In this document: positions 1 through 64,000 of the stretch, piece after piece | Layout of the letters: each line of letters opens with the position of its first letter | How positions within the stretch are numbered: position 1 is the first letter of the stretch | NCBI GenBank assembly: GCA_958009085.1 | Contig: OY253678.1 | Location: forward strand, 124,001 to 188,000 | Direction of reading: 5' to 3' | Origin: Protoeuglena noctilucae | Lineage: Eukaryota | DNA length: 64,000 nucleotides | The notes under the pieces: generated by a model | What the model was told of the DNA's origin: nothing | Seen by the model: only the letters and a program-made list of their open reading frames with translations | Database searches by the model: none | Program-made: the position numbers and the translations under genes

Positions 1-506
1 CGTCAAGCCGCCCGAGGTCCTCGCCAGGGACCGGTGAGTTCTTATTGCGTGGGTATGGATGTGAGAATGCAATTGCAACAGCTCAGCAACTTGCTTGCTG
101 CACTTGCTGTGATTCAGCAACTGTCGAAGACTTATGACTCTTCACTCACTCCCGCTTCCCTCTCCCACCTCTTCTCAGCCTGCTGGGCTTGTACGAGGTC
201 AAACCCATCCTGCAGCAACTCAAGTCGACACTGGTGGGCTCTGGCGCAGCTCTGGCGGTGGTGGCGGTGACACTTTCAGGTCTCATCGCAGCGGACGCCG
301 ATGCGGACGGAATGGTGGGGCGGGGAGCAGCGAAGCGAAGTGCGGTGGCGGTGGGGGTGGAGCGTCGGCCGTTGTATGCAAGCGACTTGGTGGTGGGGTA
401 TGGGATCGGGATGGATGGGGATGATGAGGTGGGGCCTGTTGTCGCTTCGTATGGGTATGACGTGTTTCACAAGGGCGGTGGTGGGGATGGGGATGAGACG
501 GCGTGA
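1..506 (+). CDS. CGLD27: CGLD27/Ycf36 (DUF1230) plastid membrane protein, 3' part only
   Basis: Exon 1-33, GT-AG intron 34-178 and exon 179-506 read VKPPEVLARDR|LLGLYEVKPILQQLKSTLVGSGAALAVVAV, matching the recalled CGLD27/Ycf36 C-terminal motif. A TGTAA follows at ~571. Confidence 0.85.
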
Positions 507-753
507 GGGGTTGGTGGATAAATGGATGGGTGGGTAATCAATCAGTGCGGTGTGAAGCTGTCTCACCGTTTGTAATCGCTGTGGTGAGCTTGAAACGTGG
601 TATTGATATCGAAGCGGGGGGTGACACGCAGAGATCGTGGCAAAAGCGTCGCATCTTCCATTCAATCTGCGCTCGTCAATCCAACTAAAGACGCGGACTC
701 CACACGAACCCACGCCCACACCATAGCAGCCTGTATCAAAATAAGACAAGTCA

Positions 754-3700
754 CTATGCGCTCTCTTCCCCCTCCGCCGCCCCTCCCTTCTTCCCCCCAC
801 CCTCCCCTCGCCCCTGCATCCCCCTACGCACGGCTGCCCTCAGCAGCACCTCGCCCTTCCCCTTTCCCTTCCCCCGGATACTCGACAGCCGCGCCGCACG
901 CTCAATCACCCCGTTACTGCTCGTGGTGGTTGCCTCCACAATCCCCCGTCCCTCACCCCGCCCCTCGCTCTCACCATCCCCACTGCCACCCTCCACCATC
1001 GCCGCTCCATCCCCACCCACTCCATCACCCCCACTCTCATCAACACCCTCGCCCTCATTCCCCGCACTGCCACTCCCCCCCGCCGTCTGCGACTGCGGCG
1101 GTGACGGCTGTGGTGGCGGTGGCACCCCCGCCTTTTCCAGTTTCTCCCGCAGGATTCGAACCCGTCTCTCCCAGGGCACGTTCGCGTTCCACTCCCAGTA
1201 GGGCACAGAGACGACGGTCCACCCCAGGGCTCTCAGGAGGCGGTGCTTGAGGAGGGAGCGGCCCTGTAGAGAGGGGAGGGGTGAGTGGGGTGGTGAGCGG
1301 AGTGATGAGTGGGGAGTGGTGGTGAGTGAGTGGGCGAGTGGGGAGGTGAGACGTCAGATGGTGTGAAGTGGTGATTGCAGGGTGACGGGTGGGTGGAGAG
1401 TGTTAGGCTTATAAGCTACATTTCAACACCAACACCAACAACAGCCACATGTACCCCATCCCTCGCCTGCAGTTCCCGTCTGTTGCGGTAGAAGTGCAGC
1501 GGCCCGTCCACCTCAATCGCCACCATGCAATGCGGCATGGCGATGTCGATGGTGTACTCGCAGCTGTGCTCGAGTGTTGCGATCGATGGGGGGTATCCCA
1601 GCTGCCGGATGGCGCGGAGGACGTCCAATTGGAAGCGGGAGACTGGGGGGGGGGAGTTTGGGTGTGTAATGAGGCGGTGTGATGAAGGGGAGGGGTGGTG
1701 CATGTGGGCAGTGCACTTGAGAGCATGAGACTGGGGGGTTAAGGGGTGAGGTGCAAGGGTCAGGGAGACCAACTTAACCATCTCCTACCCTGTACCACTC
1801 CTATCACCACCCCCTCCACTCTTCCCTAACCACCCCACTCACCGCTCCTCATCTCGCACGTCTTGCCCACCTCCCAGCTCCTGGCCGCCCGGTCCTTCAT
1901 CCTCCCGTCCTCAAACATCGCAGCCATCGCCGATGAGAAGTCCTCGGGGGCACTCGGTTTCAAATGTGGGGCTTCTAATTTGGTCGCCAGATCTACCTGG
2001 TACAACTGCCACAGCTCCGACGCATTCATCGACCCCACCAACTGCGGGAATAATTAGGAAAATAATATTGGTGATAGTCATAGTCATAGTCATAGTAATA
2101 GTAATAGTAATAGTAATAGTAATAGTAATAGTAATAGTAATAGTAATAGTAATAGTAATAGTAATAGTAATAGTAATAGTAATAGTAATACTATCATAAA
2201 CTCACCTGCGCGGCCCTCTGCTTGATCTTGGCCATCTCTGGGGGGTACACCCCGCAGCACGCCAGCGCCCACAGCACGTTGCATGCCGCCTGGCCCCCCA
2301 GCGCCGGCCAGTGCTGCGCCATCGCCGCCGCCAAGCGCCGCAGCAGGTTGCGCGACACCTCGCTCTCTGGTGCCAGCGCCGCCAGTGCCGCCGCCACCAT
2401 CCCCGCCACGCGCTGGTTGACCGGCTGAGCATCGGGATCCATAAACAGCGATGACGAGGTGAGCTTGTTGGGCGGCGCGGTGCCCATCCCCTCCCTCGCA
2501 TTAGGCCCGCCGGATGCGTCGGTTTTGAATCCGGTGGATTTGAGTGCCGACTCGGTCAGTCCCGCGCACGCCTCCAGGAGGGCGGGGTGGGCGTGGCCGA
2601 GCCTGGAGGGGGCGGGTGGAGGGATGTGAGGACGTATGATTTGTATGTAGAAATGGTAGATACTAGATATGTTTCAGTGCGATTTACAATATATGTGCAC
2701 AGAATATCACACGTTATCGGTCCGTACAATGCATTTACCCTCCTCCACTCGCCTTGCGTAGCTCCATGCCACCATCCCCACCGTCTGCGGCGGGAATTGA
2801 AACGTGGACCCCGCCCGCACCCTGGCCAGCAATGCCCCGGCAGCCTTATTCAAAAATCGACCATCGTAGGTGTCCGTGACGGCCAGCGCCCACAGCACGT
2901 TGGATAGGTAGCGTGGCCGCATCAGGCTGAGGGGGGTGCGGGAGGGGCGGGGGGGGCGGCGGGCGGGGCGGGGGGCTGCGGGGGGTGGGAGAGGGGGTGG
3001 GGTGGGTGAGGGATAGGAGGGGTGACAGCTATGCTTACGGACGAAAGAAGAGCGATTGTGGTAATGTGGGTGACAGGACAGCTCTCGCAACACAGCACCC
3101 ACCTCACACGCACCCGCACCTGCCCCCCACGCATTACACAACCCCCCCACCCTCCCCATGAATCTCACCTGTCCCCTCTCCCCGCTTCTCCCAGGGCGCA
3201 GCGTCATTCAAATCCAACGCCACCCCTCCCAACGGATCCTCCCACCCCATCCCCACTCCCACCCCATTTTCAAATGATGATGACCGTGATTGGTCGAATG
3301 AGACGGGAGACCTCGGTCGTTTGGAAGGCGAGCCGTCTCGACCCATAGGCGACCGTGATCGACTCACATACGATCCTTCCCGCCCATTGCCACCCACCCC
3401 ACGCTCTCCCCTTCCCCTCCCACCCGCACCCGCACTCGCACTCGCACCCGCACCCGCACCCACATTCCCACCCCGCACTCGCCCACTCCCTGTCGCCTCG
3501 CTCCCTCGCATTGCCCTACCCGCACTGCCCATCTCACTCCTCCCCTCATCTTCTGAACCCTCACCGCTGCCACCCCCACTCTGGCGCCCGCCCTTGCCAG
3601 AAACGGCCCCCTGACTCACGCCCGTGTCAATCTCGGTGTCCCAGGGGTCGTCTGTCAGATACGCCATCATCTGCAAAAACACGAACGCGGCATGCAACGC

Positions 3701-6520
3701 GTGAGATGAGATGACGAGGCGGTCGCGGCGGTTTGCTTTGAGACACCGACTGTGGTGACTCAGCAGCTGCTCCATCACCCTCACATTCACACACCCACAC
3801 TGCTACCCACACCCACACCCACACTCGCCTGACTCAGCAGCTGCCCCATCCCTCTCGCACCCACACACAGGCACACTGACACCCACTCTGACACTCGCCT
3901 GACTCAGCAGCTGCCCCATCCCCCCCGGCAGTGACCCCACCCGCGGCCACGGACCATCCCCGCCCCTCCCCCACTCCACGCACCCACCCTCGCCCTCATC
4001 CCCCATGCCCACACCCACACCCATACCCCCATCCCCACTCCCCCCCACCACCCCTGCACCCTCAACCCCACCCTTGCTTCCCGCACCAACCACTCCCCCA
4101 CCCTCTCCAGCTTCCCCCACACCCCCGCTACTCACACCCCCACCCACTGCACCCCCACCCTTCCCCCCACCCTCACTCACACCCCCATTCCCACCCTTCC
4201 CCGCGCCCTTCCCCCCACCCCTCTGCCCCCCCTGCAGCGGCCCAAAGATCGACCCCGCCTTCCCCGCCTTGGCCAAATGGTAGTGACCGATAGCCGATGC
4301 TATGTTTGCAAAGTCAGCGTCCCTCGGTCGCAGCTTCATGGGCAGGGATCCCTGCCTGGCGCGCGTGAGGGTGGAGAGGGCCGATGCCGACAGGGCTGCG
4401 GGAGAGGAGAGAATGTACAGTTAGACCTGTTGTATGAACAGGACGGTCCATGCACATGTGTACAACTGTGCTGTATCCATCACCCGGTCTCATCCCCATC
4501 ACTGACCCACCCAGTACACTATTCCACACACACCACTCACACCCACCCACACCCCATCCAAGACCCCCCACACCCGCACCCCCACACACCCCACACAAAC
4601 ACTCACCCTGGAACGCCCCGTCGTCGAAGCACCGCGCCTTGCTGAGCGCCAGGAGCATCCCCGCCGCCTCTCGGAAGGTGAACCGTCGCGCGCATCTCTC
4701 CGCAGCACGACAGAGCGCGGGGAGGGCATCTTTGGTAGAGGCATCTGCGCCTGTCGCCACGTATGCCCATGTCACGTTGAAGATGGCCTGGGGATCGAGC
4801 GTCGATATGCGGGAGGCCACGGTTGGCCATAGATTGGTCAGAAAGGCGCGGGATGACTCGGGGGACAGGGACCCGTTGGTCTGGGATCGTGCTACGCTCC
4901 ACATCACGATGCCCAGCTCGGCCGGCTTGGTGAGGCGGTCACGGCGGTCCTCGGCGGCGCGGAGGAGGCCTGGGGGGTAGATGGGGGTAACGGTGGTGAT
5001 TAGATGTTGAAAATTAGATGTAAAAACAATTATACTGTTATACTGTTTGCAGTTATAATATGGTTGTGTCCGATTGATTGTGCGGACAGATGCGCACGTG
5101 GGGGGCGAGAGGGAGAAGGGAGGGAGGGCGAAGGACCTGTTCTTCTCTTTGCCACGAACACACAGCGCATCGCAATTAACAGCCACCTAGTATACACCCG
5201 CCCCCTTTTGCTCCTCTCACCCTGCACCAGCTCGGCTGTCCCGTGCCCGACCAGTGCGTGTGCGTACCATGCATTGGCGAGGGCCTGGGTGTCGAGATCA
5301 GAGATGCGAGCCAGCACCAGGTCGCAGCAGGCGGCCAGGCGGGGGTCGGTCTTGATGCGCTGGACGCGGTAGGCGGGCTGGCGGTCGCAGAGCTTGGCCA
5401 CGTGGTAGAAGGCCGTGACTGGGAGGGGGGTGCGGGGGGTGGGATAGGTGAGGTGGGGTGGGAGAGGGGTAAGATGTGACGTAATGTGATGGTTTGGCGA
5501 CGCGGTAGAAGGCCGTGACTGGGAGGGGGGTGAGGAGTGGGGGTTTGATGCGGGGAGTGGTACGTGTGATGTCGGCAGGTGTGGTGGTAGAGGGGTGATG
5601 TGGGAGAGGGTGTAAACCATGAAGGTTTGGCTGTATGGTACAGGGCCATTACGTCATTGCAAGGGGGGTGTCGAGCGAAGAGTCGTGCACACCGTGAGCG
5701 ATGTAACGCTCTGCATTAAGGGACCGGCGGGTTCTGCGCCTGGCGCGCAAGTAGCTAAATGCCCACACCCCGGACTCGAACCACGCACCGGCGTTGACGT
5801 AGCTGAAGGACTCCCCGCGCAGCACCACCAAGTCAAGGATGTCTTCGGGGTCGGTCGCAGCCAGGATGCGGCCGTTGATCGCGATGCACTCGCGCGTGAA
5901 CTCCTTGCGCGCCTCGTCGCGCGGACTCGGCTGCGGGGGAGGGGGCGGGGAAGGGCGTCGCGCGGGGTGATTGTCGAGGTACGTCGCGCATTGGAAGGCA
6001 ATCCGAGGGGGCGCATCGGCGCTGCTGCGCGTCCCGTGCATGGCACCTCGGATTTTGGATCATCTGCTGTCGCCACACGCGCGCCCTGGCCCGCTCCGAA
6101 AAAAGAAAAGAGGCCCGGAGCGTCCGCACGATCCGTCCCCTCCCCGCGCACCGCCCGGGCGGCGAGCGAGGGGCACGCCGGCGCCGCGCCGCGCGCCAGC
6201 CGCCGGAAACGTGCCAGTGACGGACCTGGGCGCAAGAGATGGCGGACCTTGAGGGCTCCACGCGCCGCTTTGCTCGGGAAGCAACGGAGCAGCGAGAACG
6301 CGCAACCGCCCGGCCGCCGCAGGGACTCTCAGCCCCCGAGATCATCGCCCACAAAGCTCGGTATTGTGACCAGTGCCAGGCGTTCGCTCGGGCGGCGAGC
6401 ATCGGAGCGCACGAGCTCTCGCGGACCGATAAGCTCGCGGCTACCCGCTCCGGCCTCACCTGTCACGGAGGCGCCGCTGCGGGCGGTAGCCCTCGTCCCG
6501 CAGCCACCAACATGCCTCAT
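754..6520 (-). CDS. OPR (octotricopeptide repeat)/RAP-domain organellar RNA-binding protein, ~12 exons
   Basis: RAP motif IDIAMPHCMVAIEVDGPLHF...|GRSLLKHRLLRALGWTVVSVPYWEW. Helical repeats include TQALANAWYAHALVGH, PQAIFNVTWAYV, PRYLSNVLWALAV and PQTVGMVAWSYAR|LGH. The Arg/Ala-rich N-terminus from ATG 6520 was inferred through two introns. Confidence 0.85.
2071..2192. repeat. (ATAGTA)n hexanucleotide microsatellite in an intron
   Basis: Near-perfect tandem gtaata/gtcata units. They generate the spurious poly-VI and poly-L ORFs in the track. Confidence 0.95.
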
Positions 6521-7250
6521 GATACCGACGCGGCCGGCCTTCCCCCTCCGGCCGCTCAACCGCTTCTGTGGGGCCCCCCAGCGCCTGTGCGTTGTAGCAA
6601 CCCGCTCCACTCCCCAAATGTGCGGCTTCCCCGCAGGACGCAGCCACCTGCGGCGTCCGCCCTCGTGAATTGCGCGTGTGCAGGCAGCGACCGACCCATC
6701 CCACGCCACCGATCGGTGTCTGACACTGAAACCTCGCTCCAGCGGGCACGATTCGGCTTGCCTGGGATTCGTGGCACTTCGACTTTGACAAACATTGCTC
6801 CTTTGGGTGTCATCGCAGTCGTAGATCTCCACGGGTGCCTGCCGTCGTCTCTGCAGCTCCACAAAGACCTCCGATCGATGCGTGGTTCGAGCACTGGGCG
6901 CTGATCGCCACGACGTTGGTCGCGGAGTGGCACCGAGGCCGAGCCGGGGCGAGACCTGGGCAAGGTGCGAGGCGCTGGTGTGCCCTCGCACTGTTCCAGC
7001 CATCTTCGGAGCGTTTGGGGCTAAGCATGGATCTGCAACAAATCGTGTGTCTGGGTGGACCGGGATCTTCCTGGTTATAGGCCCTAGCGTGTCCGTAGCG
7101 CGACCCCAGGGGACACGCGTCATGTTGCGGGCACGATGCATCGCGCAGTCGGCCTTGCGTCGCGAGGTTGTGCGTGATCCTGGTATCACTCAATTCCTGC
7201 AGTCCGCAGGCCGGGTACCCGGGGCGCTGGTCGCCCGCGCCGTCCAGACA

Positions 7251-8619
7251 ATGGCGCCCGCGACGCTCCACCACGGCGCTCGCTGCCCGCTCCGTGCCGC
7301 GCCCCATCCCTGGCGCCTGCGCGCGGTCCGGCTGCTGGACTCTGTTTCCGACCCGAGGCGTGCCCGGAGGCCGCACTCGCTGCCGCAGGAGTCGAGGAGT
7401 GCGGCGGGGGAGACCCAACAATGGGCGCCCGCGCGCGCCGGGGGCGCGGAGTTCTCCGACACGCCCCGCGCGATCGAGGCGAGTGCAATCGTTTGCTTAC
7501 ATGCGTGCCGGAGCGCGGTCTCTGCGCCGTCGGATCGCGAACGCGCGGAGCTCCCGCACCGCCCCCGCAGTCGCCGAGTGCGAGCACGGGGCCGCCGGAG
7601 CTGTCGCGACAGGTGGAGGAATTGCGAAGGGAGATGACCGAAGTGTCGGCGCTGGTGCGGGAGCAGCAGGAGACGATCCGGAGGCTTCGGGAGGAGCTCG
7701 GTGTTGCGCGAAGGGGAGGCGAAAGCGAAAACAGCGATGCAGCTTCGCCTTCTGACGACGCGCCGGCCACGCAGCGCCGGACGCTGTTCTGGCGCCCGGA
7801 TCAGCACGCCGCGCACGGGACGGCGGGGTCGCGCGCGAGCGGGGCCGGGCTGTGGACCCCCGGGTCGGTGCCTGGGATGGGCGAGGGGCTGCGGGCGGGG
7901 CCCAGCAGGCGAGTTGCTGGTGTTGGTGTTATGTGTATGTGTGTGGGCGATACTGACTTGAGAATCGATGACACAGTAGGGTCAGAGAGCATGTCAGAGT
8001 GCATGCGACTGCAGTTGCACAGTGGAACGCTAGACCCCTCACCCACTCCCCCCAGCCCCCTCCCCGACCCCTCCTCGGACCCCACGGACCACCGCGGCAG
8101 TCTCCTGGAGACGCAAGCGCGTTTGGCATATTACGACCGTCGGCTGGTGGGGTCCTTCGACGCAAGATTCCACTCGGCGTCGTGGGGCGCCACTCCCAAG
8201 GATTTCCGGATATTGCCCGCCCGCATTATTCTGGTCAGGCACGCGCAGTCGGAGGGGAACATCGACAACGCCGCCTACGCCAGCATACCGGACAACAAGA
8301 TCCCCATCACGGGTGAGTTGGGTGGGCGTGGGGGTGAATATGGTTGTGAGGGATGAACTACCCGTTTCACCCAGGCATGTTCAACTTAAGTTGTAAGTAA
8401 TTCTACTTGAATCCGCTTGCAGAGTTGGGTCGCCAGCAGGCGATGCAGGCGGGGGCGGAGATACGGGAGGAGCTGGACCGGCTGTATGGCGGGGAGGACT
8501 ACAAGGCGAGTTGTTAAAAGAGAATGGTGATAGTGATAGTAACATCGTTAGATGTCGTGACTTGTGTTGCAAAAAGATGGTGAGTGGTAAAGTGGTTATG
8601 CCGCTTGTTCATAAACAAA

Positions 8620-8674
<55 letters not shown>

Positions 8675-9895
8675 CCCTCTCTCCCACCCCCAGGTCTTCT
8701 TCTACACCTCCCCCTACCCCCCTACCGCCGCTCCTTTCAAACGTACAAGGCGATGGCGATGCTGGACGCCTTCCGGGACGACCAGGTCGCGGGGTGGCAG
8801 GAGGAGGTGCAGCTCAGGGAGCAGGACTTCGGGAACTTCCAGGACCCGGAGGTGAGTATGACTATGACTATTTGACTATGATGTCCACTACACAGGGTGA
8901 CTATAATGTGCAACAACTACTTGCATTTCACAATATAACTGTGTAACTAGTAGTAACCACATGGATCTGACCCATCCATTCATTACTGCTTCCACGTTCT
9001 CAATCCCCCGTCGTTGTTACACAGGGCAAGCAGCGGGAGAAGGCCGAGCGCCTGCGCTTCGGCCGCTTCTTTTACCGCTTCCCGAACGGCGAGTCCGGGG
9101 CCGACGTCTACGACCGCATCACTTCTTTCCAAAACACGATGGTCCGCGACATCAACGCGGGGCGATTCTCCAGCAACTGCTCGCTGGTGCTCGTCATGCA
9201 CGGACTGGCGCTCAGGGTGTTTTTGATGAGCTGGTTTCATTGGACGGGTGAGGGGGCACTAATAATAAGTAATAATGTATTAAGCATAGTCATGTGCATG
9301 TCTCACTCCACGAATAGGCGGACACCTGGGCTGCCTCCTGCGTAGGCCGCTCCCATGGAACGTCTGAGAGGGGCGAATGGACAATATGATGTGTGTATAA
9401 TATGGGCCGTTCACATGACTATTCACGGTATTCATTTTGTACAGATTGGGAACAGTGTTCACGTTATAGTCATTATAATTATTATAGTGAGCATTATTGT
9501 GTAGAACAATAACATGGTAAAATATCGACAACTATCATCATTGTTATCAACTCTTCGTCTACCTCCTCCCCCTCCTCTCCCATCCCCCCAGTCGACCAGT
9601 TCCTTCGCGTCTACAACCCCTCCAACGCCACACCCGTCATGCTGGACCGCAATTACTACGGGTGGGACCTCACGCCCCAGGGCACGTCCTGGATCCACAC
9701 CAAGGCCCTTTACACCATGTCCAAGAAGTCGAGGGAACGAGTCAAGGGAATAACGGACGACATGTGCTTCTGCAACTACCTCCCGGGCAACCCCAGCAAC
9801 TGGCACTGATGGCGTGTGGCGATGCCAATACTGATATGGGCACTCATGCTGGTACTGATGCCAATACGGATGGCTGGTATTGGTGCTGGCATTGA
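7251..9895 (+). CDS. Histidine phosphatase / phosphoglycerate mutase-like protein (AT74H/DET1-like) with an apparent frameshift at 8718-8725
   Basis: RIILVRHAQSEGN, VFFYTSPY, LREQDFGNFQD, FGRFFYRFPNGESGADVYDR and LVMHGLALRVFLMSWFHW are spread over spliced exons. The N-terminus resembles a transit peptide. TGTAA at 10076. Confidence 0.85.
8622..8670. repeat. (CA)n microsatellite just upstream of an acceptor
   Basis: About 24 perfect AC units in intron 8506-8693. Confidence 0.95.
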
Positions 9896-10075
9896 TGGTA
9901 TCTGGCACTGATTGCTGCCACTGAGGTGCTACTTGGTACGGGGACACTGGCGGGGTATTTCGAATGTTGGGGCGAGGCGGCGTGAACGAGGCAGGCAGGG
10001 TCGGGGTACAGCGTTGATGGGTAGTTATTGAGTAGCATTGGGATGCCTTTTTTTAGGATTGCTCAACTGTCTGTT

Positions 10076-10194
10076 TGTAATTGTTGAAGAGAGGGACGCG
10101 TCCATTTGGCGAGCGACATTGGTCGTTGCACTTCCAACAGCTGTTATTAATCGTCGCAATCGGGACTGTCGTTAACTGCGATGTGTCCTTTACA
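10076..10194. promoter_or_regulatory. Convergent chlorophyte TGTAA polyadenylation signals
   Basis: TGTAA on + at 10076-10080 after the phosphatase gene, and on - at 10190-10194 after ARSA1. Similar elements lie at ~571 (+), 24318 (-), 33865 (-) and 53168 (+). Confidence 0.6.
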
Positions 10195-10496
10195 ATTTTC
10201 TTTGCACGCCGTTCAAGGCTTGCGGCCGCATCAAATCTACCATGCACCGATGCACAAGGGCGCGTGTTCTGACACAACGCGCGTGTGATGGTGCTGTGGC
10301 TGCCTGCGCTATACCCCACCAACAATTGCATTCCATCTAACGCCCCTTAGCTGAACCTTCCCATTCCCAGTGCACTCCCCACTCCACCACTCCACCACTG
10401 GCCCCCCCCTCCCTCACACTCCACGCTCCCCGCATCCCTTCACCAAACCCCACACCACCCCTCCCCCGCACCCCCCCCCCCCCCCTCAATCCAAGC

Positions 10497-13400
10497 TCAT
10501 TTCGAGTCCCACACCACCATTCCGAAGTACTGCAGCCCCGCCACCCCCCTCACTTCCATGTCGATGAGGGGCGCCGTGATCTGCTGCAGCCGCCGCATGT
10601 CGGGGTCGGTGCGGAACATCTCGAAAGCACGGTCCTGGTCGCGGCGCTGGGGACGGGGGGAAGGAGAGGGGAGAGTAGTAATAATGAGTTGTGGTAAATA
10701 ACAGTGATAAATAACAGTACTACTGTTATTCACTAGAGGTGCTTTAGAACTGCTTATCTGTGAACCTGACCCCCCTTTGCTCTCTCCATTCCATTCCCTT
10801 ATCATCCCTTGACAGGCAAACATGCGGCTCTGGCGTAAGCATGTGGGTGATGTGGTGGTGTGGCCAGGCATACAGCTCTGGCGTGCGGGCATACCAACCC
10901 AGCACACAGCAGTAACTCCCGCGCACACGCATGTGGGTAGGCGTTGCGATGGAGCCGACGCGGTATTAGGAGGGTATGGACGCATGTGAAAGCCAAATGC
11001 CTGCCTAACACCGCCCCATCACCCACATACCAGCCATCCCCCATCACCCCAACACCACCACCCCTCAACCTCACATCCACATAACACCCATCCCCACCAA
11101 ACCCCCCCCCCTTCCCCCCCAACCCCCCCTCACCCTCATTTCCACGTACTTGTCCGCGGCATCGACCGGCACTTTCTGATTCACCACCAGCCTCTTGACA
11201 GGCACGCCCTCCTTGCCCAACGCCACGCACAGCCGCCTCGACTCGGCCACTGCCATCGCAGTGGGGATGGTGACGATCACGAACTCGGTTGCAGCACGAT
11301 CGCGGAACATGCGGCGGGCCTGGTCCATTCGGGACTGCAAACGTTCCAAAGATGCCAAGGCGCTCTCGGCCGCCTCGCGGGCCGCGGCGTCGCGGTTCGA
11401 ATCCTGGGAGCGGCCGGTCTGCATCTGGGGGGAAAAGGGTGGTGGTGGTTTGAATCCCAAGGGTGGCAGTTTTGTCCGCAGCACTGCCATCATGCACATC
11501 CCCCTTACCAGGTTCCCCAGCACCCCGCTGATCGATCCCCAATCACTGTCACTATTACCACGACTGTGTCCACTAAGCATCTCACCAGGTTCCCCAGCAC
11601 CCCGCTGATGCCCGCGGTGGCGTCCAGGATCCTCTTCCGCAGCCTCACGACCTTGCCCACGGACTTGTCGAGGAAGTCGGGGAGAGAGAGCAGGCGCAGG
11701 GTGTGGCCGGTGGGGGCCGTGTCGAACACGATGCGCTGCAAGGGAGGGGAGAAAGGGTGGGTGTGGAGTTGGTCGAAGGAGGCCATGGTTATCAGAGTGT
11801 TGTATTGTATTATGTGCATGAGATGGGTATGTGTGGAGGGTGTGGCCGGTGGGGGCGGTGTCGAACACCATGCGATGGGGTGGGTGGAGGGGGGGGGGAG
11901 GTGTGGGGTTGGTTATAACAACAGTGCGTGGGGTGGGTCTGTGTGGTGGGTGTGGTGAAGCTGTTAACAGACACGATGCAACACTGCTCACACATGGCCA
12001 CCACACCATGTAATGGCAACACTGACTGACTAACCATCAACACCAATCACCTTGAAGTGAGCGTACTCCGGATCTCTCAGGAACTGCACCACTTTGGAGA
12101 TGGCCACCGCCTCGTCCACCCCCGGGGGCGCAGAGTCCAGCAATTCCCCCAGTCGCAGATCCCTCAGCTGCTCCGCCACCCCGCCCATGCCCAGGCCCGA
12201 CAACGCGTCCTCGAAGGCCTGAGGGAGGGATTGAGGGTGAGGAGTAGTTACAGAAATTAGATATAGTTAACAGATATTCAGCACATGACAGGGCGCCCTC
12301 AAAGGCGTGGGGGGAGTGGGGGATAGGTAACATGGCCGTCGTTATAATCATGAGACATGGGGGAATGTGAGACCGTTATTAAGAGACCAGTCGATGTCGA
12401 TATCATTTCCAGAAGATAAGGAAAAGCTGACATGGCTATAATCATCACATGCCCCCCATCCACCATCCTCGCCTTGGTGTCGCTCTTGGCGGCCAGGTCC
12501 CTCAGCTCCTTGCGCGCCTGCTCGACGTCCACCTGTGCGTGGATCAAGAGAATTATATTGATAACAAAGAGATGAGCGAGACGGACATGGACAGCAATGC
12601 AGCCACCCCACAATGCACCAACACCAACACCCCACCCCCGCATTAACATCCCACCCCACCCCCATCCATTCCCACCCACCTGCATCCCCCAGAGCGGCAG
12701 TTCGATCCCCGGGAAGTCCACCCTCACGGGTAAACCCCCGCTTACATCGTAATCCAAACAGTCCGACAGAGAGTGGGCGGGGTCGGTGGACACGATCAGC
12801 GTGGGGTAGCCGTCCGACGCCAGTTTCACCGCCAGTGAGGCGGACAGGCTCGTCTTGCCCACGCCGCCCTTGCCGCCAAACATGAAGAATTTGCGCCCTT
12901 CTGACAGGTCACGCGAGAGGGCGATGCTGGTGGCGGTGGTGGCGGTGGATGTGGATGCGCCATTGGTGGAGGGAGTGGATGGCTGCTGCGACATTTCGGT
13001 GTAGCCGCTGTCCGCGTTCCACACTTTGGCGCCGAACCACTGCAAAGGGGGGTGAGGGAGATGGGGCCGATGGGATGGAGCGTATGGGGGTAACATGCAA
13101 GTCAGGCGGTAAATGTCTGCGACAGGTGAGAGAGTGCGGATGAATGAAATAGGACAGCTATGCATCTCGCCTGCAGCGCGGTTATCCCCCTGACTTCGAT
13201 CCGCAACACAGTACCACGATACCCTCGTCACGTCATGCCCATTCCCATCAGCAGTATATAACTTGTTTGTAACTCGCCTGCAGCGCGGGTATGCCCCTGA
13301 CCTCCACGTCCACCCGGTCCACATCCACGCGCCTCAGCTGCCCCAGTGCGGGGTCGCTCTCAATGGCAGCCATGGCCCTGGCCTGGTCTTTGAGCTTGGC

Positions 13401-15301
13401 AGCGATGAAGGTGGGGACATTGGAGGGGCGCAGGACCTGGGGTTGGGGGGGAGGTGGGGGGTCGAGAGGGAGTGGGTGGGGTGGTAATGGGTGAGCACGG
13501 GTGGGTGGTGGGGGGCGATGGGAGAGTGGGGTTGAGAGGGAATGGGTGGGAGGGTAAGCGAGAGCGGGGCTGGAGTGGGTGTCATGGGAACAGGTGCGTC
13601 TGGCAGCATTCATGATTATGCGCTTGCAGGGGATGCCTCTTCACATCTACAAGCCCTTTACCTGGTTGATGATCATGCGCTTGCACGGGATGCCCTCCTT
13701 CCGCAGTTCCCTCAGCAGCCTCCCCGACTCGGTGGCCGCCAGCACCGTGGGGATCGTGGCAATGACGAACTCGGTCGAGGACTCGTCGCGGAACAGGGAC
13801 GCGACCTGGGGGGAGAGACGCGAAATGGCATTTAATAACACTGGTTACCAAGGCAATAACCTGGACAGTGAATTGGAAGGGCACAACGGCAGGGCATTCA
13901 CACATATGCCTCCTGGCTACAAGCACCTCGCAGGTAGTTTCGCATCGACCTGTCCTACTTACTCAACTCCCCTCCCTCGCCCCGTCTCTCACCTGCGCCA
14001 CGCTGGCCCGGGCACCCTCCATCTGATCCACAGCGCGGTCGAGCGCCTCCGCCCCTCGGCCGAACATGACCCGCACGAACGACCCCGCGCCCGCGACCTT
14101 GCGCCGCAGCCGGCTGATCTTCTCAATGCTGCGGTCCAGGAAGTCGGGCAGCGACAGCAGGCGCAGCGTGTGCCCTGCAGGGGCAAGGGGCAGGAGAGAA
14201 GGTGCAGTCGCAGTTACGTTGCGTGGCGACGCGGAGGAGCCGCTGCGCTCGGATGCAGTGAGAGTTTGCAACATCATTCCGCTGCATCGAGATGCCGCTG
14301 CGATCGGGCGGACCCTCTGCAGAGGAGTGGCCTCGCCAGCTGCGCCGCACGCACCGGTGGGCGCCGTGTCGAAGATGATGCGCGTGAACTTGGCGTACTC
14401 CTCGGAGTTGACGAATTGGACCACTTTCGAGATGGCGATCGCCTCGTCGAGGCCCGGGGGCGGCGTGTCTAAGAGCTCTCCCAGCTTGAGGTCCGTCAGC
14501 TGCTCCAAAACGCCACGCAGGCCCACCTGCGACGTCCAGTCCTCCACCTGCAGGTTGATGAGCATAGGAAAAAGAGGTCCGCGAAGCGGCAGCGCCTGAG
14601 GCCGCGCGCGGGCCCGCACGCAAGCAGTTTTCTTAAGTTGCACAACACCCATCGCCCCTCTCCGCGCCGCCCTCGCCTTCTGCTGCGTCTCCTCCTTCTC
14701 CCATTCCCTCCGCAGCTCCTCCTTGGCCTGCTCCGGGTCGATCTCCATGCCCCACAGCGGCAGGGACGTGCCCTCGACTGGGACCGGCCGGCCCCCGCTC
14801 AAATCCTGCTCCAGCGAGTCGCCCAGCGAGTGCGCGGGGTCCGTGGAGACCACCAGGACCGTGTGGCCCTCCATCGCGAGGCGGACGCCCAGCGAAGCCG
14901 CGAGCGACGTCTTGCCCACGCCCCCCTTGCCCGACACCATGATGTACTTGCGCGCCGTGCCGCGCGAGAGCTCCTCGAGCACCGATTCCCCCGTCGCGGC
15001 CGACGAGATCTCCGCTGCGCGACACACCAGCGCCCGGTTCGGGGCGCGCGCGCGACGCGGGAGGGGCGCGGACCGGCACCCAGGTCCCTCGGGCGCCGTG
15101 GGCCCCGCGCGGGGCCGGGCGGCCGCAGCTCGCGCGCGCGGATGTCGCAGGGGGGCGTTACGCGCGAGAGGCCCCGCTTGCAACGCCGTCCTGCACGCAG
15201 ATAGGGGTAAAGGGCCATCTCGCTGCGGCTACCATTTGCACGTCCTAGCGCGCGCGCCTCGCTGCCCATGAATGGCTCGACGGCATCGCCAGCAAGCGCA
15301 T
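10497..15301 (-). CDS. ARSA1: Two-domain ArsA/GET3-family ATPase, plastid-type (ARSA1-like)
   Basis: Two complete ATPase domains, each with [41 protein letters not shown] and V(I)TIPT. They are joined in frame by [14 protein letters not shown]. The transit-like N-terminus ([19 protein letters not shown]) was inferred through a short intron at 15191-15257. Confidence 0.88.
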
Positions 15302-15908
15302 AAGCCAAGAGACATCCGACGCGGCGCCGGATCCGGGGAGCGGTCTTTCGAGCGCGCGCGATGCGAGGTCGTGGCGTGAGACGATGTTTTGAGGCCATGC
15401 GGGACCCCGACCAGCTCGGGCGGGACGGAGCGTGCTTTGCAGCAAAATTGAAATCGTCCCTCAGGCGTGGATGACTGTTAAGGCGCGAATCCTCGCCTGT
15501 GGTGGAAGCATGCACTTGGTGGCGACAGGATCGCCATGGCTTCGCGTGCGGTGGCCGGCTGCCCCGACAGGGACGAGATGGGAAGTGCCAGCCATCGCAA
15601 AAGGCTCGTTCGGCTCAACGGCGGGGCTCGCAACCTCCCTCTGGCGACAGACGCTGCGGCACAGCGTCGTCCTGCCAGCTGCCCAGCAGTCGATTCGATT
15701 CTGGGGTCGGTGGCAGGGAGCTGGAACATTGGATGTCCTGAACCCCAATCCTTGTCTTGGATTTTTAATCACCGTGTCCGTATTTACGGAATGCACGACC
15801 TAGTGCTGCTAACATCTAGTTCTATCGCCACGAGACTCGACGAGAGTCACGAGTCCCGACCTTGCATGCATACGGCGACAAGCCCCCCCACACTCCCCCG
15901 TGCTGTCA

Positions 15909-18900
15909 TCAAATGAGGAACCGGTCGTCGATGAGGGCCGCCTTGCTGAGCCGCGCCTGCCCGAGCTTGGCGCGCACGAGCCGCAGCACGCTGGTGACGA
16001 TCCACACGATGGCTGCCGACAGGGCGGGTCGCCTCAATGAGACATCGAGTGCCACCAGGATCATGCACTCCCACACGCACAGCGTCATGTCGCAACCGTA
16101 AAAGGTCAAGTCCTGCGAAGGGACAAGGGGTATGTAGCCCGTTCACTCTCCTCTCTTATACTCTCTTATCTAGCAGCTCGGGACCCCGCAGCACGTCCGG
16201 CCACATCACGTGTTCGCGTCGCACAGCACGTTCCCCATGGCCATCCAGCCACCCCAGCTCGTTCACGATTACTCGCCATGAAGGAGTCTCGGAAGTCGTA
16301 GACGAAGAGCGGCGACTGGTTGCCGAGTCGCAGCGCGGGCGGCAGCCGCAGGAGGTAGTCGAGGAAGTTCTTGCGCACGACGCGGTCGGCGCGGTTGTTG
16401 TTGGTGACGTCGGAGACGACGCGGCGAAGGAGGTAAGAGATCTAAGAATGGGGAGTGAGGAGGGGTGGGGGTGTTGGAGTGGGGTTGGGAGCACTGGTGA
16501 GCAACAGTGCAATTCGATTTCAGCACATGCCACCACACTCACACGGCCCACAGTAACACTCACATACACCCCCCACCCCCACTTTCTCACCTGCCTCTGT
16601 GCCTCGGAGGGCGACAGTCCCACAGTCACACCCCCACACACACACCCATTTCAACTCGCCTGTAACACACTCACACACACCCCATTCCAACTCCCTCACC
16701 TGCCTCTGTGCCTCGGAGGGCGAGAGTCCCACGGCGGCGGTGGGCAGCCCGGCGCACGATTGGGAGTCGCGCCCCTGCCTCTCCATGGACAGGTTGCCCA
16801 GCATCACGAGTTCCGCGTATTTGGTGGCTGGGGGGGAGAGGGAGAGGGGAGGGGTGTTGGACAGATTGCAGGCATGAGAAATGATAAGCACGAAAAAATA
16901 ATGTGCACGTTTGGGGCTATCATTAAACAATGCAACATGGTTACCAACATACTCACCGCTGGCGATGTCCAGGCACACCTCACTAGATGGCTGCCATCAC
17001 ACAAAGCAATTGTCGCTACACATCCACTCACCGCTGGCGATGTCCAGGTACACCTCGAATGTCTGGCAGTCCTTGGTCTTGTCGTCCGCCGTGTCCCCGA
17101 TCAAGCCACGCCCGCCCACCACGGCGCCTGGGGGCGATGGGGAGGAAAGATGGGCGTCAGTATGTTTTCAGATGATTCAACTACTCGTCATCACTGTCAT
17201 CATTGTTGACACACCATCTCGTTCTGAATATTTATATCAAATACTACACACAAACACTACACAGCTCACCCGCCTCCTTGTGCAGCTGGTCCTGCAGCTC
17301 TTGCAGGGACGTGTCGGCTGAGGTGATGGACGACCGGCCGTGGATGTAGTAGCCGAATTCGGCGGACTCGGCGGACTCGAACATGAACACCGACAGGTTG
17401 GCTGCGAGGGAGAGAAGATGAGAGGGATTTGTATATTCAAATATTGACACAGACAGCTAACTCGGCGGACTCAAACATGAACACCGACAGGTTCGCTGGG
17501 AGTTGAGGGGAGAGGGATTTGAACATATTTGAACACATGTTATCACCTATATTATACATGGAAACAAAGACACTCTAGCCACACAAGTCACGCAAACACA
17601 TGACATTTGCACAGCCCGTCTCACCCATGTAGCACAGGTCGACGAACGCCCCCGGGGGATTGGACACGAATCGGTCGTAGACGCTGAGCCGTATCAGAAA
17701 CTGGGCGATGACAGATGCGTAGAACACCAACACGATCAGTCCGGCGCGGATGAGGATGGAATCGACTTTCCACGGGGCGCTGGAGAGGTCTTTTTCTAAG
17801 GGAGTGGATGCGGACTCGTACTGCCACCTGATGGGTGGGGTGGGGGATGGGTGGGTGTAAGAGATGCGTGTCAGAATGTATGTTGGGAAGGGGGGATGGG
17901 GAGGGTTGGTTTTGATACAGCTCATGCCATCCACGCACCTGAGCAATTCCATGGCAATGGTGATGACTATTGTTACTGTCTCTACCACTGCCACTGCCAC
18001 TACCACAATCATCACTTTCACTCACTTGAACCCCTCCATGGCGACGATGATGACCACGAGCGTGGCCTCCGGGCTGCTGTACCTGGATGACGCCAGCTCG
18101 GACCATTCGTTGGCGATGAGCAGCGTGCGCCAGCAGGAGGTGGGGGCCAGGCCCTCCTTGGCGGAGCCGGGGACCAGGATCTTGCTGAGTGTAGAGAAGA
18201 GTGAAAGAGTGCTGATATGTTGATTATAGGCGATAGCAGCGCAAGTGAGAAGGACGTAGGTGGTTAGAGATAGCAGCACTGGCATCATGGGTTAAGGGGG
18301 TAAGATGAGGATGATAATGACACAATTTCCATGTGCCGCAATGTCAACACATTTCTATTGCACTACACAGCACCCTCCTCCCCTCACCGCGGCCTCTCCC
18401 AGTCGACGAAAGAGATGCCATACTGCGATTGATCGATGAGCAGCCCCATCATGGCGAAGGACTTGCCGGCAGCGGCGGCGATGACGGCGGCCAGGAAGGG
18501 GCGGGCCTCGTGGTCGGAGGGGAGGAGCTGGGAGGGGTGGGGGAGTGAGAGTGGGGGGGAATGTGAGTGTGAGTGAGGGTGAGGGTGAGGGTGAGGATGA
18601 GATTGAGAGTGAGGGTGAGGGTGAGAGTGGGGGTGAGGGTGAGTGAGAGTGGGGGTGGCAGCGAGGGTGGCAGTAGTGAGGGTGAGCCATACAAGCGATA
18701 CTGTGCAGCATGATAGCAGCCAACCCACTCGCCTGGAAGGTGGCTTGCTGCAGCTTGAACACGATGAGCCAGTAGACGCCCGTGATGACCACCACGACAA
18801 ACAGCGCGTCCGCCACGGCGTCGCAGATCCTCGCCATGGCTTTGATCAGCGATAGGAAGCTCAGGGGGACACTGGCGCGGCGACTGTGAGGGTGGCAGTG

Positions 18901-21900
18901 GGGTGGTGTTGAGGGTGGCAGTGGGGGTGGTGTTGAGGGTGGCAGTGGGGGTGGCGGTGGGGGTGAGGACGAGGGCAGGCAGTGGATAAGTCCATTGGTC
19001 GCTGCTTAGCCATAGCCATAACCGCAGCCACGTGCTCTCTCTTAACCACCATCGCACGCAACTCACCGATTCACTCTTAAAAAGAACCTGAGCAGCGCCA
19101 GTGCCCCGATGACGGACGTGAACACGATGACCATGATGCGGAAGGCGCGCCAGAAACCCTGGGTGCCGGCCCAGCGGGCGGTGAAGGACGAGGGGCTGGA
19201 CACGCCAGTGGCTGCGGGGTGAGGGAGAGAGGGGAGAGATGGTGAGGATGCGTTGTTGTTGGAAACAGGGTAAGCATCGACTGGCCCAATGTTGCATGAT
19301 TCAAGCAATTAGCAGTCCACGACACGCATCTCCCACCCCCCTTCCACCACGTCGCACCGATGGGGCTCCGGGAGGCGTAGGTGAGCTCCAGGACCGGCGG
19401 GAGGATGCGTGAGTGGTCGTCGGGGCGGATGGCGACGGTGATGCGGGCCTTGGAGATGTAACGCAGGGCCTGGAGGGTCCCGGTGGCGTCGACACCGCTC
19501 GAGGCGTCAATCGTGAAGAACCGGCGGGTGAGGCTCGCTGTCGTGAGGTCCTGGCTGCGATGGGAGGGGTGAAGGAAGAGGAGGGTTAAAGGAAGACAGG
19601 AACTGTGGATTGGCGAGGCGGGGAGAGGGGGGCGGCGGCTCAGGGCTTTCGTGCTGTAAGGAACGTGCCATGCTGGGCGCAACGTGCTGCAGCACTCCCG
19701 CCGCGAAAGAGATGGTCCCCGCGCATCCCATGCTCGTCCATGGTAATGAAAATCTCTAATTGAACGCCACCCGTTGCTACTCGCTCATCTCCCCGCCCCC
19801 ACCCGCCCCCCCACGTGCTCCCTCACTTGTCATACGTGACATTTGCCCCGTTGACCAGCGCCCCATTGTCGCGCTGCGAGTGGTTGACGACAGGGACCGG
19901 GTACAATCTCCCTGTGCCATCCTCGATGTACATTTCGTAGAAGGTGACGCCGCCCCGGTCGGACGCCAACTGAAGGAGGGCGTCGATGGGCAGGCGGCAC
20001 GACAGCTGCGGGGGTGGGGGGGAAGGGGGTGGGGTGAGGGGAGGAATTTAAAACGAAAGAGTCGGTGGTATATCGGTGGTTAGTTGCATTACACCACAAC
20101 TTGTGGTGTATTGCAACTTCTCGCGGCACAGCGCATGAGTCGAGATGGGCAGCGAGACTAAAATGTGAGCATGGCGTGCACTGCGCAACCAAACCACATT
20201 CACAGGTACAATAATCAATTCCCACCTTGTATCCTATCCCCACGGTGGTCCACCCGATGGCCTGGGCCGTGCCGCTGCTGCAGAGCTGCAGTTGGTCGGT
20301 CAGGTCCGCCAGTCCCAGCCAGGTGCCGTCCAGCGACCAGGACGCCAGTTTGAATCGAAGGACGGATGTGGGGGAGCCCGTGGGGACCTGGGGGGGGTGG
20401 GTGAGTGGAGATGCGGTGACAACATGGGTGGGGATGCGATGGATGCGTTTGTGAGAGTGATGGGAAGCAGCAAGCTGAAACGGCAAGCAAGGTTGCGCTG
20501 GGGGCCGATGGATGCTAAGAGTGATGGGATAGGTGGATAGTAGATTACTATCTCTCCTCATCTCTCACCTGCCCTGCCCTGCCCCCCCAGCGACAGCCGC
20601 AGCTGCACATCTACTGACATACAATCAGATACCAGAACCACAACAGTGTTAATTACGACCAATCATCACCTGCGCGTTCTTGCCCTGGCTCCCCAGCGAC
20701 AGCCGCAGCTGCACGTCGGTGTTTCGCAGCGCCGCCGCCGTCTGCAGGCTGCTGTAGGCGATCCAGGGGGTGTAGAGGGGCCATGTAAAGTTGAAGTTCG
20801 AGTCCGCGTGGTATGAGTCGCTTCCCCGGGAGTTGAAGATGCGCTGGTAGAGAAGGCACGCAACGCCGCGCGTGAAGTCAAAGTCCTGGGGAAAGGATGG
20901 GGTGGGGTGGGTGGTATGATCAGAGTTCATGTCAAACAGGGTTGCTAATGATAGTGACGCGTAAGCGTGTCCATGCAAGCACAGAGCCATAGCATCGCCA
21001 GCTTGCATCCCACCCACTCCACTCTCACCTGCAGCACGCATGCGTTGGCGAGCGCGTTGCACGCCTTCACGTCCGCCCTCTCCCAGCACAGCCGCGCCGA
21101 CTGCCCCAGGGAGTCGCTGAAAGCCTTGGAGACCACCACGGTGGCGTCAGACGTGCTCCCGGACGACGTCGGCACGTTGTAGAACGTGACTTGGAAGGCC
21201 GAACTGTCGGTGCGGCCCACGCCGAGTTCAGAAACGACGGTGGCCAGGTCGGACTGGGGGTGGAGGGGAGCTCAGGAAGTGTGGGTGGGTGAGAGTGGGT
21301 GAGTGGGTGAAACAGAGCCATTGGGTGCGAGAGTGGGAGCCAGTGAGAGCAAGTGACAGGGCGACATGGCGAACGAATGGAAAGTGGGCGCCTGTCCCCA
21401 TCCCTCGTGTCATGTCCAGTCCTATCGTCTCTTCTGACATCTCTTCTGACGACTGTCACTCACGTTGTTGTAGCACGTGGCCCCCGCGGGCACCGTGGCC
21501 GGGCACACGCACGCCCCCCCCGACGCGACCTTGGGGTACTCGCAGGGCACGCAGCTGCCGTTGGAGAGGATCGAATTGGACGCCGAGCAGGGGACGCAGC
21601 GGGCCAGGTACTGCGGGGGGTGCGGGGGTGGAGGGGGTTGTGGGAAGAGCGAGGGGTGTGTAAAGGGGGTGGCTTGAAGGAGGGCGTGTGGTGGAGGCGA
21701 GAATGGGAGCGACAGTGGGGAAAGCATCGCAAAGAGCGATGCCTCAGCTCCACGCCTGTGCTCCTGCCATTCGCAAAGGACTCGAACCCGCGCCCACCTG
21801 GCCGGACACCAGGAGGGGCACGCCCGTGGCGTCCGTCTCGACCACCTGGCCGCCCCCGTTTGCGCAGACGCACGACGACCCGTCCGGCACCACCGTCGCG

Positions 21901-22472
21901 GGGTTCCACCAGTTGCCGGAGGACGTGTCGCAGACGACGCAGCGGAAGGCGGGGGCGGAGAGCTGGGAGGGCGCCGACCCGGACGGGCAGGGCGTGCACA
22001 CCGGGGCCAGCAGACCGCTCGCGGTGCTCAGGTTGGGTTGGATGGAGAAACTCGCGGCTCCGGAACACGCGCAGAAGAGTCCGTTGGACGACCGCGCGGC
22101 TCCGGAGGGGCACGGCGCGCACTCCATGCCGCGGCTGTCGAAAAATGAGTTGGCGGTGGAGGCCGACGAGATGCACGTCGCGATGTCCAGCGAGAAACCC
22201 ACGTCCGCGAGGGCTGCGGGAGGCGGGGAGGGTCGGAGGAGGTCGGGCGGGGACGCGGCTTGTTTGCATCGAGGGGAAGCGACCTAGCGACGGGACGGGG
22301 ATCGAAGCGGAGGGTTTGCGCAGGCATGCACATGCTTCGCACCTCCCTGGATGAGCGGCGCGTGCCATCGTCGAGGGGCGTCGCTGTCCGGCCAAGCGAG
22401 GAGGGCCGCCAGCGCCAACAGCAACGCCGCCTGCCGGGGGCCGCGCGCCGCCCGCGCGACCTGCGGGAGCAT
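15909..22472 (-). CDS. TMEM67: Meckelin (TMEM67/MKS3), ciliary transition-zone protein
   Basis: Signal peptide and Cys-rich ectodomain (ACNALANACVLQ). Conserved motifs ISFVDWERPR, WRTLLIANEWSEL, FVDLCYMANLSVF and GYYIHGRS. C-terminus LSKAALIDDRFLI*. Confidence 0.92.
18565..18645. repeat. (GAGGGT)n-type degenerate simple repeat in a meckelin intron
   Basis: Tandem gagggt/gagagt hexamers. Confidence 0.8.
18886..18965. repeat. ~24-bp minisatellite, ~3 copies, in a meckelin intron
   Basis: The unit tgagggtggcagtgggggtggtgt is repeated. Confidence 0.85.
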
Positions 22473-23048
22473 CAGGCGATGTGCGGTCGCTCGATTCAAC
22501 GAGCTGGGCGCTCATCCCTCGCCTACAGAAGGCGAGCAGCGGCAGGGCATTTCAAAAAACGCGTTCGCGCGACTCGCACTGCCTGCCTCACCATCCCTCC
22601 CCGCGGTCCCACCCCGCGACCCTTCCCCAGCCCCTGACGGCTGCCCTAGCGCACAGGTGCCCAGACCTAAGTGGCCGCTATCAGGAGACCCAAGAAGTGC
22701 CGGGGCGGTGGATAAGTGTAACAGCAGAGGCAAAGGAGCTTCGCCAGCCCGCAGTTGCAAAGTGTTCCCGTCAACGCGGTTATGGATATCCCGCACGCCA
22801 GCCTTTGTTCAAGCCACATTGACACACAGGCGAGCTCAACTCCGGCAGGTAGGTCATGTGGGTCCTACCCGCGTAGCTGCTTCTTCAGCCACAGCCTTCC
22901 GTGACGAAAGACAGCATCTGTCGCTGCAGCCACTGGCCGCGAGAGCGCACGTGCGTGTTCCAGAGAGAAGGCAACGCATCCTGTTGCTGCCGCCGGCGAT
23001 TGGGACGCATAACGCGAGGCACTACAGCCGCAATCCCTTCATTCCTCC

Positions 23049-24290
23049 ATGTCCTCCCTAGCCTCTACGTCGCCGCGGTGTCGGGCGGCAGGAGCCCCCT
23101 TCGCAGCCCCGCGGCGCCGTGTTTTAGGCGCCCAGCTCTCCTGGCCGTGTCGCTCCCGCTGTTTGCGCGGGAGGTCGCTCAGCGTGAAGACGTATGCATC
23201 ACCAAAGCGTGGGTCGGGAAATGGCGACGACGCGAGCGGGGAGAGCTTCGATGAGGCCATGACGGAGTTGATGCAGCAAGTTGCGAGGATGCGCGCGGCG
23301 AACGGGGGCTCAACACAGGCGGACACGTTGCTAGGGCGATCCGTGAGTCGCGTCGCGTTCTCCGTGCGGCTCCGCGTCGCCCCGGCGCCTTCCCTCACCT
23401 TTGTTTGTCGTGCCCTGCAGGGATTCTCGTCTGCCGACGTGGATGACCCGTGTCTCGACTACTCCTCCGCGTGGGACTACCTCCACGTCATGGCGGACAT
23501 CGCGGCAGGTGTGAATTGCTCTCGCGTCGGCGTCGCAGCTCGCTTCAACCCGCCCAATGCGGGCGATGGCAAAACTGCTCACCGAGACCACGTGCCCCCT
23601 CGCGCAGACGGTCGGCGCAGCGCGGAGCAGCTCTGGTTTGAGGACCTGCGCGAGATATGGGTCATTCTGTTCGAGGACCTCCGGTCGGGCGTGGACGAGG
23701 GCATCTACTCGGTTAAGGGCCGCAACCTCGACACGCAGGACGCCGTGGATGTCGTGGTGGCATTCGAAGGACGCGATGACGCCGCGCGTGCCGCCTGCTT
23801 GATCGAGGCGAGGGCGCCGGGGCGGCTCTGCGCTGCTGTGGCCGCTGCAAAACGCTGCCCACTGCCCACCGCGCGACGTTACTGTTCTCAATCACCTTGC
23901 GCGTAATACTGCCTCTTGCAATGTCTCCCGCAGGGCGTCATGTCGCTCAAGCCCCGGCCGTACGGTATGCCGCCCCGCGAGCTGGTGCAGTTTGTGGAGG
24001 AGAACGGCTATGCCCTGCACGTGGTGCCTTTGGGGGCGTCGTTCGTGCCACCGGACAGCAACGTGGCCCAGACGGACTTTGAGGTGCGCAACGGTGGTTG
24101 GAGGTCATGAGGGCACCGGCGATGGGCAGGGCAGGGCCACATTGATGGCCTCACTGCCCGTGTTATCGCCCCGCATTGCATCTGCAGAGGATCCAGAACC
24201 TGCGCCAGGGCAAGTTCACCGTGCTGAGCGAGGAGCCGACGTTGGGGGACGAGCGGGACGAGGGAGAGATGGGGAGGAGTCTGTGACGTG
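23049..24290 (+). CDS. DUF3110-like plastid protein (cyanobacterial-type family)
   Basis: Ser/Arg/Ala-rich transit peptide. WVILF...DEGIYS...VVAFEGRDDAARAACLIE|...GYALHVVP.G..FVPPDSNVAQTDFE resembles the recalled DUF3110 pattern. Confidence 0.7.
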
Positions 24291-24494
24291 ATTCGGCGCA
24301 GCATGCAGATGGTTGTGTTACATCACGTTAGATACCTTTGCTCGATGCACGTGGAGATCGCTTGCTGGCACATTGCGTGGATTTGAAGGGTTGACGCGTG
24401 CTGTGATCCAAGCAGCACGAGTTGGCAAGACGAGCTTGCAGAGTGGGTCACAGGCGCGCTTTCGCTTCAATTCACCGAATGATGCGACGCATGT

Positions 24495-25377
24495 CTATTC
24501 GAGCTTGACGACGTACTGCGACAGAGCCTTGAGGTCCACGAGGCCAGCCCCTTCCACCTTGCTTGGTGCGCGCTGCGAGTGCGGGAGACTTTGAGCATCT
24601 CAGCGCCGTACCCTGTGCCACCAGTCGTCGCACATTTGTTTCGTTGACCGCGACTCACCCTGGAAATGACCAGCACGTCGCCCTCGCTGCGCCACCCGCA
24701 ACGCTCCGCCAACTCGTTCAGCTGCAATGGCTCGACCCCGCACATGGCGCACGCGGTGCCCACGTCGATCGCCGCGTAAGCTTCCTCGATCGCATTCACG
24801 GCCTCCTCTCGCAACCTCGCTTGGATCCGGGCCAGGGCCGCGCCCTCCAGCAGCCGCGATATCCGAGGCATCGCTCCCCAGGCCGCCGAGAGGTCCCTCT
24901 GCCACAGCGCCCGCAGCAACCTGCAGTAATGCTAGGATGGTATTCATTGGCGGGCGCTGAGAGCGACATTGATGCCCGGATGCGGCGGGATCGCGTGTTC
25001 AGCGTGTGCACGAAGCAGGAGCCGCACCCGTGAACCTCCTGGGCCTCTCCGCTGCTCTGCATCACAGGTGGCATCCGTTTCCATGCGAGGCGAGCCATCT
25101 CCGTCTCCCCCTGCGCGGGCAGGGAGGCGAGGTCCGCATCGTAGCGAACACCTCGAAACGAGGCCCGCAGCGCGCGCCACATACAGCGATGCATCTAGAA
25201 AGCGGCCCGATCGATACTCTAATTCGCGATGCTCACCTCGGCGAGGTACAGGAGGACCTGCAACACGTAGGGCCACGTCGCAAGGGCCGCGTCCTCCGCC
25301 CGCAGCTCCGCCTCCTCCAGCTGCTCCGCGGCGTCGCCGAAGCGGCCCTGCAGCACGCTCTCCTGCACGGCCTCCAT
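24495..25377 (-). CDS. CSN8: COP9 signalosome subunit 8
   Basis: WPYVLQVLLYLAE|GETEMARLAWKRMP...LLRALWQRD...AIEEAYAAIDV...CGW...LKALSQYVVKLE*, consistent with a CSN8-type PCI domain. Confidence 0.82.
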
Positions 25378-25779
25378 CGACCCGCCACGCCCCTGTGCGA
25401 CAATCAATCTAGGAGGAAGAGGCAAGCCAACGACGGACGCGCTGCAGGTGTGAGCGGCCACAGGCAAGTCTGCAGGGTTTGGATGGGCCGCGCACTCGCA
25501 GCGAATGTGTCGCGGACACTGGATGCAACGGGGAAACAATGCGCCAGAGGCTACATGTGACGGGCTAGGGGCGGCAAGCTGACACATCAGGTCTGCGTCA
25601 GTAGCAGCAGTGGTGGGGTACCCCACCACTGCTCAGTGCCCTAGCGCCTGAACGATGGCCCGACGCTAGCTAATGCCGGCAGTCACTTGCGAGACATCTG
25701 CACATCAGATCGGGCCCTGGCACCAATTCGCACTAGCTGCTCCTTGTGCTGTCTTCACGACCGAGAGCGCTTTTGGGAG

Positions 25780-27563
25780 ATGCACGGTCGGCCCCGTCCG
25801 CCCCCGGGGTCGCAGCCGGATCCAGCGAAAGTCGAGGCACAGGTGGCAATAGCATCCGCACCCCTTCAGGGCCGTCGCGCTTCTCTCAACTTGGGCGAAC
25901 GACAGTTGCCACGCACTCGGCGCGACGCCTAGCCTCGCCCGGCTCTCGTGCAGGCGAAGAAGGCGGCGCTGTTCAAGCAACTGTTGAGGGAGGTCCTGCG
26001 ACGGAAGGCCGAGGGCGCGAGGGACGGCGCCTCGATGGACCTGACCGCCAAGCTGCTGGGCATTTCGCCCGAAGTGAACACCGCTTGGAACTTCCGCCGA
26101 GAGATTCTGGAGGCTCAGGGCGCCCTCAAACTCTGGGAGGAGCAGGAGCCGGCCCCAGGTGCGAGACGAAAGAGAATTTAGCGGCCTTCTGGCATGAACC
26201 GGTGCAGTTCCCCGCAAGTCGCCTCCGCGCGGCGCCTTTCCGCAGGGTCTGAGGCCGAGCGACTCGCGGAAACGGAGATGGTGGTAACGGAGGCCGCGTT
26301 GCAGCGCAACATGAAGTCCTACCTCGCCTGGCACCACCGGCAGTGGGTGCTGCAGCGGGCCAGGTCCCACCTGCCCTTACCCCGCGAGTTCCGCCTCCTG
26401 GACCGCCTGTTTCTCGCGGACGAGAGGAACTTCCACGCGTGGGTGAGCGCCGATCCCTGCAGCTCGCGTGTCGTTTGGCACATCATGCGGGGATGTCGCC
26501 TACCCCGTCGCTTACTGGCCGTGTGTCTCTTCGAGCATCGCAGGGGCATCGCCGATTCGTCAGCAAGCTTGCCGGGGTCTCTGCGGAGGAGGAGCTGCAG
26601 CACGCAGAGTCGCTGATCGAGCGCAACTTCAGCAATTACTCGGCGTGGCACGAGAGGGCGAGGCTGCTGACCAAGATACACGGTGAGACGCCTTTGTGTA
26701 TTATGATGACAATGTCTATACACAGTGCACGGCATGGCAGTGGCAGAGCGATGGCACTGCGCGGCACGTTTCACGCGGAGGCGCCGTGCTGTGACCCGGA
26801 CGTGCTGTGCCGCGCACCGCAGGTGCTGGGGACGCGCCGGTGCCGCCAGACGTGCTGGAGGGGGAAGTGGAGATGGTCAAGCAGGCGGTGTTTACGGAAC
26901 CGGACGACCAGAGGTGAGTAGGAACAACACACAGCAAGCGATGTCATGACCCGACCCACGACCCGTGAACGTGCTGGCGTTAACATGTCGCAAGCCATTA
27001 AGTGTCTCTGTCTTACATTCTCCGCAGTCCCTGGGTGCACCTGCGCTGGGTCATGGGGGAGGCCCTGGCCCACGCGAGAGACGGGGCGCAGGCGCAGGCG
27101 GGTCTGTCCCTGCTGCGTGACGTGGCAGGCATGTGCCGGGAGCTGCTGGAGATGGACGAGGGGAGCAAGTGGGCCCGATTGACGCTGGCGCTCGCTCTGC
27201 TGGCTGGTGCGGCTGCTGATGAGGATGGGCCAGGTGAGGCGGTGATGGGTGCGATATGAGGGGTGACAAGCGCGGCCACCCGCCTTCCGTTGCCAAGCAA
27301 CAATCGAACCCTACACATTCCAGGGACTGTCGCAGCCTAGCGCGCACTGCCTGCCGCCACCAGCCACCCTCACCACCCACCCCCCTCTCAACCCCACAGG
27401 AGCGCAAGGGGAGACAGAAGAAGCGCGGGGTTGCTTTTTGCGATTGGCGGATATCGACCCAGACCGCGCGGGGTATTACCTGGAAGCAGCGGGGATGGCA
27501 CCCAACGATGCCGTGCGCGTGCTTGCAAGGCAGTCCGCGTTGGGGGTAGCAGCAGAGGGCTGA
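25780..27563 (+). CDS. RABGGTA: Rab geranylgeranyltransferase (type II) alpha subunit
   Basis: N-terminal MHGRPR. PPTA repeats PEVNTAWNFRR, NMKSYLAWHHRQW, DERNFHAW, NFSNYSAWHER and FTEPDDQSPW. C-terminal LADIDPDRAGYY. Confidence 0.92.
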
Positions 27564-27661
27564 CACGTGTTTGTGTATCCGCCACATCGATGCAGCTTTA
27601 GGCCGATTAGGTTTTAAGGCAGTGTTGCAAGGTGCTGCGGCATGCGACCGCCTTGCTTTCC

Positions 27662-28902
27662 CTAGCGCCTTTCCCCTGCCACCGGGGCCTTCCCTGCGTC
27701 AGGCTTGTCAGGCAGCCAGAAACCCGCCTGGCCCTTGGACTTGTCGATGATGTGCAGGGCCTCGAGGCCCTCCTGAACGTCCAGCACCTGCATAACACAG
27801 AGACATGAGGTGGGCTCAGCAATGGCAAGCAGAGCAGTTGCAAGGGGCTGGCTGGGCGATGGCCAGCATAGCGACATAGGGTAAGCCCATCTATGTCCAG
27901 CAGAGCGACATGGAGTGAGCTGAGCTGTACCCTGTAACAGACAGACAGCCCAACCACGTGTGCAAGCGACCCCATCTACCGGACCCAACCCCCCTCGCGT
28001 CCTCGCCTGTGAAATGTTGAACCGGTACCGCTGCGGCCACACGCGTGGCTGCGTGTCCCGGAGCCCCAGCTGCGCCGTTACGCGGAAATACATCTCGTAG
28101 TCCTTGCGTCTCAGGTACTTCATCATCTTGTGCCGCTTGGCCCCAATCATCTGCATCGCCATCTTAGCCTTCTTGTCCTGCGGCACCCGGCACACGTGCT
28201 CCTGCAGACGCTGAATCTTCGCCGTCCACTGCGCGATCTGAACCGCCGGGCTACCTGCGAGCGGACAGAGAACCCAAGCCATCGTGACGCTGCAAGCGAC
28301 CCGTCCCGGGTGGCCTCCAGGTGCTGGCCCTGTCAAGTGTCGATAGCAGCACAGGAGTGTTGATAAGGGACACTGACATTGCAACACTGTTTCAAGCACA
28401 CTCGCCCGTGTCTCCGTCGTGGGCCCGCCAAGGCGACGCGGCCTCCTGCCGCCCCCGCTGCCCCTGCGTGTGCCCGTCCGCCAGGTCGTCCGACAGGAAA
28501 CGGTCCACGAGAGCCATCGCCTGCTCGTAGGAGATTTCCGGGGGAGGCGCCGCCTTGCTGGCCGTCCGTCTTGGAGACGCCGACGGCCCCGCTTCCCCTG
28601 GCACCGCCCCAGCCGCACCCGCCGCGGCCTCCTGCACGGAGACGGGCTGCACGGTATGATCGTCTGTCAACAAGCAAAAGGAGGATGCGCGACAGGCCGC
28701 TCCCCGCGCTCGCCTGCGGCTCCGTGGGAGCGGTCCCCGCCTCAGCCGAACCCATCGCCGCGCCGTCGCTCGTCATCCCGCGAGCATGGTGGAACCACGG
28801 AGAGCTACGACAGGAAGGCGTGCAACCCGCGACAGCGCCAGGGGCCCAGGCGCCTGATGCGAGGAGGGGGCCCCGCGCTGCAGCCACTCCGCGCCGCAGC
28901 AT
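27662..28902 (-). CDS. MRPS15: Organellar (probably mitochondrial) ribosomal protein uS15
   Basis: HDGDTG|SPAVQIAQWTAKIQRLQEH...DKKAK...KRHKMMKYLRRKDYEMY...LGLR is the S15 signature. Presequence-like MLRRGVAAARG. Confidence 0.85.
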
Positions 28903-29270
28903 CCCGCCGGTCCACCGTCTTCCCCAGCGGCCTCTCTCTCGGACCTCCTCCTTAGACGTGCTGAGCTCTAACTACGACGGGGTCCGCCGTCGGGCAGGCG
29001 ATGCCGCGCAGGCGCAGAACGGGCACGGCCGGCTTCGGTGGGGCTTCTTGTCGATGGAGAGGGCGCGACGGGCCGGCACGAGACGGATCTGGGTCTGATT
29101 CGTGACGTGGCTCGCTCAGGGACGGACATCGCGGGTGGAGGTCCGTTTCTGCACGTAAAACATGACGACTGGCAAATTGGCTGGCATTTTTTTCCCGGCC
29201 GCTACGTGCCTGCGCGGCTCCCGGCGCACCGGCCCTTTCTAATTCGCCTCCGTCCAGCCTGTGAGAGAGC

Positions 29271-33442
<4,172 letters not shown>

Positions 33443-34171
33443 ATGGTTTGAATGTGGGGGAGTGGCGGGGAGAGTGGTTGTGGAGACGGGGTGGGGTGGC
33501 GTGGGGTGGTGGGACGGTGGTGGTGGCGGGGGTGTGGGTGGAGATGGGGAAGGGGATGGGGATGAGAGAGTGGTGTGGACTGACATTGGTGGGGCTGGTG
33601 GAGAGCGAGAGGGCTGAGGCAGGTCGCGGTTCGATCCCTGCCGAGGTCACGTGATGGGGAAATGGAAGGAGACACCGCGTGTTGGGTTAGTGGTGCAGTG
33701 GTGCTGCTTAGGCGTGACACGGGTGCCGGGGTGCGATCGGGGCGTGCGAGTGAGGGTGGACTGCGTCAACATGGGTAGCTGCAGCGCCCACGTGCCCTGC
33801 CCTGCTGTGCACGCACCGCCACTCGGCAGCGGCAACCGCGCCTCTTTTGAATTCGAATCGCCTGTTACAAATGTCTATTCGTGTCGACGAGACGAGCCTG
33901 TTGCATGCCTCCTCATCGAGTCTGTCCTTCTTTGTCGCTCTCTCATACACACACTCTCTCCATCTCCCTCCTTTTCCACGTTGTCATCGTTGCTCTCTTC
34001 AAATGCACCCAACAAGAGACACCAACTTTGTCCTCCCTACCACCAAACCACACACCACCCATTCCCCACCCCTCTCCCTGCAGAGACACTGTCGCTCCCC
34101 ACCCACACGCCCCACACCTCCACGCACCCCACCCACCCACCCCACCCCACACCCCCCACCCCAACACCCCA

Positions 34172-37100
34172 TCACCCGTAGTTCCCCACCAGGTACGCAT
34201 GCTCCTCCATGAACGTGGCGTGCACCGTGTTGTCCCCGAAGCTGCGCCCATGCAGCGCCTGCACCGCCACCGCCGCCGCCGCCGCCGTCGAGTACTCCAC
34301 CATCACCTTGCCCACGCCGCTCGGGTCGGGCTGGCTGGGGTCCTTGGACGGGCGAGGGATGACCACCTTGTTGAGCCTGCCGTGCGCGCCGCCGTACTTG
34401 GAGCACTCGCGGTACATGTCTTCAAGAATGTCGTTGTACTCTTCGTCGTCCATGAGCTCGTCGCGCTGCACCGCGTTGAGCTGGGAGGGGAAGAGAGAGG
34501 TGGGGGGGGGGGGGGGGGGTGGGGGGTAGGGGTTAGTGATGGGAATGGATGGAGTGGTGGGAACAACAGCCAGCTCGACCACACCGACCTACTCTATCGG
34601 CCCCACCCAACAGTACCACTACCACCACCACCACCACCACCACCCACCACCACTACCACTACCATTCCCCCACTCCCTCACACTCATCCACTACCCCACC
34701 CCCATCCATTCCCTCACCAGCTCGATGACGCGCGACGCCCCCGGCGCTGGCATCTCGGCGTTCTTCCCCGCGGCCCCCGCGGGCACCGCCCCGTCCTTGG
34801 CCTTCTTCTCATTCGCCCTCCGCACCGTGAGCGTCTTGTCGTTGAGCGGCAGCCCGTGCACCGTGTTGCACACCGTGTCGACCACCGACCGATCGACAAA
34901 CACCGCGAAACCGTAGCCCTTGGACTGCCCCGTCTCCTTGTCGCGGATGAGGTTGAAGTGTCGCACTTTGAACTCGCCCACGCACTCGAGGATCTCGATG
35001 ACCTTCTCCTCGGGAAGCCAGTATGGGATGCCGCCCACAAAGACACGGTCTGCGGGGGTGGGGGTGGGTGGGTGTGGGTAGCAGTGTGGGTGTGAGTGTG
35101 GGCAGCAGTGTGGGTGTGAGTAGCGGTGTGGGTGAATGGATGGGGTAGAAAAGCAACCTTCATTCGCCAACCATCATCAGCGCCGTCGACCATTCCCTCA
35201 TCACACACCATAGCAAGACACACAACACACACCACCCCACCCATCTCACCCGGGTCGTTCTGCGGGTCGTCGGGGTCCTCCTTCTCCGCCTCCTTGGCCA
35301 GACCCACGGCGTCGAGGTTCAGATACGGGCTGGGCTGCGTGGGGCCCAGCCCCTGGGCGGCGATGGGGTTATAGTCGTTGGGGCGGCGGACGCGGATGGT
35401 GGCGCCCTCGTACAGAATGCTGTCCAGAGCCATGAGATTGCTGGCCTCCTCCACCGTGCGGACCTGGGGGGGTGGGGTGAGAGGGGTGGGGTGAGAGGGG
35501 TGGGTGTGTGGTGAGGGTGGACGTGTGTGGAGAGGGTGAGTGAGGTGGGGTGAGTGACTGTCAATGTTGCACTCCACACCCATTAACAGTCACCACCACC
35601 CCTCCCTCACCTCCACGAATGCGAACTGCTTGTCGGCGTTGCAGTAGACGCTTACCACCGCGTCCCCGGGCCCCGACGTCCCACCGATGGCCGTCAGCGC
35701 TGTCGAGAAGAACTCCGCGAGCTTGTCGTCCGTGCAGCCCTCCCGGGGGATGCCGCCCACTGGGGAGGGTGACAGGCAGGGGTGGGTGGTAAGCGGGGAG
35801 GGGTGTGACGCGGAAGGGTGGGTGGGTAGAGTGAGGGGTGAGAAAGGGAGGGGTGTGACGGCAGGGGGCGGGTGGTGAGTGGTGAGAGCTGCGCTGGGTG
35901 ATTGAGTCGTTCCTCTTCCCTGTACTCCTCCCCCGCAACCACTCATCATCACCCCTCTCCCCACCCCTCACCGTACACGCGCACCATGCACTGCCATTCA
36001 CCCCTCATCCCCTTCACCCCTACCGCCATTCGCCCACACATTAGGCCAGTGCTACCCAGGTAAAGCCCCACTGGCGTGTGCCCAATAGCCCCTCACCGTA
36101 TGCGCGCCTGGCGTGCCGGGTGGCCTGCACCGACACCTGCCCCAGCATGCCCGCCTCCTTCACCACGGCCTGCACGTCCTTGGGGGCGTAGGGGTGGTCG
36201 GGGGGGACCTGGTGGGGGAGCACGTCCCAACCGGACTGCGATGCGGGGATGGGGGAGGAGGGGGATGTCGTAAGGGTGGTTGGACTGCACAAAGAGTGAA
36301 GCACTGGGCGGGGCGAGGAATGGGGGCATGGGGTGTGAGGTTGCCACTCAAAATGCGGGAAGGATGGCTGGATGGTAAGCGTGGCAAGTGATGGGGAGCG
36401 TGTCAGGAGCCCACGTGATCACCTAGACCCGCCAAGTCACCCCTCGTCAACCCCCCTCCTCCCCACCCCCCTCACCGGCGGCATGGGCCTCTTGCGCTCC
36501 GGCGTGGGCGAGTTGCCGAAGTCCTCGTCGAAGCGACGGTACGCGGACGCACGACCGCTGCCACCGCCACCGCCGCCGCCGTAGCGCTCCCGGGAGCGGT
36601 CTCGCGCGTAGCGGTCCCTCATCGGTGGCCTGGGTGGTAGGGTGGGGGAGAGGGTGAGTGGAGAGGGAGGGGTGGGGTGCGGGGAAAGGGCGGGGGTGGT
36701 GGAAGTGGTAAGTGGAAATCGAGGGGCATGCAGCACAGCCACAGGCGGGTGAGTGTTATCAAACAGACAGCGCAAACGAAACGGTTCGAGCCTCACCGGT
36801 CGCGGAAGCCGCCACCGCCCCCGTTGAAGCGGCCGGGTGGGGGGCCCCCGTAGCGGTCCCGACCACCGCCGCCGTAGCGGTCGCCGCCACCGCCGTAACG
36901 ATCCCCGCCGCTGCCATAACGATCCCCACCGCCACCGTAGCGGTCGCCCCCACCGCCGTAGCGGTCGCCCCCACCACCATAGCGGTCGCGCACGGGGGGC
37001 CCGCGCCTGTCGTCGTAGCGCCCGCGGTCGCCCCCACCGCCGTAGCGATCCCCGCCTCCACCGTAGCGATCACCTCCGCCGCCGTAGCGGTCGCCCCCGC

Positions 37101-37492
37101 CGCCGCCGTAGCGATCCCCGCCCCCGCCCCCGCCGTAGCGGTCCCCACCTCCGTACCGATCACCCTGCGCAGCGCCGGGACGCGCGAGTGGGTCTGGAAG
37201 GAAGAGTGGAAACATTCAACTCCAGCGCGGCGGCCTCCCCGAGGTCCCGCCCCCGAGACAGCCGCGCGCAGGGCAGCGGCAGCAAAGGGCGCGTGCAGCC
37301 CTCTGGTGGACCCGGTCGCGGTCACGGCGACGTGCCCGCGTGGCCAGCGGCTCTCAAAACCCAACCGCTTGTGGTGAGCACGCGGAAGGCGCGGGAGATC
37401 GCGCGACAGGGCACCATCCGAGCCTGCATTGCTCCTCGACGTGGGCCCGCGCGGGACGCCGCTAGGACGGTCCACAGGGCTCACGGGGGCAT
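34172..37492 (-). CDS. U2AF2: U2AF large subunit (U2AF65); 5' start unresolved
   Basis: ULM-like SGWDV. RRM1 ([14 protein letters not shown]...[16 protein letters not shown]...[11 protein letters not shown]). RRM2 (DRVFVGGIP...[12 protein letters not shown]). UHM ([12 protein letters not shown]...GVGKVMVEY...LHGRSF). Confidence 0.95.
36845..37165 (-). repeat. Coding (DRYGGGG)n repeat, ~13 copies, in the U2AF65 N-terminus
   Basis: Visible in ORF 36793..37215 as ~21-nt units. Confidence 0.9.
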
Positions 37493-38159
37493 GGCGTCGT
37501 TGGAAACAACCAAACCGAAGACAACAGGCTGGTCAGGGACGCGGAAGACGCCCCCCAGCGTCCAAACGGTGCCTTTGACGCCGGGCCGCGAACACGAGGC
37601 CGTCAACTGAGCGATCTCTCGGACACATGACGTTTTCTAACTAACATGTGCCCACGGGGACCGACATCAGGAGCAGAGAGGCAAAAGGCGGAAATTTCGG
37701 GCCTGGCCATCAAAAGCCGGTGCGTGTCCTGCCCGGCACAGAGCGCTGCATCAATTCTCACCATAGCCACCTCCGCGTCTCTCGCGGATCCCGCCCCTCC
37801 CTTCTCCAAGCGTTTCGGACCTCGCACAGGGTGGGGAAGGATGGCAGACCCGCCTGCCTCTGCCGAATGAGAGATGTGCCCGCTCGAGTCGGGGCGAGCG
37901 CGTCGGGGGAAGCGCGCGCCAGAAACAAGGCTGTACCCGGCTCCCGCTCTTTTCAACGCTCAGCTGCGCCACATGCACGCCAACGCGCTCCTAGGAGCAT
38001 GGACCAGCACAGCAGCTCATACGCAGACAGCCCCGCGCTCCTGTGGCGCGGGGCCTGGCCTCAGCAGACCCGCGCGCCCCCCAAACCAGCCTACCCAAGC
38101 CTCAGGCCGCCGTGGTCGCCAGCGCCGACCCGGCGAGCCTCACGTCAAGCCCCGAGCCC

Positions 38160-39512
38160 CTAGCCCCGAGCCCCGAGCGCCACCAGAGCGCGGATGACGG
38201 TCGCGTCGCCTCGCTCGCGCGCCCTCCGGAGCGGCGTGGCGCCCTCGTCGTCCAGCAGGTTCACGTTCGCGCCCTGGGTCTCGACCAGCCACCGCACCAC
38301 CTCCGCAGACCTCGCCGTGTGCAGGGGGGTGCCCAACGCAGACGCGGGGTCCTTGACGTCGGCGCCCAGAGACACGAGCGCCTGCAGCACCGCCAGGTCC
38401 CCGTGGCTCGCCGCGTGGCAAAGGGCGCTAATCCCTATCACATCCAAACTTTTTGCCGTCGCACCCGCCTCCGCCAGCCGCCGCACGATCGCCGCCGTCG
38501 GTCGCCCCTCGCACACCTGGGCCATGACACCGGGTGGGTAGTCCCCGTTTGACAGCGCCACTGACGCCCCCCCCTCCAGCAGCGCCTCCAGCACCTCCTC
38601 ATGGCCCCCGCGCGCCGCAAACATCAGCGGTGTCCACTGCTCCCCCTCCTCCTCCTGCCAATCCGCGGTTTCGAGCTCTGCCCCGGCCGCCAGGCACGCC
38701 TTCACCGCGGGCAGGGAGCCCCGCTCCGCGCAGTACGACAGGACGGAGCGCGACTCCTCGATCTCCGTGTTCAGGTCCATACCGCCCGCCACGGCCGCCC
38801 GCACCAGCCACGCCACCTCCTCATCCCCCAGTGCGTACTCCCACTCCACCTTGCCGTCCGCCCCGCGCCCCACCGGCCTCTGCGCCCGCACCGCCACCAT
38901 CAGCGGCGTTTGGGCACATCCCCTGGATACCTGGTCGCCCAAGCTCTTTCCAAGGAAGGCAATGTTTGAGGCATATCCCCACACCGCCTCGTTGAGCTGG
39001 CTCGCCGCAGCCACCTGGAGCATCAGCCGGGCCTCGCCGATGCTCGCGAGGTGGTGCGCGTGGGACCCCGCGCAGGCCCACACGAGGTAAGGGGCGCCCT
39101 CGAGGGGTCCCGTCACGCGGCGCAGGAGCACCGTGTGCCGCTGCTCCGCCCGGATGCCCCACGCGCGCCACGTCTCGTCCACCTCGTCGCGCATCTCCCG
39201 CGACACCTGCCGGGCCGACGTCGCGTCACGCAGGGGCACCAGCCGCAGAATCGCCACATGGAGCTCTCTGGGCAAGTCGTCCCAGCCTTTGGTCGTGACG
39301 TCAACTGCACTCCAGGGCGAGGTGGACCGGTGTCGGCCAAGGGCGTCCCAAAAAGCGAGGCGGAGCCGCAGGGAGCGTCGAAGCGATCACAATAATAAGT
39401 GCTGCGGACCTGCCGGCTCCGATGCGCCAGATGTGCCTCCCGGCGCCCCGGAAGCTCCGCCATGACCCTGGGACCTGCGTGCCCCCCTCCCGCGAGGAAC
39501 GCGGCTCATCAT
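38160..39512 (-). CDS. F-box + ankyrin-repeat protein with one short 5' intron (39305-39409)
   Basis: GWDDLPRELHVAILRLVPLRDATSARQVSREMR is F-box-like. Ankyrin repeats include TPLMVAV, TPLMFAARGGH, SALCHAASHG, TPLHTA and GATPLRRA. Confidence 0.8.
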
Positions 39513-40437
39513 GTTGCCTGCGGTGAGACGGGTGGATGATAATGCGGACGACCACTTTAACTGGCCACGACATGGCCCCGGCGGGGCGCAGCGGAGGGGA
39601 AGGTGGGCGGTCACCTTGCAACAGCCTTCGTCGTCCTTGGGCTCTCTCGTGCCTGACCTTGAGTTCCGGGGCTCTCTCTGAATGATAACGAGCGCAAAAA
39701 CTGTGCTAAAATCCCCTCCATCTCGCCGGTTTTGGCGACCCTAGGGAGGGTAAGTTGCCAGATCTTCGCCTCTTCGTCTCTAGGCCCGCACCACGCAGCC
39801 GATCTACATATCTATGCTCCATACGCTCCGGCCGACTGCGTAGAGTCGCTTAGGACGTCCTCGGGGCCTGAGGTCGGAGCTTCCGAGGTTCGCAGCGGAG
39901 CGCCGCTTCGTCGCGGAGCCGACCCGCGTTCGTGGCTTTCGAGGCTCCGATTTCTGCTGACGACTGGTGAGTGGCCAGCCTAAGCCTGCGATCGGCGCGT
40001 CGGGTGCGGAGTGGCCGAACCGACCACGCCTTCGCGGGTTGTCGCGCTCCCGCGTGGTGTGTGATTCGCTTGTCATCCGCTGGCCCGCAAACGCTGTGCT
40101 GCGGAGCTGGGAACGCGCTCATGCTTCCTGCTCTCAGGAATCGGGCCCGCAGAGGGTGCTGGAGCGGAGCAGACCTTCCCGATCTCCGCCATGGGTGATT
40201 GTGCGACGGTGAGGACGGCGCCCGAGTGCCCCAGCGGCGCGCGGCAGGCCATCGGTGGCATCAGGCCCTCCTCGGGCCCGCAGCGGAGCCCGGGGCCGCG
40301 CAGGCTCAGAGCGAGGCTCGGCTATCCACCCGCGTATGCATCGCAAAGCGGATTAAGACCTTGCTGGCTCGCTGCGCTCGCAGAGGCAGGAGGGCCGCGC
40401 CCAGCCGAGCGAGCCTGGGCCCGGCGAGGAGGACGTC

Positions 40438-42276
40438 ATGTGGGAGGACCTCCCGGAGGAGCTTCACCGTCTGGTGTTGGACATGCTGCCCCGCCGGAAC
40501 GCGTGCGTGGCGCGGGTGGTGTGCAAGCCGTGGCGCGGGATGGTCGACGAGATCTGGGCGGGGCGGCCCGACGCGACGAGGTGGCCGGCGCGGATGGACG
40601 AGCACCTGGCCAAGCGCGGCATGGTGTGGCCGTGCATATGCGCGGGCGACCGGCTCTCCCTGCTCGCGCTGCCGCAACTTGTGGGCGCGATGGAGGACGG
40701 GGACCTGCCGCGGGCGATCGCCTCGGCGCTGGCGGTGGTGGAGGGGCAGGCGGGGGGCTCTCTGGCGGCCGGCAGCCGCAAGTTCGCGGCGACGGCGGCG
40801 GCGCAGGTTGCGGTGGAGCAGGGCAAGTGCTGCGCGCTGGCGGCGCTGCTGGAGGGCGGGGCGGACGCCAGGGGACTCGACCGCCTGGACCGCAACGGCC
40901 GCACGGCGCTGCACGCCGCGGCGGTGCGGGGTCAGCTGGGCGCCCTGCGCGTGCTGCTGCAGCATGGGGCGGACTGGGCGGCGGTGGACAGGGACGGGCT
41001 GACGGCGCTGCACGCCGCGGCGCGCGAGGGGCAGGCGGGGGCGGTGCGGGTGTTGGTAGAGATGGGGGCGGACGTGGGGAGGGTGGACGGGAAGGGGTGC
41101 ACCGCGCTGCACGCGGCGGCGTCCCTCGGCCGCGTCGAGGCGGTGCGCGCTCTCTTGGACGCGGGCGCGGACCTGGCCGCGAGGGACAAGAAGGGCGCCA
41201 CGCCGCTGCTGGTGGCGGCCCGGGAGGACCAGGCCGAGGTGGCGCGGCTGCTGCTGGAGCGTGGGGCGATGGTGGAGGCGCGGGACGCGCGGGGGGTGTC
41301 GCCGCTGGGGGCGGCGGCGGAGAGGGGCCGGGTGGCAGCGGCGCGCGTGTTGCTGGAGCACGGTGCGGAGATGCTGGAAATCAACGACTCGGGCAACACC
41401 CCCTTCTTCGTGGCCATCCTGGGTGGACACGTGGACACCGTGCGGCTGTTCCTGGACCACGGTGCGCCGGTGGAGCTCAATGGCCTCAACGGACGCAAAC
41501 CCCTGCACGCGGCGGCGGGCGCGCCCTCGGGCGTCGCCGTGACGCGCCTCCTGCTTGAGCGCGGCGCGAACCCCTCGGGCCGGGACCCCTTGGGCTTCAC
41601 GCCGCTGCACCTGGCGGCGATGGGGGGCAACGCGGAGGCGGCGCGGCTGCTGGTCGCGCACGGGGCGGACCTGGCGGCGGCGGCGATGGAGGGGTCCATC
41701 CCGCTGCACTCCGCGGCCCTCGAGGGCCACCTGGAGGTGGCGCGGCTGCTGCTGGAGAGCGGTGCCAGCGTCTCGGCCCTCGCGGGGGACGGCATGTCGG
41801 CCCTGGACGTGGCGGTGGCCGAGGGGCACAAGCACCTGGTCCGGCTGCTACTGCAGTATGGGGCGGACGTCCACAGCACCGAGGGCTTCGACGGCGCATC
41901 CGTGCTGCACTGCGCGGCGGCCCTCGGGGACGCGTCCATCGTGCGGGCGTTGCTCGACGCGGGTGCGGTGGTCTCCGCGAAAGACCCCGACGGCGCGACT
42001 CCCCTGCACGACGCGGCGCAGTGCGGGAACATCGCGGTGATGCGGCTGCTGCTCAAGAGGGGCGCGGACGTGGGGGAGAAGGACAAGCAGGGCGCCACTG
42101 CGGTCGACTACGCGTCGTGGGAGGGGCAGAACGGGGCGGTCCGCTTTTTGACGGAGCGCGGCGGTCGCCCGGGCCGCCGTCGGGGCCGCCGGTCGGGCTT
42201 CACGGTGGTGCTGGGCGACATTGGCGATGCCCGCAAGCTGGCCCGGGAACTGGAGAGGATGTTGGGCCTGCGCTAG
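40438..42276 (+). CDS. Intronless F-box + multi-ankyrin-repeat protein, 612 aa
   Basis: MWEDLPEELHRLVLDMLPRRNACVARVVCKPWR is F-box-like. It is followed by about 13-14 G.T(A/P)LH.AA ankyrin repeats in a single ORF. Confidence 0.9.
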   Translation: MWEDLPEELHRLVLDMLPRRNACVARVVCKPWRGMVDEIWAGRPDATRWPARMDEHLAKRGMVWPCICAGDRLSLLALPQLVGAMEDGDLPRAIASALAVVEGQAGGSLAAGSRKFAATAAAQVAVEQGKCCALAALLEGGADARGLDRLDRNGRTALHAAAVRGQLGALRVLLQHGADWAAVDRDGLTALHAAAREGQAGAVRVLVEMGADVGRVDGKGCTALHAAASLGRVEAVRALLDAGADLAARDKKGATPLLVAAREDQAEVARLLLERGAMVEARDARGVSPLGAAAERGRVAAARVLLEHGAEMLEINDSGNTPFFVAILGGHVDTVRLFLDHGAPVELNGLNGRKPLHAAAGAPSGVAVTRLLLERGANPSGRDPLGFTPLHLAAMGGNAEAARLLVAHGADLAAAAMEGSIPLHSAALEGHLEVARLLLESGASVSALAGDGMSALDVAVAEGHKHLVRLLLQYGADVHSTEGFDGASVLHCAAALGDASIVRALLDAGAVVSAKDPDGATPLHDAAQCGNIAVMRLLLKRGADVGEKDKQGATAVDYASWEGQNGAVRFLTERGGRPGRRRGRRSGFTVVLGDIGDARKLARELERMLGLR

Positions 42277-42956
42277 GCTGGGATGGGAGGGTGCGTGGCG
42301 AGTGGGCGGGAGGGGTGGGTGGGTGGCGGCCACTTGCGTGCATGGCACCCAACATGGCTGGCATGGCTCTGAGCTGGTGCATGGCATTTGCGCGTGCGTG
42401 TGGCTGCGGGTCGAGCGTAGCATCTCTCGGCGTGGGCTGGAGGATGCAGGCAGTGCATGGCATTGAGCACTGCATTTGGCGAAGGCTGATTGCTTGCCAC
42501 GCTGCCGCTGATTGAAGCCAGGGTGTGCAATGTGTGCAACACAGTGGCTGTGGCTCTGACAGCTCGGGAGGCTGTTGGTGACCCGATGCTCGGTTCAAAT
42601 GAATGCTTGTCGCGTGGCGTCCATTGCTTTGGATCCCGGTGGCCGGTGCCCGGCATCAGCAGAACCGCAAGGAGCGCCGCGTTGGTACTGAGACGTGCAC
42701 TGGAATGGGAGCGCCATATTGAGACTAAAATATGCTCTGAAAAGGTATCGTTGCACAGACCCACGCCCATCACTGCTGCTCTGGAGCCCTCGCTGCTTGA
42801 AATGGCCAGGCAGTGCAGAAAGCCTGCCACTCGCACCCTCCACTTCCAAGCGAGCGCTCAGTTCTCAATCACTGCATTTGCGAGGTATGGACGAAGCGCA
42901 AGATCCCAGACAGCCATGCAGGGAGTGCTGTGCGCAATGGCACCCACTGCCTCGCC

Positions 42957-43832
42957 TTAGCACCACTGCCCAGCTGACTCACCGTAGATGCTCGTGTCTG
43001 CCGCCGCCTCCAAGTCGCTCCCCGCCATCATCTGCCCCAGCCCCCTCATGTCCAAAATCGCCAGCACCGCCACCGCGTGACCCCGCACCAGCCCCCGCAG
43101 CGCCGCCCGCCTCCCCGCAGTGCCGTACGCCGTCTCGCCCGCCCATACCTGCACCGCCGCCACCTTGCCCTCCACCCCCGCCCCCTCCCGCCCCAGCCAC
43201 GCCTCCCACGCCCCCCCCGCATCATATGCCGCGGCGATGCACCCCGGCCGCCCCTGCAGCGCCACGGACTGCACCGGCACGGGCCTCGCTGCGTCGTCCA
43301 TTGCCCGCCTCAGGGAGCTGAGGTTGACCAGGAGCCGCGCCTGTGGGGCGCTGCCTTCCTGCCCGTCCCTGCTGCGCGGACCGTGCTCGGCATCAGCGCC
43401 TAACCCGTTCCCGGCCTCCCGTGCTGCGTCCCACTGCGCCACCAGCACTGCGTTGGCTTCCCGGTCGGAAATCATCACCACGGCGCCGTCGGGCAGCAGC
43501 AGCAGGGCGTCCGGCACGCGCAGGTACTCGTTGTGCGCGCCCGGCTGGGGCTCTGGCACCCTGAGCCGTGCGTATGGGGTGCGCGCGCAAAGCATCGTCA
43601 GTTTGGACCGGAACGATCGTGCATAGGGCCTTTTGCAGTGTGTCAGAAAACCGCTTCTTGTCAGAAAACACAGCCCAGAGAAAGCACTGGACGCCGCTCC
43701 ACACAACAATTCGTCGATGTCGGACGTTGGCGGGAGCAACCCGCCCGAGGGTTGCGTCCGCAGGCACTCGGCCGCTCCCTTGCGTCGCTCCGCGGCCCCC
43801 GGTGCGCCGCCCTGCCAGTCGACAATCGACAT
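42957..43832 (-). pseudogene. Probable C-terminal fragment of a large DUF3638/DUF3645-type algal protein (short gene or relic)
   Basis: HNEYLRVPDALLLLPDGAVVMISDREANAVL...VQVWAGETAYGT...RAALRGL...ILDMRG...GSDLEAA resembles, from memory, the C-terminus of giant chlorophyte DUF3638 proteins. There is no room upstream for the rest of such a gene. Confidence 0.4.
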
Positions 43833-43999
43833 TGCCCCGTTGCCATCCCGGCGTGGTCTCTCGGCCGACCCTGCGGCCCGGGTGTGAATAATCTCGTGTC
43901 GGGACTCGCGAGCAGGGCGTTGCGCCCGTGCGACACCTTTCATTGCTGAAAAACGACGCGAAGGAGTGTGAATCAGGCTGTCGCGGTCCGAGAGGACGG

Positions 44000-46900
44000 A
44001 TGACGGTGACTGGGGAGGGCCGGGTACTTGAGTACAAAAGACCGGGGCTGCGCGCGACGCAGGGGCCACCCGGCACTGTGCGGCTGGCTGTGTGGGGATA
44101 TCACGACGTCGTTGTGCCGCACGCACTGTTGGCTGGTGCGCAAATGGTCTGCGCCAGTGGGTAATGCCGACATGCCGAGGCCGTGCCCCTGCAGGAGGTC
44201 GAGGCCGCGCCGGTCCCCGCGGGGACGCCGTCGTCGAACGGCCAAGCGTCGAAGATGGCGGCGCTGCGCGAGTCGCCGGAGCCGGACCTGGTTTCGCTTC
44301 CGGACCGCTCTGGGCGCGGGTCTCAGCATCCCAAGCGCCCCTCCTCCACGGCCCCTGCGCCCGGCGAGGAGTTCAGAGCTGGCACATTCGCGGGCCAATC
44401 CAACGACCGCGCGAGGGCGTCTCCGGAGACCATTCCGGGATCCACGGGGACGGCGTCCCTGCCCCGGCGTGCCTCGGGCGCCGCTGCCCTGCGATCCCCG
44501 TCCCCCGCCGCGTCCGCGCCGCCAAACATCTCGCGAGGCGCGTCCCCCGCTCCCCGACAGTCGCCGACGCCCCGAGGGAGCTCCGGCAACCCCACGGACA
44601 GCCCGCTGTCCCAGGCCCGGCAAGCCCAGCCGGACCCGGTCACGGCTGCGACGGACGCAGCGGCGGCAGCGGCAGCGATCGCGGATGCCGCCGCCTCTCC
44701 TCTCGCTATGCCGCCCTCGTCCATGCGAAAGGACGTCCCTCGCGCACGTGAGACCAGCGAGCCGTGCTTCGCCCAACACAAGTCACACGTCGAGGGTGTT
44801 GCCCAGCTCCCATGCCGCGCAGTGTTAAGACGCACGGGATCTCCTTTGCATGGAGTACTCCGTTTCCGTCATCGCAGTGCGGGTGTTGGTGGAAAAGTAC
44901 CCCCGTGCGGACGTGGCTGCGTTTGACAAGCTCTACGCAGCGGCGCGTGCTTTCCGGAGGTACCGCGACGTGGAGGCCGAGGCGATCGTGCGCTTCGGGA
45001 AGTCGGGCGTGGCTAACCTCGACGTCCGCGACGCCATGAGCCTCGTGGCCTCAGGTCAGCGTTTTGGTCATAAGTGATGCAGTAGCTCTGCCCATGCCTG
45101 GCTCAGCTGTCGAGCTACCCCACTTTCAGCAACTGCAAGAAGCTTCGATGCTCAGTCCCTAGAACATAACACTTCCTTGCGCGAGGCATCCCAGCCACCG
45201 CTGCCCTGAGTCGTCCCCCTGCAGGTGTCCGGTCCACGGCTGCGCACGTCTACGCCCCGTACGGCGTCCTCACGCGCATCCCAGGGCCGGACTCGGCCCC
45301 GTCTCTGCGCCCCCGGTCCCGGAGCCACGAGCCCCAGGGCTCAGCCACCCCCGCGCTGCGTGCGGCACGGCAGCTGCTGGCGGGGGGGCGCCGGATGTCT
45401 GACGCGGGAGTGATGGAGCGGGAGGCGATGGGGAGCGTGGGGAGGGTGCCGGTGAGCGCGCGGGATGCTCGTGTGCATGCACATGAGAGCGCCCAGCTGC
45501 TGAAGGGTCCGTGCGTGGGCCCGCATGCTCATGCATGGAGGGCAGACGGCACGCGGCGTGATACGAAGGGTGGTGCCTTCTCCCGCACTGCAGTGGGACC
45601 CCTTAGCGCCCGAGACGGAGATCCAGTCGACGCTGCGGAACCGCTTCACGGGCAGGAAGGACCTGCAGAGGCGTCTGAAAGAGCTGGAGGCCAAGCGCAG
45701 GTCCAGGGACGGCCCACCTGGGCTGAGGATGTCCAATGCAGGGGATGGCTCAGAGAAGGCCGACAAGCACCCGTGGCACAAGGCGAGCGGGGAGTGGTGT
45801 GGTCGGTCAGTTGTTGGCGACAAAGCAGCGGTTGTTGCAGTTGTGCGCTGTTGTGGCCGAGTTGATGTCGGCGGGACACAGATGCAACGCCACAGCTGTG
45901 ATAGGTAGAGTTACATACAATAATACGACAGGAATGCTTTGTTGTTGCAGGATGTGACGGAGAAGGGCGCCCGCCTGGGGTCATCGCTGTCGGGCGCGGT
46001 GTCCCTGGCGTGCCCCCTGCCACCCGAGCTGTGGGCGGTGGCTGCGGGGGTGGAGGCGGTGTGCGCGGAGAAGCGGGAGGGCAACAAGGCGTACGCAGTC
46101 GGGATGGACGCGGTGCTGGGGGCGGCGCACCCTTACATGGTGCTACGGCCACAGAGGGTGAGGGGATGCACAGGGTGTGGTGGGAATGCATGGGCTGCCT
46201 GTCGTGCCATGGTACTGGATCGATACAAACAAGTTATGCGTATCCACGTACTCTCCCGCACAGGCCAAGGAGGCTGCAGACCGCGTGCGTGTGCTGTCGG
46301 TGTATCAGGAGATGGGCATGCTCGTGACGATGCAGGGGTCCGACGACGACGAAGCCAGGCGAGATGGAATCGATGTTTGACAATGTCTGTGTTCTCTTGC
46401 TGTGAGGAGAGGACGTTCCTGTCGTGGTCAGATCATAAGCAGCTGGGTTTTGGCGATGCTGCACGGTCATCGTGATCATGCGGAGCAACTGCGGCGTACG
46501 TTTCATTTATCTTTCGTAGCGCAGCCTTCTTGTCTCCGCAAATTAGCATATTTCACTCCAGTTGATCCACTTTCATTCCCCTCTCTCACTCACCCCGCAG
46601 CGACCCCCGCCTGAGCGTGGGACCCAACAGCCGCGCCAGTGCGTCGGGCAACCCCCGCGTCAGCATGCAAGAATCGGCAGGGCCCGGCCGCAGGAACCAG
46701 CGCCGGTCGGTGGCGGGGGACGGCCCCGGCGCCCTCGACGGGGCCGTGTCTGGCGGGGAGGGTTTCTTCGCCAAGCACCGCAACTCGGCGCGACGGTCAA
46801 GCCTGAGCCGCGGCCCCATGGCGTCGGCAGGGATGGCGGACATGGAGGCACCGCCGACGGCGTCGGGGAGCGAGGGCTTCTTGGCCAGGTTCCGCCGCAC

Positions 46901-49900
46901 TTCGCAGGCACGGAACGCGGTCGCAGGGGAGGGCGGGGTGGAGGGCGGCGATGGGGGCGCGCCCTCGTTGCGGCGGCGGAGCCTGTCGCAGCCCAAAGAG
47001 AGCCAGGGGGACGGGAGAGAGGAAGGTGAGGGTGCGGGGCGTGTTTATGCGCGAGGGAGGGGCTGAGCACTGCGGGGTGTTGGTGATGACAGGGGGGTGT
47101 GGGCGTGGTTAGCTTGAGTGCAAGATGGTGTCTTTGATGGAAACATAGATGGGTATCAACAGAAGTACCGACATCATGGATTCCTCTTCTCCTCTCAGGC
47201 ACAGCATTCACACGAGAGGCCACGGCCCCAGCCAACAACGGTCGCAGTCGCCTGGGCACCATGTCCCGCCACAGCACCGCCGAGGCACCCCGGGCAGAGA
47301 CCAGAGACGGTGAGGGATGGGCAGAGAGCAGGGACGGCGAGGGATGGTAGAGAGCATGGGTGGTGAGCTGCAAACATACTGGGACAAGGGATGCCAGCCA
47401 ACACTTGTTCCTCGACTCGACAAACCCTAATCCACCCGTACAAGCCCTTTCCTAACCAGCCCGCCGCCGACAAGCACCCCCCCCACCCCTTCCCCCCCAG
47501 CCCGCCAGTCCATGCGCCGCTCCACGGAGGCCCGCCTCGCCAACCGCGGATCCATTGACAGCGTCAGCACCACCGCCAACACCGCACCGGGCGCCGCGTC
47601 CAAGAACTCGTCCCTCGGGCGGCAGGGGGCGAGCGACACGGGGGACGAGGCCGCCCCCAGGCACGCTTCCCTGGGCAGGGCTGGCCCTTCTGCAGCCGCC
47701 GCAGCCACAGCCACAGCCGCGGCCCGCCCCGTCCCATCCACCACGTCGCTGGGGTGCGGGCCCATGGCAGCCCCGGGCCCCGACCGCGGGCGGCTGCCAT
47801 CGCTGCCCGAGGACCCCACATTGCAAGACGCTGCGAATGCAGCCGCACCCGCGCGGCTGGCGGGGGTGCGGGAGGAGGAGGGCCTGGAGAGCTCTCACCC
47901 GAGCCAGTCGGCAGCTGAGGAATTTTCGAAAGAAAAGTACCCCAAGGTGTCGGCGTTTGAGGGCGGGGGCGGGGAGGTGACGGGGTACGACGGCGAGGGG
48001 GGCGGGGGACTGTTCAAGGAGAGGGGCGGGAGCGGGGGCAGGAGCCCGTTCGCGAGCAGCCGTGATGCGCGATTGTCCAAGCCCTCCCGCCTGCGGGCCA
48101 AGTCGGGGGGGGACGGGGCGGACGGTGCGCCGGAGCCGGCGTTTGGCGAAGACAGCTTCCGGTGAGGGTGCTTGCGGGGTGGGTGTGGTGCTAATTTTGG
48201 GCCCTCCTTGCGCAGTTGTCTCCATCCCCATTCCATACCATCTCCCTGCTCCACTCCCCCAGTCGCACTTCGCAAGAGCCCTCGCCCGTCTCGGCCTTCA
48301 AGGCCAACGCCAAGGCCTCCCGGGCATCCCGCGCCTCCATCAGTGACAAACTCACGGGGTTCTTCCACCGCAAGAGCCAACACCTGACGAACACGGAGGC
48401 CAACCGGGGATCAAGAGTGTCCCAGGACTCGGGGGGGCCCACGAGCCCCACGGCCAAGGCGGGGAGACGGAGGTCCATCGGGGTGAGGGGACGACTGTAA
48501 CTGATGACTGCGCCGTGTTGCATATCGCATGTGTTTGGATGCGAACAATGAGCTCTTGGTAGGACAGCCGTTGCTGTTAAGGGAAGGTGTGACCGGTGTG
48601 ATATGATCCCCCATGCTGTGACCCAACTGCAGGCGTTTGGCGCAGCGCTGCGGAAGGAGGACGTCAACATGTCTCTGGATGCCCTGCGACGCACCGCGCA
48701 TGACCCCCTCTACTGGGAACTGGCGAGGCCCTTCTACCGCATCGCACACCGGTCGTACCCGGCCCTGTCGATGGTGAGGGATCCATGATGGCGTACTGCT
48801 CTTGCTTACTACATATTTCTGCCTGGCTGGCTTGCTGTTGCTCAGTAGCAACTCCTGACTGATGGGCTGTCAGTCACAATCGCCTCTATCTTGGTCTCGA
48901 AGTCGCAATCCCATGCAGGAGCCCTGCGCGCTGCTTGCTTGTGACTCTCTTACTGCCAATGATTGCCACTACTTACACCCGCGTCCCTTCTCACCTCACA
49001 GGAGCCCAGCGTGCACGCGGGGGTCTTCCGCACCTGGTCCCTCTCCCAGTCCCCCCGGCCGGGGTTCGAGGTGCTCCACGCCATCAACGTGTTGAGGAAC
49101 GAGCTCGTGGTCGTCAAGCTGTTCAACATCAGGCTCATGAACGACGCGGCCGTGAAGGGGGTGGCGCAGGAGGTGCTGGTCAGGCGAGTGACGTCGGGGA
49201 TGCATGCAGAGCCGATGCCAGATATGTCCATATTCGTGATATGTGACTGTACCATGTATCAGATATCAAGCAGGCGACTCGCCACCTGTGCACTGGTGAC
49301 TCCTGCCATCCGCTGTTGCTTGTCGCATGCACTGTTTTGGCAAGGCGATGCCTCGATCAACACCCAACGCCCAGACACGACGCACATCCTCACATCCCCA
49401 CATCCTCACACCCTCACATCTTCACCCACCCCGTCCCACTTTTGTGCTTCCAGGGAGACGCTGTACCACCGCGGCCTGGATCCCTACGTGGGCACCTTCG
49501 TGCACGGGTCGGTGATTGGCGTGGTGACGCGCGCCAGCACAGCGGGGGACTTCCTGCGACACGCAGTCATGGACACTCCCTTAGGTCGCATGGATGAGAA
49601 CTCGGTGGTTGCCAGGGTGCTGCTGCCCGTCATGATGGCCCTGCAGCACATGCACGCGCGGGGGCTGGTGCACCGGAACGTGAGGCCCGAGTATGTCGTG
49701 GAGGGGGTGTCGGGGGTGGCGAGATTAGGGGGTCTGCAGCACGTGGCCAGGGCGGACGAGAGACCCAGCAGCCCCATCGGGCCACTGGACTACATGGCAC
49801 CGGAGATGATACTGGTGAGCATAAATGGTTGGTGGCATTATTGATTGCAAGCAGTGGATCGGCTTAGTGGGCCACTGGACTACATGGCACCGGAGATGTG

Positions 49901-52900
49901 ACTGGTGAGGACAAGTGGTTGGTTGTATGATTGATTGCAAGCAGTGGATCGTCTCAGTGATGATGCTGGTGAGCGTGGCAGGTTATCTTAATGCCTTGCT
50001 GTGGGAAACTCACATCTGACGGTCTCTGGTATCAACACCGACTTTCAAACGCTCTCACCTTCACTTCCTGTCCCCTTTCTTCCGCAGTGTTCGTATGCCA
50101 AGCAGCGCCGGAGCCACGCGCACCACGCCGCCAAGCGCGCCCCCTCCGCTCGTCTTGCCTCGTTCCGCATCCCATCCCTGCGCAAGCGCCGCAACGCGAG
50201 CTTCAAAGCAGACGACCCCTCGGCTGCCAACGAGGGCGCGCCTGGGCCCATGCGGCTGCTGTCGGGGATCGTGAGGCGCCTGTCGCAGCGCATGTCCGCC
50301 AAGGGACCAGCACTGGACGACTCGCAGGGGTGAGTGGGGTTGGGGATGGAGGGGTGGCAGGGTTGATGGATGGGTGATCACAGTGGTGGTAAAGGGATGA
50401 CGGTATTGATGGAGTGGTGGCTGCAGTGACGAGGGGTGGCAGTAATGAAAATGTCTCCAACGTGCATTTCTAAATCTCCTTCACGCTGCCCCCCCTTCTC
50501 AGGGACGGTGGTGCCGGTACGCTCGTGACGCGCCTGTCCGGCATCTTCGGCCTCAACCAAGACCGCCGCTCTTCCCACGACCGTCGGAGGTCGCATGAGA
50601 GTCGCGAGGGGGGTGGTGGGGCGCGGCAGTCCTTGGACATGGCCGTGAGGAGAAACACGGCGTCGCAGGAGACGGTGGGGGATGGGGATAAGAAGGTGAG
50701 GGAGACAGCAAAGGATTGTTACTCTGAGGCTAAACGCAAGAAAACAAGACGCACAAATATCAACTTTGACCTTCGTACCCCCAAACACGCTCGCTCACCT
50801 CCCCATCCCCACAGCGCCCGAGTGCCGAGCGCCCCACGGCAGCCCTGGCCCCTCACCCGCACCGCCCCAGCGCCGAGCGTCGCAGCATGGAGGACATGGG
50901 CCCGCGTCCCCACCGCCACTCCCACGGGCAGTCAAATACGAACCCCGTGGACCCATCCCTGCTCCTCGCCAACCTGGCCCCTTCGCACCCCGGCGCGCCG
51001 CTGCCACCCAAGGCACCCAAGGCGGATTTCAAAAATGGCCCAAGCGCTGGTCAGGATTCGAACGGAGCGGACGCAAGAGAAGGAGCGGCGGCGGTGGCGG
51101 TGGTGGCGGCGGGGCGTACGCGGATCAGCTTTGGCAATGGCGAAGAGCACGTGGGAAGGGAGGCGGGGGCGTTGGAGGGCGAGGGGGTGCCCCTGCAGGC
51201 GGCGGTGAGCGCGGGGGGTGGCGCGGTGACTGGGGTGCGGCCCAAGAGCGCGGTGGGCGAGGGGCGTGGCCAGGGAATGGGTTCGAGTCCCATGGAGGCT
51301 CCCAGGCGCACGGCCAAGTCCGTTCGTATCGGCGATGATGCGATGGAGGCCACCGACCCAGAAATGGGAAGGGTGCATGGAGATGTCGCGGCTACGGGTG
51401 CGGATGGGGCGGGGGAGGGGCGCCGCGTGCGGATGGTGGAGGTGGCGGCGGCGCCGGAAAAGGCAGGGGGTTTGCGCGAAGGTGAGTGGGAGAGAGAGCG
51501 GGTGGTGCGGTGTGCAGAATCGTACAGACTGGTAAGGCTGTGTGATGGTAAGTGGCGGAGAGTGTGGGAGTTTGGGGTGCGATGGTAGCCTTGTTCATCC
51601 CCATTCTACCCATCTCGTCGCTCCCCCGCAGCCGCCAAGGTAGTCTCCAAGTCCCGGCAGTACTCTCGCAAGGCCTCGGTGGCGGCCTCGTTCCGCAAGC
51701 GCGGCACGAACGGCATGGGGCTGATCAAGAGCATGTTTCACGGGGGCGGGCGTCGTGGTGGGGATGGCCAAGATTCTGACAAGGAGGGCGACGTGGAGGA
51801 GGGAGAGGGGGAGGAGGACGAGGAGGACTACTACGAAGAGTGAGGGTGGATGGATAAGGGTGGATAAGTGTGGATGCGAGTGTATGGGGATGGGTGTGGA
51901 TGGGACGGCATGGGAGTGTAGTGCATGGTAGTGTGGCTGTTCCTGTCCAGCACAACTGGTACCATAAGTATAAGTAGACAGTGCATTACGTTGACCATTG
52001 CGCACAGTACGTGTGACATGCTCGACCCTTTCCGTGCCTCTGCCCCTCACAGTGACGCCCCCGGTGGCCCCGCCCCCCGCGTCCCCGACCTGTGGTATTC
52101 CGACAAAGTGGACACGTGGTCCCTGGGGTGCCTGGCATTCGAGTTGCTCTGCGGCAAGTGTCCCTTTGAGGTCGAGGACGCCACGCAGGCCGCCGGGCTC
52201 ATTCTGTTCGGGGAGATCAGCCAGGTAAGATGGATTGCATGCTGTTCAAGGAGATCAGATTAGTGCGGTGGGACATGTGGTGGTCGCATGCTGAGTGCTG
52301 AGATCAACCAGGTGATTGGCTGTCACTGACGTAGTTACGCTCGCACACTCGCATGGCAGTGGCACTCTGAACTACAATCGCATCCTCTATATCTCCCCCA
52401 CATATGCAGTTCCCCGATTACATCTCTCCCGAGGCCGCCGACTTCATCCGCCAGGCCCTGGCCAAGTCTCCCGACGCGCGCCCCACCGTCACGGACCTCC
52501 TCTCCCACCCTCTCATGACGGTGCACACGGCCAAGGCAAGGGAGGTGTGGAAGCTGGAAGAACTAATTGAACAGCAGGTGGCGAGGGACGCGGCGAACCA
52601 GGGGCCCGGGATGGGGCTGGGTCCCGGGGGCACGCTACCGGTGGGGCCGGCGGGGGTGAGGGCGTCGATGGACGGTGGGGCGGGGAGCTCCGATGAGGAG
52701 GGGCAGGCGGGGTTCCGGCTGCCGTGGAGGAATCGGGGGAAGAGGGCATTCGAGGTGGGTGTGGGGTGGGTAGCAGGGAAGTGAGAGGGGTGATGTGCGC
52801 GGGGACGGGGGCGGGTGGATGGGATGGGGTCCGTCCCCATCTCCCTCTTTGACCCGTCTCATGCCTACTTGGGGATCTGTTGGGTCCCTCTGGTATGTGC

Positions 52901-53160
52901 ACCGTCCAACCCACCCCTATCCTGTTATCTCTCAGGTCCCGGCCAATGAGCGTCGTCGTCTGGTCGAGTCCCTGCAGCAGCGCATGATGCAGGCGGACCT
53001 CGCGTGGTTCATCAAGGAAGCGGACGTGTGCACCGGGCGGCTGTCGGGGGGACAGGGTGCGGGGGCGGGGCAGAGCAGCGCCGAGGCGCCTCGCAAGCGG
53101 TGGTGGTTTGGGGGAGCGGGGCGGGGGCGGCGAACGGGGGCGGTGGCCCCTGCGACCTGA
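44000..53160 (+). CDS. Large multi-exon Aurora-like Ser/Thr pseudokinase with low-complexity regions (5' half may be a separate gene)
   Basis: VVVKLF, LQHMHARGLVHRNVRPE, RLGGL and GPLDYMAPEM. After a long insert come YSDKVDTWSLGCLAFELLCGKCPFE and FPDYISPEAADFIRQAL.KSPDARPTVTDLLSHP. TGTAA at 53168. Confidence 0.75.
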
Positions 53161-53699
53161 CGGACAGTGTAAGAAGTGAAGGGGCGGTGGGAGCACGGCG
53201 AGGGTCGTGCTTCGTTCTGCGGCAAGCATGGATGCACCACACGCGATGACGTTCCACACCCACGCCCACCCTACTGTTCTGGGCTAGTAGCAATAGTGCC
53301 ATCACTGTCCACGTGCCCCCTGTGCGAGCATCGACCCCACCACTCGCTTCGGTTCGCTGTCATCCTTTGGATAGCTCACGGGGGGCACCCACCGCATGTG
53401 CTGTCAAGAGGTAGTCATGTTTAGAGAAAGCGTCCCGCACACTGTTCCATGGCCGGCGAGGCCTCTCCCGGACTTGTGCAGACGCTGGGATGGACCACCC
53501 ACAAGTGTTTTTGTGTGGGCTAGGTAGCGCATGCAGTGACTTGTGACGGGGCACATCGACGTCTCCTCGCCCAGCAGAGGCAGGGGATCGAGCCCATCGT
53601 GATGACATCGTAGTCGTGACCTGTTCTTTTTCGGCGAACATTTTTGACCCATCCGCTTTGGTTCAATGCCGAGCGTACACGTGAACGCCAACATGTGCC

Positions 53700-54402
53700 C
53701 TAGTGCTTGGTGAGCTTCGCCAGGCGCTTGTTGGCCTTGGCCACCACATCCATGTCCTTCTTCTTAAGCGCGTACTCCACGTCACGGGCAGCCTGCGGGC
53801 AGGAGCCCACACGTTGCAGCGTGTAAACGTACACAAGGCAGGCTCGACGAGGGGCAGGGGCGTGGAGGAGCGGACGTGGGGCCCGCGGGCCCACGCGTAC
53901 GTCCCCTTTTGGTAACCAGCGCGGCAGGAAGAGTCACGCTAGCCGGAGATCGCGACCCGCGCGGCCGCACTCACCCACTCGATCTCGGAAACCTTGGGCG
54001 CGGGCCGGGTGAAGTAGAGGAGACCTCCCCAGATACCCACCATGCCCCCGATGAACTTCTCCATGTCTGCGGCGAGGGCAGGCAGCGCCGCGGTGGTCCA
54101 GAGCGCAGCACAATGCCAAGCGCACCTGCACGAGGTGCGGACGCGCGCGCCCCGCGTCTGAGCTGTCTCAGGCCACGGCGATCAGTCGGACGCGGGAGAA
54201 CGGAGCGCGTGGCCCCCCGCAGGCGACGTTGTGGGCAGCAGGGGCGCGGTCCCGCACACCGCAGCCACGGCAGGCCAGCAGCGAGGGACTGGCGCTCGCT
54301 GCGGGCCCAGCACTCACTCATGTCCCTCTTGATGGTCTGATGAAGGCTCCCGAGCCCCCTCCCCGTCGTGAAGAGCCCCGCAACGTACGAAGTCGACGCC
54401 AT
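53700..54402 (-). CDS. Small (~89 aa) single-pass membrane protein, 3 exons
   Basis: Canonical GT-AG splicing gives MASTSYVAGLFTTGRGLGSLHQTIKRDMNMEKFIGGMVGIWGGLLYFTRPAPKVSEIEW|AARDVEYALKKKDMDVVAKANKRLAKLTKH*. Confidence 0.65.
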
Positions 54403-54933
54403 CGTGACCTCCCGGGCCGAGAGAGGTGCGCCGCACGATAGCAAGGCCCAAACCGGCTCGTGTGATGTGTCAGCCGGCATGCGTCGCGGGCGCGGAGAGG
54501 CAAGCCTCCTCCAGTCAGACCTGACCCCGTTTTCCCCTGTCAGAGCGCGATGGCACCGGAGTTCCCGTCCCCACGCGCCAAACGAGGCTCATTACAGCCT
54601 TCGGTAGAGGGCTTCCGGCGCTGGGGTGGTGGATCTCACTGGCCAGCGTCGGCCGCTCAACGAAGTGGCAGAGGTATCGCGTTGCAGGGCTGTGTGACTT
54701 CTAGGAGTACCGCTTGTAGCATCAGACGGTTCGCTGGTCGAGGGGCGCGTGGCTCGGAGGAGGAGCGACGCCCAGCGTGCGCAGGGGGTGAGGCGCCTCG
54801 TAGAGCGGTGTCCTTGATCTTTGCCGGACGTCATGTCATCTGGATTTGTCATTCACGTCGATCGCTCGTGGGGAACGATCTGTTTCACCCGCAGGTGGGC
54901 CGGGAGACCGGGGAGAGCGTGCGCCGGGACGGA

Positions 54934-55648
54934 ATGTTGCCCCAGACGCTCTTGAGGGCCGCGCAGGGCCACCCCGTCCTGGTGGAACTGAAGTCGGGAG
55001 AGACGTTCAACGGACACCTTGTTCTGTGCGACACGTGAGGCTTCACGCGCCGAGGAGATGCCTGCTTGCCGCGGGCGCTTGCTGCGTCCTGCCGGCCGCC
55101 CGATGGCCGCCCATCCACATCCCCCGCAGCTGGATGAACATCCACTTGCGGGAAGTCATCTGCACAAGTCGTGACGGCGACCGGTTCTGGCGGATGGCGG
55201 AGGTGTACGTTCGGGGCACAAACATCAAGTACTTGCGCGTCCCCGACGAGGCCACGGCCAAGATCACGCAGGAGGACATGGAGAAGGGTGAGACAGGGGC
55301 GCGGCGGGGTTGCCAGAGGGGGCCACATGCAGCACAGCGCGGTGGGCAACGTGCCCGTCGGGGGTGCAGCGATGCTGCGCAACGCCTGGCGCCAGCGCTG
55401 TTAGACCCTCTTTCTACGAGCACATGGTTGCAATCAACGAGTCGCTGTGCCACGCAGAGAGGGAGGCGATGCTGACCGGGGGTCGTGGGGGTCGCGGGAG
55501 GGGCGGAGCTCCGGGTGGGCGGGGGCGTGGCGATGGGCGGGGGCGTGGCGATGGGCGGGGGCGCGGGCGGGGCCAGGAGGGGCGTGGGCGGGGTCAGGAG
55601 GGGCGCGGGAGGGGCAGGGGCGGAGATGGTGGGCGTGGGCGGGGCTGA
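54934..55648 (+). CDS. LSM4: U6 snRNA-associated Sm-like protein LSm4
   Basis: [73 protein letters not shown] followed by an RG-rich tail. Confidence 0.97.
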
Positions 55649-55987
55649 GGAGCAGAGTGGCACAGAGGCATCGCGCGGGGTGCCTGCGCCTGTGCAAGGA
55701 AGTAGCAGTCACCTCGCTTGAACTTCGAGTGCTCAGTGTGATGCACAGGAGTGATTGCACCTGTCCATCCGCTGGCCACCCCAGGTGCCCGCGAAACACC
55801 CCATCCGACGTGCTGCAGGGGGCGCGTCCCAGAGCCCGTGTCAAATCATTTGAATCCCGCGGGGATGGCATGCCGGGTAATAATCTCATTAGCAGCTGTA
55901 CGATCTCTTGCTGTGCGTCACTCAGGCCAGCCACTAGCTGAACCTCTCGCCTCTCGCCTCTTGCCCCGCCCTTGAGGGCCGTCGCCG

Positions 55988-57810
55988 ATGCGCTCGGCGC
56001 TGGATGTGTGGGATCACGCAATTGAGACTACTGCCAGTGCTGTCTGCCGAGCCATCGCGGAGCGGGACTCCCGGGCGCCAGCCCGCCGTGATCCGTGCGC
56101 AGCTCTCGCTCCCCAGCCCCGCTGGGGAGACTCTTCCCGCGGCGCGGGACATCCAGAAGATATATTTAGAGAGGGGCACGCGGCGTCGGGGTCCTCGCCG
56201 GGCGCGGGGGGTGAGAGGGCTGCGTCTGGGAGGGAAGCCAGCACCAGCGCGGCCCCGCCGGGTGGTCCGTCGGCCGCATCGGCGCGGCGAGGTCGGCGAG
56301 CTCGGCACACAGTGACCGGCGGTGTCAGGCAGCGCGCCTCCGCGTCGCCTCGCCTGCCGTTCGCGGCTGCATCCGCGGTGGCTGCCGGGCCACGCTGGGC
56401 GTCCGCGCAGCGCCAGGGTCCAAAGCGGGGTCCCGCGGACGAGGCTACCAGGGCCTCGCTTGGGGGGCGGGGCTCGGTTGCGGGGCCCCTCGGCAGGTTG
56501 CGCGGGGCGATGGAGTCGCTATGGGTCAGCGCCAAGCGTCGTTTGGCGAGGGACCGGGAGCTGCAGAACGGCGTGGCGGGGGCCGTGGCAGGTGAGGTTT
56601 CGTGTATTCTGTGCAGCGCGGTGCGCGGATTTGCTCCGTCGGTCCCCGCCGGTTCACAGACGCGGAGCGAACGTTGCTGTGCCCTCAGGTGGCGTGACGG
56701 CGGTGTTTGTGTGCCCTCTGGACGTCCTTAAGACGCGTCTACAGGTGCAGGCCCGCAATGCGACCAAGGACTTCTCGGTTGTCGGGGGCCTGCGCGCCAT
56801 CGTTCGGGATGAGGGGCGGCGGGGACTGTACCGCGGCTTGAGCCCGACTCTGTGGGCCCTGCTGCCCAATTGGGCCGTCTACTTTACCGTCTACGAGCGT
56901 CTCAAGGCGGCCGTGACCCGCTCCCACCCGGGCCTCGAGCACCACCCAGGGATGCACATGATGGCGGCGTGCGGGGCCGGCGTGGCGACCATCGCCGTCA
57001 CCAACCCCCTGTGGGTCGTCAAGACGCGCCTCCAGACCCAGGGGTGAGCGGCGGGCTTCTTGAGAACACTTAAGGCGACATGGCAGTCCACGCACCCCAA
57101 GCCTGGTCACAGCCTTCAGACCCATGGCCCTTATCTTGCGTACTGCTCACCATCATTCTTCTCTCATCTCTCGCAGCCTCCATCTCAAGTACGCTCGCGT
57201 GGGTTCCCGGCCCTACCGTGGCACGTTTGACGCCCTCCGCCGCATCGCGCGCGAGGAGGGGATCAAGGGCCTTTACAGCGGCCTGGCCCCCTCCCTCGTG
57301 GGCATTTCCCACGTTATGATCCAGTTCCCACTGTACGAGCGCGTCAAGCGGGCCCTGGCTGCCTTCTACCAGCGCCGCACCGACCAACTCCAGGTGCGGG
57401 TGGGCGAGGGCGGCGAGCGGCACCGCCACCTGCGACCCCGCTGTTCCAAGCATCGTCTGTCGCTTTCGCCTTCCTCCCAGGCCCCCGAACTCATCCTGGC
57501 GTCCTCTCTGTCCAAGATGGTGGCCTCGACCGCCACGTACCCTCACGAGGTGGTGCGCTCGCACATGCACGTCGTTGGCCACGGCCCCTTCGTGGGGTTC
57601 TGGAACACGGTCCGGCACATCTACCGGCAGGAGGGGCTGCCGGGGTTCTACCGGGGATGCGCCACCAGCCTCTTGCGTACGACGCCCGCCGCTGCCCTCA
57701 CCTTCACGAGCTTCGAGCTGCTGTCCTCCGCCCTGCGCGCATGGAGCGCGTCCGTGCCAATGGTAAACGAGCGGGAGGGGCCCGAGGGGGCAGAGGAGTA
57801 CCTGCAGTAA
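55988..57810 (+). CDS. NDT1: Mitochondrial-carrier family NAD+ transporter (NDT1/NDT2-like)
   Basis: Three carrier repeats: [25 protein letters not shown] and [11 protein letters not shown]. Also [14 protein letters not shown] and [16 protein letters not shown]. Confidence 0.88.
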
Positions 57811-58140
57811 TCTGTTTGGCACACGGATGCCGATGAGGGCAGGCCAGGCTGTCACTTGCGCCAGTTGCACGCCATCTGGCAGCTGGTGCGCAGTGCCTTG
57901 CTGCAGCGGCTGCGTCGTGCGGATGCTTTCACTTCAGATCCGTGCCTGTCGAGTAGCAAGCGTAAGGGGAGCGACTACGTGTCGATATGAACGCACAAGA
58001 GAGAGGAACCTATCAGCGCTTGACCACAGCCACATATGGCGTGAGTCACTAGCGGGTCGACGCCGGGCCTATGCTCCTGCGAAGCGGGGCGAGAATGGAA
58101 GGGCTCCACGGGTCGCGTCAACGGCATGGGACGTAAGCAG

Positions 58141-58582
58141 TCAAGGCAGGCATGCCGCGGCGGTGTCCATCGCGTTTCTGCGGCAAGGCACGCACCTGGC
58201 CACTCCCCACGCCGACCCCAGGCCGATGGCGCCCCGCGCTCGGATCCACATGGCCTGACGTGCATCCCCCGAGTAAACGAATGCGGTCTGCATGCTTCCT
58301 GCCGGGGATGGGCTCCCACAGCTGGGGCAGCTGGCGCTGGACGTGGTGAACGGCGTCCGCTGCTTGTGCTGCGGGCGAGGGGGGCGATGAGAGACCCTTT
58401 ACCAGCGTAATCACGCATCCTCGAGACATCTTGCGAGCCATCAGCTGCGCGCGGCATCCTGAAAAGGCGGCGCGGGCCTGCCTCACCCGCACGTTGGCCG
58501 TGCAGTACACGTAGATGCGCTTCTTCCTCCGCACGATGTAGCAGTACTCGCAAATGCGGCGGACTGCTGTTCGGACCCTCAT
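58141..58582 (-). CDS. MRPL36: Organellar ribosomal protein bL36 with C-terminal extension (plant-mitochondrial type)
   Basis: MRVRTAVRRICEYCYIVRRKKRIYVYCTANVR|HKQR has intact CxxC...C...H zinc ligands. The 3' end is uncertain. Confidence 0.88.
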
Positions 58583-59094
58583 CTCCTCCCCAGGACGCCT
58601 CGACACCCAGCTAGTGCGGCCACGGGCCGATTATCTGCAGTGGCCGAGCCCCTGCCGCTTCTCTTCCGACAAGCAATCGTGCAGCAACTGCAGAGCAAGA
58701 GCTTGGTCATGGAACTGCCGCCGGATCCCCGGCGCGTCGATTGCTGAGCGCGCGCTGCCTGAAGTCTGGCGCAAGTCTGGCACTTCGCCCACCGCGTTCG
58801 AAGAGCCGCCTTCGCCACCTCCGCTAGCATTAGACTCGACGTGTCACCCGCTGCTGACCTTGCACGCCTTGTAGCGACTGTCATCCACGGGCCTAAGCGG
58901 AGGATTTCTTTGAACTTTCCGAGACGCTCAATGACGGGAGAGATGCCTGAATACAATGATGATGGTTGACAGGGCAATGGAAAGGGACGCTCACGGCTCG
59001 GGAAGCACGCGGGGGCCCGACCCACGCGCAGGTGACGGCGGCCAATGCCCCCCGGAGCTCATTGCGGCTCGGGGCGCCCCGACCACGGAACCAA

Positions 59095-62000
59095 ATGACT
59101 CTGGTCCCGAGGTGCTCCTGGACCCGGGGAACCACAACCTCCCGTTCCGGATGAAGCAGCATCGCATCAGGTGCGGGGCAGCTGCCTCGCCGTTCTTCTC
59201 GCATCGATTGCGCTGCCCCGAGCTGCTTATCTCCGACTACTCGCAGAGCATCGCAAGCTGACCTCGTCATTCTGTTCGACCTGAACGGCGTCTTGGCATG
59301 CCGGGACAACAACAAGCCCCGCCGCGGGCAGGTGCGACGCGGCTTGGCTGGGCCAGCTGCAGCCGTCGAATGCCTCGCGACGTCTTTTGCGCATGTCATG
59401 CAGCTCACGGGTCTCTAGTGTGCATGCACGTATCGTTGCCTGCCCCTCTCCTCAGGTGCGGCGCAAGTATCACGTGCGTCCGGGGGTGTCCCACATCCTG
59501 GCGCTACTGGGGGGCCTTTGCGCGGGCCAAGACCCCTCCCCGGTCATCCACTTGGGCGTCTCCACCTCCGCGACTCGCCCCAGCGCCATGGCGGCCCTCG
59601 CGGCAATCCACAGCGCGATGCTGCAGGAGGCCGGGCAGCATCCCGACTGGCCAGGGTCGGCCTTTGTCAGGGCCAACCGCGACGCCATTGCGGCTGGAGC
59701 CAAGAGGTGCGGTTTGCGGGGCGCACGTTGGGCTTTGGGGGCGCCGGTTGCAGCGTCACGCGCGTTGACAGCGACGCGCTTTCACGGAGGGCTCATCATG
59801 CTTGCGGTGCAGGAGTTGGTGGCTATCCGACAGGTACAACTCGCGAACGAGGAGTGACGAGGACGGGGCTGCAGCCGATGAGCCTGGGAGCGATGCGGAG
59901 GGCGCCACTGGCAGGGGCTACTGGGCAGCGGGGTGCAAGAATGGAGGTGAGAGATATGGACGCAGTTGGCAGGCACCTCATGGAGAGCCCCGTTGTGCAC
60001 CCACGCAACACATGGCCCACACCCGCGCCCTCATACCCACCCCTTGCCTCTCCCACCGCCCCCCATGCCCCTCACCACCTCGCATCATCCTCGCTTCTCG
60101 CAGTGTCCTCCGCGTCTGGTTTCGACGACCCCGACGGCGTCGGAGTCTTCCGCTGGGTCCTCTCCCGCGACTCCTGCGTCCCCGTGTCGGCCGTAGAGGG
60201 GGCCTTAGGCAGCCACGACTGGTCCATCGTCAAAATGCTCTCCAGGCATTTCGTGGACACCTCCCGCGTCGTCCTCGTCGAGGACAGGCGAGGCTGGGAC
60301 CACGCGGGGCGATGGGGCAAGATGCGTACCTGGCAGGGCCACACCGCTCCCACAGCCCGACTTGCCCCGTCTATCCTTGGCATTCCTCGGCAATGCCAAT
60401 GACATTGACGCACACAGTCGTCTCTCATGGTCACCACCGCCACTGCTGCCCTCCCTCATCTCACCGTCCCTTCCCATCTCCCCCACCCGCAGTGCTGACA
60501 AGGGCCACCCCTCGGAACTGCCCCACATGATCCTGGTGCCAGAATTCACTTCAGAGGACCGCACGCAAGGGTGGGCTTCTAGGGACGACAACGTGCTTCG
60601 TGCTGTGGTGGAGGGGGTGGGCGACTGGACGAGGGCACATTGGAAGCTGGGGGCGCGAGCGCGGGCGGCGGACGTGACGGCATCTGTGCACGGTGAGCGG
60701 GGGAGGTGACGGGCTTGCTTGCAGCCTTGAGCTTGTTAAAGTTGGTCGCGGTGACGTAGTTGTTACCACTTGTTGTTACGGTCTTTTGAGACGCTTGAGT
60801 GATTGCTGATCGTGCTATCCTCGCTCTCTGCCCCTGCAGCCAGGCAGGAGCTGGGGCCAGTGCAGGGAGGGGCGGGCCCAAGTGGGCAGGTGCCCGTGGC
60901 TGCCGTGGGTGCAGAGGAGGGGTCGCAAGGGGAACAAGCGCAGAGGAAGAAAAAGGCCAGGCATAAGAAGTGCAAGAGACAGGAGATGGAACAGGCGGGT
61001 GTCTCAGCTGTTGGGGCTGATGTGGATGAGACTGCGGTAGTGGATGATGCGGGTGGGGCGACGGGGGCTGTGGGGGTGGATGGGTCGTGGGCGGTGGCCC
61101 GGCCAAGGGGTGGTGCAGCGCCGGGGCAGGGGTGGGCGCGGGGCGATGATAGCGGGGATGACACTGTGGTGGGGTGCACGCGGGGTGACGGGAGTGGGGG
61201 TGGGCGGAAGCGGGTGCGGGAGGAGGGGTGGGCAGCGAGCGGGGATGACGCCCTGCCACCCCCGCCCGTGAGGAGGGCAGGGCATGCCACGACCTCCCAG
61301 CCACGGCAGGCTGCGACCAGCGCACCGACTGGCAACTGGCGGGACCAGCCGGTGGATCTGTTCGAGCCGCCTGGTCCCTCAGTGACCGCCTCGCGGGCAA
61401 GCGGCTGGCGGGACAAGCATACCGATGACTTCGCACTGCCTGGCCCTCCCACGAGAGCTGTGCAAGCGAGGGGCAGCTGGGGGGACCAGCCGGTCGATGT
61501 TCCCGCATTACCCTGCCCACCATCGACGGCTTTCGGGGAGGGCAGCTGGCGGGAAACGCCGACCGGCCCTGCGTTGCCAGGGCCCCCATCAAGAGCTCCG
61601 CAAGCAATGGGCAGCTGGCGGGATGAGCCAGTGGACGTCCCTGCGTCACGCAGCCCTCTCATGCAAGCTCCGCATGCAGTCATCACCTGGAGAGATTGGC
61701 GGGGCACTTGGAGAGATGAGCCGACGGACGTTCCCCCGTTCTCAGCGGCCTCTACGGCAGCTCCGCGCCGGCGCTCGGCCTCAACGTCGCTGTCAGCTCA
61801 GCCTCAGCCCCCTGTGTCGCCCGCACCGCCACCGCCGCACTCACAGCCATCGTCGCCTGCCCCGCCGGTGCCGCTCACGCTGGGGTCCGGGTGGGCTGAC
61901 TTTTTACAGTGCGTGACGGGCGGGCGCATCTTCATGTGCAACTCAGAGACGGAGAGCGAGTGCCTGGGGTGAGCGGCGTGAGTGACATTGACAGGCACCG

Positions 62001-64000
62001 GCAGACCTCACCCCAGCTGCGCCCTATCTAGCGCACCCATCCAGTCACCCTCCACCCCACCCCTCCCTTCACCCCAGCCGCACCCTGTTCGGCGCCCCCA
62101 ACGTCGACGCCATCTCCGCCATTCGCCCCACCACGGCCCTCTTCCTCTGCAACTTCGAGGCCCTCCACGTCATGGGGGTGTTTGCCATGCAGGGCGATGT
62201 GACATCAGCAGTGGGGAGGGCCCTCGAGCCCAGCGCGTTTGGGGGACGCTTTCCCTACCACGTCAGGCGAGTGTCACTGGTGGTACTTGATCAATGCCGC
62301 TTGCATCAGTGTCTTTCCATGACCACGTCATGGAAGCTGCTCTGGTACTCGCCCCCCGCGTGTCCATACGGGGTCCGCCGGCTCCCCCCTCACATCCCAT
62401 TTCACATCTCAACTTCCCTCCCACCCCCCCACCCACGCAGGGTCCGCCAGCTCCTCCCCGCCCCCGCCCCGCCCCTCCGCTTCGGCCACCCCGCGGCCGC
62501 CTGCCCCCCCGGCCCCACCGTCGACACCGCCGCCCTCAAGCAAGCACACCCGGCAGTGCTGGGGCAGGGCAACCGCCTCCGCACCCACCTGCCCGCCGCC
62601 ACCGCCGTCGACATCTGTCGGCTGTTCGAGGCAAGGCGATGGGAGGAGACGGCACAGGTGGTGCGGCAGGCAGTGGCGGGTGCAGTGGGAATGACGAGGG
62701 ACGCGATGCGGGGTGATGGCGGTGGTGGCGGATCAACGGGTGGCATCAGTGGTAATGAGGGCGGGTTGAAGGGTGGTGCGAGGGGTGGCGAGGGTGCAAG
62801 TGGGAGAGGTGGTGCGAGTGGTGGTGAGGGCGGTGGTGCTGGTGCAAGTGGGGCAGAAGATAGTGGACGGAAGGGCGTGAAGGGGAAAGGTCGGGGTTCA
62901 ACCCGGGGGTCAGCCGCCGCGTCTGCGGGGTCAGGGGAACGTGCTGCGTCGGTAGAGGGGCGACAGGCAGGGGAACGTGCTGGCGCGCAAGTGGTGACGG
63001 GGCCTGGAGAGGTTTTACTACGGCGCCGGCCATTAACGCTAATTGAGCTGAGCTCATCATCGGAGGAAAACGCGGAGGGTGGGAATGCGGGGAGTGGTAG
63101 GGGTGCGGGGTGTGGCGGTGGGCCTGAGAACGGAGGGACACCTGCGGGGCTTCGAGAGGTGTGCGACGAGGACGGCCGAAACAGCGACTCTGGCAGCGAC
63201 TCTGGCGCTGGCAGCGAGGATGGGTTGGCGTGGGGCGGGAACGTCACGGGTGTCTCACGCCCCTTGCGCGGCCCTCCTGCTCGGGTCTCTGTGAGCAGTG
63301 GGGGCTCTGAGGGGGCTTCGTTTGTGTCTCAGTCTCAGTCTTCTGATTCTGGGGACGAGTGGGTGGCTGGGGATGCGGAGGACGGCAGCGATGCGTCCGG
63401 GTACACGGTGTTTGGGGGTGGCAGTGGGGAGGAGTCGGGGGACGATGACCTGGGCATCAACGTGGTTGGGTTGGAAGAGGGAGGTGAGGTGGTGGGTGGG
63501 GATGGGGTGGGGACGAAAGGGGGTGTGGGATAAAACTATCAAGGAGACTGTGGTGGGTGCACGAGCTTTAAACAGTGTGACGTTGCTTCCCCCATCTTGC
63601 TGGCAGCCCTGGCGATGTGTGATCGAACCCCCACCCCGCTCGTGCTTGCAGCATTACCGTTGCGTGACCTGGAGGACCCCACCATGCCAGCCGCCATGCG
63701 CCTAAGGGGTGGCGCCCGTCGGTTCAAGCTCCGCAAGGCTGCCCCTGCCCCTCCCCTTCCCCCCGCGGCCACGGGGGGACTCCAGGCTTACGCGCACCTC
63801 GGCGACAACGTCAGGTGAGGGATGGGGCTGAGACCGGTTGAAGATAGATGGGAGATTGAGCGCTATGGACGGTTATGATAAGATGTCAAAACAACGCGAT
63901 GGAGAAGGACGGCTGGCTTTTTCGACCTCCGCCCACTCACCCACCTCAGCATCACTCCCACCACTACCACCGCACTGACCCACTCCACACCCCTCCTGCC
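59095..64000 (+). CDS. FCP1/NIF-like HAD domain + repeat linker + DCD domain protein, continuing past the window end
   Basis: NIF-like motifs LVILFDLNGVL, HVRPGV, VSTSA and VVLVED|SADK...MILVPEF. DCD-like GGRIFMCNSETESECLG|RTLFGAP...IRPTTALFLCNF...MGVF...EPSAFGGRFPYHVR. Confidence 0.7.
61325..61745 (+). repeat. Coding ~23-aa degenerate tandem repeat (GSWRD.PVDVPALPGPP) x6
   Basis: GNWRDQPVD, SGWRDKHTD, GSWGDQPVD, GSWRETPTG, GSWRDEPVD and GTWRDEPTD, mostly at ~70-nt spacing. Confidence 0.85.

Follow-up and report, generated by a model that had tools for sequence, protein, structure and literature searches.

The locus analysed here, a 64,000-nucleotide stretch of DNA from Protoeuglena noctilucae (the window), raises the question of whether a eukaryote can begin a large share of its introns with GC instead of GT, and by what route it would come to do so. 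In animals and plants, U2-type GC-AG introns make up 0.4-1.2% (PMC1557818; PMC6310983), and compensation by a stronger consensus elsewhere is a textbook property of such introns (PMC1557818). The original prediction proposed a very high use of GC-AG introns in the window, set against a baseline of about 1%. The frequency found is indeed about 15 times the plant average of 1.2% (PMC6310983), but that baseline omitted GC-rich algae with 8-60% (PMC3033335, PMC4028052).

Direct proof comes from a gene encoding an ArsA/GET3-family ATPase (Table 1), in which RNA contigs from two runs of one study show that 4 of 11 spliced introns can be read only as GC-AG (p 6e-6 against a 1.2% baseline). The joints are present in RNA runs X1 and X2 and absent from the DNA-like run X5. 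The RNA alignment covered window positions 1-20000, the joints are among those listed, and unlisted stretches are uninformative; within the same limits, RNA run X3 contributed no joints. An in-frame GT alternative that had been feared at 14676 is eliminated by a direct joint. Position 15257, by contrast, had been put forward as a donor and is contradicted by the RNA, which removes it within the intron 15496-15191; the donor of that intron is another GC site (in the table, as in the text, a slash marks the splice boundary).

Table 1. Established and candidate introns with GC donors in the window, and the transcript in which four of them were tested by RNA.
Feature	Coordinates	Strand	Evidence and remarks
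Two-domain ArsA/GET3-family ATPase transcript	10497..15586	-	11 RNA-defined introns, 4 GC-AG and 7 GT-AG; spliced frame open; Pfam ArsA_ATPase
GC-AG intron	12219..12472	-	donor AAG/GCGAGG; RNA joint; no equivalent shift gives GT-AG
GC-AG intron	13040..13277	-	donor CAG/GCGAGT; RNA joint
GC-AG intron	14548..14676	-	donor AAG/GCGAGG; RNA joint
GC-AG intron upstream of ArsA domain	15191..15496	-	donor CAG/GCGAGG; RNA joint; overlooked in the original prediction; encloses 15257
GC-AG intron, plant-type KARI	31075..31270	+	gapless in 84/86 aligned rows; donor-neutral alignment; gene model
GC-AG intron, DUF3110 gene	23808..23933	+	exons join at Pfam profile positions 43/44, contiguous; gene model
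GC-AG intron, helical-repeat/RAP-like gene	2603..2752	-	gene model; indirect RNA, piece ends at 2600
Probable GC-AG intron, histidine-phosphatase gene (5' part)	7479..7570	+	RNA piece begins at 7569; absent from gene model
Probable GC-AG intron, RAP-like domain	1264..1466	-	frame fits; model picked a different site; in-frame GT 12 bases downstream
Uncertain GC-AG intron	3671..3898	-	open frame only, low-complexity; duplicate donor copy at 3828
GC-AG intron	7909..8055	+	gene model
GC donor, intron to 8693 (original prediction) or 8749 (model)	8506..8749	+	gene model; frame
GC-AG intron, meckelin/TMEM67 gene	18528..18732	-	gene model; Pfam
GC-AG intron, ribosomal protein S15 gene	27788..28006	-	gene model; Pfam
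GC-AG intron, protein kinase gene	45783..45950	+	gene model; Pfam
GC-AG intron, protein kinase gene	46359..46600	+	gene model
GC-AG intron, protein kinase gene	49184..49453	+	gene model
GC-AG intron	60288..60492	+	gene model; NIF label without Pfam confirmation on single exons
GC-AG intron, DCD-domain gene	62267..62440	+	gene model; Pfam
Additional GC intron	16113..16276	-	donor ATG/GCGAGT (not AG); gene model
Additional GC intron	21611..21755	-	gene model
Additional GC intron	28255..28405	-	donor CGG/GCGAGT (not AG); gene model
Additional GC intron	28632..28713	-	gene model
Additional GC intron, doubtful	60995..61272	+	GAG acceptor; gene model

The 19 donors originally listed (counted there as about 18) all read AG/GC, and 18 of them AG/GCGAG; 15257 reads AG/GCGCG. 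A self-trained gene model recovers 15 of the 19, missing 1466, 3898, 7479 and 15257. At 31075, a motif in ketol-acid reductoisomerase (KARI) had been thought to force the GC donor. The gapless join stands, but a donor-neutral alignment favours GC with one of three homologues, the Chlamydomonas protein (best GC 113, best GT 102), and the other two do not separate GC from GT. For the intron starting at 2752, the end of the RNA piece at 2600 indicates a GC start, since left-shifted joints give 2600 only in that case. RNA support at 7479 is weak, with eight upstream AG/GY sites fitting the start of the piece, two of them GT. The position of the 1466 donor would agree with the spacing of the RAP domain. 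Past 8693 the frame is broken, which leaves 8506 with two candidate acceptors. When single exons were compared with Pfam, OPR, RAP and NIF domains were not found.

More widely, GC donors open 204 of 1,062 introns (19.2%, Wilson interval 17.0-21.7%) in the gene model, which spans 664 kb on 16 contigs, the 2.5% of the genome sampled for intron comparisons; in the window alone the model counts 20 of 109 (18%). The decoy classes GA and GG supply three and seven donors in the same set, and remain at 0.3-1.8% across model fits. With the GC prior fixed at 1.3%, 197 of 1,111 model introns are still GC. The share is flat with intron rank (18-20%) and with the number of introns per gene (19-22%); GC and GT introns of the model are equal in length, and the most GC-rich introns show a raised GC share (30/46 vs 40-42%). 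Base composition is 64% GC in the window and 64-68% in 15 blocks, comparable to the roughly 65-70% of high-GC-AG algal genomes. Extrapolation from the sample gives about 8,000 GC introns in an estimated 44,000 genome-wide.

Counts that involve no gene model agree: AG/GCGAGT occurs 2,254 times in the genome and AG/GTGAGT 1,029 times, so that GT has mostly given way to GC at the donors that match U1 best, and the excess over reversed-pattern controls is 1,641 vs 358, or about 82% GC. In the window, AGGCGAGT occurs 12 times where Markov models of orders 1-4 expect 2-3, and AGGTGAGT occurs four times. That most GC calls are annotation artefacts at introns using nearby GT donors is the least credible explanation of all. 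The model was seeded on ArsA, the gene that supplies all the direct RNA, and has visible errors at 1476 and 30171; refitted with GT only, it shifts 156 of 239 GC introns to an in-frame GT, so that part of the 19% may be GT when judged without RNA. Such a reading is nevertheless contradicted at the four RNA-tested sites, by the low decoy classes and the genome-wide word excess, and by homology that forces GC donors in PRP8, KARI and DUF3110. The abundance is thus genuine: about one-fifth of introns in Protoeuglena noctilucae, a small marine green alga, are GC-AG, a share well above 5%, as in high-GC-AG algal genomes (by model introns, with RNA from one gene).

The GC donors are set in strong contexts. 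By weight matrices and duplex energies they match the U1 5' end better at the other positions than GT donors do, and 160 of 204 read AG/GCRAG, which bears out the expected compensation by the exonic AG and positions +3 to +5. The exonic AG itself, predicted to be invariant, is frequent rather than fixed (by the gene model, A at -2 in 90% and G at -1 in 98%), and +6 is G in 38%, T in 32% and C in 22%. The GC share is 5%, 5%, 14%, 40% and 93% at donors with 3, 4, 5, 6 and 7 positions matching U1, the last value probably being too high because CAGGTGAGT, with 347 copies genome-wide, is under-sampled (3 vs about 9 expected). By duplex energy it is 4-6% at -5 to -9 kcal/mol and 47% below -11. AG/GxGAGT donors in the model are GC in 44 of 55 cases and CAG/GxRAGT donors of the sample in 25 of 27. 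Among the 25 most frequent GC donor words the U12-type donor motif GCATCC does not occur, the donors being GCRAG, and no branch-point word is prominent in either class of sampled introns. These appear to be ordinary U2-type introns, handled by a major spliceosome whose snRNAs are canonical.

An altered U1 or U6 snRNA that reads GC donors had been proposed as the cause, and is very improbable. The only U1 gene found, by Rfam model and DNA search, has a canonical 5' end, the ACAGAGA box of U6 is canonical and U5 loop 1 equals the Rfam consensus; with these pairing sequences unchanged, the proposed snRNA change is unsupported. The U1 5' end is likewise canonical in Aureococcus and Micromonas (PMC3033335). 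Neither search found a variant U1, with 41 of 427 first-look candidates scored, and the U1 gene scores 65.9 bits against an Rfam cut-off of 69.5, which leaves a very divergent second U1 conceivable.

The explanation we favour, and hold to be somewhat probable, is that GC-biased substitution fills +2 wherever surplus pairing with U1 makes the change nearly neutral, with canonical snRNAs throughout. GC donors are found almost exclusively where the remaining site pairs very well with U1, through the exonic AG and an intronic RAG. At such donors a U-to-C change at +2 would be cheap, and strong AT-to-GC substitution pressure would have converted most of them, bringing the C:T ratio at the best sites (about 80%) near that of weakly constrained positions; weaker donors retain GT. 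Plants and animals tolerate GC somewhat less, since here it is common also one step below a perfect match, and the cause of this wider tolerance is probably protein-level or weak selection.

Base composition offers a yardstick for this account. At putatively neutral positions C/(C+T) is 0.72 (intergenic, G_G context), 0.74 (four-fold, G_G), 0.83 (four-fold overall) and 0.86 (two-fold), and the GC share at AG/GxGAGT donors is no higher than the 0.72-0.83 range (p 0.12-0.79), whereas that at CAG/GxRAGT exceeds 0.72-0.74 (p 0.009-0.016). Intron interiors in G_G context reach only 0.44, so the neutral yardstick varies with the class chosen. Other flexible splice positions are likewise pushed to G or C: +3 is G in 971 model introns and A in 61, and acceptor position -3 is C in 1,020 and T in 9 of 1,052. 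Genomic GC has been linked to the GC-AG fraction (PMC3033335, PMC4028052, PMC7072748), yet Micromonas RCC299, at 64.1% GC, has 2.7% GC-AG (PMC3033335), and in the PRP8 loci of other eukaryotes 1 of 48 resolved junctions is GC; genomic GC content alone is therefore insufficient.

Rather less likely is a change in the spliceosome proteins of the clade by which GC is tolerated alongside GT, and even favoured at perfect donors, where the full GU-U1 duplex would be too stable for hand-over to U6. Perfect GT donors are scarce, and the PRP8 protein differs from the consensus at 54 of 1,377 columns that are at least 95% conserved in 84 other representatives (3.9%, vs 1.4-1.6% for two named chlamydomonadalean rows). 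Thirty-six of these columns are altered in the Protoeuglena noctilucae genome and both GC-rich relatives, and a cluster lies in the RNase H-like domain (T1783S, I1822V, V1826T, G1867T/S/A, M1868L, H1875N and P1912N in human numbering), which borders the cavity to which fidelity alleles have been mapped (PMC9177961). The shared changes may, however, merely mark the clade, and in yeast PRP8 the residue corresponding to G1867 is Ala (PMC9177961). Against protein change stand also the GC share at the best sites, within the neutral range, the persistence of very stable GT duplexes (117 GT vs 102 GC donors below -11 kcal/mol), and the presence in the genome of U1C, LUC7, SNRNP27 and METTL16 (similarity of the second U1C exon to the human and yeast proteins is weak, E 0.02-0.16). 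A protein-level change in Protoeuglena noctilucae is possible, and the shared PRP8 substitutions are a candidate lead. PMC3033335 left the origin of GC-AG-rich genomes an enigma and suspected protein components.

It is improbable that the GC donors were seeded by a past, now decayed wave of introners (intron-generating elements) of the kind known from Micromonas pusilla CCMP1545 and pelagophytes. The PRP8 gene has 13 introns (by the model) in Protoeuglena noctilucae, none in the metagenomic relative L078 and a single one in L079, and just one of the positions is common to another sampled eukaryote, a pattern pointing to lineage-specific intron gain; in one set of neighbouring gene pairs, 1 of 5 intron positions is shared. 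GC donors are in phase 0 modestly more often (116/160 vs 113/184, p 0.039), and the introners IE-A1 of M. pusilla are 53% GC (PMC3879977). Nevertheless, none of the 204 GC introns, used as blastn queries against the 1,062 introns of the sample (2.5% of the genome), matches another over half its length; at this coverage, families that are small or old might escape. None of the 204 has ends resembling terminal inverted repeats, boundary repeats are equally long in GT and GC introns, and the start of the next exon does not mirror the donor dinucleotide, as duplication-born donors would (p 0.41). One GC intron figures, as subject, in a weak match of low complexity.

The relatives speak against introners too, since L078 and L079, with their intron-poor PRP8, are also heavy users of GC donors. 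One intron at the same codon and in phase 0 reads GAG/GTGAGC in Protoeuglena noctilucae and GAG/GCGAGC in L079, in this single intron a direct switch at +2 as read from the aligned sequences. Raw word counts do not clearly separate the two relatives from other metagenomic loci, so their GC trait rests on individual junctions; being common to at least two relatives, in small numbers, it appears to predate Protoeuglena noctilucae. In a KARI tree (one gene, with no prasinophyte named among its rows) the window groups with Pedinophyceae sp. YPF-701 (SH-aLRT 92; 74% identity), outside the clade of Chlorophyceae and Trebouxiophyceae, and the organism probably belongs to the pedinophytes. The literature searched gave no account of abundant GC-AG introns in this group, though supplementary and species tables could hold a figure, and the text of the YPF-701 preprint does not mention splicing.

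The lineage is thus new, and the kind of trait is already known from GC-rich algae. Iwata and Gotoh (2011, PMC3033335) gave GC-AG fractions of 39.6% for Aureococcus anophagefferens, 22.2% for Micromonas pusilla and 7.7% for Chlorella sp. These genomes resemble the present case in high genomic GC, the order of the GC-AG fraction, a canonical U1 5' end and an AG acceptor, and differ in lineage; an excess of GC over GT at the best U1-matching donors, as here, is not reported for them in the cited part of that paper. The GC excess of M. pusilla CCMP1545 is tied to the introner family IE-A1 (PMC3879977), and GC donors in Pelagomonas were reported on introners (10.1101/2021.10.25.465678); no such families were found here. 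Emiliania huxleyi shares a genome of about 65% GC, donors ascribed to base composition and mis-prediction by GT-centred tools (PMC4028052), but is a haptophyte with a far higher fraction of GC donors (56-64%) and some GA donors (PMC4028052), whereas in the present alga GA and GG donors do not rise above background, and GC is restricted to strong contexts. Animal and plant GC-AG introns follow the same rule of compensation by U1 match and also switch between GT and GC at orthologous positions; in this alga they are some 15-20 times commoner, and outnumber GT introns at perfect-match donors.

Since 125 of the 216 multi-exon genes of the model contain a GC intron, annotation centred on GT will go wrong at many junctions in this alga, and probably in its relatives, as the original prediction foresaw for standard gene predictors. 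A more far-reaching proposal, at present rather unlikely, is that a green-algal clade, probably the pedinophytes, combines canonical snRNAs with a remodelled PRP8 RNase H-like domain, prefers GC at fully U1-complementary donors and keeps GT only for imperfect ones. If true, U1 duplex stability would be capped in this clade, which would provide a natural, introner-free system for the protein determinants of fidelity at +2. The best-studied green-algal case of GC-AG abundance is confounded by introners; here an excess without introners found, tracking the match to U1 and common to relatives, makes mutation pressure versus spliceosome change a testable question.

All 19 donor sites of the original prediction read AG|GC (exon end|intron start), 18 of them AG|GCGAG. 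We aligned contigs from four runs, three metatranscriptomic and one DNA-like, to window positions 1-20000. The transcript of the two-domain ArsA/GET3-family ATPase gene (10497..15586, -), present in two RNA runs of one study (X1 and X2), has 11 joints, none of them found in the DNA-like run (X5); its listed pieces match the window with zero mismatches, and the reading frame is open once spliced. With all equivalent shifts enumerated, four of the 11 joints are readable as GC-AG only (12472, 13277, 14676, 15496) and seven as GT-AG, a GC share with p = 6e-6 against 1.2%. The predicted high use of GC-AG introns is confirmed overall; three sites are uncertain and one, 15257, is wrong because it lies within the RNA-defined intron 15496-15191. 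RNA piece ends give indirect backing to the donor at 2752 and weak backing to that at 7479. At 8694-8750 (+), within a histidine-phosphatase gene, an 8-base direct repeat breaks the frame right after the acceptor at 8693; X5 is the same as the window here, and either the allele is frameshifted or an AAG acceptor at 8749 is used.

Protein homology places further GC junctions. Donor-neutral alignment of PRP8 gives GC at two of 12 resolved junctions (best GT 119 vs 133 and 74 vs 124), one of which joins exons exactly at human residues 1505|1506; the same pipeline gives one GC among 48 resolved PRP8 junctions in other eukaryotes (11 loci, some redundant). In the plant-type KARI gene, the junction of intron 31075..31270 (+) is without gaps in 84 of 86 rows, and GC outscores the best GT with the Chlamydomonas protein, two other homologues giving no clear choice. 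The GC donor at 23808 (intron 23808..23933, +) joins the DUF3110 exons at profile positions 43|44. Splicing-factor genes carry GC donors of their own: two homology-backed in PRP8 (L076-L077), one likely by inspection in U1C (L065, about 1872) and one called by the model at the METTL16 locus (L070, 1906).

The genome around the window comprises 26.3 Mb in 27 contigs, with a GC content of 64-68%. A gene model was trained on 664 kb (the window plus 600 kb from 15 other contigs) with the second intron base (+2) free, starting from T 0.85 and C, A and G 0.05 each and a seed matrix of seven ArsA GT donors. It calls GC 239, GA 4 and GG 11 among 1,116 introns with a shared matrix, and GC 210, GA 18 and GG 20 among 1,123 with own matrices; introns found by both number GT 848, GC 204, GG 7 and GA 3. 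The GC share is 12-28% in 16 of 16 blocks (20/109 in the window), and 197 of 1,111 introns are still GC when the prior is held at 1.3%. The coding-to-intron transition score flags 95 of 323 AG|GCGAG words, against 13 of 148 GA and 28 of 184 GG equivalents. The model recovers 10 of 11 ArsA introns, not independently since it was seeded on ArsA, and has known errors at 1476 and 30171. Under a GT-only model, 156 of the 239 GC introns move to an in-frame GT, 22 go out of frame and 61 are left without an acceptor. Model-free genome-wide counts are 2,254 for AGGCGAGT (reversed control 613), which in the window reaches 4-6x Markov expectation, and 1,029 for AGGTGAGT (reversed control 671; n = 4 only in the window).

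GC donors are strict (-2A 90%, -1G 98%, +3G 88%, +4A 89%, +5G 96%; AG|GCRAG in 160 of 204), and GT donors are looser. As the U1 match improves, the GC share rises from 5% to 40% at 6/7 positions and 93% (25/27) at 7/7, the last figure being probably too high, with about 80% safer, because CAGGTGAGT occurs 347 times in the genome, yet 3 times in the sample vs about 9 expected. Among AG|GxGAGT donors, 44 of 55 are GC. GC and GT introns in the model sample show no difference in length, acceptors or gene rank. Acceptors in the 664-kb sample are CAG in 1,020 of 1,052 and TAG in 9, with no prominent branch-point word. A near copy of the flanking exon end and splice site lies inside 44 of 1,032 model introns, vs 0 in three shuffles (window 10/103, C14 8/63 and C15 9/55 among the sampled blocks, zero in five blocks); this looks like local tandem duplication producing decoy splice sites.

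Examples of exon-end copy pairs in the window
Position	Paired with
3828	3898
11507	11582
13170	13277
16571	16697
16951	17026
32313 and 32385	32476

Mutation-selection balance is the best reading of the GC donors: at donors with surplus pairing, a C at +2 would be almost cost-free, and GC pressure would then fill that position. Neutral C/(C+T) is 0.72-0.86 at intergenic and synonymous sites, in agreement with the GC share of the best donors, and other flexible splice positions are likewise G/C-loaded; intron interiors reach only 0.44. Micromonas RCC299, with 2.7% GC-AG (PMC3033335), shows that GC content alone is insufficient, and therefore we infer some added tolerance of GC donors. The altered U1/U6 recognition first proposed finds no support in the snRNAs: the single U1 gene found by Rfam model and DNA search has a canonical 5' end, and the U6 ACAGAGA box and U5 loop 1 are canonical. 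The main rival is that altered proteins actively prefer GC at perfect donors. U1C, LUC7, SNRNP27, METTL16 and PRP8 are present; PRP8 is off consensus in 54 out of 1,377 highly conserved columns. Columns of this kind that are altered both here and in two metagenomic relatives (L078, L079) number 36; several of them lie in the RNase H-like domain, to which fidelity alleles map (PMC9177961). The changes common to the three genomes may be only clade markers.

In the KARI tree (one gene), Pedinophyceae sp. YPF-701 and the window group together (SH-aLRT 92); at 74% identity, the source is a different alga, probably also a pedinophyte. A meckelin/TMEM67 gene with about 18 introns (15909-22472, -) is consistent with a flagellate. 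Two divergent genes, presumably ankyrin-repeat-like with an F-box-like start (38160-39194, -; 40438-42276, +), are apparently without introns, unlike the region around them, which is rich in introns. Scanning metagenomes with a PRP8 exon gave 80 loci, among them the relatives, at 89% (L078) and 84% (L079, neighbours syntenic) amino-acid identity, which form a clade with the present genome (FastTree 1.0). L078 has GC at three of six introns, all in one kinase gene for which homologues provide no GT able to compete; where exactly the first of them lies is ambiguous. In L079 the model calls GC at five of seven, one doubtful and two homology-backed. One orthologous intron with identical flanks has GT here and GC in L079. 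Introners are an unlikely source of the GC donors, as the 2.5% of the genome that was compared shows neither families of similar introns nor inverted repeats nor unusual boundary repeats, and the relatives share the trait with an intron-poor PRP8. PRP8 has 13 model introns here (L076:2691-10000, L077:1-2968), only one at a position common to any other sampled eukaryote, vs 0 in the relative at 85.6% nucleotide identity and 1 in the other. This points to large-scale, lineage-specific gain of introns that left no surviving introner families, and because of it an introner wave, since decayed, is a conceivable though improbable origin of the GC donors.

High GC-AG fractions are reported for Aureococcus (39.6%), Micromonas pusilla (22.2%) and Chlorella (7.7%), with canonical U1 (PMC3033335), and for Emiliania (56-64%; PMC4028052). 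Other papers give the compensation rule and GT/GC switching (PMC1557818), and baseline levels with a weak correlation with GC (PMC6310983, PMC7072748). The M. pusilla excess is linked to introners (PMC3879977); no such families were found here in 2.5% of the genome. A literature search, covering papers without supplements, found no report of GC-AG abundance in pedinophytes. The phenomenon is a known one in a new lineage, here with no introners found, GC dominant at the best donors and the trait common to relatives.

Follow-up and report, generated by a model that had tools for sequence, protein, structure and literature searches.

The window analysed here is a 64,000-nt stretch of the genome of the marine green alga Protoeuglena noctilucae (assembly GCA_958009085.1, contig OY253678.1, positions 124,001-188,000), and all coordinates below are relative to it. 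A sequence-only reading had described, in five genes of this window, introns that carry copies of their own exon borders. Of its gene labels, Pfam supported Meckelin (TMEM67), KARI_N/KARI_C and Pkinase, whereas the label RAP had no Pfam match in the seven segments tested. The exon borders of ARSA1 were fixed from RNA contigs of three metatranscriptome runs, which define seven introns of 147-487 nt; the mean intron length in the window is 250 nt. Borders outside ARSA1 were set from coding potential, reading frame and the Pfam matches. The coding-potential map used there is crude and self-trained, with unreliable strand calls, and against the ARSA1 exons its borders were 3-12 nt off in most of those compared, with a worst miss of 81 nt (segment start 12761 against exon start 12680).

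Strong repeats were called by a diagonal scan without prior bias at a score of at least 14. All 16 pairs of border and copy that the sequence-only reading had listed, in 14 introns, were recovered where it had placed them. They were graded as 13 strong, two weak (12199/12287, 20/27 identical; 52213/52300, 13/14 identical) and one at an unproven exon border (3821/3891). Scores of at least 14 were obtained for 13 pairs: 3821/3891, 5404/5504, 11507/11584, 11701/11840, 13166/13273, 13614/13671, 16586/16695, 16951/17026, 17367/17461, 20586/20692, 32311/32382, 32382/32473 and 49779/49869. Beyond that list, we found two additional copies, both in KARI. We refer to the copies as echoes. Five of the seven RNA-defined introns of ARSA1 hold one echo each, and the RNA-set borders coincide exactly with all five echo sources:

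11507..11532, minus strand, donor echo: copy of exon end 11586-11609 plus GT, 26/26 identical, in the RNA-set intron 11425-11585
11837..11877, minus strand, acceptor echo: copy of exon start 11698-11735, AG changed to AT
12287..12313, minus strand, weak acceptor echo: copy of exon start 12199-12218, AG changed to AC, 20/27 identical
13166..13194, minus strand, donor echo: copy of exon end 13278-13301, GC donor motif intact, 27/29 identical, in a GC..AG intron (13040-13277, from RNA)
13605..13637, minus strand, donor echo: copy of exon end 13662-13694, 26/33 identical, splice site decayed

The features in the other genes are as follows:

3756..3924, minus strand, tandem repeat: 70-74 nt unit in about 2.4 copies, GC donor-like motif in two copies
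5394..5432, minus strand, acceptor junction and echo source: exon about 5195-5418, frame-based
5494..5532, minus strand, acceptor echo: 39 nt at 95%, offset 100 from 5394..5432, CAG kept
16553..16623, minus strand, donor echo in Meckelin/TMEM67: copy of 16662-16732, exon 33 nt plus intron 38 nt
16951..16981, minus strand, donor echo in TMEM67: copy of 17026-17056, 30/31 identical, six-base donor motif intact
17460..17502, minus strand, acceptor echo in TMEM67: copy of 17366-17408, CAG kept
20575..20611, minus strand, echo in TMEM67: copy of 20681-20717
31118..31137, plus strand, exon-interior copy in KARI (new): 20/20 copy of 31009-31028, 44 nt into the intron
31496..31522, plus strand, donor echo in KARI (new): copy of 31452-31478, offset 44
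32308-32346 and 32379-32417, plus strand, two successive acceptor echoes in KARI (KARI_C): copies of exon start 32473-32508, both with CAG
49779..49958, plus strand, full tandem duplication in the kinase gene (Pkinase): 90-nt unit at 89%, exon 36 nt plus intron 54 nt, donor between 49814 and 49815
52300..52313, plus strand, weak donor echo in the kinase gene: copy of 52213-52226, 13/14 identical, score 12, one of three copies at 52213-52313

At the 3756..3924 repeat, RNA depth is below 1, coding potential is absent and the DNA contigs break; its status as a junction is unproven. Judged from the reading frame, the TMEM67 source at 20681-20717 appears to stop 11 nt short of the donor, its echo lacking about 10 donor-side nt.

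Anchoring on exon ends and tandem geometry

The echoes are real and far exceed what chance would give: 111 local direct repeats (offset 30-400, score at least 14) were counted in the window, whereas block-shuffling it three times left 2, 2 and 2. The border test took a 45-nt window at each of 208 exon-like borders and searched up to 300 nt of that border's noncoding flank for copies of it. A direct copy scoring at least 14 was present at 14 of the 208 borders, against 0/208 for inverted copies in the same flank and 0/208 for copies in some other border's flank. Exon-interior control windows yielded a copy in 0/108 cases at 60-105 nt in and in 1/180 at 35-80 nt in (Fisher p = 0.003, 0.001 and 1e-4 for the border test against controls). 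The sequence-only reading had proposed that borders be compared with mid-exon controls, and in this window border duplications do outnumber those of exon interiors. Its description of the copies as direct, local and tied to exon ends, with both donors and acceptors echoed, was likewise upheld. Of the clustering of spacings at 70-110 nt, what stood is that 11 of the 15 listed spacings fall inside this interval, but with the additional echoes the full range is 44-139 nt.

Border scores are bimodal, with nine at 23-31, none at 16-22 and fifteen at 11-15, and thus form no smooth decay series. Twelve of the 14 strong border matches fall in three genes, a clustering that may stem from badly called borders in the rest of the window.

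Two direct copies at an offset equal to the unit length are the arrangement that a tandem duplication leaves, and the echoes show it. Homology between spacer and flank was significant on the side predicted by the duplication model in 7 of 16 pairs (p<=0.035) and on the opposite side in 0 of 16, which fits the origin by junction-spanning tandem duplication that had been proposed. It reaches z=23.7 in the kinase duplication at 49779..49958, where the donors of both copies are intact. In TMEM67 it was found at 16553..16623 (z=3.2 and z=4.1), 16951..16981 (p=0.025 and p=0.007) and 17460..17502 (z=4.8 and z=3.5), and the spacer 5433-5493 shares homology with what lies past the echo 5494..5532 (z=3.9 and z=2.8). 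Both KARI spacers at 32308..32417 are homologous to each other (z=3.2); in these two neutral copies the native intron part diverges faster, and with more indels, than the exon-derived part. Flank homology is weak and broken by indels at 11837..11877, and among the 16 pairs tested it was absent at 11507 (despite 26/26 identity), 12199, 13166, 13612, 31009 and 52213.

Introners, a genome-scale source of intron sequence in marine algae, form multi-copy families and give rise to entire introns. When 15 echo spacers were searched against the 64-kb window with blastn-short, 14 matched only themselves and the 3756 spacer matched only simple-repeat tracts. An introner or transposon-derived origin was rejected on the grounds that the window contains no multi-copy spacer family and that the introns pre-exist; the echoes differ from introners in both respects.

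Decay and use of the copied splice sites

Differences between echo and exon number 7, 10 and 19 at the three codon positions, over 137, 137 and 132 sites, respectively. Divergence along the echo lineage is about 6%, against about 8% implied at synonymous sites, and this closeness to the synonymous level points to neutral decay. About 13 of 17 echoes still have their splice dinucleotide and four have lost it, roughly what neutrality would predict for sequence this diverged.

The sequence-only reading had suggested that the echo sites could be used in alternative or recursive splicing, and neither suggestion was borne out. In the ARSA1 RNA contigs from the three runs, only the outer, exon-contiguous sites are used, in all seven introns, and two ARSA1 donor echoes nevertheless retain an intact site. 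At none of the 13 echo sites tested would splicing preserve an open reading frame: in eight the frame is shifted, and the other five, which stay in frame, bring in at least one stop. A role as alternative sites for protein isoforms was rejected, an open frame being kept in 0/13. As for recursive splicing, each echo carries one type of site, with no juxtaposed acceptor and donor, and the RNA-defined ARSA1 introns are of the short lengths given above.

Each event amounts to a natural experiment in splice-site choice: in ARSA1, an intact site that has its full intron-side surroundings and as much as 38 nt of exon is passed over. Such decoys can also mislead gene prediction in GC-rich algal genomes.

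Origin of the echoes

The observations to be explained are repeats in direct orientation, anchored on exon ends, with RNA-set borders in ARSA1 and homology over part of the presumed units. The echoes are probably relics of short local tandem duplications of 44-139 nt whose unit straddled an exon-intron junction. Such a duplication would give two exon edges, each with a splice site, and correct mRNA would come only from the exon-contiguous copy. The duplication would be tolerated because the intron-side copy leaves with the intron, which would become longer and keep a decoy site left to decay. Selection would remove duplications confined to exons, and those confined to introns would fade fast if native intron sequence (G/T-rich in its 5' part, C-rich in its 3' part) turns over through indels. 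The duplications themselves may arise by replication slippage or end-joining repair, the decoys would be neutral, and duplications whose exon part exceeds about 40 nt might be purged by a filter. The proposal that this process builds introns is not supported, since each echo sits in an intron with its own ends: the outcome seen is lengthening by 44-139 nt, not birth. A plain tandem unit also fails to account for 11507 (26/26), 31009 (20/20) and 13166 (27/29), with their lack of flank homology.

To set an expectation, uniform neutral duplications were simulated on the window's own introns. The simulated ratio of detectable junction-spanning to intron-only events was 1.6-2.5, and about 13-14 against 3-6 were observed. 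Because introns average 250 nt, the uniform model already yields about two junction events per intron-only event, which leaves a junction-targeted process unsupported; the exon part of 12-38 nt, however, is not predicted by the model, so that some filter or bias remains. This length applies to 13 of 15 events, independent of unit length, the exceptions being 20575 (a gapped stretch of about 44 nt) and 31009 (exon-interior). The mean exon share of the simulated units was 0.52-0.56, and a share of 0.4 or less occurred in only 29-37% of simulated events, against 12 of 13 observed ones (binomial estimate, p of about 3e-5); an exon breakpoint lying anywhere in the unit was rejected on this count. 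Purging every event whose exon part exceeded 40 nt lowered the expected ratio to 0.7-0.8. The observed value of at least 2-4 exceeds this unless native intron decays several-fold faster than exon-derived sequence.

A near-constant exon part in units varying from 44 to 139 nt, together with this excess over the purged expectation, would suit a mutational hotspot linked to junctions. Breaks or staggered nicks near splice junctions, for example at G-clusters just past donors, C-runs ahead of acceptors or R-loop edges, would be repaired by end-joining with fill-in that duplicates from 20-40 nt inside the exon. Recurrence at single junctions (the KARI triple and the three copies at 52213-52313) and the concentration of matches in three genes point the same way, as does end-joining-like repair in Ostreococcus tauri, for which passages of PMC8002553 report direct target duplications of 62 and 518 bp and filler of 55-83 bp. 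However, the present data offer no mechanism by which DNA breaks would be tied to splice sites, G-runs are missing from several echo spacers, quicker turnover of native intron could account for the scarcity of intron-only repeats, and the gene clustering may come from border calling; we regard such a hotspot as unlikely. The broader proposition that junctions are true hotspots, where break repair duplicates a fixed exon footprint of about 20-40 nt plus variable intron and introns grow stepwise from their own ends, is possible but doubtful. If it were true, the ceiling of about 38 nt would mark the exon context at which a splice site starts competing with the real one. Instead of whole-unit tandem duplication, short templated patching, or the insertion of filler with a target duplication of 20-40 nt at its sides, might apply at least to the subset without flank homology, where 11507 and 31009 are sharp-edged, 13166 is similar and the 31009 source is exon-interior. 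Random templating, though, predicts inverted and interior sources, which were found in 0/208 and 1/180 cases; a full C-rich tract and CAG are present in the acceptor-type spacers, which suits copied intron ends and not random filler; and the insert at 31009 would include conserved KARI coding sequence. We consider this quite improbable. Theta-type end-joining insertion was rejected as a general source (inverted 0/208, interior 1/180 and 0/108) and may still apply to 11507 and 31009.

Echoes maintained by selection as working decoy or alternative sites, for instance in NMD-coupled dosage control or as splicing enhancers, would be expected to keep their dinucleotides, as most do, and in several the fit to the consensus equals that of the real site. 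Block identity is high next to diverged flanks, and every tested use leads to a premature stop, as NMD coupling needs. We nonetheless hold selection to be very unlikely: codon positions 1 and 2 in the echoes change at about the synonymous rate, four sites are lost, dinucleotide retention is close to neutral, and the RNA contigs contain outer sites only, although rare forms can drop out of contigs. Tandem-like repeats 44-139 nt apart could also reflect assembly or polishing stutter, which is extremely improbable here. Substitutions distinguish the copies, as the sequence-only reading had argued, and their positions follow exon ends, which are invisible to an assembler. Contigs from a DNA run, which may be the assembly's own data, match the window without differing letters over 3893-8604 (no gaps) and 8688-18528 (one gap), and because of this letter-for-letter agreement the echoes within these spans are not stutter of this assembly.

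Relation to known duplication processes

Most likely, introns in this alga grow longer through short junction-spanning tandem duplications that leave behind unused decoy splice sites. The potato RdRp case reportedly involves tandem duplication across splice signals. Intron gain and sliding via regional tandem duplication across splice signals are described by Lehmann et al. 2010 (PMC2891723). The echoes share with these cases a local direct duplication that doubles a splice signal and leaves one copy intronic. In the accounts concerned, an exonic proto-splice site was duplicated to give a new intron or position, whereas in the alga an existing junction is copied.

Direct repeats close to splice sites are also treated by Rogers and Bendich 2025 (PMC11782384), where repeats of 4-30 bp (mean 11.4) at intron borders are read as break-repair scars. 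Those repeats, as presented there, pair the 5' with the 3' intron border in the manner of target-site duplications; in the alga the echo is found 44-139 nt into the same intron rather than at the opposite border, and in many cases the copied stretch takes in a whole tandem unit. Ostreococcus tauri is likewise a marine green alga, and its break repair produces direct duplications and filler, but the events in PMC8002553 are transformation-induced, without a link to splice junctions, and belong to a different lineage.

If the density found here holds genome-wide, it would represent intron growth in action, in steps of 44-139 nt and with self-copied borders. Together with the splice-site choice posed by each event, this bears on two questions, intron expansion and short-intron definition. 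Lehmann et al. and the potato RdRp case concern, as far as those accounts extend, single cases; in the alga, echoes occur at 14 of 208 borders and in five of the seven introns of one gene.

Detection of junction echoes and their position at exon borders

The sequence-only reading had listed 16 echoes, that is, direct copies of an intron's own exon edge inside the same intron, often with its splice site. All 16 pairs were found in the window sequence, confirming the observation. Two of them were weak (12199/12287 and 52213/52300, named by the starts of the source and echo copies), and the repeat at 3756-3924 is real, its position at an exon border being putative. Scanning every diagonal at offsets of 30-400, we detected 111 local direct repeats in the window versus two in each of three block-shuffled windows. 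These repeats collapsed to 31 groups. In 13 of these groups, a copy at the border of a coding-like segment was paired with one in noncoding sequence. The scan also found two events beyond those already listed, 31452/31496 and the following:

31009-31028 / 31118-31137: perfect 20-nt copy whose source is exon-interior, 46 nt upstream of a GC donor

The copy at 31118-31137 lies 44 nt into the next intron, where it creates a new donor-like motif, and shows no flank homology. The intron of KARI (ketol-acid reductoisomerase) after ~31074 also appears to have a GC donor. Separately, a repeat with a period of 138-141 nt and a sub-period of 69 nt crosses a coding-like/noncoding border at 61331-61656, and may represent either a duplication with a long exon part or a protein repeat.

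Exon borders across the window were taken from a self-trained codon-usage map, the strand calls of which are unreliable. Compared with RNA-defined ARSA1 exons, the map was mostly 3-12 nt off, with one border displaced by 81 nt (segment start 12761 versus exon start 12680). We then compared the terminal 45 nt at 208 exon-like borders with their own noncoding flanks (≤300 nt). A direct copy was present at 14 of the 208 borders at a score of ≥14 and at 24 at a score of ≥11. At the ≥14 threshold, neither inverted copies in the same flank (0/208) nor direct copies in the flank of another border (0/208) were found, and exon-interior windows gave 0/108 when placed 60-105 nt in and 1/180 when placed 35-80 nt in (Fisher p = 0.003, 0.001, and 1e-4 for the border test against controls). 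Border scores were bimodal, with nine at 23-31 and none at 16-22. A local copy was found for five of 235 high-complexity intronic windows, and four of these five belonged to junction events.

All sampled words of the window were present in four DNA runs labelled with a single organism, and contigs from one DNA run matched 3893-8604 with 0 differing letters and 0 gaps and 8688-18528 with 0 differing letters and one gap. Three marine metatranscriptome runs also yielded RNA contigs that carry exons of the window without differing letters.

Proposed duplication units, flanks, and decay

Under a tandem-duplication model, the spacer between echo and source should be homologous to the flank beyond the echo on its distal, intronic side. 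Spacers matched this predicted flank in 7 of the 16 pairs (p ≤ 0.035) and the opposite flank in none of the 16, and an alternative scoring scheme gave the same outcome for six pairs. Ungapped comparison misleadingly suggested a lack of flank homology, which gapped tests detected in about half of the pairs. The pair 49779/49869 represents a complete 90-nt unit of exon and intron sequence duplicated together, and the KARI locus underwent two duplication rounds. The perfect copies at 11507 and 31009, with zero flank homology, are not accounted for by a simple tandem unit. Spacers had no other copy within the 64-kb window, so that no mobile-element family was seen and an origin of the spacers as mobile elements was rejected.

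When uniform neutral duplications were simulated on the window's own introns (mean intron length 250 nt), 1.6-2.5 detectable junction-spanning events were predicted per intron-only event, and we observed about 13-14 versus 3-6; no junction-specific process is therefore needed to account for the raw excess at junctions. The exon part departed from the prediction: 13 of the 15 events carried 12-38 nt of exon, independently of unit length, against a simulated mean exon share of the unit of 0.52-0.56. With long-exon events purged, the expected ratio fell to 0.7-0.8; the observed junction events would then be in excess, unless decay is several times faster in native intron sequence than in sequence derived from exons. 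Such faster decay is suggested by the weak, indel-ridden flank homology and by the KARI echo pair. Differences between echo and exon fell at codon positions 1, 2, and 3 in 7, 10, and 19 cases, and the echo lineage had drifted by ~6%, similar to synonymous sites, which speaks against the echo being conserved or undergoing conversion.

Taken together, we consider it reasonably probable that the echoes are short junction-spanning tandem duplications, tolerated since splicing removes the inner copy, and that they lengthen introns and leave decoys. Under this model, a tandem duplication across a junction would place one copy inside the intron, and its removal with the intron would result in a longer intron carrying a decoy site. 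Of the earlier proposal of a genome-wide process that builds introns, this best reading covers lengthening within the window; intron birth and genome-wide scope stay conjectural.

Splicing at echo-bearing introns and known parallels

Seven ARSA1 introns were fixed by RNA joints from three runs, and five of them hold an echo of their own border. Two of the seven use GC instead of GT donors (12219-12472 and 13040-13277). Regulated use of the echo sites, as had been proposed, found no support, since the ARSA1 RNA contigs from the three runs were spliced at the outer sites only and none of 13 echo sites would yield an in-frame, stop-free product. The splice dinucleotide was intact in about 13 of 17 echoes and lost in four. 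One metatranscriptome contig matched the ARSA1 acceptor echo at 11837-11877 up to 11868 and then ran into unrelated coding-like sequence. We rejected this loose end as use of the echo site because the continuation resembles another ArsA/GET3-type transcript; the contig probably represents a paralogue of this type that has the conserved nucleotide-binding motif in common with ARSA1.

The general mechanism has been described in single cases (PMC2891723), and in another marine green alga end-joining repair is known to leave duplications and filler (PMC8002553). A survey covers direct repeats located at intron borders (PMC11782384), although with a geometry unlike that of the echoes described here. 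A limited literature search turned up no account of densely packed junction echoes in algae or of this density. A search of metagenome contigs for relatives recovered only two short contigs from other algae with 76-77% GC, which lacked echo-like repeats and held one 41-nt pair with an offset of 39, and one locus that was probably bacterial; this comparison is not informative.

Gene content and other features of the window

The window is eukaryotic in character, with a GC content of 55-75% and many short introns. The closest matches of the RNA-verified ARSA1 exon were green-algal ARSA1/GET3 proteins from Pedinophyceae, Chlamydomonas, and Scenedesmus (55-76%). The window therefore derives from a marine chlorophyte, and the alternative of a haptophyte such as Emiliania, suggested by the GC donors, was discarded on the strength of these matches. 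Pfam confirmed Meckelin/TMEM67, ketol-acid reductoisomerase, and the protein kinase, and matched none of the seven segments tested for the putative 'RAP' gene. A Meckelin exon used as a search query returned no match and thus no external gene model.

Introns across the window are compositionally polar, with a G/T-rich 5′ part containing G-runs and a C-rich 3′ part on the coding strand (e.g., 11425-11585, 11736-12050, and 13437-13661), and this composition, rich in simple repeats, may cause rapid turnover by indels. In the kinase domain, ~2.2 kb (49815-52060) with coding-like stretches at 50097-51840 separates Pfam Pkinase positions 167 and 174; this interval may represent an unusually long intron, a large inserted loop, or a nested gene. 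A coding repeat with a period of 21 nt at 36844-37152 on the minus strand encodes a glycine-rich, G-G-D-R-Y-like repeat protein, and a repeat with a period of 99 nt (33 residues) at 40886-41121, within a 1.9-kb open frame, looks ankyrin-like as judged by its period. A perfect hexamer microsatellite of 19.5 copies occupies 2074-2190 in an AT-rich island amid GC-rich DNA. Summed contig depth in the DNA run reached 3426 at 3001-3634 and 808 at 18851-19484, versus roughly 70-170 in most other bins; both are simple C/A- or G/T-rich tracts that recur across the genome.
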